Source: Candidatus Uhrbacteria bacterium (lineage in GTDB: Bacteria; Patescibacteriota; Patescibacteriia; UBA9934; GWF2-40-263). From it: DNA of 36,881 bases. The notes under the pieces are model-generated. The model was given only the letters and a program-made list of their open reading frames with translations, made no database searches and was not told the origin of the DNA. The position numbers and the translations under genes were made by a program. This document shows, in pieces, positions 1-36,881 of the stretch (its first letter is position 1; each line of letters begins with the position of its first letter). The stretch is from the NCBI GenBank assembly GCA_016205975.1, contig JACQSK010000015.1:76624-113504 (forward strand). Direction: 5' to 3'.

Positions 1-1
1 G

Positions 2-76
2 TGCGGCGCCATCGTGGGCACGCTCGCGATCCTTGCCGTGACGCAGGGTGTGTTTGTCGGCTTAAATGTCCTATGA
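2..76 (+). CDS. 3' end of an upstream membrane protein gene (partial)
   Basis: Frame 2 reads CGAIVGTLAILAVTQGVFVGLNVL* (hydrophobic). Its TGA (74-76) overlaps the ATG at 73 (ATGA coupling). Confidence 0.55.
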   Translation, partial: CGAIVGTLAILAVTQGVFVGLNVL

Positions 77-1254
77 GGATCGCCATAGACGGAACAACGC
101 TGTGCGCGCCAGACGGTTCCCGCGGAGCGGGGATTGAGCATTACACCTGGTCCATCGTGAGAGCCCTCCTGCAGGCAGGCGGCCCGCACGAGTTTTTTCT
201 CGCCACGCCGCCAGCGCTCTCCCGCGTCCACCGCCGCGCGCTGCAAGGGTTCAGTCCGCGCGTGACCCTCTTGCCGTCATTCGGTCCCAAGCTGTCGTTT
301 GTTTCTCGCCACGCGCTGTTGCCTCTGCGATTTTGGCTCTCCCAGTGCGACGTGTTGTTCTCGCCCATGGGACAGATCCCGCTTCTGTGGCGCGGCAAGA
401 GCGTGGTGACTGTGCATGATCTCGCCATCTATGAGCATCCCGAGTGGTTTCCCGAGGGGCAGGATGTTTCCGTGCGCACGTTGGTGCCCAGGAGCCTCGA
501 GCGCGCGACCCGCGTGATCGCTGTGAGCCTCGCCACTCAGGAGAAACTTCATCAGTTGTTCCCAACAACCGCGAGCAAGACGCGCGTGGTGCCTGAGGGG
601 GTGAGTCTGGGAGAGGCCTACGAGGCCCTCAAGCAGACCGACGAGGGGAGCCGGCGCTTCCCGTTCGATCGCGACCTGGTGCTTTTTTTGGGCACGCTTG
701 AACCGCGCAAAAATCTCGTGAATGCGTTTCTTGCGTTCGATCAGTTTTTGCAGAGCCATCCCGAACAAGCCTCGTGCGTGCGGCTGGTGGTGGCAGGGAA
801 GAAGGGCTGGCGCATGGGCGAGATCGAAAATGAACTCATCCGAGTGAACCGCGCCTGGCGGGAAGCAGAGCCCAACGGTGTCATTCAATTTTTGGGGCCC
901 GTGACCGAGGAGGAGAAATGGAACCTGCTGGCGCGCGCTTCCTGCCTCTTGTATCCCTCCTATGACGAAGGCTTCGGCCTGCCGGTGTTGGAGGCCATGG
1001 CCGTTGGTACTCCTGTGATCGCATCCACTCGCGGAGCGTTGCCGGAGGTGGGCGGCGACGCGGCGATGTACGTGGATCCTGAGGACACCGAGGCGATGTC
1101 GTTCGCGCTCTCGCAGTGCTTGCTCGTCCCCGAGGGCGTGCGGGAGCTCAAGGAGATGGGCCTCAAGCGCGCGGCCCAGTTTAGCTGGGAGCGCGAGGCG
1201 AAAGAGACGTTGAAGGTGATAGAGGAAGCAGCACAAATAAAAACGAGGCCGTGA
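73..1254 (+). CDS. Glycosyltransferase family 4 (GT-B fold)
   Basis: Motifs MRIAIDG..GIEHY, VVTVHDL, FLGTLEPRKN, YPSYDEGFGLPVLEAMAVGTPVI, LPEVGGDAA, FSWE. Start placed at ATG 73, not at the ORF-track start at 1. Confidence 0.93.
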   Translation: MRIAIDGTTLCAPDGSRGAGIEHYTWSIVRALLQAGGPHEFFLATPPALSRVHRRALQGFSPRVTLLPSFGPKLSFVSRHALLPLRFWLSQCDVLFSPMGQIPLLWRGKSVVTVHDLAIYEHPEWFPEGQDVSVRTLVPRSLERATRVIAVSLATQEKLHQLFPTTASKTRVVPEGVSLGEAYEALKQTDEGSRRFPFDRDLVLFLGTLEPRKNLVNAFLAFDQFLQSHPEQASCVRLVVAGKKGWRMGEIENELIRVNRAWREAEPNGVIQFLGPVTEEEKWNLLARASCLLYPSYDEGFGLPVLEAMAVGTPVIASTRGALPEVGGDAAMYVDPEDTEAMSFALSQCLLVPEGVRELKEMGLKRAAQFSWEREAKETLKVIEEAAQIKTRP

Positions 1255-1270
1255 GGACCCCGTTTTTTCT
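1238..1270. terminator. Probable bidirectional terminator between convergent genes
   Basis: Imperfect hairpin AAAACGAGGCC-GTGA-GGACCCCGTTTT with A/T tails on both sides. Confidence 0.5.
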
Positions 1271-1275
1271 TGCCG

Positions 1276-1473
1276 CTATTTTTTATCCAGCCCCAGAGCG
1301 CGGTGGATCCAGCACCAGCCCAGGAAGCTTTCGACCAGCGAGATCCAGGCGATGACCAGGACGACAACGTTCGCCCAGTCAGCGGTGAACGTCGGGGCCC
1401 AGGGACCGAGCCACCAGAAGGCGAGCGCGAATCGCAGCACGCGATCCGTCACATCGAGATTGCGTTTGAGCAT
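1276..1473 (-). CDS. DUF2892/YgaP-like small membrane protein
   Basis: MLKRNLDVTDRVLR... two hydrophobic segments ...GWCWIHRALG, matching the N-x-x-x-D-R-x-x-R and C-x-x-x-x-x-L-G pattern of this family. Confidence 0.8.
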   Translation of the reverse strand: MLKRNLDVTDRVLRFALAFWWLGPWAPTFTADWANVVVLVIAWISLVESFLGWCWIHRALGLDKK

Positions 1474-1490
1474 AGGAAAAATGAAGTGGA

Positions 1491-1955
1491 TTAGAATTTT
1501 GTTTGGAGGTAGGCAATCAACACGATCTGGGCGAGCAGGGCGTAGTAGAGCGGCACATCGCCCTTACGTTTCACAAAAAAATCATGGAAGTAAAAATGCA
1601 TGCGGTTGAACCCTCGCAGCATCGGCGACTTGGTGAGGTCATAGAGACCCACGAGCAGGTCCGGCAAGACGCCGCCGACGATGCCCCAGCTGAAGGTGCG
1701 CAGAGAATAGATGTCGCGCGTGTTGGCGATGAGCAGGACGAAGAACAGCGCAAAAACGGCGTCGACCATCACATAGGCCACGGCCTGCCGCCGCCGGCGC
1801 TTGTGGATGCGGAAATTGTCCGCCAGGCCCGTGTCGCCGTGGGGGACCATGTCGATGAGAAAGTGCGAGAGAAAGCCGAAGACGAAGGCGAGGGCCGGGT
1901 TTCCTGTGGCGTGTCCAATCACAGCCCCGAGCGTTGCATGGGTCGTTAGCGTCAT
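1491..1955 (-). CDS. Membrane protein, putative metal-binding hydrolase (YdjM-like His/Asp motifs)
   Basis: Motifs MTLTTH..G, SHFLIDMVPH, LPD and H..FH set among transmembrane segments. Confidence 0.6.
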   Translation of the reverse strand: MTLTTHATLGAVIGHATGNPALAFVFGFLSHFLIDMVPHGDTGLADNFRIHKRRRRQAVAYVMVDAVFALFFVLLIANTRDIYSLRTFSWGIVGGVLPDLLVGLYDLTKSPMLRGFNRMHFYFHDFFVKRKGDVPLYYALLAQIVLIAYLQTKF

Positions 1956-2157
1956 AATGGATTGGCCTCAGGATAGCACAAAAGCGTTAAGGAAAAAAGG
2001 ACGTTGTTGCTTCCCTGAGAGCGTGGGCGTATGTTGTCCTGGTGGCAACAACAACCCGAGACGGGAAACGGCGCTTTGCTTAGCAGAGGGAACGCCAAGC
2101 AAGAAAGACACTCGTTTTTTTCTGGACGAGATTTTTGTTCTGTTATTCAGAGCTAAC

Positions 2158-2190
2158 AAAAAAGACCCCGACACATCGGAGTCTTTTTTT
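2158..2190 (-). terminator. Terminator downstream of tRNA-Leu
   Basis: AAAAAAGACCCCGA-CACA-TCGGAGTCTTTTTT hairpin with A/T runs. Confidence 0.6.
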
Positions 2191-2276
2191 GGTGCCGCGG
2201 GAGGGAATCGAACCCTCACATGGTTGCCCATACAGGATTTTGAGTCCTGCGCGTCTACCAATTCCGCCACCGCGGC
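2190..2276 (-). tRNA. tRNA-Leu(CAA)
   Basis: Reverse complement GCCGCGGTGGCGGAATTGGTAGACGCG-CAGGA-CTCAAAA-TCCTG, long variable arm, GGTTCGATTCC, then CCGCGGC-A-CCA. Confidence 0.96.
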
Positions 2277-2412
2277 GTATGCGTTACAAAATATCTTTAA
2301 AAAAATTGAGATGCGAAGTGCTGGAGGAGAAAAAAGGCCGAGTCGTAGGTCAATCCTACGGTGAGGTCTTTTTTCTCCGAAGCACGAGCAGATCGGTTTT
2401 TTAAAGATATTT

Positions 2413-2489
2413 TGGTAGCTGGGGAGGGAGTCGAACCCTCGACCTCGGGCTTATGAGTCCCACGCTCTAACCAACTGAGCTACCCAGCC
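2413..2489 (-). tRNA. tRNA with CAT anticodon, elongator Met type (Ile2 not excluded)
   Basis: GGCTGGGTAGCTCAGTTGGTTAGAGCG-TGGGA-CTCATAA-GCCCG-AGGTCGAGGGTTCGACTCCCTC-CCCAGCT-A-CCA. Confidence 0.92.
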
Positions 2490-2507
2490 ATACGTTGAGG
2501 CAGGGAA

Positions 2508-2536
2508 AATATAACGAATCTTTTTAAGTCTGGCAA
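2508..2536 (-). promoter_or_regulatory. Sigma70-type promoter for the tRNA-Met
   Basis: TTGCCA-17 nt-TATATT on the minus strand, 18 nt before the tRNA 5' end. Confidence 0.6.
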
Positions 2537-2582
2537 GAGGAGCCGCGCGAAAAAGAAAACTCGCGCGGGAGGGCGCGAGGAG

Positions 2583-2864
2583 CTAGTCGTCGTTTTGTTT
2601 CAGGAGAAGCGCGATGGCTTCTGTGGCCGGAAGGCGGGAGGCTTGCGCGAACTTGGCCTGGTGCCGTGCCCGCATCTGTTCGAGAGCTCGGTCGTTGGCG
2701 ATCTTCATGCCGAAGACGCCGTACATCTGGAGGAAGAACGCGATCCCGGCGATCACGATGATCATGAAGCTGGTCACACCTGGCTGAACGTCCAGCAGCA
2801 AGAGGATCATCCCCACGGGGATGATAGCGACGATCAATCCTGCTCCCACCAGGAACAAACGCAT
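2583..2864 (-). CDS. Hypothetical 93-aa protein with two TM helices
   Basis: ATG at 2864 preceded by AAGGAG at 6-nt spacing. Two hydrophobic segments followed by a charged helix. Confidence 0.65.
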   Translation of the reverse strand: MRLFLVGAGLIVAIIPVGMILLLLDVQPGVTSFMIIVIAGIAFFLQMYGVFGMKIANDRALEQMRARHQAKFAQASRLPATEAIALLLKQNDD

Positions 2865-2944
2865 GACAGTCTCCTTGATCTTGGGTGGAGGTTCATAAGA
2901 GTAGTGCAGGAGGAGCGGATTGTTAATGCGTGCCGTGTCAAAAC

Positions 2945-2975
2945 AAAAATCCCGTCGCAAAGCGACAGGGTGTTT
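2945..2975 (-). terminator. Hairpin/terminator after initiator tRNA
   Basis: CCC(T)GTCGC-TTT-GCGACGGG followed by ATTTTTGTTTT on the minus strand. Confidence 0.5.
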
Positions 2976-2976
2976 G

Positions 2977-3050
2977 TTGCGGGGGCCGGATTTGAACCGG
3001 CGACCTCTTGGTTATGAGCCAAGCGAGCTGCCAGGCTGCTCTACCCCGCG
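2977..3050 (-). tRNA. Initiator tRNA-fMet(CAT), CCA not encoded
   Basis: CGCGGGGTAGAGCAGCCTGGCAGCTCG-CTTGG-CTCATAA-CCAAG-AGGTCGCCGGTTCAAATCCGGC-CCCCGCA-A. The C1:A72 mismatch is diagnostic of initiator tRNA. Confidence 0.93.
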
Positions 3051-3055
3051 GCATA

Positions 3056-3084
3056 GTTATAATGGATCGTGAGGGGACTGTCAA
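3056..3084 (-). promoter_or_regulatory. Putative promoter for tRNA-fMet
   Basis: TTGACA-17 nt-TATAAC, only 5 nt before the mature 5' end. Confidence 0.5.
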
Positions 3085-3138
3085 ACAATCGCGCGCTTCT
3101 GTCCGCTGGGGATCTCGGGTATAATGACTCAGCGAAGT

Positions 3139-3912
3139 ATGGCGCACATCATTTCGGTCGTGAATCAAAAAGGAGGCGTGGGGAAAACGACCACGGCTTT
3201 GAATTTGGCCGCGTATTTATCGGAGCTGGGGAAGTTCGTGCTGCTCGTGGACTTGGATCCTCAGGCCAATGCGACCTCGGGGCTTGGGCTGGATCACAAA
3301 ACACTCCCGGCCGGCGTGTATGAGGGGCTCGTGGGCAGCCATGCGATCCGGGATCTGATCTACAAGACAAGCCATGAGGGACTTCGCATCCTTCCCGCCA
3401 CGCAAGCGCTGGCCGGCGCCTCGGTGGAATTGGTGAACGCACAAGAGCGCGAGCATTTTTTGCGCAAGGCGCTTTTGGAGGTCAGGAACGACTACGACTA
3501 CATCTTCATCGACAACCCGCCGTCGTTGGGCATGCTTACCATCAACGGACTCGTCGCCGCCGACTCCGTGTTGATTCCCGTGCAGGCGGAATATTTTGCG
3601 CTGGAAGGCTTGAGCCAACTCCTCAATACCGTCAACCTCGTGCGCGAGAATCTGAAACCGACGCTCGAGATGATGGGAGCGGTCATTACCATGTATGACG
3701 GACGCACGAGGCTTTCCAAAGAGGTCCTGGAGGAGCTCTATCGCTATTTCCCGGACAAGATTTTCCGTTCCGTAATCCCGCGCTCGGTGCGCTTGGCCGA
3801 GGCGCCTTCCTTCGGCAAATCTATTTTTCATTACGATCCTTCCTCCAAAGCGGCAAAAGCCTACGAGCGGTTGGCGAAGGAATTTATTCTCCGCGAGGAG
3901 GGAAGACTATGA
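3139..3912 (+). CDS. parA: ParA/Soj chromosome partitioning ATPase
   Basis: NQKGGVGKTTT, DLDPQANAT, YDYIFIDNPPSLG, PVQAEYFALEG, IPRSVRLAEAPSFG. TATAAT at 3120-3125 favours the start at 3139. Confidence 0.96.
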   Translation: MAHIISVVNQKGGVGKTTTALNLAAYLSELGKFVLLVDLDPQANATSGLGLDHKTLPAGVYEGLVGSHAIRDLIYKTSHEGLRILPATQALAGASVELVNAQEREHFLRKALLEVRNDYDYIFIDNPPSLGMLTINGLVAADSVLIPVQAEYFALEGLSQLLNTVNLVRENLKPTLEMMGAVITMYDGRTRLSKEVLEELYRYFPDKIFRSVIPRSVRLAEAPSFGKSIFHYDPSSKAAKAYERLAKEFILREEGRL

Positions 3913-4769
3913 GTGCACAGTCCGCATTAGGTCGAGGACTTGGTTCCTTGATTCCGCACAAGCAAACCATTACCGAACAAGTGATCCCGTCGGCGCGCAC
4001 GGAGGTGCTCGAGGTACCGGTCGGCGACATCCATGAGAATCCGCGCCAGCCGCGGCAGCATTTTTCTCCCGCGGATCTGGAAGATCTGATCGGCTCCATC
4101 AAAGAGCACGGCATCATGCAGCCTTTGGTAGTGACTCGCGATTCCGGCACGTTTGAATTGATCGCGGGCGAACGCCGACTGCGCGCTGCGCGCACGCTGG
4201 GATTGAAAACCGTCCCGGTCATCGTGCGCCGCGCCACCGATCAGCAAAAGCTGGAACTTGCGCTCATTGAAAATATCCAGCGCCAGGACTTGAACGCCGT
4301 GGAAGAGGCACTCGCATACCGCGCGCTGACCGACGAGTTTAATCTCACCCAAGAGATGGTCGCCAAGCGCGTGGGCAAGAGCCGCTCCAACGTGGCCAAC
4401 ATCTTGCGTCTTTTGGACCTCTCGCCGGACATGCTTGCCGCTTTGCGCGACGGCCGGCTCACGAAGTCTCATGGCCGCACACTCTTGGCCGAACCGGACG
4501 AAGCCAAGCGCGAGCTCTTGTTTAAACAGATGCTCCAAGGCGGCGTGAGCGTGCGTGAGGCCGAAGCCCGCGTGGCGCCGTCGCATCGGTTCAAGGCCAA
4601 GGCCGCGGCGAAGAAGGATCCAAATCTCCTCTCACACGAGAAGCATCTGAGAGAGGTGCTGGGCACCAAGGTTGAGATCAAGGAATCAGGCGGGAAGGGG
4701 GCGATCACGATCGCGTTTTACTCGCGAGAGGAACTGCTTGGGCTCTTGGATCAGTTATCTGGATTTTAA
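3909..4769 (+). CDS. parB: ParB/Spo0J partitioning protein
   Basis: LGRGL, NPRQPR, IAGERRLRA, ALIENIQRQDLN, HTH KSRSNVANILRLL. ATGA overlap with parA. Confidence 0.96.
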   Translation: MSAQSALGRGLGSLIPHKQTITEQVIPSARTEVLEVPVGDIHENPRQPRQHFSPADLEDLIGSIKEHGIMQPLVVTRDSGTFELIAGERRLRAARTLGLKTVPVIVRRATDQQKLELALIENIQRQDLNAVEEALAYRALTDEFNLTQEMVAKRVGKSRSNVANILRLLDLSPDMLAALRDGRLTKSHGRTLLAEPDEAKRELLFKQMLQGGVSVREAEARVAPSHRFKAKAAAKKDPNLLSHEKHLREVLGTKVEIKESGGKGAITIAFYSREELLGLLDQLSGF

Positions 4770-4803
4770 AAATAAACAGGGAGTAGCTCCCTGTTTATTT
4801 TTT
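4769..4803. terminator. Bidirectional terminator between parB and rel
   Basis: Perfect hairpin AAAATAAACAGGGAG-TAG-CTCCCTGTTTATTTT. Confidence 0.85.
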
Positions 4804-6282
4804 TCGTCCCAGTACGCCCGCGAGCCATCCAGAGACGGAGCGCGCGGTTGCGTCTTTGATTTTGTTGCGCGCATGGCGGGTCTTCACAAATTTGAGCCAG
4901 TCCGGGTTCGGTCCTCGGCGATTTTTGTCTGTAAGGATGTCCACGATGTCGCCTGAGGTGAGGGACGTATCGAGGTTGCGCATGACCTCGTTCACGCGTA
5001 CGGCCGTGCACTTGTTGCCGACCTCGGAGTGAATGGCGTAGGCGAAGTCAATGGGCGTGGCGCCCTCCGGCAGGTCGATGACGTCGCCCTGGGGCGTGAA
5101 GACAAAGATGCGGTCTTTGAACACGTCGATCTTCATGATCTCGAGCTGCTCCATGAAGTCTTTTTTGTTCTGGAGCTCTTTTTGGATTTGGGCCAGCTCG
5201 TCCATCCAGTGCGTGTGCTTCACAGGCTTGTGCGAGCCTTCCTTGTATCGCCAGTGTGCGGCGATACCGTACTCGGCCAGCTCGTGCATCTCCTCGGTGC
5301 GGATTTGGAACTCGACGATCTCGCCGTTCTCTGTGAACACGGTTGTGTGCAGCGACTGGTAACCGTTGGGTTTGGGTTGCGCGATGTAGTCTTTGATGCG
5401 CCCGGGCACAGGCCGCCACTGCTGATGCATGAGCCCCAGAACCGTGTAGCATTCCTCTACGTCGCTCACCAGAATACGGATCGCAATCAAGTCGTAGATT
5501 TTACTCAGGTCCCCTTGGTAGCGATTCAATTTTTTGTAGAGGCTATAGAGACGTTTCACGCGGCCGTGCACCTGGAAGTCCTCCACGCCCGTATGCGAGA
5601 GCAGTTTTTCCACCTGGTCGATGATGCGGCTCACATACGCACCCTTCTCGCGCACCTTGATGTCCATGATGTTTTTCATGCGCTCGTACTCCTTGGGGAA
5701 CAGGTAGGCAAACGATGCGTCTTCCAGCTCGCCCTTGATCTCGCTCATGCCCAAGCGTCCGGCGATGGGCGCGAAGATCTCCAGGGACTCGTGGGCGATG
5801 CGCTGCTGTTTGTGCTTGGGCTGTCCGTAGAGCGTTTCCAGATTGTGGAGCCGGTCGGCGAACTTCATGAAGACGACGCGCACGTCGCTGGCCATCGCCA
5901 AAAACATCCTGCGCATGTTCTCCGCATACCGCTCAGCCCCGCGGTACCGGATGCTGTGCTTGAGCTTGGTGACGCTCTCGACCAGCGAGGCAATGTCGTC
6001 GCCGAACTGCGTGCGGATGGTTTCGATTTGAACGTCTGAATCCTCCGCGACGTCATGCATGAGGGCCGCGGCGATGACGTTCAAGTGTAGTCCCATTTCC
6101 GCGAGCTTGTAGGCAACGGCCACGGGATGGGAAATAAAATCATGCCCCGTGAGGCGCTTCTCGCCTTCGTGCGCGTTCTTTGCGACCAGGTAGGCGCGGC
6201 GTAGCGTGGCGAGGTCCGGGGCCTTGTAGGTTTTTTGGACGAGCTGTTCGAGCTCTTCGTAGGTGCGGACGATTTCACTCAT
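4795..6282 (-). CDS. rel: Rel/SpoT (p)ppGpp synthetase/hydrolase with HD, synthetase and TGS domains; C-terminally short
   Basis: HDVAED, KFADRLHNL, APIAGRLG, KDYIAQPKPNGYQSLHT, EFQIRT, AAHWRYKE, DFAYAIHSEVG. Start placed at ATG 6282 using the promoter position. Confidence 0.93.
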   Translation of the reverse strand: MSEIVRTYEELEQLVQKTYKAPDLATLRRAYLVAKNAHEGEKRLTGHDFISHPVAVAYKLAEMGLHLNVIAAALMHDVAEDSDVQIETIRTQFGDDIASLVESVTKLKHSIRYRGAERYAENMRRMFLAMASDVRVVFMKFADRLHNLETLYGQPKHKQQRIAHESLEIFAPIAGRLGMSEIKGELEDASFAYLFPKEYERMKNIMDIKVREKGAYVSRIIDQVEKLLSHTGVEDFQVHGRVKRLYSLYKKLNRYQGDLSKIYDLIAIRILVSDVEECYTVLGLMHQQWRPVPGRIKDYIAQPKPNGYQSLHTTVFTENGEIVEFQIRTEEMHELAEYGIAAHWRYKEGSHKPVKHTHWMDELAQIQKELQNKKDFMEQLEIMKIDVFKDRIFVFTPQGDVIDLPEGATPIDFAYAIHSEVGNKCTAVRVNEVMRNLDTSLTSGDIVDILTDKNRRGPNPDWLKFVKTRHARNKIKDATARSVSGWLAGVLGRKK

Positions 6283-6289
6283 GCACCGT

Positions 6290-6361
6290 ACGATACTGCG
6301 GCTGATGCCCAAGTGTCAAAAGACGTTTGTGGTTGACGCGCGCGTTTTTTTCTGATAGGTT
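6290..6361. promoter_or_regulatory. Back-to-back divergent promoters (rel and the 6384 gene)
   Basis: Minus strand: TTGACA(6319-6314)-18-TATCGT(6295-6290). Plus strand: TTGACG(6333)-17-TAGGTT(6356) with a TG extension. Confidence 0.6.
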
Positions 6362-6383
6362 GAGGACAGTTTAGCTATCCTTT

Positions 6384-7163
6384 ATGACAGAAACAGAAGG
6401 AATAAACAGTCAGGAATCGAAGGCCGCGGAGCCTGTGTTTGTGATGCCGCCTGGCAGAGGCGAACCACGAGCGGCCACGGAGGGCGACCCAGGCGCTGTG
6501 GTTGAAGACCCATCAGTGAAGGCCGCGCAAGCGAGGGCACAGGAGCGGGCAGCCGCGTTGGCGGAACTGAATTTTGAAGATTATCTGGAAGGTGAGGAGA
6601 TGGAGGACGTCGATGATCTGCCGGAGTATGACGAGGAGGGGAATGTCATTCCCAGAGCAAAATCGCCGAAGGGTTTTTTGCCGAAGGTCCTTTGGTACGG
6701 TGGACGTCTTGACGAGGCGGCGGTCATGGCAGGAGTCATGAAGGAAGCTCGTTGGTATCATCGGCAGACTCTGTCGCTTACAGACCGCCTCGCACTCAAG
6801 TTGAGCGGCTGGGGAGACAAGCTCCTGCAAAGCTCCGGCGTGCCGTTTGCCAAGTCCCTTGGCGGCGGTCTTGATTGGCTCGTGGGTCTCTTTGTGAGTG
6901 AAAAATCGTTGGCCGAGCTGATAGACAAAGAACGTAAAGAAAAATTGAAAGCCAGGAAGAAAGTGCTGGAGGACTTGCGCAAGGAACGGGAGAAGATGGA
7001 AAAGAAACAAGACGCGGCCGCAAAAAAGAAAAAGGGGAAGGAGGAGAAGAAACGAAAGCTGAAGAAGATCTTTGGAGAGAAGGCGGCGGAGGCGATTGAG
7101 GAAGCCACGGAGAGCGACGAAGAGGAGAACGGGGAAGAAGAGAAGAAAGAGAAGGAGGAATAA
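6384..7163 (+). CDS. Hypothetical highly charged protein (acidic ends, Lys/Glu-rich coiled coil)
   Basis: 259-aa ORF filling the gap between rel and topA, with its own promoter and a downstream terminator. Confidence 0.7.
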   Translation: MTETEGINSQESKAAEPVFVMPPGRGEPRAATEGDPGAVVEDPSVKAAQARAQERAAALAELNFEDYLEGEEMEDVDDLPEYDEEGNVIPRAKSPKGFLPKVLWYGGRLDEAAVMAGVMKEARWYHRQTLSLTDRLALKLSGWGDKLLQSSGVPFAKSLGGGLDWLVGLFVSEKSLAELIDKERKEKLKARKKVLEDLRKEREKMEKKQDAAAKKKKGKEEKKRKLKKIFGEKAAEAIEEATESDEEENGEEEKKEKEE

Positions 7164-7187
7164 AAAACGGGCTTATGCCCGTTTTTG
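7162..7187. terminator. Bidirectional terminator
   Basis: AAAAACGGGC-TTAT-GCCCGTTTTT between convergent genes. Confidence 0.75.
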
Positions 7188-9464
7188 CTTTTTCCCTCTG
7201 GTGAACTTTGATGGTCCGCGCGCGCGCTTTTTTGCCAAGAGGTCGATGGCGTCCTCGCGCGTGAGACCTTCTGGGCTGTATTTTTTTCCGAGAGAAGCAT
7301 TGGTTGTGCCGTCGGTGAGGTAAGGACCGAAGCGTCCGTGCTTCAAGAGGATCACGCCGTTGGAGGCTGGGTCCTCGCCGAACTCGGCGATCGGCGTTTT
7401 CATTTTCTGTTTCAGCTCGCGGGATTCTTTCAGGAGTGCGCGGGCTTGCTCAAGCGTGACAGTGAGCGGGGAGAGCGGCTCTTTGATCGAGGCGTACACC
7501 TCGCCGGCTTTCGCGTACGGACCGAAGCGTCCGACCGCGACGGTAATCGTTTCGCCCTCCTCGGTTGTCCCGAGGGTTTTTGGAAGGGAGAGACAACTCA
7601 GAGCTTGCTCAAGCGTGACCGATTCGATGTTCATGTCCTTCATGAGGCTCGCGCTCTTGGGTTTTTCTTTCCCCGCGTCCTTGTCGGCCTTGGTGAACGT
7701 CCCCAGCTGGACGAAGCCGCCGAAGCGTCCCGTCTTGGCAATGACGGGCAGCCCGCTTGCGGGATCCGTTCCCAGCACCTTGTCTGGCATGATGTCCTCG
7801 CGTTTCAGCTCTTTTGTTTTTTCCTCCAGCGTTTTATGGAACGGCTTGTAGAACGCCTCGAGTGTCGGTACCAGCTCGACGGTGCCTTCCGCGATCTCGT
7901 CCAAGGTCGCTTCCATCTTGGCTGTGAAGGCGTAGTCGATGATGGAAGGGAAGTGGTTGACCAGCAGATCGCTCACGATCATGGCGATGTCGGTGGGCGC
8001 GAGTTTTTTGTTTTCATCGCGCTCCACGTAGCCGCGATCGATGATCGTGGTGATGGTAGGCGCGTAGGTGGATGGTCGTCCGATCCCGAACTCCTCCAGC
8101 GCTTTCACGAGCGTCGCGTCCGAGTAGCGCGCCGGTGGCTCGGTGAAGTGCTGCGTGGGGACGATCGTTTTGGTCTCCACCTTGTCGCCTTGCGCGAGAT
8201 CCGGCAGGATTTTTTCTTTCGTTGACTGATAGACCTTCATGAACCCGTCGAAGGCGACCGAGCTGCCGTTTGCGCGCAGGCCGTAGGATTTGGCGGTAAG
8301 GTCCACGGCGGTTCGATTCAATTCAGCCGCGGGGAGCTGGGACGCGAGTGTGCGGCGCCAGATGAGGTCATAGAGTTTCCATGCGCGTGGCTCAAGCTCC
8401 CCGCGCACAGAGTCGGGCGCACCCTCCACGCTTGTGGGACGGATGGCTTCGTGCGCTTCCTGCGCGCCTTTTTTGTTGGTCTTGTAGCGCTGGGCGCCAC
8501 GGGCGTACGGCGCGCCGAAGGTCGCCTGGACGTAGTGCTGCGTTTCCTCCAGAAATTTTTCCGCGAGGTTCAGGGAGTCGGTACGCATGTAGGTGATGCG
8601 GCCGGTCTCGTAGAGCTGCTGGGCGAGCCGCATCGTCGCCTTGGCGCTCATGCCCAGCTTCGTGTTGGCGTCGATTTGCAAAGTGGATGTAGTGAAGGGC
8701 GTGGGTGGCGCTTTCTTCACGCGTTTCTTTTCAACGGCTGCGACCGTCATGGGTACACCCGCGAGGTCGTCCACCAGGACCTGCGCCTGCTCGCGCGTCG
8801 TGATCGCCATCTTGTCGAGTTTTTTTCCGTCGCGCGTTTCCAGTTTCGCCGGAAAGTCCATATCGTCCTTGGCGAGCGTAGCGTCGATCGTCCAGAACTC
8901 TTCAACCGTAAACGCGCGACGTTCTCGTTCGCGTTCGACTACGAGCCGCATTGCCACGGACTGCACGCGCCCGGCCGAGAGTCCGCGACGCACCTTCTGC
9001 CACAAAAACGGCGAGAGCTCGTAGCCCACGAGGCGGTCGAGGATGCGGCGCGCCTGCTGCGCGTCCACGAGGTGCGCATCAATCACGCGCGGATGCGCGA
9101 CCGCTTCATCAATCGCGCTTTTGGTAATTTCGTGGAACGTGATGCGCTTGGCCGTGTCCTCATCCAGCCCCAGAGCCTTGGCCAAATGCCACGCGATCGC
9201 TTCCCCCTCTCGGTCTTCGTCCGTTGCCAGGTACACCTCATCGGCCGTCTTCACCGCCGCTTTCAATTCTGTCACGTGCGGTTTGCTCTTGGGAGGGATC
9301 GTGTAGGTCGGTTCAAAGTCATGCTCCACGTCCACCCCCAGTTTGCTCTTGGGCAAATCCCGAATGTGGCCAAACGAAGAAAGCACGCGGTACTCGCCGC
9401 CGAGATATTTCGAGATCGTTTTTGCTTTCGTCGGTGACTCGACGATGAGAAGTTTGGAAGGCAT
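7173..9464 (-). CDS. topA: DNA topoisomerase I with C-terminal GRFGPY-type repeats, no Zn ribbons
   Basis: LIVESPTKAKTI, ATDEDREGEAIAWH, SAGRVQS, catalytic ITYMRTDS, QEAHEAIRPT, GIGRPSTYA. Confidence 0.97.
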   Translation of the reverse strand: MPSKLLIVESPTKAKTISKYLGGEYRVLSSFGHIRDLPKSKLGVDVEHDFEPTYTIPPKSKPHVTELKAAVKTADEVYLATDEDREGEAIAWHLAKALGLDEDTAKRITFHEITKSAIDEAVAHPRVIDAHLVDAQQARRILDRLVGYELSPFLWQKVRRGLSAGRVQSVAMRLVVERERERRAFTVEEFWTIDATLAKDDMDFPAKLETRDGKKLDKMAITTREQAQVLVDDLAGVPMTVAAVEKKRVKKAPPTPFTTSTLQIDANTKLGMSAKATMRLAQQLYETGRITYMRTDSLNLAEKFLEETQHYVQATFGAPYARGAQRYKTNKKGAQEAHEAIRPTSVEGAPDSVRGELEPRAWKLYDLIWRRTLASQLPAAELNRTAVDLTAKSYGLRANGSSVAFDGFMKVYQSTKEKILPDLAQGDKVETKTIVPTQHFTEPPARYSDATLVKALEEFGIGRPSTYAPTITTIIDRGYVERDENKKLAPTDIAMIVSDLLVNHFPSIIDYAFTAKMEATLDEIAEGTVELVPTLEAFYKPFHKTLEEKTKELKREDIMPDKVLGTDPASGLPVIAKTGRFGGFVQLGTFTKADKDAGKEKPKSASLMKDMNIESVTLEQALSCLSLPKTLGTTEEGETITVAVGRFGPYAKAGEVYASIKEPLSPLTVTLEQARALLKESRELKQKMKTPIAEFGEDPASNGVILLKHGRFGPYLTDGTTNASLGKKYSPEGLTREDAIDLLAKKRARGPSKFTRGKKQKRA

Positions 9465-9499
9465 GTGGTCTACAAGCTACAAGTTTAAGGATGTTCTCG

Positions 9500-10588
9500 T
9501 CAAGCGCGCGCAAAAAAATTTCCTCCGTGGTGGCGCACCGCGCCTTTGATTTCCATGAGCGTGAGCACGCTGGTCGTCTTTTGCGCTGGCATCTGCGTGG
9601 CGCGGATGAGCTCGTCCAAATGAATGGGCATGCTGCCAAGGCGTTCCCAGACGAGTGTTTCTTCTTCGCCTCGCGGCTGGTAGGCGTTTTCCACAGGTTG
9701 TGGCACGGCTTCCAGGCCAAAAATGTCTTGGGCGCAGCTCGCGGGCGTGGCGCCCAGCTTGATGAGGTTGTGCGGACCCTCCGAGGTTTGCGAGTAGATG
9801 GAGCCAGGGACGGCATACACCTCTCGGCCGCTCTCCAGCGCGCAGCGAGCGGTGATGAGGGATCCAGACTTGAGCGCGGCTTCCACCACCAGCGTGCCAT
9901 GGCACAGCCCCGCAATGATCCGATTGCGGAATGGAAAGTGAGACTTGAGCGGCAAGGTCCCCAGTGGGAACTCCGAGATGAGTGCGCCGCCTTGCGACAA
10001 GATTCTGGAAGCGAGCGCGCGGTTAGCCGATGGATAAATACTCTGTTCGTCCACGCCCGATCCCAGCACGGCCAGAGTGGTCCCGTCGGCGGCGAGCGCG
10101 GTGTCATGAGCGATCGCGTCGATGCCATAGGCGAGTCCCGAGACCACCACCACGCCGGCTTGTGCCAAGGGTTTCACAAGGTCTTGGGTCACGCGCGTGC
10201 CGTAGTCGCTCGCTTTGCGCGAACCCACCACGGCCAGATGGCGACGCGCAGGATCCGGCAGAGCGCCACGCACAAATAAAACAGCCGGCGGGTCGTAGAT
10301 TTCTTTCAGCAGAGGCGGATAGATGTCGTCCTTGAGCGTGACCGCCTGGACGCCATGGATCTCCAGCTCGCGCATGAGCGCCTCCGGATCGATATGAATG
10401 CGTTCGCCCAGGAAGTGGCTGGCGATTTTGGGTTCGATGCCCGCTTCGACCAGCTCGCCCGCGGAGGCCTCAAACGCGCGCTTCATCGTCGGAAAATGGC
10501 GCATGAGCCGCTCCATGCGCACCGCGCCGAACGAACGAAATTGCACAAGCGCAACCCAGTACGCTCTGTCCTCAGGCGCGATGCTCAC
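9500..10588 (-). CDS. dprA: DNA processing protein DprA
   Basis: YPPLLKEIYDPP, AVVGSR, VSGLAYGIDAIAH, FPFRNRIIAG, VVEAALKSGSLITA, C-terminal winged helix. Confidence 0.96.
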   Translation of the reverse strand: MSIAPEDRAYWVALVQFRSFGAVRMERLMRHFPTMKRAFEASAGELVEAGIEPKIASHFLGERIHIDPEALMRELEIHGVQAVTLKDDIYPPLLKEIYDPPAVLFVRGALPDPARRHLAVVGSRKASDYGTRVTQDLVKPLAQAGVVVVSGLAYGIDAIAHDTALAADGTTLAVLGSGVDEQSIYPSANRALASRILSQGGALISEFPLGTLPLKSHFPFRNRIIAGLCHGTLVVEAALKSGSLITARCALESGREVYAVPGSIYSQTSEGPHNLIKLGATPASCAQDIFGLEAVPQPVENAYQPRGEEETLVWERLGSMPIHLDELIRATQMPAQKTTSVLTLMEIKGAVRHHGGNFFARA

Positions 10589-11115
10589 AGAAAGGTTTCG
10601 ATTTTTTCCAGGGCGAGCGCGATCACGGACGGGAGCGCGTCCGTTTCCTGGGTCCTCCAGGGCTGCAGCACGAACGTCTCCAGCGGCACGTCTTTATGTT
10701 GCGGACGTCCAATCCCGATGCGCAGCCGCGCCACGGCCGTCTTCTTGGGAAGTTGGGTCAGGATCGATTCCATCCCGCGGTGTCCGGCAGAGGAGCCGTT
10801 CGTTTTCAGGCGCACGTCGCCGAATGGGAGGTCCGCGTCGTCGTAGATGACCAGAAGCTCCGCTGGCTTCACGGGGAACTTGTTCAAGAGAGCCGCCACG
10901 CTTTTCCCGCTCGCGTTCATAAAGGTCTGCGGCTTCACGATCAGGAGACGCTCGCCGTGCCACTGTGCCTGCGCGATTTCAGAGGCGATCGCGCGCTTGG
11001 GCGTGAACCGAGCGTCCAGTTGTTTGGCGAGCGCGTCTACAACAAGAAACCCGATGTTATGTCGCGTGTGCTCGTATTCTTTGCCTGGATTGCCGAGGCC
11101 GATGAGGGTTTTCAT
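10585..11115 (-). CDS. pth: Peptidyl-tRNA hydrolase
   Basis: GLGNPGKEYEHTRHNIGF, KPQTFMNASG, GSSAGHRG, RLRIGIGRP. Confidence 0.96.
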   Translation of the reverse strand: MKTLIGLGNPGKEYEHTRHNIGFLVVDALAKQLDARFTPKRAIASEIAQAQWHGERLLIVKPQTFMNASGKSVAALLNKFPVKPAELLVIYDDADLPFGDVRLKTNGSSAGHRGMESILTQLPKKTAVARLRIGIGRPQHKDVPLETFVLQPWRTQETDALPSVIALALEKIETFL

Positions 11116-11124
11116 AGATCTACC

Positions 11125-11153
11125 TTGACTTTTTTATCAAGGTGATTTATCTT
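11125..11153 (+). promoter_or_regulatory. Sigma70-like promoter facing the NYN gene 3' end
   Basis: TTGACT(11125-11130)-17 nt-TATCTT(11148-11153). Confidence 0.55.
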
Positions 11154-11159
11154 TTACGT

Positions 11160-11216
11160 ATCACCACGAAAGAGACCCTTGTACGGATACGTCCGTACCG
11201 GGGGCTCTTTTATTTT
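11160..11216 (+). ncRNA. Candidate ~55-nt hairpin small RNA convergent with the NYN gene
   Basis: Follows the promoter. Nested stem AAAGAGACCC...GTACGGA-TACG-TCCGTAC...GGGGCTCTTT ends in TTTTATTTT. Confidence 0.4.
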
Positions 11217-11710
11217 GGGCGATATGAAAGTTTATGCTTCACATCATTCAAACAGAGGATCGGGACGCCGGTCTTTTTGAGGAGGATTGAGCACTTCTTT
11301 AATGGCGCAGGAGAAACGACGATACACGAAATGGATTTTTCTAACCAGAAATTTACCAGAGGTGCGTAGTCGCCGTCGCTTGATACGAGGACGGCTTTTG
11401 TGATGCCCATCTCGAAATGGTTTCTGACAGCCTGAAGCACCAAATCAGCGTCACAGTTTCCTTTCGCCTTTCCCGTACCATCGTATACCACTTCTTTGAA
11501 GATCAGTTTATATCCAGAGTTTTGGAGAGATGTGTACAGGGCAGCGTATTTTGGCATGAGACCAATAAAGATGCAGGCTTCATCGACGGTATACTTTTGG
11601 CGGATCCAAGAACGAAATTTTCGATAGTCCAATTTCCAACCCAGACCAGCGACTCCTTTGTGGAGGTTCGCAGCATCAATGTAGGCGATCGTTGCTGGAT
11701 GGTTTTCCAT
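11210..11710 (-). CDS. NYN (LabA/DUF88, PIN-like) domain putative RNase
   Basis: AYIDAANL, KGNCDADLVL, VLVSSDGDYAPLV carry the conserved acidic residues. Visibly AT-richer than its neighbours. Start placed at ATG 11710. Confidence 0.88.
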   Translation of the reverse strand: MENHPATIAYIDAANLHKGVAGLGWKLDYRKFRSWIRQKYTVDEACIFIGLMPKYAALYTSLQNSGYKLIFKEVVYDGTGKAKGNCDADLVLQAVRNHFEMGITKAVLVSSDGDYAPLVNFWLEKSISCIVVSPAPLKKCSILLKKTGVPILCLNDVKHKLSYRPK

Positions 11711-11720
11711 GTGAACGATT

Positions 11721-13082
11721 TTAATCTGACACCGCACTCGCCAATCGGATATCAATCGTCAAGGGTGTACCTTCGAGTTTGAAATGTTCGCGCAAGCGGT
11801 TTTCAAGATAACGGATGTAGCTGGCGTTGAGAGTGTCCGTGCGCTTCGCTTTGATAATGAGATCAAACGACGGCGGCGCGTGGCGCGTTTGCTTCATGCC
11901 CAGGACTTTTGGCGCCCAGGGGCCGTGGCCGACCACCGGAGCGAATTGCCGGACCGCAACGTCCAGAAACTTTTTCAGCTTCTCCTGATCGATATCGATG
12001 CTTCTATTTTTATTCACGAGGTCGATGGCGTCAAACAAGCTCTGCACGCGTTGCGTGGAGAGGGCCGAGACGAAGTGCACCGGCGCCCAGGCCAGGAAGG
12101 GGAGCGACGCGGCGATGTATTCGCGGTACTGGTTCATCGTATTCGTCTCCTTGTCTGCGATGAGATCCCATTTGTTGACGACGATGAGAACCGCCGAGCC
12201 AGAGTGTTTCAAAAACCCGGCGAGAACTTTTTCCTGCGTGCCGATTTTTTGCGTGGCGTCCAACACGAGCAGTGTAACGTCGGCCAGCTTCACCACCAGC
12301 TCGTTGCGTTTCACGGCCTCGTGTTCCAGCCCGCCAGCCTTGCGAACCTTCGCGTGCTTGCGCATGCCGGCCGTGTCGATGAAGATGTATTTTTTTTCTC
12401 CGCGCTGGAAGAGCGTGTCGTTGGGCTCGCGCGTGGTGTGCTCGATGGGGCTCGTGATGAACCGCTCCTCGCCGATGAGCGCGTTCAGGAGCGTTGACTT
12501 GCCCACGTTGGGTTTGCCGATGACAGCGACTTTGATGCCTTCCATCTTGAGCGGGTCCACCGGCGGCCGGCCGATGTCCGCGAGCTTCTCGTAGATCACG
12601 TCCAGCAGATCGCCCACGCCGGTTCCACGCGTGGCCGAGATCGGGAGCGGCTCAGGGAGCCCGGGGAAGCGCCACATGGAATCCGACACGCTCAGTCGTT
12701 CACTTGTTTTCTCCGCCTTGTTGCCCACGACGATCACCGGCTTGCCCGATTTGCGAAACCGATCCGCGAGTGCGCGCTCCTCCGGAATCGTCCCGGCCTT
12801 CATGTCCAGCACGAACAAAAGGAGGTCTGCCGTTTTCATCGCGATGTCCGCCTGCTTCACAATGTTGCGTTCGATCTCGTCTTTCTGGTTCACGTCCAAG
12901 CCGCCCGTATCGATCAACCGAATCACCGTGCCGCGCCACAGGCAGTCGCCCTCGTTGCGGTCGCGGGTGGTCCCAGCGGTCGGAGAAACAAGCGCCTTCT
13001 GGGTTTCAAGAAGGCGGTTGAACAGCGTGGATTTTCCGACATTCGTGCGGCCGACGAGGGCCACGACTGGGAGATTATTCAT
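11721..13082 (-). CDS. der: Ribosome biogenesis GTPase Der (EngA)
   Basis: Two G domains (GRTNVGKSTL/DTGG/NKAE and GKPNVGKSTL/DTAG/NKWD) and C-terminal YIRYLENRLRE..GTP. Confidence 0.96.
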   Translation of the reverse strand: MNNLPVVALVGRTNVGKSTLFNRLLETQKALVSPTAGTTRDRNEGDCLWRGTVIRLIDTGGLDVNQKDEIERNIVKQADIAMKTADLLLFVLDMKAGTIPEERALADRFRKSGKPVIVVGNKAEKTSERLSVSDSMWRFPGLPEPLPISATRGTGVGDLLDVIYEKLADIGRPPVDPLKMEGIKVAVIGKPNVGKSTLLNALIGEERFITSPIEHTTREPNDTLFQRGEKKYIFIDTAGMRKHAKVRKAGGLEHEAVKRNELVVKLADVTLLVLDATQKIGTQEKVLAGFLKHSGSAVLIVVNKWDLIADKETNTMNQYREYIAASLPFLAWAPVHFVSALSTQRVQSLFDAIDLVNKNRSIDIDQEKLKKFLDVAVRQFAPVVGHGPWAPKVLGMKQTRHAPPSFDLIIKAKRTDTLNASYIRYLENRLREHFKLEGTPLTIDIRLASAVSD

Positions 13083-13101
13083 ATCGCCACCAGTCTATCA
13101 C

Positions 13102-13133
13102 AAAACCGCCTCTTGATGAGATTGAGGCGGTTG
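13102..13133 (-). terminator. Hairpin between the LCP gene and der
   Basis: AACCGCCTC...GAGGCGGTT inverted repeat followed by a T run on the minus strand. Confidence 0.55.
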
Positions 13134-13163
13134 AATTTGAGGTCACAAATAACAACTTCAAGT

Positions 13164-14840
13164 TTAGTACCTCGCAAGCAAGCTTGCGCTCTCTCCCAAA
13201 ATCACCAAAAAGTCCACGTCTTGCTCGATTACGAGCATCTCATAGTCTTCGCTGGTGAGAGCAATCTCTTTGGGAACGATCTCGCCGCTGTAGAGCCAGC
13301 CGGTGGCTGACAGCGTGACGTCCGCCTTCAGGTAATCGCGAAGGGCTTTGAGTTCTTCTGCGCGCTGGCCGTTGGTGAGGTCGTAGATGACTGTGTGTTC
13401 GTAGTCACGAGAAGCGGCATTCCCGACGCGGGCAACATCAAACCCCTGGCCGTCCAAGAGTTGCGATGCGCGGAAGGCGAGGCCGGTGATGTTGGTGCCG
13501 TTTTGGATTTCGATGCGGACGAACTTTGGTTTTTCCTCTGGCGCGGCCGCGAAGGTGGCGTTTAGCTCATCATCGGCGACGAAAATATTGTCCGCGATGC
13601 GCTGGAGCGGCAACCAGTCGTCGTTTTTGGGCAGGAGCAGGTAGGCGCCGTTCAAGACGGTTGCGTACAGCGGAGAAGACTCGGAGGCATCGATCACATG
13701 GTTGGTGATGCTTTGCGTGTCGAGACTCTTGAGCTCTTTGGCCAAGCGGACGATTTCCCAGGCGTTCAAGTTGGTGGAGATGTTTTCCTCCAGCGCGTTC
13801 ATCATCTTGGTGATGCGGCTGGGGTTCAAGAAGGTCGAGGCGGAAAGCACCTTGTCTTTGACCGCTAAGATAATTTTTTGCTGGCGCTTGGAGCGCGCGA
13901 AGTCCGAGCCCTCGCCGTTATTGCCATGGCGCGAGCGCGCAAACTTGAGCGCGGTTTCGCCTTCCATGTGCGTCCAGCCCTCGGAGAAGGTGATGGACTC
14001 AAAGCGGCAGGAGTAGTCAGGGACGACTTCGACCGTGTTGAGCGGGAGGTCGGATGGGACGGATGGGTCGGATGGGACGTCCGGATCGATCTCGAGAATT
14101 TGTGCGAGCTCACCGGATTCTTCGACGGTACTTTCCTCCTCACCCTCTCCTTCAAACCCGCAGCCGTCGTACTCTCGTCCGAGCGTTGGGTACTCTGGAT
14201 CCGTGAAGCTGTTCTCGACATAGACGTCGACTCCACCGATGGCGTCGATAAACTCTGCGAAGCCGTCGAAGTCCACGCGCAGGTAGTAGTGGATGTCTTC
14301 GTCCAGCACGTCTCCAATCACTTGAGAGGCAAGGGCGGGCCCGGAACCAGGCTCGTCCATCTCCCCATAGGCGTTGGCGTGGTTCACCTTGCTGTAGCCG
14401 TAGCCGGGGATGGGCACGCTCATGTCGCGGGGCAAGGACATCATGCCGATCGCGCCAGTGGACGGCTGAAAGCTCGCAAACACAATCGTATCGGTGAGCT
14501 GCGGGCCGTCATGGCCTTCTCCGCCGATGCCCATGAGCAACACATTCACACGATCGTCGTCCTCGCCCGCGAGCTCACGCCCACCGGAGGTTACGAGTTG
14601 CTTGATGGTGGCCATGAGCGAGAAGTCCGTGGGCGCGTTGGATTCGGAGGTGGTGGTGACTTGGTAGGAGAAGATCATGCCGGCGGTGGCGGCGATCACG
14701 ACCGCGAGCGTGAGGTGGCGGCCAAAAAAAAGAACCCTCGGTCGTAGCCGTCCTATGGGCGAGGCGGGCGAGCCCGGCGCTCGCCTTGGCACGCGTAGGT
14801 GATATTTTTGTTTCAGCAAGTCAATCTTGGCGCGCTCCAT
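13164..14840 (-). CDS. LCP (LytR-CpsA-Psr) family protein with C-terminal LytR_C domain
   Basis: N-terminal TM; NVLLMG, TDTI, SLPRD, KVNHA, IDAIGGVDV, ALKFARSRH, SDFARSKRQQ; then IEIQNGTNITGLA...VILG. Promoter TTGCCC-17-TACAAT (14882-14854) places the start at 14840. Confidence 0.92.
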   Translation of the reverse strand: MERAKIDLLKQKYHLRVPRRAPGSPASPIGRLRPRVLFFGRHLTLAVVIAATAGMIFSYQVTTTSESNAPTDFSLMATIKQLVTSGGRELAGEDDDRVNVLLMGIGGEGHDGPQLTDTIVFASFQPSTGAIGMMSLPRDMSVPIPGYGYSKVNHANAYGEMDEPGSGPALASQVIGDVLDEDIHYYLRVDFDGFAEFIDAIGGVDVYVENSFTDPEYPTLGREYDGCGFEGEGEEESTVEESGELAQILEIDPDVPSDPSVPSDLPLNTVEVVPDYSCRFESITFSEGWTHMEGETALKFARSRHGNNGEGSDFARSKRQQKIILAVKDKVLSASTFLNPSRITKMMNALEENISTNLNAWEIVRLAKELKSLDTQSITNHVIDASESSPLYATVLNGAYLLLPKNDDWLPLQRIADNIFVADDELNATFAAAPEEKPKFVRIEIQNGTNITGLAFRASQLLDGQGFDVARVGNAASRDYEHTVIYDLTNGQRAEELKALRDYLKADVTLSATGWLYSGEIVPKEIALTSEDYEMLVIEQDVDFLVILGESASLLARY

Positions 14841-14942
14841 AATTCGTGTCTTCATTGTAGCGGGAACGCAGAGAACGGGCAACCTCTTGTCTGGAGAAAA
14901 GGTTCGTGGTATTTTCGACCGTGTTAAAGGAGCAAAAATTGC

Positions 14943-15019
14943 GGGCGTGTAGCTCAGCTGGTTAGAGCGCTGTCCTCACACGACAGATGTCAGAGGTTCG
15001 AGTCCTCTCACGCCCACCA
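14943..15019 (+). tRNA. tRNA-Val(CAC)
   Basis: GGGCGTGTAGCTCAGCTGGTTAGAGCG-CTGTC-CTCACAC-GACAG-ATGTCAGAGGTTCGAGTCCTCT-CACGCCC-A-CCA. Upstream TTGTCT-17-TATTTT. Confidence 0.96.
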
Positions 15020-15051
15020 AAAAAGATCCTATTTTCGTGAGGATCTTTTTT
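15020..15051 (+). terminator. Terminator after tRNA-Val
   Basis: AAAAAGATCCT...AGGATCTTTTT. Confidence 0.7.
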
Positions 15052-15103
15052 GTTTGGAGAGTTGCTCTTGCCAGAAAAACCTGATACGCTGGAAACGATT
15101 TTT

Positions 15104-15712
15104 ATGCATAGCCGCTTTTCAGGCTTGGAAGACAAACTCTACACGCGTTTCGGGCCCACGGGCGGAGCGATTCTCGCTTTTCTGCTTGAGGTGGTGCAGA
15201 TCGTGGTGATCTCAAGCGCCATCATCATCCCCATTCGTTATTTTTTGATCCAGCCGTTCTATGTGAAAGGGGCGAGCATGGAGCCCAACTTCTACGATCA
15301 TGAGTATCTCATCATCGACGAACTCTCGTATCGCTTCCGCGATCCCATGCGCGGCGAGATCGTCGTATTCCGCTACCCGCGCGACCCCAGCCAGTTTTTC
15401 ATCAAGCGCGTGGTGGCGCTCCCGGGCGAGACGGTGGAGATCACCGATGGGCATGTGTTCATCTATAATGACGAACATCCAAACGGCCTGCGCTTGGAGG
15501 AGCCGTACTTGGACGGGGAGAGGACCAACGGAAAAGAACGCGTGACGCTGGGAGGCGATGAGTATTTCGTCCTGGGAGACAATCGCGACTCCAGCCTCGA
15601 CTCTCGTAGCTTCGGCACGCTGGATCGCGACAACCTGATCGGCCGCGTCTGGGTGCGCGGCTTGCCGCTCTCGCGCCTGTCGACCTTTGATCTACCGGTT
15701 TACAATCTTTAA
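15104..15712 (+). CDS. lepB: Signal peptidase I
   Basis: TM then PFYVKGASMEPNF (catalytic Ser), FIKRVVALPGETV (Lys), YFVLGDNRDSSLDSR. Confidence 0.95.
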   Translation: MHSRFSGLEDKLYTRFGPTGGAILAFLLEVVQIVVISSAIIIPIRYFLIQPFYVKGASMEPNFYDHEYLIIDELSYRFRDPMRGEIVVFRYPRDPSQFFIKRVVALPGETVEITDGHVFIYNDEHPNGLRLEEPYLDGERTNGKERVTLGGDEYFVLGDNRDSSLDSRSFGTLDRDNLIGRVWVRGLPLSRLSTFDLPVYNL

Positions 15713-15723
15713 CGTGTACGGCT

Positions 15724-17127
15724 ATGCCTTTTAGAAAAAAATCTGCCGCGCCGAAAAAAGTTTCCGTTCCAGAAAAGGAATCAGCGCCCGTCGCGGCCGC
15801 GCCAACAGAAGAAGAAGGAGGTAACTCCAAAAACCCCGAGCTCTTGCGCGGGTTCCGCGACATCATGCCTGAGGAGCAGGGGAGGTGGAACTTGGTGCGC
15901 GACACCGTGCGCAAGCTCGCGGAGGCGTATAGCTTTGACCGCATCGACCTGCCGATTCTCGAACGCGCGGATTTATTTTTGCGCACGCTGGGGAAAGGCA
16001 CCGACGTTGTGGAAAAAGAGATGTACATTTTTACCGACCCTTCCAACCGTTCGGTGGCTCTGCGCCCCGAGGCCACGGCTTCGGCCGCGCGCGCCTACAT
16101 CAACCACGGCATGCTCGACCGTCCTCAGCCGGTGAAGCTGTGGTACCTGGGTCCCATGTTCCGCCACGACCGTCCACAGGCGGGCCGCTACCGCCAGTTC
16201 TATCAAGCCGGTTTTGAATCCTTCGGCGCCGAGGAACCGATCGTGGACGCGCAGCTGGTCGTGATCGGCATGCAGATTTTTAAAGATCTGGGCCTCGACG
16301 TGAAGGTCGAGATCAACTCGATCGGCACCGCCGAGTGCCGCAAGGCCTACTTGGCCGAGCTGGTCGCCTACTTCCGCACGCACCGCGCGAAGCTTTCCGA
16401 GGACGACAAGCGCCGTTTGCAAAAAAATCCGCTGCGCATCCTGGACAGTAAAGAGGAAGCCACGCGCGAGCTCCTGGAAGGCGCGCCGCAGATTTTGAAC
16501 TGGCTGGATGAGAAGTCCAAGGAGCACTTCATGAAGGTCCTGGAGTTCGTCGAGGAAATGGATATTCCCTATTCGCTCAACCCCTATCTTGTGCGCGGGC
16601 TGGATTACTACACGCACACCGTGTTTGAGTTCGTGCTGGCAGAAGATCAAGGGGAAGTCGCCCAGAGCGCCTTGGGAGGCGGTGGGCGCTACGACGGGCT
16701 CGTGGAGGTTTTGGGAGGACGCCCGACGCCGGCGTGCGGGTTTGCCCTTGGGCTCGAGCGCATCGTGCGTGCGCTTGAGGCCAAGGGAATCAATCCGCCA
16801 GAGCACCCGGCACCGCTCGTGTTCTTTGCGCAGTTGGGAGACGCAGCGCGGCGCGTGGGGCTCAAGCTCTATGAGGAGTTCCGCCGGTCCGGTATTCCTG
16901 TGGCCGAGGCGTTCGGTAAGAACGCGCTCAAGGCACAGCTGGAAGCGGCCAACAGACTCAACGTGCCCCTCACGCTCATCTTGGGACAGAAAGAAGTCCT
17001 GGACGGAACGATCATTATCCGCGACATGGAGTCCGGCGCGCAAGAAATCGTGGACGTGAAAAAAGCCGTGGCGCTCGTCGCCCGGAAGCTGCAGCCGGTT
17101 GTCCTTGACAAACCAGCTGATCTTTAG
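15724..17127 (+). CDS. hisS: Histidine--tRNA ligase
   Basis: RGFRD, KEMYIF, LRPEATA, FRHDRPQAGRYRQFYQ, LVRGLDYYT, GGGRYDGL, GLERI. Confidence 0.97.
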   Translation: MPFRKKSAAPKKVSVPEKESAPVAAAPTEEEGGNSKNPELLRGFRDIMPEEQGRWNLVRDTVRKLAEAYSFDRIDLPILERADLFLRTLGKGTDVVEKEMYIFTDPSNRSVALRPEATASAARAYINHGMLDRPQPVKLWYLGPMFRHDRPQAGRYRQFYQAGFESFGAEEPIVDAQLVVIGMQIFKDLGLDVKVEINSIGTAECRKAYLAELVAYFRTHRAKLSEDDKRRLQKNPLRILDSKEEATRELLEGAPQILNWLDEKSKEHFMKVLEFVEEMDIPYSLNPYLVRGLDYYTHTVFEFVLAEDQGEVAQSALGGGGRYDGLVEVLGGRPTPACGFALGLERIVRALEAKGINPPEHPAPLVFFAQLGDAARRVGLKLYEEFRRSGIPVAEAFGKNALKAQLEAANRLNVPLTLILGQKEVLDGTIIIRDMESGAQEIVDVKKAVALVARKLQPVVLDKPADL

Positions 17128-17164
17128 CACACTAGGCCTGCTAATAAAGAGTAAACGAACGAAT

Positions 17165-17404
17165 GTGATTCTTGTTAAACGAAAAAAAGGTGAAAGCTTT
17201 GAAAGTTTGTATCGACGGTTCGGCCGCCGCGTGCAGCAGAGCGGTTCGGTTCTTGAGTCCAAGAAAAACCGTTTTCACAAGCCCGAGCTTTCCAAGAGCA
17301 AACAGCGCGCCAGCGCCCTGCGCCGCCTCTCCAGCCGCGTGAAGCGGGAGTACCTCCTGCGCACGGGCCAGCTCATTGAGGAGCGCTTCCCGCAGAAGCG
17401 GTAA
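17165..17404 (+). CDS. rpsU: 30S ribosomal protein S21
   Basis: GTG start; ILVKRKKGESFESLYRRFGRRVQQSG..E.KKNRFHKP. Basic, and directly upstream of yqeY as commonly seen. Confidence 0.85.
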   Translation: MILVKRKKGESFESLYRRFGRRVQQSGSVLESKKNRFHKPELSKSKQRASALRRLSSRVKREYLLRTGQLIEERFPQKR

Positions 17405-17418
17405 ACTGTTTTCAGCCT

Positions 17419-18174
17419 ATGTCTCTTCTTGAAGCCATGACAGAAGACATGAAGGCTTCCATGAAAGCCAAAGACAGCGCAACGCTTTCCACGTTGCGTT
17501 TGTTGCTTTCTGCTTGCAAGAATAAAAAAATCGAACTCCTGCACGAGTTGTCTGACGCAGAAGTGCAGGACGTGGTGAAGACGCAAGTGAAGCAGCTCAA
17601 GGACTCCATCGTCTCGTTTGACGCCGGCGGACGCGCGGACATGGCGCAGAGCGCGCGCGCGGAGATTGCGGTGCTTGAGAAGTACCTGCCTGTACAGATG
17701 AGCGAGGAGGATCTGAGGGCGCTCGTGCAAAAAACGATTGCGGAGACCGGAGCCGCGAGCCAGGCGGACATGGGCCGCGTGATGGGCGCTACGCTCAAGG
17801 CCGCTCAGGGTCAGGCCGACGGCGCACGCGTGAAGGGGATCGTGATGCAGCTTTTGCCTGCCGTTGTCCTCGTCCTGGTTGGAACCTCCACGGCCTATCA
17901 GCCAGCGCTCGCGGCCATTCCTCTTGTCGCAGAAGATTTCGGCCTGGACGCCTCCACCATCGAGATGGCCCTGCGCCTGTTCCGCGTGCTGATCCTCTGG
18001 CTGGGCATTCCAGCTATTACGCTCATGCTGACCGGGGGGTTTGGGTATATGACGGCTTCCTCGCGTGACGAGCTCCATACGGAGGCCTGGGGAAAGATGG
18101 CACAAGGATTTTTTGCCACGATCATCGTGGCAGGACTTTTCGCCATTTCGACGATCATCCTCCAGCAGCTCTAA
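17419..18174 (+). CDS. yqeY: GatB/YqeY domain protein fused in-frame to a VirB2/TrbC-like pilin
   Basis: Residues 1-~145: DMKASMKAKD..LSTLRLL, EIAVLEKYLP.QMSEE, DMGRVMG, ADGARV. Then a signal-like segment (PALAA) and LTGGFGYMTA..D....AW.......II. Confidence 0.85.
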   Translation: MSLLEAMTEDMKASMKAKDSATLSTLRLLLSACKNKKIELLHELSDAEVQDVVKTQVKQLKDSIVSFDAGGRADMAQSARAEIAVLEKYLPVQMSEEDLRALVQKTIAETGAASQADMGRVMGATLKAAQGQADGARVKGIVMQLLPAVVLVLVGTSTAYQPALAAIPLVAEDFGLDASTIEMALRLFRVLILWLGIPAITLMLTGGFGYMTASSRDELHTEAWGKMAQGFFATIIVAGLFAISTIILQQL

Positions 18175-18185
18175 TAGAGAAAAAA

Positions 18186-18212
18186 TAAGACGAGCTCTCG
18201 CAGCTCGTTTTT
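18186..18212 (+). terminator. Terminator after yqeY-pilin
   Basis: AAGACGAGCT-CTCGC-AGCTCGTTTTT. Confidence 0.7.
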
Positions 18213-18218
18213 GCTATT

Positions 18219-18458
18219 GAGACCTCTGCAAAACTCGATGAGATTGCGATGCGCGGGGAAAGCCTCCGCCAAAGGCGGATTAGCCTTTGGCTGAAGCCGC
18301 CGAGACGTAGCGACAGCTACGTTGACCCTTCGATGTACTCAGGGTCAGTCTGAGCACAGTCGAAGACTGAGGCGGCGGCGGCGTAAAGCCGCGTGGCGGC
18401 CACGCCGCTCTACGCGGGGCCCCGCAAGTCGCAAGGTCGTGAGTTTTGCAGAGGTCTC
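18219..18458. mobile_element. MITE-like element with perfect 18-bp terminal inverted repeats
   Basis: GAGACCTCTGCAAAACTC (18219-18236) and GAGTTTTGCAGAGGTCTC (18441-18458). Non-coding interior full of hairpins. Same termini recur at 36571-36711. Confidence 0.7.
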
Positions 18459-18531
18459 TCTATCCACAGTTTTTTCTGCGCGCTTTTTTCCAAATGCGCT
18501 ACAATAGCTGCACGCGCACAGGCGTATCCTC

Positions 18532-20346
18532 ATGACAGAGAAGAGCACACAGAGACTCGCTTCCGGTTTCGTGCACGCGGTTGTGTTTGCCGTGGTGGCG
18601 TTTTCTGTTTTGGCGCTCTGGGCGGTCGCGCTGCCGGCCTTGGCGCAAACGAGCGCGCTGGAAACCGTTGGGTCTGTTTCAGGGTTGCCCACGGACAACA
18701 TCGCCATCATCATCGCCAGAATCATCCGGCAGTTTTTGATGGTCATCGGCATTCTGTTCACTGTGCTCATCGTGTACGCGGGGTTTTTGTACCTGACGGC
18801 GCGCGGAGAACCGGACCCCGTCAAAAAAGCAAAAAAGATTTTCCAGCAGTCCATCATCGGCCTCGTGATTATTTTTTCCGCCTACGGAATCGCCACGTTC
18901 ATCCTGGACCGTCTGCTCGATGCGGCGTTCTCGGGCTCGACCTCGGCGACGGCCGATGCGTACTCTGAACCGCTCTCCGGCTCCTTGGGCGGAGGCATTT
19001 TGGACGACCATTATCCCGAGCGCAACGCCACGGACATCCCGCGCAACACGCGTATCTTCGTTTCGTTCAAGGAAGCCATGAATCCCGCGAGCCTGATCGA
19101 AGGCTACGTGGACGACACGACCTCGACGGACCTCGACATCCAATCCGTCCTCATCTATCCCACGGCGGAGGGATCCGGTTCCGCACTCGCCCAAGACGAG
19201 GTCGTCGTGACGTACGACGATGCGTTTGAGATTTTCGTTTTCGATCCGGTCGAGTATTTGGGCTCGGCTGAGGAGGACACCAACTACACCGTGGTCCTCA
19301 CGACCGATATCGAAAAAGCCGACGGCAGCGCGGCCTTCTCCGGATCGTATGCGGACGGCTATGCCTGGACGTTTGAAGTGTCCACCGAGATCGACCTCAC
19401 ACCGCCAACCGTGACCTCCGTGGTGCCGATCCAGGATGCGGATGAGCCGCGCAATGTCACGATCGAAGTCAACTTCAGCGAGGCCATGGATCCGGTCGCG
19501 GGAACAGGCGCGTACGATGCAGTGCTGGGAGAGCTGTTTACGAATCTGTCCGCCTTCGATGAAGCGGGCGCCAACATCGAGGGGACATGGGAGATCGGGA
19601 ACGCCTATCGCACGATCGACTTCACGACCACGGACGCCTGCAGCGAGGATCCCTGCGGCGACACCATCTACTGTCTGCCTGGCAATGAGACGATCTCCGT
19701 GACCGCCAAGGCCGCCACGCTTAATGAAGACGAAGTCCCCCAGGGCGAACCTACGGGCGTTACCTTCGACGGTCTTGTGGACGCGGCCAGCAATTCGTTG
19801 GACGGTGACGGCGATGGCGATGCGTGCGGGTCGAGTTCGGACACGGTTGATTGCGCGGACGGCGATGAGGACGACGATTACGACTGGAGCTTCACGACCA
19901 CTGACGAGATCGAAGATACCGTTCCGCAGGTTGAGAGCGTGAACCCTGGCCTGGGGGAGGACGAGATCAGCCAGACCAACGACCTCACGGTTACATTCAA
20001 CACCTATCTCAAATCTTCCACCGTGGACTCGAGCAGCGTCTCGTTGTGGCCTGACCCGTGGTACGAGATGTGGTTTGCCGTGCGCAAGAGCAGCACCGGG
20101 GGCGCCACGCAGGTGGCGATCGAGCACCCGACGTTTGTGAGCACAGCGGACGGCGGTTGGGACTACTGGCCGGTTCTCACCCAAGACGTGAAGAGCACCT
20201 ACCAGATCTGCATGTACCCGGCGATCGGGCCGGACTCCTGCACCGAGTCCCGCTCCTCTCTCTATCCTTATTGTTGCGAAGGAACACCTTCCGCGAGCGC
20301 GTGCACGACGGACTCGGGAGAAGCCTTGCCGGATAATTCGGACTGA
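18532..20346 (+). CDS. Pilin (VirB2/TrbC-like)-anchored surface protein with Ig-like (Big_5/SbsA-type) domains
   Basis: Signal peptide ending PALAQ; IVYAGFLYLTARGEPDPVKKAKKIFQQSIIGLVII; repeated P....vPRN..I.V.FsEaM.P ... Y.W.F.T units. TACAAT at 18500. Confidence 0.85.
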   Translation: MTEKSTQRLASGFVHAVVFAVVAFSVLALWAVALPALAQTSALETVGSVSGLPTDNIAIIIARIIRQFLMVIGILFTVLIVYAGFLYLTARGEPDPVKKAKKIFQQSIIGLVIIFSAYGIATFILDRLLDAAFSGSTSATADAYSEPLSGSLGGGILDDHYPERNATDIPRNTRIFVSFKEAMNPASLIEGYVDDTTSTDLDIQSVLIYPTAEGSGSALAQDEVVVTYDDAFEIFVFDPVEYLGSAEEDTNYTVVLTTDIEKADGSAAFSGSYADGYAWTFEVSTEIDLTPPTVTSVVPIQDADEPRNVTIEVNFSEAMDPVAGTGAYDAVLGELFTNLSAFDEAGANIEGTWEIGNAYRTIDFTTTDACSEDPCGDTIYCLPGNETISVTAKAATLNEDEVPQGEPTGVTFDGLVDAASNSLDGDGDGDACGSSSDTVDCADGDEDDDYDWSFTTTDEIEDTVPQVESVNPGLGEDEISQTNDLTVTFNTYLKSSTVDSSSVSLWPDPWYEMWFAVRKSSTGGATQVAIEHPTFVSTADGGWDYWPVLTQDVKSTYQICMYPAIGPDSCTESRSSLYPYCCEGTPSASACTTDSGEALPDNSD

Positions 20347-20351
20347 GCCCC

Positions 20352-23300
20352 ATGAACCTTCCACATCGATCACGCTTCTTGGGCTCCCTCTTGGCACTCC
20401 TCATCAGTGTCGGTCTGTTTGTCGCTGTTCCGGTTCTGGCCCAGGACGTGGACCTGGAAAGTTTTGCCGAGCAAGCCGGGTTTTCGACTACGGCCGACAT
20501 CACGGTCATCATCGCACGGCTCGTGAGGACGGCGATCTCGTTTGTGGGCGTCGTGGCCGTGGTCTTCGTCGTCTATGGCGGCTTCATGTACATGACCGCC
20601 GGTGGCAATGCCGAGCGCGCGAAGAGCGCGAAGAAGATTTTAGTGAACGCGTTCATTGGAATCGTCCTCGTGTTCTCGTCTTTTGCGATCGTACAGTTTA
20701 TTTTAAACGCGCTTACCGAGGCTACGGGCGCCAGCGTGACGAGCGAGGACGGATCCGGAAGCTCGTTTAGCGGCGAGGGTTCGTCCTCGTCGTTCTATCT
20801 GCGCTCCGTGAATACAGACTGTGCGTCCGCCCTGCAAAACCTCGAACTGCAATTTGTCTTCTCCAAAAAAATAGACGAGGACACGGTCGCCGAGGGCATC
20901 ACGATTACGAAAGCTGGCGCGAGCTCGGCTGTGGAGGGCACCTTTGAGGTGTCGGGCAAGACCGTCACCTTCACGCCCGCCCAAGCCTGCAACGCTCCTT
21001 ACGAATCCTCCGCGTGTTTTGATGCGACAACCGACTACGCGATCGAGCTCGACTCCACCGTCCTGGAATCTTCCACCGGCTCCTCGCTCACCTGCAGCAC
21101 GTCCTATCCGTGTTCGTTTGATTTCACCACGGGCACAGGCGTAGACCTCGCGGGCCCGAGCGTCTCTATGGACGCGCCCGAGGACGGCGAGAGTTTGTAC
21201 GCCGGTTCCATCGAGCTTTTGAGCGCCGCCACCACGGACGACACGGGCGTCTCGACCGTTGACTTTTACGTGATCGATGACGACGAGGCGATTTACTCCT
21301 CGGGCGTGGACCTTTCGACCTTGGGCGAGCTCACGGGCGGCAACGCGGAAAACGTCTTCACTACGGACACGAACGAGGAGTGGAACACGAGCGGCTATAC
21401 CACCAACGAGACGTACTCGGTCTGGGCCACGGGGTCTGATTGCGCGGGCAACGACGACACGGCGAGCGCGGTGGACATCATGCTGCGCGCAAGCAGTTGT
21501 AACAACGAAGTGCAAGACGAAGACCTGGGCGAGGAGGACGTGGACTGCGGCGGCGATGACACGAGCGCGTATTACTGCGGCGCGTGCACCGGGGACGCGT
21601 GTACGGAAAACGCGGACTGCGGGAGCGGCCAGTGCGTGGAGGGAGTGTGCGTGGAGACGCCCAAGATCGAGTCAGTCACCGCCGGCGACGGCGCCGTGGG
21701 CAACCTCATCACCATAGCCGGGGAAGGCTTCGGCGACTCCGCAGGAACCGTGACGTTTTTGGGAACCGAGTCGGACGACGAGGTGACGGCCTCTGCCTAC
21801 GCGTGCAACAGTGAGACGCAATGGTCAGACGGGGAGATCGTCGTGCAGGTGCCAAGCGGGGCCGTGGACGGACCCATCGCAGTTACGACCGCGGACGCGA
21901 CTCAAGACCCGGACCGAACCGACGACGACTACGGTCCGTCCATTGCGGACTTCGATGTGAACCTGATCGAGCGCCCGGGGTTGTGTTCGCTTGATCCGGA
22001 TTCCGGCGCGAGCGCAACCTCCGTGGACGTCTACGGAAATAATTTCGGCGACGCGCAGGGGACCGCCGCCTTCTATTTCACGAACACGGAAGCTTCATCG
22101 TATGTCTCCTGGGAGTCCGACGCGCTCACCGTGGGCGTGCCCAACGTGAATGCCGGCGCCTATCGCGCGCAAGTCTTCACCGGCGACTATGTCTGCGTGG
22201 ACACGCTCTTGAACGCGACCGGCTCTACCTGTTCGAGCGACGACGATTGCGATGCAGACGCGGGGGAGAGCTGCGCACAGAGCTGGTGCTCGCAGACGCT
22301 TGGGTATTGTGAATTCGACGACGACTGCGGCGAGGACGGCGGTGAGTGCGCGTCCATCCGCGTGGGCGGCAACAAGCTGGCGTTCACGGTCGATGAGACG
22401 TCCTCGGAAACCACGCCGGTCATTTCCTCCATCGATTCCGGCTGGAGCGCGTGCTCGGGAGGTAGCGATGAGGGCGAGCGATGCAGCGAGGACAGCGACT
22501 GCGACAGCGGCGCGTGCGAGGATCAGGCCACCTGGGCGCCCAGCGGCCAGTACATCACCATTTACGGAACCAACTTTGGAACGTCCACGGGCTCCGTTTT
22601 TATAGAAAACGAATCGTTGGGATACACCGCTCTGGGTGACTCCGACTTTCCCGATGCCTGCGGGGAAGATTTTTGGCATGATACGCAGATCACCATCAAA
22701 GTCCCCGAGACGTATCAGAACGACGTGGACATAGAAACGGGCACGCACGCGCTCTCCATTGAACGCGCCGACGGCGGCGAGTCTGACGCGACGGACATGG
22801 TCATCTTGGACGACACGCCTGGCCCAGCCATCTGCGACCTGGATCCAAGCGCCGGACCGGTAGGGACCGAGGTGACGGTCTACGGCGAAAACTTCGGCAG
22901 CGCCGAGGGCGAGGTGGAGTTTTATTCGGAGCTTTCGTCCTCCTACACGCTGTGGGAAAACGATCAGGTCAGCGCGGCCGTTGTGCCGGAGGGCGCCGCC
23001 ACGGGCCCCGTGTACGTCATCGAATCCGTGAACGGGTACCCGTCCAACTCGGCTAATTTTGAAGTGGGAGACTGCAACGAGGATTCGAGCCTGTGCGAGG
23101 AAGGCGAATCCTGTTGCTCGGACGGCTCCTGTTCCACTTCCTGCGAAGAGGACGAAGACGTCGAGGCCCACTACGCCTTCAAGGTCTCAACGGGCATCAC
23201 GCCCAACACGCCCGAGGTCGTCGTGGAATGCGATGATAGCATTGCCTCGCCGTCTCCTTGGGAAGGCTGGAGTGAACCGGAAACCGTCTGTGTGAATGCA

Positions 23301-26300
23301 ACCGTGCACGTTGATTTTGACATGGACATGGACGTGAGCACGCTGACGGCCGCGAACATCACGGTAGAAAAATGTACGGCCGAGGATGAAGATGGCGCGT
23401 GTGAAACTTGGGAGGCGGTGAGCGCCTCCGACATCGAGACCAGTACGACCGGGTTCACCTGGACGCCGGTTTCGGATTTTGATGCGGACACGCGCCACCG
23501 TGTGACCTTGAACGGGAGCGGTGAGGAGGGAGCGATCCAAGCGGACGAAAGCGCGGGCGGCGGGTTCCTCGACGGTGACGAGGCCTGGGAGTTTACCACC
23601 AGCAGCAGCACGGACGCCTGCGAGGTAGGCGGCGCCAACGTGAGCCCGCTCACCGAATCGGTGGCAGAGACAGGGGACGTGAGCTATCTGGCCACGCTCA
23701 CCGCCGCGGACGACCAGTGCGTGACACTCTCCTGCAGCGGCTACACGGTTGATTGGGCGTCGGATTTCGACGGCGCGGTTATTGACACGTCGCGCCCCGG
23801 CGAAGGGATTTGTACCAACACCGTGGACGCGCAGAGCGAGACGGACGCTGGCGACCCAGCGATCATCACCGCCACGGTGACCGATGCCCAGGGCGATCCA
23901 TCGGGCGAGGGCGAGCTCACCATCAACTTTACCGATCCTGAGGTCGACGACTATTTTCCCGACTGCGCCTCAGCCTGCGTGAACGCCAAGCCGTGGGCCG
24001 AGTTTAACACCGACATGAGGGAGAGCACGCTCACGACTGCCTCGGTGACGCTCTGGGCCTGTGAGGATTCTTTGTGCGCGGCCTCCGAGCTCACGGAGGT
24101 TAGCTTCGTTTCCTCCATCGACTACGATGACTCCACGCAACGTGCAGAAATTGTTTTCACATCGGGCTCCACCATGAACGAGAGCGCCTGGTACAGAGTC
24201 GTCTTGGATGGCGACGCGATCACGGCTGCCAACGGCAACGTGCTTTCCGAGTCAGGCTCTAACTATGGATCTGATGCCAACCGGTATTTTGAAGATGACT
24301 TCTCGTGGGTGTTCAAGACAAAAGATTCCGACGTGAGCTGCGGCGTGGATTCGGTCGTGGTTTCGCCGCCCACGACCACGCTCACCGCCGTGGGCGACCG
24401 CGCCGAGTTTGACGCGACCGCGTACGGCGAGCCGGACGAGTGTTCCACTCAAGGCGAGGCCTTGCAGTCAGACTCGTTCACCTGGAGCGCGTGGGGGGCA
24501 GAGGACACGCCCAACGCCTTGGGTGACTCGACCGGTTCCTCCAGCGACCAAGATGACATCGTGGCGTACATGATTTTGGACGGCGAGATTGCGATGACCA
24601 ACGACCTGCCAGCGTACTGCTCGGGGTCCTGTTTGAACGTGGGTGCGAGCGTGACCACCAGTGACGGCGTGTGCGGCAACGGCAGCGAGGAGACGTATGA
24701 GGAGTGCGACGACGGCAATACAGATGACGGCGACGGCTGTTCCAGCTCCTGTTTGAACGAAGGCACGAGCGCGTGCACGGCAACGGTTGTGAACGGCTGC
24801 TGCGGGGATGGCAGCCGCGACTGGACGTCCAGCGCGGGCGGAGAAGATTGCGATGACGGCAACGCGACCTCGGGCGACGGCTGTTCTACCTCCTGCTTAA
24901 ACGAAGGCGCGCGCGCCGTGGGTGCGACCTGCGGGGACGCCACACGCGACTGGGTCACGGAAACCGGCGGCGAGGACTGCGATGACGACAACGGGGTGAG
25001 CGGCGACGGCTGTTCCAGCAACTGTTTGAAAGAAGGCTCTCAGGCGGCTGACGACGTCTATGCCATCTGCGGCAACGGCAAGGCGTGTACGGTTGATGCG
25101 AACTGCGGCGAGGACGAAACATGCAGCGATCTTGGGTCTTGCGTGGAGCCGGGAGAAGACTGCGATGACGGCAACGCGACCTCGGGCGACGGCTGTTCCT
25201 CTGCCTGTTTGAACGAAGGCACGAGCGTCTGCGCCACATCCACCGCAAGCGACTGCTGCGGAAACGGCACGCTGGAGACCGGCGAGGACTGCGACGGAGG
25301 TCCAGCAGGCGAGGACGGCTGTTCCTCCACCTGTTTGTTTGAAGGTTCCTCGTACGCCTACGCGACGCCGTCTTTCTGCGGCGACGGCGACACAGGAGAC
25401 GGCGAGGAGTGCGAGGCTTCTTCCTCATCCACCTTGACCGTTGGTGATTATTCCGTAGGCCAGATCGCCACGGGCGCGCCGACGGAAGTGGACGCGACAA
25501 GCGGTTATGCGATTTCCCGCGTGAGTGCAAGCGTGGAAGGGGAGAGCGACACGGCCACGCTCCAGCTTGAGTGCTCCTGTACGACCGATGCCTCCTGCGG
25601 GGAGGTCGCGACGCTGGGGTGCGGAGAGAGCAACTGCTGTTTTACGCGTCCCGGGGTGAGCGAGGCCTACCCGGCCGACAACACCGCGAGTCCTGGCGAC
25701 GGCTATTGTCGCAACAGCGCGATCTACGCGGTCTTCACGGGACTCATGGACGAGGCAACGTTTGACGGCAACCTGTATCTGGATTTGGAATCTATCGATG
25801 GGGTCACCGTGGGCGACGCAGACGCCTGTCCCGAGGGCTATACGACGAGCTCGACCACCGTGCGAGCCTCTTCACCGCTTGCTCGCGCATGGCAATGGCT
25901 GAAAGGCGCGGTGCTTGGCGTGTTCGGCCTGGATGCGAGCGCCTCCACGACCTTTGATTGTTTCCTGCCCGTGAGCTATGAGACGGTGACCGATGAGAGT
26001 GGAACCAGCGACACCGTGTACCTGCGCTACAGCTCCTTGCTTGAGGAGGACGGCATCTATCGTCTGGTGGTCGTCGGGGACGACACCTCGACGGACACGA
26101 CCTTTGACGGCGTCTTGAGTCAGGACGCAGCTGCGCTGTGCCTTGGCACGGATTGTTCTTCGGACACCTACGCGCAGTCGTTCTACGTGGGCTCGGAAGT
26201 CTGCGACCTGGATTCTGTGAGCGTGGAAGATGAGGGCGACGTGAACGCGGCTGAGTTTGAGTCTGCAAGCGAGGAGTACTTCAGCGCCACGGATGAGGAA

Positions 26301-29300
26301 CATTCCTTCGCGGCCACGCCCTTGACGCAACGCAGCGCGACGGCCGAGGAGATCTCGCCCATCGCCGGCGTGTACGAATGGAGCTGGTCCTGGACGTCTT
26401 CCGTGGACGATGAGAGCGAAGACGACATCGTTGGAATCTCAAGCGGCGACGCAGCCGATGACACGCAAACGCTCTACACGGCCGCAGGCAACGACGGCGA
26501 GGAAACCGTGATCGCGACCGCGACCGTCACGGTGGACGAGTGGAGCACGACTTCCACCGTGGGAGATACAACCACCGGCACGCTCGCGGTCGCCGCCTTG
26601 GTGTGCGAGAACCCCTGGCCGGCGCTCGACTCGAGCCTGGGCTTCCCGTACGTGGAAGACGTCACGCCGAGTTACTTTTCGTTTTTCTATTGCCGCGACG
26701 CAGGCGAAGATGGCACCGATGATGATCTGCCCGCCTTGGAGGATCCCATCGACGTGACCTCGCTTGCCTCCTCGGACATCATTCAAGAATTGATTTTCCA
26801 GGTGGAAGATACCTCTGACGCGATCGGCGTGCGCGTCATTCCCAACGAAGACTACCTCTCGCCCGGCGCTTGGGTGGAGGCGGCCGAGTTCACCGGCACG
26901 TTTGGGGAGACCGAGCTGGACGGCTATGCGGCCGTGGAGAGCGGCACAACTCTGTACGCCGCTGCGGCCAACCAGAGCGGCACGACCATCTATCCCAACA
27001 TCTATGTCGTCTCCTATAACGACAATGCCGGCGAGGATGCGAAAGATATTTTTTCCGAGATTTTGGAAAATTGGAAGTTTAACGCCAACGACGACGACGT
27101 CACGGACGTAAACTTTTGCTCCGATGGGACAGACTATGTGACCACCGATGACGGCGAGTACCTCTCATGCGACTGGGACGGCGATTGCGCGGAGACATGC
27201 GAGGACAGCGTGTGCTCGCTCACCGGTGAGGCCTGTTCGACGGATGCGGACTGCGAGCTTGCCTCCGGCGCGGGCGTGTGCGACGCAGAGAAAGCAAAAC
27301 TGACGCGCGACATGCGCCGCCTCACGGATCTGACCGACCTGACCGCGACGCTTCAGAGCTACGGCGAACAGAACGCCCACTGCGCGGTTACCACCGACCA
27401 GTCCTGCGATTCAGACGCCGAGTGCCCGGGAACCGAGGACTGTCTGCTTGGCTTCCCAGACGTGCAGTCCGGCACGTTCGTCCCCGCGCTCACCAACAGC
27501 GCCTGGGGCTCCTGGAACTCGGCATTCGCCAACGCGCTCGCCACCACGCCGCCAACGGATCCCACGAACGCCTTTTATGCGTGCGACGAGGACGGCTATG
27601 ACGCAGCCTCCTGCTGGAACGGCGAGGCTGGGACATTCATCTGTCCGGACAACTCGCACGTGTACGGCTACCAGAGCTCGGGCGGCATCGCCTATACGCT
27701 CTACGCGCAAATGGAAACGTCGGCAAACGCCGCTTGGCCTTACGATATAGATGCCGACTCGACAGACGAGGTTACCTTGGTTGTCGAGTATCCGTCGGGC
27801 GCGGCACCTTCCTCCACGCTCCAAGACGGCTTTACCGCCACGGCGCAGTTCTGCGACGGAGGCACATGGGGAGATTCGGAGATCTGCGGAGACGGCACGC
27901 AAGGTGTGAGCGAGGCGTGTGAGATCGGGGACACGAAAGCGAGTCCGTGCACGGACTCCTCCGGCGAGGCCGGCTGGATTTCTTCCGCGTGCGTGAGCGA
28001 CTGCTCCGACTATCAGACACAGACGCAAGCCGAGACCGCGGGCGCCGAGTGCGTGCCCTACGAGTGCGGCAACGGCGTGGTGGACTCAGGCGAGACGTGC
28101 GACGACGGAAGCTTGAACGGCACCTATGGCTATTGCGGCGACGATTGCACCGGCTATGACTTCTATTGCGGCGATGGCTATTTGGCGGGCACGGAGCAGT
28201 GCGACTGCGGCATCACCGGACTCTACGACTACACGGATGCCACCGCCGATGACACAGGTTCCTATGCGTATCTCTCAACCTGCGATGTTTCCAATGGCCA
28301 GTACTCGAGCGCCATCGGCGTGAGTTGCGCGTATAACTGCACGCAGCCAGGACTTGCCTGCGGCGACGGGGTCGTGAACGGTGCGGAGGCCTGCGACGGC
28401 GACTACGAAGAATGGGAAGGCGCGTTGTGTTCCGACGGCGTGACCGAATGCACCAGCGACTCTGATTGCGATGCGGGCGCGTGCGGGGACGGCGGGGCCG
28501 TGAGCGGGACCGGCGACGTGTGCACGGATTGGGAGGATGCAGGGGAAACATGCACGCAGAACAGCCAGTGCGATTCAGGATCCTGCGACGGGGGCGTGTG
28601 CGGGAGCGCCTCGGACGCCGGTGATGTGTGCATGGCTGACAGCGATTGCGAATCCGAGTCCTGCCCAGACTTCAACTACAGCCTCTACCGCTACCGAACG
28701 TGCGAGAGCGACTGCACCTGGCCATCGACATGGACCGGGCCCGTGGGCGGCGAGCAGATTTGCGGCAACGGAACCGTAGAGGGAGCCGAGGCCTGCGACG
28801 ACGGAAACTCATCCAACAACGACGCGTGTCTGAACACCTGCACGGAGAATGTCTGCGGAGACGATTACGTCGAGTCGGGCGTGGAGTCCTGCGACGACGG
28901 CGACGACAACGGCGAGGTGTGCGAGGCCGGCTATGAGGATACGTGCAATTACTGCAACGCGCAGTGCCAGTACAAGACGCGCTCCGGCGGCTACTGCGGA
29001 GACGAGGTCGTGAACGGCGATGAGGTCTGCGACGGGACGTACTCGACGGCCTTCATATGGTTTGATAGCGCCACGGGGGACACGCAGGGGAGCTGTGAGA
29101 CCTACGAGGATGATGAGGAAGTCGAGTCAGGCGGGGAAACGTACAGTTATACCTGCCGCTGGCTGGGCGTCTGTAACGGCGGGGCCGAACAGGGCGACGT
29201 CTGCACGCTTGATTACTCGACCTACGCCTCTTCCGGTTCCGTGGAACAGCTCGCCGCGTCGCGCGCGGGTAACGTGAACACCTGCAGAGGCGACGTCAAT

Positions 29301-30608
29301 GACGATACGGACGACGGCGAGTGTGTGCCGCCTGTATGCGCAGCCAATTGCGGTTCATCGTGTCCGTTCTCTTATGAGACGACGGGCCTGTTGGTCCAGA
29401 GCGAGCTTTCCGGCGCGTCGCAGACAGACACGGTGGCGCTCTACAGCTATCAAAACGCCGACGGCAACTCTCCGGACAACGCGGTCGTGTACGTGCCCGC
29501 CTGTACGGCCGCCACGAAAATCACCGCGGACGTGGACAACGACGAGGTGGTTCCGCCGGACGTGGACATTGTGTTTGTGACGGACTTGACGAGCTCTATG
29601 TCCTACGCTCCCGGAGGCAGTTCAGAAGCCGACCCGGGCGAGCGCAAGATCGATTATGTGATTGACGCCGCGAAGGACGCCGTGGAGGAACTGTTTGACG
29701 CCTACGACAGCTACGAAAACTCGACGCTCCAGATCGGGCTCGTGTCCTATACATCGAAGTATCGGGATGATTACTCGTTCGGCGATGCGGCTTACAATTT
29801 CTGTAACTCGACCAGCATCGGTGTGAGCCCGGACGGTGCCTGGCAAGACCAGCAGCTCGTGAATCAAGAGGACGGTGAGTCCGCGATCTTGGATGATCTC
29901 AGCTCCTATGCGGACTGCGTTTGCGAAACATGCCTCTCAGATGGGTCGAGCTCTGGCTCCACGCCCACCTACCGCGGAGTACAAAAAGCCATCAGTGCGC
30001 TCGAGGACTCCGAGGCGGACGTGAAGATTGTGGTTCTGTTGACCGACGGCGACGTGGATTGGAATGAGTCGTTCCAGCAGACGGGAGACGCCGATGATTG
30101 CGCCTTCGAGAGCAAATCCTATCAGGGCCAAGAGTATGAGGGCTCCGAGGCCTGCATCGCCGACATCGCCGACGATCTGATCGAGGATTCGGATATCCTT
30201 TTCTATACAGCCGCTGTCACCACCAGCAGCAGGCGGCAAGGCTATACGGCGCACATGTCGAGCAACACATGCGCCTGGGATGAGGATGAGGAAGGCATCA
30301 GCTCCACAGACGACTGTTCAGGCAACTACGCCTTCGCGGCCGAGGATGAAGAAGGCATCGAAGAGATGTACGACGCGATCGTGGATGCGATCCTGGGCAC
30401 CAGCGTAACCTTCACGACCACCGACGAGAGCGGCACGACCTACACGACAACTGGAGGCGTCGAGGCTGGCACGGACGTGACTCTTCCGTTCCCTGATGGT
30501 TTTATCTGTGACTCCAGTGAGCAGACCATCCCGTTGCGCAACAGCTTCTATGGTGAAGGGACGATGCAGTTCTCTGACCTGGAGCTTACCTACTGCCCCT
30601 ACCAGTAA
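20352..30608 (+). CDS. Giant 3418-aa pilin-anchored acidic Cys-rich surface protein (Ig/Big_5, IPT/TIG, CGNG..E.CDDGN repeats, pilin-like insert, vWA)
   Basis: Uninterrupted ORF. Signal PVLAQ; VYGGFMYMTAGGNAERAKSAKKIL; four (I/V)T(I/V).G..FG...W.D-type IPT units; DUF4215-like Cys repeats; DIVFVTDLTSSM...TPT...VVLLTDG. Confidence 0.9.
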   Translation: MNLPHRSRFLGSLLALLISVGLFVAVPVLAQDVDLESFAEQAGFSTTADITVIIARLVRTAISFVGVVAVVFVVYGGFMYMTAGGNAERAKSAKKILVNAFIGIVLVFSSFAIVQFILNALTEATGASVTSEDGSGSSFSGEGSSSSFYLRSVNTDCASALQNLELQFVFSKKIDEDTVAEGITITKAGASSAVEGTFEVSGKTVTFTPAQACNAPYESSACFDATTDYAIELDSTVLESSTGSSLTCSTSYPCSFDFTTGTGVDLAGPSVSMDAPEDGESLYAGSIELLSAATTDDTGVSTVDFYVIDDDEAIYSSGVDLSTLGELTGGNAENVFTTDTNEEWNTSGYTTNETYSVWATGSDCAGNDDTASAVDIMLRASSCNNEVQDEDLGEEDVDCGGDDTSAYYCGACTGDACTENADCGSGQCVEGVCVETPKIESVTAGDGAVGNLITIAGEGFGDSAGTVTFLGTESDDEVTASAYACNSETQWSDGEIVVQVPSGAVDGPIAVTTADATQDPDRTDDDYGPSIADFDVNLIERPGLCSLDPDSGASATSVDVYGNNFGDAQGTAAFYFTNTEASSYVSWESDALTVGVPNVNAGAYRAQVFTGDYVCVDTLLNATGSTCSSDDDCDADAGESCAQSWCSQTLGYCEFDDDCGEDGGECASIRVGGNKLAFTVDETSSETTPVISSIDSGWSACSGGSDEGERCSEDSDCDSGACEDQATWAPSGQYITIYGTNFGTSTGSVFIENESLGYTALGDSDFPDACGEDFWHDTQITIKVPETYQNDVDIETGTHALSIERADGGESDATDMVILDDTPGPAICDLDPSAGPVGTEVTVYGENFGSAEGEVEFYSELSSSYTLWENDQVSAAVVPEGAATGPVYVIESVNGYPSNSANFEVGDCNEDSSLCEEGESCCSDGSCSTSCEEDEDVEAHYAFKVSTGITPNTPEVVVECDDSIASPSPWEGWSEPETVCVNATVHVDFDMDMDVSTLTAANITVEKCTAEDEDGACETWEAVSASDIETSTTGFTWTPVSDFDADTRHRVTLNGSGEEGAIQADESAGGGFLDGDEAWEFTTSSSTDACEVGGANVSPLTESVAETGDVSYLATLTAADDQCVTLSCSGYTVDWASDFDGAVIDTSRPGEGICTNTVDAQSETDAGDPAIITATVTDAQGDPSGEGELTINFTDPEVDDYFPDCASACVNAKPWAEFNTDMRESTLTTASVTLWACEDSLCAASELTEVSFVSSIDYDDSTQRAEIVFTSGSTMNESAWYRVVLDGDAITAANGNVLSESGSNYGSDANRYFEDDFSWVFKTKDSDVSCGVDSVVVSPPTTTLTAVGDRAEFDATAYGEPDECSTQGEALQSDSFTWSAWGAEDTPNALGDSTGSSSDQDDIVAYMILDGEIAMTNDLPAYCSGSCLNVGASVTTSDGVCGNGSEETYEECDDGNTDDGDGCSSSCLNEGTSACTATVVNGCCGDGSRDWTSSAGGEDCDDGNATSGDGCSTSCLNEGARAVGATCGDATRDWVTETGGEDCDDDNGVSGDGCSSNCLKEGSQAADDVYAICGNGKACTVDANCGEDETCSDLGSCVEPGEDCDDGNATSGDGCSSACLNEGTSVCATSTASDCCGNGTLETGEDCDGGPAGEDGCSSTCLFEGSSYAYATPSFCGDGDTGDGEECEASSSSTLTVGDYSVGQIATGAPTEVDATSGYAISRVSASVEGESDTATLQLECSCTTDASCGEVATLGCGESNCCFTRPGVSEAYPADNTASPGDGYCRNSAIYAVFTGLMDEATFDGNLYLDLESIDGVTVGDADACPEGYTTSSTTVRASSPLARAWQWLKGAVLGVFGLDASASTTFDCFLPVSYETVTDESGTSDTVYLRYSSLLEEDGIYRLVVVGDDTSTDTTFDGVLSQDAAALCLGTDCSSDTYAQSFYVGSEVCDLDSVSVEDEGDVNAAEFESASEEYFSATDEEHSFAATPLTQRSATAEEISPIAGVYEWSWSWTSSVDDESEDDIVGISSGDAADDTQTLYTAAGNDGEETVIATATVTVDEWSTTSTVGDTTTGTLAVAALVCENPWPALDSSLGFPYVEDVTPSYFSFFYCRDAGEDGTDDDLPALEDPIDVTSLASSDIIQELIFQVEDTSDAIGVRVIPNEDYLSPGAWVEAAEFTGTFGETELDGYAAVESGTTLYAAAANQSGTTIYPNIYVVSYNDNAGEDAKDIFSEILENWKFNANDDDVTDVNFCSDGTDYVTTDDGEYLSCDWDGDCAETCEDSVCSLTGEACSTDADCELASGAGVCDAEKAKLTRDMRRLTDLTDLTATLQSYGEQNAHCAVTTDQSCDSDAECPGTEDCLLGFPDVQSGTFVPALTNSAWGSWNSAFANALATTPPTDPTNAFYACDEDGYDAASCWNGEAGTFICPDNSHVYGYQSSGGIAYTLYAQMETSANAAWPYDIDADSTDEVTLVVEYPSGAAPSSTLQDGFTATAQFCDGGTWGDSEICGDGTQGVSEACEIGDTKASPCTDSSGEAGWISSACVSDCSDYQTQTQAETAGAECVPYECGNGVVDSGETCDDGSLNGTYGYCGDDCTGYDFYCGDGYLAGTEQCDCGITGLYDYTDATADDTGSYAYLSTCDVSNGQYSSAIGVSCAYNCTQPGLACGDGVVNGAEACDGDYEEWEGALCSDGVTECTSDSDCDAGACGDGGAVSGTGDVCTDWEDAGETCTQNSQCDSGSCDGGVCGSASDAGDVCMADSDCESESCPDFNYSLYRYRTCESDCTWPSTWTGPVGGEQICGNGTVEGAEACDDGNSSNNDACLNTCTENVCGDDYVESGVESCDDGDDNGEVCEAGYEDTCNYCNAQCQYKTRSGGYCGDEVVNGDEVCDGTYSTAFIWFDSATGDTQGSCETYEDDEEVESGGETYSYTCRWLGVCNGGAEQGDVCTLDYSTYASSGSVEQLAASRAGNVNTCRGDVNDDTDDGECVPPVCAANCGSSCPFSYETTGLLVQSELSGASQTDTVALYSYQNADGNSPDNAVVYVPACTAATKITADVDNDEVVPPDVDIVFVTDLTSSMSYAPGGSSEADPGERKIDYVIDAAKDAVEELFDAYDSYENSTLQIGLVSYTSKYRDDYSFGDAAYNFCNSTSIGVSPDGAWQDQQLVNQEDGESAILDDLSSYADCVCETCLSDGSSSGSTPTYRGVQKAISALEDSEADVKIVVLLTDGDVDWNESFQQTGDADDCAFESKSYQGQEYEGSEACIADIADDLIEDSDILFYTAAVTTSSRRQGYTAHMSSNTCAWDEDEEGISSTDDCSGNYAFAAEDEEGIEEMYDAIVDAILGTSVTFTTTDESGTTYTTTGGVEAGTDVTLPFPDGFICDSSEQTIPLRNSFYGEGTMQFSDLELTYCPYQ
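24670..25420 (+). repeat. Coding repeats of the CG(N/D)G...E(D/E)CDDGN..(S/D)GDGCS..CL.EG unit
   Basis: About five units. A 38-nt stretch TGCGATGACGGCAACGCGACCTCGGGCGACGGCTGTTC is identical at 24849-24886 and 25161-25198. Confidence 0.85.
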
Positions 30609-30612
30609 CCTT

Positions 30613-31377
30613 ATGGACTTCCAAGACCAACCGATAACAACAGCGCGCTCCATTCCCTGGAAGCCAGTGGCGATCGCCGCGGGCGGGTTGCTTGTGGCAG
30701 TGCTTGTGGTCATCCTGGCGGCGCGCCTCCTGCGCGGGGACGAGGCCACGCGCTCGCTCTTGCAAGAGGCTGAAGAGCTCGCAACGCCCGCGCTCGTGGC
30801 GGATTTTGCCGCGGACCATGGCTCCCTCGAGGCCTGTGAGTTGCTTGAAAGCGAGCAAGCGAGGGATAATTGTGCTTGGGGCGTTGCGCGCAGTCTTTCT
30901 GATGCGTCCCTGTGTGGCGCGCTGACGGATCCAGCCGCGGCCATGCGTTGTGCCGATGGTATTGTCGAGGCGTTGGCAATCGCAAATCTCGACGTGAGCG
31001 CGTGCGAGGCGATTCAAGACGGCGAGCGCGAGGCTCGGTGCATAGCGCTCCTCTCGGAGCCCGTGACCAGCGAAAATTGTCTTGAGCGCGCAACCGAGGC
31101 GTGCGACGACATTCGTCTTTACGAAGAAGCTGTAGCCACGCTCGACGCGCTTTTATGCCGCGAGATCGTTGAGGAGGGTCGGCGAGAATCCTGCGAGGAA
31201 GCCGTCGAGGATCGCTTGGACGTGCTGACAGAGGATGATGACGAAGACGGACTGACCAACGAAGAAGAGGCGCGCTACGGAACCGACCCGCAGAGTCCTG
31301 ATACCGACGACGACGGCTACCTGGACGGCGCGGAAATCGATGCTGGATATAATCCTAACGGCCCCGGCCGTCTTTAA
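30613..31377 (+). CDS. Membrane-anchored protein with helical Cys repeats and a C-terminal TSP3-like Ca-binding repeat
   Basis: N-terminal TM; repeated C..I....R..C units; DDDEDGLTNEEE..YGTDP..PDTDDDGYLDG.E...GYNP. Start placed at ATG 30613. Confidence 0.8.
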   Translation: MDFQDQPITTARSIPWKPVAIAAGGLLVAVLVVILAARLLRGDEATRSLLQEAEELATPALVADFAADHGSLEACELLESEQARDNCAWGVARSLSDASLCGALTDPAAAMRCADGIVEALAIANLDVSACEAIQDGEREARCIALLSEPVTSENCLERATEACDDIRLYEEAVATLDALLCREIVEEGRRESCEEAVEDRLDVLTEDDDEDGLTNEEEARYGTDPQSPDTDDDGYLDGAEIDAGYNPNGPGRL

Positions 31378-31386
31378 TCTTTCTCT

Positions 31387-32007
31387 ATGTTTGAAGATGT
31401 TAAAAAAGAACCTGAAGACATTTTTTCCGAGTCCGACGCGTCGGCTCCGCAAGTGGTTCCTCCGACCGAGCCGCCCCCAGGGCCCGCTCCCGTCATGAGT
31501 CCCATGGCACAGCGTCCCGCGCCCGCGCGCCGGTCGTTCCCCTGGAAACCGGCTTTACTGGTTGTCGCCATTGTGGTCGTGGTCGGCGCCGCGTTTTATC
31601 TCTCGGTTCAGATTTTGCGTTCCAAGACGCCCGTAACTCCGGAGCCGCCAGCGCAGGACGAATCCGCGGCCGCCCCTGTCTCCAACTCGGGTGCGGAGGA
31701 AGAGGAAACATCCGTCCCATCCGACCTCTCTGACCAAGGGGCTGAAGAAGAAAAAAAACCATCCTCGGCTGACACGGATAAAGACGGCCTGACCAACGAC
31801 GAGGAAGAAGCGCTTGGTACCAGCCCGCGTGCGGCCGACACGGACGGCGACGGTTTGTTTGATCTGGAGGAAGTCAGGACATGGGAGACGAATCCGTTGA
31901 ATCCCGACACGGACGGCGACGGCTATTTGGATGGGGAGGAAGTGAGCGGCGGGTATAATCCAAACGGTGAGGGCGCGCTGCGTGAAGCGCCGACAGAATC
32001 TGATTAG
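31387..32007 (+). CDS. Membrane-anchored protein with tandem TSP3-like (DxDxDG) repeats
   Basis: Pro-rich N-terminus, TM, then DTDKDGLTNDEE, DTDGDGLFDLEE, DTDGDGYLDGEEV..GYNP. Confidence 0.85.
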   Translation: MFEDVKKEPEDIFSESDASAPQVVPPTEPPPGPAPVMSPMAQRPAPARRSFPWKPALLVVAIVVVVGAAFYLSVQILRSKTPVTPEPPAQDESAAAPVSNSGAEEEETSVPSDLSDQGAEEEKKPSSADTDKDGLTNDEEEALGTSPRAADTDGDGLFDLEEVRTWETNPLNPDTDGDGYLDGEEVSGGYNPNGEGALREAPTESD

Positions 32008-32011
32008 CCCT

Positions 32012-33037
32012 ATGAGCGACACGACTCCACAGCTTCAACAGCCCGCTGAACAATCGCAGAAGCCTGCAGGGATCGAGGCGCGCGTGTTTACGATGCCCGA
32101 GCGGTACCGTCATGGCGCGGAAGGGAAGGTGCACGAGCCTGAGACGAAAGGGCCAAGAGCGCCCGTGGAGATTAAAACGCCGTCGGTTCCCTCCGCGCCC
32201 GCCTTGCCGCCGAGGCCACCTGCGCGTCAGAAAAAAATATCGAGCACAAAAAAGATTCTCCTCCTGGGCGCGGTCGTCTTGTTGGCGCTTGGCGTGGGTG
32301 GAACCATTTTGGTTTCAAGCGTTGAGGAACAGGGGCAGGAGGAGATCGTCACGGCCCCCGTCGTGAGACCAGAACCTCAACCGACGCCCGAGCCTGAACC
32401 CGAGCCTGAACCTGCAGGGGAACCCGAGCCGGAGCCGGAGGTGTTTCCCGTTGAGGTCCTGCCCGGTACAGACTCGGACTCCGACGGACTCTCTGACACG
32501 GAGGAGAGAACCATCTATGGCACGGACGTGCGTTTGCCTGACTCAGACACGGACGGATTCCTGGACGGCAACGAAGTGTTCCATCGGTATAATCCCGCGG
32601 CGCTGGGAACGCTCCTTGCCGCTGGAGTCGTGACGACGTGGCAAGCACAGACGCCTGAGGGCGAGGCGGGAGTCCAGAGAGTGGAATACGCGTTTGATTA
32701 TCCGACCGTTTGGGAGATGGAGTTCCTGGACGGGGAGCTCGTGTTGGACGCGCAGATCGGCGAGGGGTTCCGCATCTCGTTTGTCGAAAAGCAAGTAAGC
32801 CTTGCCGCCTGGGCCAGTGAGAACGTAGTGCTCGAGGATTCCATTTTTGGCACGACGAAGAACGGACTCCAGCTGTTGCAATCGAGTAACCAGCTTGAGG
32901 CGTATGTGGATCTCGGTTTGGCCGTGATGATCGTGAAATACGACACGGGGGTCAAGGCGCGCGTGGATTATTTGCAGACCATGCAGATGATGTTGAACAG
33001 CGTGAGGGTGGTGAACGGGTCGGACGAGCCGCTATGA
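32012..33037 (+). CDS. Membrane-anchored protein: PE-repeat stalk, TSP3-like repeats, PsbP-like C-terminal domain
   Basis: TM, (PE)n at about 32370-32440, DSDSDGLSDTEE, DSDTDGFLDGNEV..YNP, then YAFDYPTVW...MMLNSVRV. Start placed at ATG 32012. Confidence 0.8.
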   Translation: MSDTTPQLQQPAEQSQKPAGIEARVFTMPERYRHGAEGKVHEPETKGPRAPVEIKTPSVPSAPALPPRPPARQKKISSTKKILLLGAVVLLALGVGGTILVSSVEEQGQEEIVTAPVVRPEPQPTPEPEPEPEPAGEPEPEPEVFPVEVLPGTDSDSDGLSDTEERTIYGTDVRLPDSDTDGFLDGNEVFHRYNPAALGTLLAAGVVTTWQAQTPEGEAGVQRVEYAFDYPTVWEMEFLDGELVLDAQIGEGFRISFVEKQVSLAAWASENVVLEDSIFGTTKNGLQLLQSSNQLEAYVDLGLAVMIVKYDTGVKARVDYLQTMQMMLNSVRVVNGSDEPL

Positions 33038-33471
33038 TCCGTGCCGAACTGAACCAGTCACAACTCAGGGGCGGCCAGCGCCTCCCGGCGCGTTTGGTGG
33101 CGCGGACGCTGCGCGAAGTGGAGCGAGAGCTCCGTCTGAAAAAAGACGTCGCCTTCTCGGTTGCCTTTGTCTCCCCGGCGCAGATGCGAAAGCTCAATCG
33201 CGCCTGGCGAGGGAAAGATCGCGTGACGGACGTCTTGTCGTTTGAGCTTGCGGGTGAACAAACGTTCGGAGAGGTCCTCATTTCTTATGACCAAGCGCGC
33301 CGACAGGCTCGAGAGCGAGGGGCTGGGGCAAGAGAGGAGGTGCTGTTCCTTCTGGTGCATGGCATCCTGCATCTGTTTGGCTATGACCATGAGCGCAGCA
33401 AGGACGCCAAGCGCATGTTCCCGCTCCAGGCGAAGATTCTCACGCGCTTAGGTATTGACCCACGACTATGA
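33034..33471 (+). CDS. ybeY: rRNA maturation RNase YbeY
   Basis: LNRAWRGKDRVTDVLSF, GEVLIS, HGILHLFGYDH. Confidence 0.96.
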   Translation: MIRAELNQSQLRGGQRLPARLVARTLREVERELRLKKDVAFSVAFVSPAQMRKLNRAWRGKDRVTDVLSFELAGEQTFGEVLISYDQARRQARERGAGAREEVLFLLVHGILHLFGYDHERSKDAKRMFPLQAKILTRLGIDPRL

Positions 33472-33842
33472 TTCACGTCCGACGTCTGGCAAAAAGTTTC
33501 AAGCATGCCGTGCATGGCGTTGCGGTCGTTTTTCGTTCAGAGCAAAACTTTCGTATTCAAGTCGCGGCGGCGCTCGCGGCGTTTGCGCTGGCTCTGTGGT
33601 TCCGCGTCCGGTACGAGGAGTGGATCATCTTGCTGTTCCTCACAGGCGCGGTTTTAGTGCTTGAACTCGTGAACTCCATCCTTGAGCGGATCGTGGACAC
33701 GTTCAAGCCAAGAATCCATCCGGTTGTGAAGGACGTGAAGGACATCATGGCCGCGGCGGTCCTGATCGCCTCCCTGATTGCGCTTCTGGTGGGCGTCACG
33801 ATTTTTTACCCGCCGATTGCCTTGCTTGTTCAGTCTTGGTGA
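33468..33842 (+). CDS. dgkA: Diacylglycerol/undecaprenol kinase family protein
   Basis: SFKHAVHG...EQNFRIQ, ELVNSILERIVD, KDIMAAAVL. Confidence 0.92.
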   Translation: MIHVRRLAKSFKHAVHGVAVVFRSEQNFRIQVAAALAAFALALWFRVRYEEWIILLFLTGAVLVLELVNSILERIVDTFKPRIHPVVKDVKDIMAAAVLIASLIALLVGVTIFYPPIALLVQSW

Positions 33843-33862
33843 GGTTATACTGATGAGCGACT

Positions 33863-35122
33863 ATGACAGAAGAGATCTACGCAGGTCTGGACGTGGGGAC
33901 GTATGCCATCCGTGTGGCTGTTGGCAAACTTGTTCCCTCGCCGGAAGGTGGCGAACAAATTCATATCATCGGTGCGGTCGAGGTTCCCTCCGCTGGAGTG
34001 AGCAAGGGCACGATCACCAATCTGGAAGACGCCGTGTCTTCGATTTCTCGCGCGTTGGAACAGGCGGAGCGTATTACCGGCGTGCCGCTCAATAAGGCCT
34101 GGGTGGGAATCAACGGCAGCCACATCATCTCGCAAGAGTCTCGCGGCGTAGTGGGCGTGGGCCGCAGCGACGGCGAGATCCGCGAGGAGGACGTCGAGCG
34201 TTCGATCGAAGCCGCACGCACAGTAGCCACGCCGACCAACTACGAGATCATCCACGTGATCCCGAAGTGTTTTACCGTTGACGGCCAGCGCGGCATCAAG
34301 GATCCGGTGGGCATGAACGGGATTCGGCTTGAAGTGGACGCGCTCATCATCCAAGGGCTAGGCTCGCAGATCAAGAATCTGACCAAAGCCGTGTACCGGA
34401 CCGGCATGGATATTGAAGACTTGGTGTTTTCCATTCTGGCAACCGCCGAGGCGGTCGTGAGCGAGCGGCAGAAGGATCTGGGCGTGTGCGTGGTAAATAT
34501 CGGCGCGGCTACGACGAGTCTGGTGGTGTACGAGGAAGGGGACGTCCTGCATACGGCCGTACTGCCCATGGGGTCGGACCATATCACCTCGGATATCGCG
34601 ATCGGCTTGCGCACCTCCATAGAGGTCGCCGAGCAAGTGAAGCTTCGCCATGCGACGTGCCAGCCTGAGGACGTGACCAAAAAAGAAGAAATCAACCTGG
34701 CAGAGCTCGGCGCCCCTGAAGACGAAGTCGTCGGCAGGCGGTTTGTGGCCGACATTACCGAGGCGCGCGTGCAGGAAATTTTTGAACACATCGATCGTGA
34801 GCTCAAGAAAATCGACCGCTCCGGCATGCTGCCCTCCGGCGTCGTACTCACGGGAGGCGGAGCCAAACTCGTTGGCATGCTGGATGCGGCCAAGGCATCG
34901 CTCAGGCTTCCGGTCTCCTTAGGGACGCCCATCGGCGTGTCCTCCGTGATCGATCGCATCAACGATCCAAGCATGAGCACCGCGATGGGACTCGTCTTGT
35001 GGGGGCGTCATATTCGCGGCATGGGAGGGCGTCATGGTCTAGGCGGGCTCCTCTCATCGTTTGGCGACATGGAAAAAATTGGGAGCGGGCTGAAAAAGTT
35101 GTTTAAGGCACTCAAGCCGTAG
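33863..35122 (+). CDS. ftsA: Cell division protein FtsA
   Basis: [39 protein letters not shown]...[17 protein letters not shown]-terminal amphipathic helix. TATACT at 33846. Confidence 0.96.
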
Positions 35123-35179
35123 AGGCTACACAGAAAATACATGTCAAAAGAAGATATACACATCTTCTTTTTTCTTTTC

Positions 35180-35207
35180 TTGACACTCAAGGAGGCAGTG
35201 TTACAGT
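35180..35207 (+). promoter_or_regulatory. Putative ftsZ promoter
   Basis: TTGACA-16 nt-TACAGT with TG extension. Confidence 0.5.
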
Positions 35208-35283
35208 GTCTTTGATTTTTGTGCTCAACAGAGCTACTAATGAACACCGTATGTGTTCAAGACGAATTCACTTGAATAAATCT

Positions 35284-36504
35284 ATGGCACAAGTAAAACC
35301 AGAGATCGAGACGTTTGCGAAGATTAAGGTCGTCGGAATCGGAGGAGGCGGCAGCGCGGCTGTGCATCGCATGATTAGCGATAACATAAAGGGGGTGGAG
35401 TTCATGGTGATCAATACGGACGTGCAGGCGCTCAATCAAAGTCTCGCGCCGCGAAAAATCGTTATCGGAAAGACGATCACGCGTGGACTGGGAGCCGGGA
35501 TGAACCCGGACATCGGCGCGCGCGCCGCAGAGGAAAATCAAAATGAAATCCGCGAAGCGCTCTCCGGTTCCGACATGGTGTTCCTCACCTGCGGCTTAGG
35601 AGGCGGCACGGGAACTGGCGCCATCCCAGAGGTCGCCAGGCTCGCCAAAGATATCGGCGCGCTCACCGTCGCCGTGGTGACCAAGCCGTTCACCTTTGAG
35701 GGCGCACAGCGCCGCCGGATTGCCGACGACGGGTTTGAGAGACTCTTGCAGCACGTGGACGCCATCATCACGATTCCCAACGACCGCGTCTTGCAAATCA
35801 TCGACAAGAAGACCTCGCTCATGGACGCCTTCATCGTCGTGGACGATGTGCTGCGCCAAGGCGTGCAGGGGATCGCTGAGCTTATTACTATCCCGGGTCT
35901 CATCAACGTGGACTATGCGGACGTGAAGGCCATTATGGAAAACTCGGGTTCCGCGCTCATGGGTATTGGCCGCGCCAGCGGTGAAAACCGTGCGGTGGAG
36001 GCGGCCAAGCAGGCGATCGCGAGTCCCTTGCTCGAGCTCTCTATCGATGGCGCCAAGGGTATCCTTTTCACGATCTCAGGCGGCAGCGATCTGGGTATGC
36101 ATGAAGTTGCCGAGGCCGCAAAGGTTATTACGAGCTCGGCCGATGAGGATGCGAAGGTAATTTTCGGCGCGAACGTCGATGACGGTATGACCGATGAGGT
36201 GCGCATTACCGTAGTGGCAACCGGATTTGATTCCCGCGAGCGCCGCACCAAAGCACCAGGCACCGTCGAAGTACAGGCGCAGGGCACCTGGGCGCCAAGC
36301 CCGCTCCTGCGCGTGCGCGAAGAAGAAGCGCCACGCCAGCGCCCAAAGGTGAACTATCAACCGGCCGCTCCGATCGAGCGCCAGGGAAGCCCGTCTCCGG
36401 TTGTGCGCCGAGAGTCGCCTGTCAAAGTGGCGCCAGCGCCAGCCATGCAAAAGGATGAAGAAGAGATTGAGATTCCGGCGTTCATCCGCAAGAAGATGAT
36501 GTAG
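35284..36504 (+). CDS. ftsZ: Cell division protein FtsZ
   Basis: [44 protein letters not shown]-terminal EIPAFIRK. Start at ATG 35284. Confidence 0.98.
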
Positions 36505-36513
36505 AGAGATAAA

Positions 36514-36542
36514 CAAACGACTGGGGCGTTCCGGTCGTTTTT
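36514..36542 (+). terminator. Terminator after ftsZ
   Basis: AAACGACTGG-GGCGTT-CCGGTCGTTTTT. Confidence 0.7.
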
Positions 36543-36570
36543 GATACAATGAATCGGTTGGAAAACGAGA

Positions 36571-36711
36571 AAGACCTCTGCAAAACTCGCTCTCTCATTA
36601 AGAACGGGCCTGCCAGCCGTCGCTGAAGCTATGGCTGGTCTTTGAAAGGCCCTTTGAATCGAACTGAATTCAAAGCCCCTTTAGGGGCCTGAGATCTTTT
36701 GCAGAGCTCTC
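36571..36711. mobile_element. Second MITE-like element with the same terminal repeats, degenerate
   Basis: AAGACCTCTGCAAAACTC (17/18 identical to the copy at 18219) and TTTTGCAGAGCTCTC (36697-36711). Hairpin-rich interior differs from the first copy. Confidence 0.6.
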
Positions 36712-36734
36712 AAGAAACCATGTTGTAAGTCTCT

Positions 36735-36881
36735 ATGCACCCCTCCCTCGAAAACCCATTCACCCCAGAACCCAAGACTCCCCGCAGTCGTGACGACGCC
36801 GAGATGGTCGGGAAGATTTGTGGTCCTGAAGCGGAAGCAGCCATGAGATCGCTGGGAGACAAGCCTCCCAGGTCCACTCCA
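36735..36881 (+). CDS. 5' part of a hypothetical protein (truncated by window end)
   Basis: CT-ATG start; open frame MHPSLENPFTPEPKTPRSRDDAEM... runs to the end of the window. Confidence 0.45.
   Translation, partial: MHPSLENPFTPEPKTPRSRDDAEMVGKICGPEAEAAMRSLGDKPPRSTP

What the first reader, a model, noticed from the sequence alone, without database searches (positions are those of the whole stretch)
17845..33037. 15-kb locus of VirB2/TrbC-like pilins carrying giant adhesin cargo plus Ca-binding membrane partners: candidate host-attachment apparatus
Seen: three consecutive genes share the signal(AxA)-helix-G(G/F)F.Y(M/L)TA-turn-helix pilin module, carrying no cargo, about 480 aa of Ig domains, and about 3300 aa of Ig/IPT/Cys-repeat/vWA cargo. 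Three single-TM proteins with DxDxDG repeats follow. Gaps from 18532 onward are 4-9 nt, indicating one operon. lepB lies 2 kb upstream. No VirB4/VirD4 ATPase, relaxase, sortase motif or beta-barrel is present in the window. Established: conjugative VirB2/TrbC pilins are small (~100 aa), and CPR bacteria are host-attached episymbionts with expanded pilin-like families. Inference: pilin domains act as assembly tags or membrane anchors that display a very long Ca- and disulfide-stabilised adhesin with a distal vWA tip.
Basis: partly seen in the sequence, partly recalled or inferred. Interest (0 to 1): 0.82.

Follow-up and report, generated by a model that had tools for sequence, protein, structure and literature searches.

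The report
Pilin-anchored giant adhesin operon in Uhrbacteria
An ultra-small groundwater bacterium carries a conserved operon in which a secretion-pilus subunit module is fused to a medium and a giant adhesin-like surface protein, a likely tool for gripping a partner cell.

Summary
Window 18532-33037 encodes, with gaps of 4-9 nt, a 604-aa and a 3418-aa protein. Each starts with a Sec signal and a two-helix hairpin that passes Pfam's threshold for T4SS_pilin (VirB2-like). Three single-pass TSP3 calcium-repeat proteins follow.

One correction: the first "pilin gene" (17845) is not free-standing. It continues the yqeY reading frame (17419-18174). The operon also runs on into ybeY-dagK-ftsA-ftsZ.

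The giant protein ends in a vWA domain with a MIDAS motif. Its profile best matches vWA modules of pilus-tip adhesins.

The block is not mobile:
- yqeY-g2-g3-TSP3 genes-ybeY-dagK-ftsA was found in 22 of 22 loci examined, from 17 families of one Patescibacteria class.
- The g2 type was found in 0 of 191 sampled genomes of other classes.

The hairpin is the best-conserved part of both proteins. It is far better conserved than the plain membrane anchors of the partner proteins.

VirB4 lies elsewhere in 40 of 40 relatives and was not found in this 94%-complete assembly.

Best reading: hairpin-anchored, calcium- and disulfide-stabilised host-attachment fibres. Whether they also enter a T4SS pilus is open. 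My literature searches found no description of a VirB2-type pilin fused to an adhesin. I rate it a new variant of a known kind.

The parts
15050..15712 (+). Signal peptidase I (lepB). It is the candidate enzyme for cleaving the AxA leaders of the pilin-module proteins. It is context, not part of the operon.
   Evidence: NCBIfam TIGR02227, 136.5 bits against a cut-off of 47.
17419..18174 (+). g1: one ORF of 251 aa.
   Evidence: Pfam YqeY E 8.9e-44; T4SS_pilin 18.4 bits, below the 26.6 cut-off, or 21.7 bits. The uninterrupted fusion occurs in 19 of 41 genomes, all in family f1. The module aligns with the other modules and forms its own clade, 100/100.
18219..18459 (.). MITE-like element of about 240 nt with 29-nt terminal inverted repeats, inserted in the g1-g2 spacer. 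Not part of the apparatus.
   Evidence: Both arms recur at two other places in the genome at 93-97% identity. The predicted hairpin has -149 kcal/mol. A same-genus relative has only about 65 nt between g1 and g2. No Rfam match.
18532..20346 (+). g2: modular pilin-like protein of 604 aa. It has a signal peptide (1-38, A-L-A before Q39), a T4SS_pilin hairpin (56-124; nt 18697-18903), three Big_5 Ig-like stretches and a cysteine-rich C-terminal domain.
   Evidence: T4SS_pilin 35.2 bits (cut-off 26.6); TrbC 22.0 bits (cut-off 27.9); Big_5 E 5e-18. NCBIfam Mbov_0395 pilin-like protein, 23.3 bits (cut-off 40). AF2 model of residues 1-145: two long helices, 57-89 and 94-143, pLDDT 81. A full-length orthologue in 41 of 41 genomes of the order.
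20352..30608 (+). g3: giant modular pilin-like protein of 3418 aa. It has a signal peptide (1-30), a T4SS_pilin hairpin (49-117; nt 20496-20702), Big_5 and Big_7, TIG domains (about 437-904), more Ig-like domains, two blocks of cysteine-rich DUF4215-type repeats (about 1441-1700 and 2512-2830), an unassigned middle part, and a vWA head.
   Evidence: domains; 176 Cys, 650 D+E against 80 K+R, seven CG[ND]G...C[DE]xG repeat cores, and even conservation along the whole length.
29565..30608 (+). C-terminal head of g3: a vWA domain with MIDAS-type residues (D-x-T-x-S, a conserved T, and L-T-D-G) carrying variable inserts, followed by a conserved beta-rich end piece.
   Evidence: Pfam VWA 27.4-27.7 bits on the C-terminal piece (cut-off 23.8), but 19.8 bits in the whole-protein scan. 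VWA in 10 of 13 orthologues, best E 2.5e-16. The profile matches solved vWA modules of RrgA, GBS pilus adhesins, S. sanguinis PilB and Mfa5. Motifs seen in alignment A6.
30613..31377 (+). g4: single-pass protein of 254 aa. It has a short cytoplasmic N-terminus, a TM segment (19-40), a helical ectodomain with 10 Cys in a conserved spacing, a TSP3 repeat, and a G-Y-N-P-x-G end.
   Evidence: TSP3_bac 35.8 bits. Orthologue alignment.
31387..32007 (+). g5: single-pass protein of 206 aa. It has a conserved N-terminal cytoplasmic motif (M-F-D-D...E-P-E-D-I-F), a proline-rich stretch, a TM segment (56-77), an acidic linker, three TSP3 repeats, and a G-Y-N-P-N-G end.
   Evidence: TSP3_bac 53.3 bits. 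Alignment.
32012..33037 (+). g6: single-pass protein of 341 aa. It has a conserved cytoplasmic M-P-x-x-Y-R motif, a TM segment (82-103), a Pro/Glu linker, two TSP3-type repeats, and a C-terminal alpha/beta domain of about 140 aa.
   Evidence: TSP3_bac 19 bits, below the cut-off, but the D-x-D-x-D-G columns are invariant in 21 orthologues. In the AF2 model most of the C-terminal domain has pLDDT above 90. The best fold match is weak: PsbP-like, E 0.011.
33034..36504 (+). ybeY, dagK, ftsA and ftsZ, continuing the same tightly spaced, syntenic block. Context.
   Evidence: Pfam YbeY, DAGK_prokar, FtsA with SHS2_FTSA, and Tubulin with FtsZ_C. Spacings -4, -4, 20 and 83 nt. Synteny.

Best explanation
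The locus encodes a class-specific, vertically inherited cell-surface attachment apparatus.

Proposed mechanism:
- g2 and g3 are exported by Sec. Their AxA leaders are cut by signal peptidase I.
- The VirB2-type hairpin then sits in the cytoplasmic membrane. It consists of helix 1, a short basic cytoplasmic loop, and helix 2. Both of its ends lie outside the cell, so the whole C-terminal cargo is extracellular.
- g2 gives a short Ig stalk.
- g3 gives a very long, acidic, disulfide-rich chain of Ig/TIG and cysteine-repeat domains. This chain carries a metal-dependent (MIDAS) vWA head at its far end.
- The three single-pass TSP3 proteins sit beside them as calcium-binding membrane partners.

I take the hairpin to act mainly as a membrane-resident anchor, held in the state of a pilin that has not been polymerised. 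Its sequence is kept because it still packs with other pilin hairpins or with the pilin-handling machinery. The fibre is long enough to reach a partner cell without a pilus.

What is shown: the domain make-up, the relation of the module to free pilins, the conservation, the synteny, and the adhesin-type vWA.

What is inferred: topology, leader cleavage, calcium and disulfide stabilisation, adhesion to a host, and physical association of the five proteins.
For: Pilin relation:
- g2 and g3 pass PF18895.
- They align column by column with the genome's free pilins. G73, G84, A100 and G110 are invariant or nearly so.
- One free pilin is 43% identical to the g2 module.
- A profile of the modules finds 87,681 representative proteins at E<=1e-3. 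One of them, a tandem-hairpin protein, scores 83.8 bits on TrbC/VirB2.

Topology:
- The signal peptide carries AxA, and the loop between the two modelled helices is rich in K/R.
- Tandem hairpin polyproteins exist, which fits both ends lying on the same side of the membrane.

More than an inert anchor (13 genomes):
- Mean pairwise identity of the hairpin is 0.48 in g2 and 0.51 in g3.
- The ectodomains score 0.43 and 0.40, and the signal peptides 0.22 and 0.30.
- The plain TM segments of g4, g5 and g6 score 0.23, 0.35 and 0.29.

Adhesin head:
- VWA is found in 10 of 13 orthologues.
- The profile matches vWA modules of pilus-tip adhesins.
- MIDAS residues are conserved.

One unit:
- Spacings are 4-9 nt.
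- g2-g3 plus two or three TSP3 genes are kept in 12 of 12 loci of the order and 10 of 10 loci of other families of the class.
- 5 of the genome's 7 TSP3_bac matches lie in g4-g6.

Membrane-resident rather than pilus-borne:
- The locus sits with ybeY-dagK-ftsA-ftsZ, not with VirB4 or the free pilin array. In relatives these three lie at separate loci.
- In family f1 a hairpin is fused behind a cytoplasmic YqeY domain, a use that suits an anchor.
- There is no LPxTG motif and no sortase was found, so another kind of anchor is needed.
Against: - No experiment or expression data exist. Only DNA runs hold the stretch.
- Strong conservation of the hairpin, with the same conserved residues as free pilins, fits a protein that is still handled and polymerised as a pilin just as well.
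- The fold search could not tell the hairpin from any other helical hairpin.
- TrbC/VirB2 itself is below its cut-off (22.0 and 17.0 bits).
- The g1 module is below the T4SS_pilin cut-off.
- The vWA match in the window's own protein covers only model positions 1-57 of 174. In the whole-protein scan it is below the cut-off (19.8 bits).
- One orthologue (L021) appears to lack the vWA.
- Class-level homologues often stop aligning near residue 2894, so the head is not universal.
- Nothing shows that g4-g6 touch g2 or g3.
- Linkage to ftsA-ftsZ could point to an envelope or division role instead of adhesion.
Confidence: 0.5

Rival explanations
1. g2 and g3 are true modular minor pilins of the Patescibacterial T4SS pilus. 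The VirB4 machine extracts their hairpins from the membrane. They are built into a filament of the free VirB2-like pilins, at the tip or the base. The pilus thus carries its own covalently attached adhesin.
For: - The hairpin is the best-conserved part of both proteins. It shares the conserved residues of free pilins.
- One free pilin is 43-50% identical to the g2 module.
- VirB4 is present and very conserved (about 900 bits) in 40 of 40 relatives. Free pilin arrays are present too.
- There is a precedent in another filament type. S. sanguinis PilB is a type IV pilin with a grafted vWA module (PMC8179133, abstract seen). That same protein is among the best PDB matches of the g3 head (7b7p).
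- A survey of Patescibacterial T4SS reports that no adhesin such as PrgB was detected (PMC12102498, passages read). That leaves the role open.
Against: - The genes are not linked to VirB4 or to the pilin array in any genome looked at.
- A 3300-aa cargo cannot sit on every subunit, so at most rare incorporation is possible.
- No VirB4 was found in this assembly, though it is only 94% complete.
- Both features are universal in the order, so co-occurrence cannot separate the readings.
- No VirB2-type filament has been solved for this phylum. This rests on my reading of the passages.
Confidence: 0.3
2. The proteins are structural parts of the cell envelope rather than adhesins. They could be spacers or struts that organise the wall zone or the division site. 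They would be expressed together with ftsA-ftsZ, with the conserved cytoplasmic motifs of g5 and g6 linking them to the division machinery.
For: - The position directly upstream of ybeY-dagK-ftsA-ftsZ is fixed in 22 of 22 loci.
- g3 is conserved evenly along its whole length, not in the fast-evolving way of many host-specific adhesins.
- g5 and g6 have conserved short N-terminal cytoplasmic motifs.
- The locus is universal and single-copy in the order.
Against: - The head is an adhesin-type vWA with MIDAS. It is closest to pilus-tip adhesins.
- Its variable inserts are the least conserved part of g3, with identity 0.18-0.26, as expected for a ligand-binding tip.
- g6 has no FtsQ/POTRA-like match. 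Its best fold match is a weak PsbP-like one.
- Gene order alone is weak evidence of shared function.
Confidence: 0.12
3. The N-terminal modules are ordinary signal-plus-hairpin membrane anchors. Their likeness to pilins comes from hydrophobic composition only.
For: - Helical hairpins give no specific fold matches.
- The Pfam model also rings weakly in 11 of 14 control genomes, and over its cut-off in one of them.
- The g1 module is below the cut-off.
Against: - g2 and g3 pass the curated cut-off.
- Specific Gly and Ala columns and the basic loop are shared with free pilins.
- Conservation far exceeds that of real plain anchors in the same genomes.
- Independent sub-threshold matches exist to TrbC/VirB2 and to a mycoplasma ICE pilin-like family.
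Confidence: 0.03

Closest known systems
VirB2-like pilin arrays of Patescibacterial T4SS (Southlakia epibionticum, Nanosynbacter lyticus). Sources: Wang et al. 2023, PMC10633639; Quinonero-Coronel et al. 2025, PMC12102498; passages read for both.
   Same: - The same Pfam family (PF18895 / PF04956) and the same phylum.
- A Sec-type leader plus a two-helix hairpin.
- Several divergent paralogues per genome.
- This genome also has such an array of five genes (C6:3966-6273).
   Different: - The described pilins are small and lie in arrays, often near virB4.
- Here the module carries 480 or 3300 residues of extracellular domains.
- It lies in a housekeeping block next to ftsA-ftsZ, away from VirB4 and from the array.
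- In the passages I read, neither paper mentions fused cargo. The 2025 survey states that no adhesins such as PrgB were detected.
Modular type IV pilins, e.g. PilB of Streptococcus sanguinis (PMC8179133, abstract seen; PDB 7b7p).
   Same: - A pilin module with an adhesin module grafted onto its C-terminus.
- The grafted module is a vWA domain with MIDAS.
- PilB's vWA is among the best solved matches to the g3 head (E 2.5e-8).
   Different: - It is a different, unrelated filament system. Type IV pilins have a class III signal peptide and are built by a T4P machine. The g2 and g3 leaders are Sec-type with AxA and no Glu at mature position 5 (read from the sequence).
- PilB is about 400-500 aa with one module, whereas g3 is 3418 aa.
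Extended VirB6 proteins of Rickettsiales, such as Anaplasma VirB6-4 at 4322 aa (PMC7648143, abstract seen; review PMC12857230, passages read).
   Same: A membrane subunit of a T4SS carries a very large hydrophilic extension of unknown role.
   Different: - The subunit differs: polytopic VirB6, not the VirB2 pilin.
- The bacteria are diderm and intracellular.
- The extensions are not Ig/TIG/vWA chains, as far as I read.
Sortase-assembled pilus-tip adhesins (RrgA 2ww8, GBS adhesins 3tw0/3txa) and the fimbrial tip protein Mfa5 (6tnj).
   Same: They carry an adhesin-type vWA at the far end of a stalk of Ig-like domains. They are the best PDB matches of the g3 head profile.
   Different: Those are anchored by LPXTG and sortase, or by lipoprotein/fimbrial pathways. 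Here there is no LPxTG motif and no sortase was found. The anchor is a pilin hairpin at the N-terminus.
Thrombospondin-type-3 repeat proteins of Myxococcus adhesion and cohesion systems (CglD, MtsD).
   Same: They have calcium-binding D-x-D-x-D-G repeats in surface proteins that work with vWA adhesins. There are weak NCBIfam matches of g4 and g6 to CglD and of g4 to MtsD (E 0.003-0.007).
   Different: The matches cover only the repeats and lie far below the cut-offs. Architecture and envelope type differ. That CglD works with a vWA adhesin is recalled, not from a call.

Membership tests
T4SS_pilin (Pfam PF18895), VirB2-like pilins | HMM score at or above the curated gathering cut-off (26.6 bits) | tested here: met
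   g2 scores 35.2 bits. g3 scores 31.8 bits, or 39.4 on the N-terminal piece. The genome scan gives 40.6 and 40.0 bits. For g1 it is NOT met: 18.4 and 21.7 bits.
T4SS_pilin (Pfam PF18895), VirB2-like pilins | Sec-type leader followed by two hydrophobic helices joined by a short basic loop | tested here: met
   Alignment of 34 modules. AF2 model with helices 57-89 and 94-143, pLDDT above 90 over the hairpin.
T4SS_pilin (Pfam PF18895), VirB2-like pilins | Small stand-alone protein of roughly 100-150 aa | tested here: not met
   g2 is 604 aa and g3 is 3418 aa. g1 is the tail of a 251-aa YqeY ORF.
T4SS_pilin (Pfam PF18895), VirB2-like pilins | Polymerises into an extracellular filament through a VirB4-dependent machine | not testable with these tools
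   VirB4 was found in 40 of 40 relatives, but at other loci. It was not found in this assembly.
TrbC/VirB2 (Pfam PF04956) | HMM score at or above the cut-off (27.9 bits) | tested here: not met
   g2 scores 22.0 bits (E 1.9e-4, model positions 12-98 of 98). g3 scores 17.0 bits. Two precomputed orthologue entries carry PF04956. A tandem-hairpin relative scores 83.8 bits.
TrbC/VirB2 (Pfam PF04956) | Fold like solved VirB2/TraA pilins | tested here: inconclusive
   Foldseek against the PDB gave no match with E<=0.001, only generic helical hairpins. phmmer against the PDB gave nothing relevant.
von Willebrand factor A domain (PF00092) with MIDAS | HMM match and the metal-site residues D-x-S/T-x-S, T and D | tested here: met
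   27.4-27.7 bits on the C-terminal piece (cut-off 23.8), but 19.8 bits in the whole-protein scan. 10 of 13 orthologues match. The profile hits 65 solved vWA chains at E<=0.1. D-L-T-S-S and L-T-D-G are seen.
Bacterial TSP3 repeat (PF18884) | HMM score at or above the cut-off (25 bits) | tested here: met
   g4 scores 35.8 and g5 53.3 bits. g6 scores 19 bits (not met), though its acidic columns are invariant in 21 orthologues.
Type IV (T4P) modular pilins | Class III signal peptide with a conserved Glu at mature position 5 | tested here: not met
   Read from the sequences and alignment A1. The leaders end in A-x-A followed by Q, and no such motif is conserved.
Sortase-anchored pilus adhesins | C-terminal LPXTG sorting signal and a sortase gene | tested here: not met
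   No [LIV]Px[TSA]G motif in g1-g6. PF04203 was not found in the 94%-complete genome.
T1SS giant RTX adhesins (SiiE/LapA type) | C-terminal secretion signal, RTX nonapeptides and an adjacent ABC/MFP/TolC-type exporter | not tested
   No RTX family appeared in the Pfam scans. The protein has an N-terminal Sec leader. No exporter genes are in the window ORFs I scanned.

The most novel reading that the evidence does not exclude
g2 and g3 are the first VirB2-type modular pilins. On this reading the essential but functionally unexplained T4SS pilus of Patescibacteria carries, in this class, covalently fused adhesins: a short Ig stalk and a giant vWA-tipped fibre. That would supply the adhesin that surveys of these systems could not find. 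It would also show that conjugative-type pilins, like type IV pilins, can be turned into display scaffolds. The tandem multi-hairpin proteins seen in the same family would then be pre-joined pilus segments.
Probability: 0.3. Interest if true: 0.85.

Novelty: new variant of a known kind. Interest (0 to 1): 0.7.

Why it matters
Patescibacteria make up a large share of bacterial diversity. Those that have been grown live attached to other cells.

Their T4SS and its VirB2-like pilins are essential in the one species tested genetically (PMC10633639, passages read). What the pilus binds, and how, is unknown. A phylum-wide survey found no adhesin (PMC12102498, passages read).

This locus gives concrete, conserved candidates in one whole class:
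- proteins in which the pilin module itself is joined to an adhesin-type head;
- a defined partner set of three calcium-repeat proteins.

This makes several questions directly testable. Is a VirB2-type hairpin used as an anchor or as a polymer subunit when it carries cargo? What does the vWA head recognise? Can the head's variable inserts predict host range?

It also flags that counts of "VirB2 pilins" made by HMM alone include very large surface proteins.

Tried and rejected
- Fold search of the hairpin model (Foldseek, PDB): no match at E<=0.001, only generic helical hairpins. It cannot tell a pilin from any other hairpin.
- phmmer of the hairpin against PDB sequences: nothing relevant.
- phmmer of the window's own vWA piece against the PDB: nothing. 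Only the orthologue profile worked.
- Complex prediction on g2 (residues 39-300) with g3 (residues 31-345), each with 19-row alignments: no verdict, score 0.00 against a mark of 0.32.
- Protein Atlas on g3 residues 1750-2500: no usable hit. That part remains unassigned.
- Sequencing runs: no RNA holder listed. Six DNA holders from groundwater, in two studies, four of them possibly the source.
- Tree of the 34 modules: only the g1 clade is resolved. g2, g3 and free pilins are not separated, so the order of the fusions cannot be stated.
- VirB4 in the own assembly:
  - PF03135 gave no match.
  - phmmer with six Patescibacterial VirB4 proteins gave no match.
  - The profile A2 gave no match.
  - The AAA_10 and DUF87 scans led only to FtsK and two coupling-protein-like ATPases.
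  - I read this as an assembly gap, because 40 of 40 relatives have the gene.
- TrbL/VirB6 (PF04610): none in the own genome. I did not try a more sensitive search.
- The idea that g6 is an FtsQ-like division protein: no Pfam support. The best fold match is weak and PsbP-like. Dropped.
- The idea that the g1-g2 spacer holds a structured RNA gene: no Rfam match. It is a repeated inverted-repeat element.
- Promoter and terminator scans: no promoter-like site near g2. Terminator-like sites are not above the shuffles. The operon claim rests on spacing and synteny only.
- Literature searches for a pilin-adhesin fusion found none. This covers only the held library. Supplementary tables were closed.
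- Pam pili (PMC13278184, outline and abstract seen) are a different, Ig-fold donor-strand system and not relevant to the hairpin.

Full report
WHAT IS THERE

The window is part of contig C5 of a 938-kb assembly in 26 contigs, 94% complete. Its closest named relative for g2, at 74% identity, is a "Candidatus Uhrbacteria bacterium" contig. That places it in the Patescibacteria/Parcubacteria group. DNA runs that hold the stretch are groundwater metagenomes.

On the + strand the genes run as follows:
- lepB, 15050-15712
- hisS
- rpsU
- a 251-aa ORF at 17419-18174
- a 357-nt spacer
- g2, 18532-20346, 604 aa
- g3, 20352-30608, 3418 aa
- g4, 30613-31377
- g5, 31387-32007
- g6, 32012-33037
- ybeY, dagK, ftsA, ftsZ

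Spacings from g2 onward are 5, 4, 9, 4, -4, -4, 20 and 83 nt.

THE PILIN MODULE

g2 and g3 both match Pfam T4SS_pilin above the curated cut-off of 26.6 bits:
- g2 scores 35.2 bits.
- g3 scores 31.8 bits, or 39.4 on its N-terminal piece.

They match TrbC/VirB2 below its cut-off, at 22.0 and 17.0 bits. g2 also gives a sub-threshold match to a mycoplasma ICE pilin-like family (23.3 bits).

I aligned 34 modules: 13 from g2 orthologues, 13 from g3 orthologues, four from g1, and four free pilins of this genome. They share these features:
- a leader ending in A-x-A;
- a long first helix ending in a Y-G-G-F-x-W-M-T-A-type motif;
- a basic loop;
- a second hydrophobic helix;
- four Gly/Ala columns that are invariant or nearly so.

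An AF2 model of g2 residues 1-145 gives two long helices with pLDDT above 90 over the hairpin. Fold search cannot tell this from any other helical hairpin. The pilin assignment therefore rests on sequence profiles.

A profile of the modules finds 87,681 representative proteins at E<=1e-3. Among the best 150 are many proteins made of 2-17 tandem hairpins. One of these passes TrbC/VirB2 at 83.8 bits. This ties the family to VirB2. It also fits a hairpin with both ends on the same side of the membrane.

THE CORRECTION TO THE FIRST GENE

No stop codon separates it from yqeY. The ORF 17419-18174 is a YqeY domain (E 9e-44) followed in frame by a divergent hairpin, which scores 18.4 or 21.7 bits, below the cut-off.

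The uninterrupted fusion is present in 19 of 41 genomes: this one and 18 of 24 relatives of its family. It is present in none of the 16 genomes of other families in the order. It is therefore real and derived.

I cannot say whether the hairpin is made as a fusion or from the internal start. That start is preceded by a G-rich stretch.

The 357-nt spacer behind it holds a 240-nt inverted-repeat element. Its arms recur twice elsewhere in the genome. The element seems absent from a same-genus relative, whose g1-g2 spacer is only about 65 nt.

THE CARGO

g2 carries three Big_5 Ig-like stretches and a cysteine-rich end.

After the hairpin, g3 carries these parts in order:
- Big_5 and Big_7;
- TIG domains;
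- further Ig-like parts;
- two blocks of DUF4215-type cysteine repeats;
- a middle part of about 800 aa with no assignment (Atlas: no usable hit);
- a C-terminal head.

g3 has 176 Cys, and 650 D+E against 80 K+R.

The head is a vWA domain:
- 10 of 13 orthologues match Pfam VWA, best E 2.5e-16.
- The window's own copy scores 27.4-27.7 bits on the isolated piece, but 19.8 bits in the whole-protein scan.
- The MIDAS-type residues are conserved.
- A profile of the head matches solved vWA modules. The best named matches include pilus-tip adhesins RrgA, the GBS pilus adhesins, Mfa5, and the modular type IV pilin PilB of S. sanguinis.

The vWA inserts are the least conserved part of g3, with identity 0.18-0.26 against 0.3-0.6 elsewhere. 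One orthologue appears to lack the vWA. More distant homologues often stop aligning near residue 2894.

THE PARTNERS

g4, g5 and g6 are each single-pass proteins. Each has a short or proline-rich cytoplasmic N-terminus, one TM segment and TSP3 repeats outside.
- g4 adds a helical ectodomain with ten conserved cysteines.
- g5 and g6 have conserved N-terminal cytoplasmic motifs.
- g6 ends in a confidently modelled alpha/beta domain. Its best fold match is weak and PsbP-like.

Of the seven TSP3_bac matches in the whole genome, five lie in these three genes. The repeat is therefore specific to this locus here.

CONSERVATION AND DISTRIBUTION

A full-length g2 orthologue is present in 41 of 41 genomes of the order, spanning 7 families and 33 genera. 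In most listed cases it is followed directly by a 2400-3660-aa ORF with a pilin start.

In 12 loci from 12 genomes of the order, g2, g3, three TSP3 genes, ybeY and dagK are present in this order in 12 of 12. ftsA or ftsZ follows where the fetched stretch reaches.

In 10 loci from 10 further families of the class, the same block, with two or three TSP3 genes, is present in 10 of 10.

In a class sample, 64 of 120 genomes have a g2 match at E<=1e-26, by my count from the table. That is a match reaching beyond the hairpin.

In a phylum sample at E<=1e-20, 8 of 9 genomes of the same class or order match. None of 191 genomes of other classes do.

The unit is thus old, class-specific and vertically inherited, and it sits among housekeeping genes.

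THE T4SS CONTEXT

The genome has nine PF18895 matches:
- three in the window;
- five in an array on C6;
- one inside a 517-aa protein on C23.

VirB4 was not found in this assembly. A profile of six Patescibacterial VirB4 proteins finds it at about 900 bits in 40 of 40 relatives. It always lies at a locus other than g2-g3 and other than the pilin array. I take the absence here to be an assembly gap.

Two coupling-protein-like ATPases are present. The literature describes the following:
- small VirB2-like pilins in arrays, essential in one species;
- no detected adhesin;
- no mention of fused cargo in the passages I read.

MECHANISM

The leader with A-x-A, the basic loop and the two helices predict a hairpin with both ends outside, so all the cargo is extracellular. 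This is inference from the known topology of VirB2-type pilins and the positive-inside rule.

A simple test argues that the hairpin is more than an inert anchor. Across 13 genomes, mean pairwise identities are:
- hairpin: 0.48 in g2 and 0.51 in g3, the best-conserved part of each protein;
- ectodomains: 0.43 and 0.40;
- signal peptides: 0.22 and 0.30;
- plain TM anchors of g4, g5 and g6: 0.23, 0.35 and 0.29, each less conserved than its own ectodomain.

The hairpin must therefore make specific contacts, either with other hairpins or with the pilin-handling machinery.

I lean at 0.5 to a membrane-resident state. The reasons are:
- the fibre is long enough by itself;
- the locus is not linked to T4SS genes;
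- it comes with three membrane partners;
- in one family a hairpin is used behind a cytoplasmic domain.

Incorporation into a T4SS pilus as a modular minor pilin stays a strong rival at 0.3. A non-adhesive envelope or division role gets 0.12, and chance likeness 0.03.

WHAT WAS NOT SETTLED

These points remain open:
- expression (no RNA holder listed);
- leader cleavage;
- topology;
- any physical contact among the five proteins (the one complex job gave no verdict);
- the ligand of the head;
- the role of the unassigned middle of g3;
- how the yqeY-fused hairpin is made.

VERDICT

This is a new variant of a known kind: VirB2-like pilin modules carrying adhesin cargo, fixed in a class-wide operon. 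My searches of the held library found no description of it. Supplementary tables were not available.

Noticed in passing
window 18219-18459: An element of about 240 nt with 29-nt terminal inverted repeats sits in the g1-g2 spacer. Its arms recur at C23:75079-75210 and C17:13423-13553, there about 130 nt apart. It looks like a small MITE-like family. The element seems absent from a same-genus relative, whose g1-g2 spacer is only about 65 nt.
   Followed up: partly
window 17419-18174, and 18 relatives of family f1: A cytoplasmic YqeY domain is fused in frame to a signal-like segment and a pilin-like hairpin. The fusion is conserved across many genera of one family. It could give a membrane-tethered YqeY, a cleaved free pilin, or a pilin made from an internal start.
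   Followed up: partly
proteins P0046-P0059 and others, e.g. P0048: Many proteins in public data consist of 2-17 tandem T4SS_pilin hairpins. P0048 is 1775 aa, with 11 Pfam stretches (17 by my profile), and scores 83.8 bits on TrbC/VirB2. Such pilin polyproteins are not mentioned in the passages I read.
   Followed up: partly
L002 6731-8284 (-) = G000:C23: A 517-aa protein has a T4SS_pilin hairpin in its middle (residues 141-202). It is encoded next to a DsbA-like thioredoxin. That enzyme is a possible source of the disulfides needed by the cysteine-rich cargo.
   Followed up: no
L003 7772-10318 (G000:C4) and L031 8009-10195 (G000:C14): There are two coupling-protein-like (TrwB/VirD4-type) ATPases in housekeeping contexts. 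One, of 848 aa, lies between cysS and dnaX. The other, of 728 aa, has zinc-ribbon domains and lies next to secDF.
   Followed up: partly
whole genome G000: VirB4 was found in 40 of 40 relatives at about 900 bits but was not found in this assembly. Most likely it lies in an assembly gap.
   Followed up: partly
window 36644-36734 (-): ARAGORN calls a 91-nt tRNA-Cys with the anticodon at position 33. Rfam's tRNA model does not report it at the gathering score. It may be an unusual tRNA or a false call.
   Followed up: no
window 35206-36504 and 17099-17404: The listed GTG start of ftsZ and TTG start of rpsU are probably too far upstream. Alignments to relatives begin at about residue 27 of ftsZ and residue 23 of S21.
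   Followed up: no
L025 17977-19017 (-) in relative G010: A reverse-transcriptase-like ORF of 346 aa lies just upstream of g2 in one relative, where yqeY lies in the others. I judged this by eye and did not scan it.
   Followed up: no
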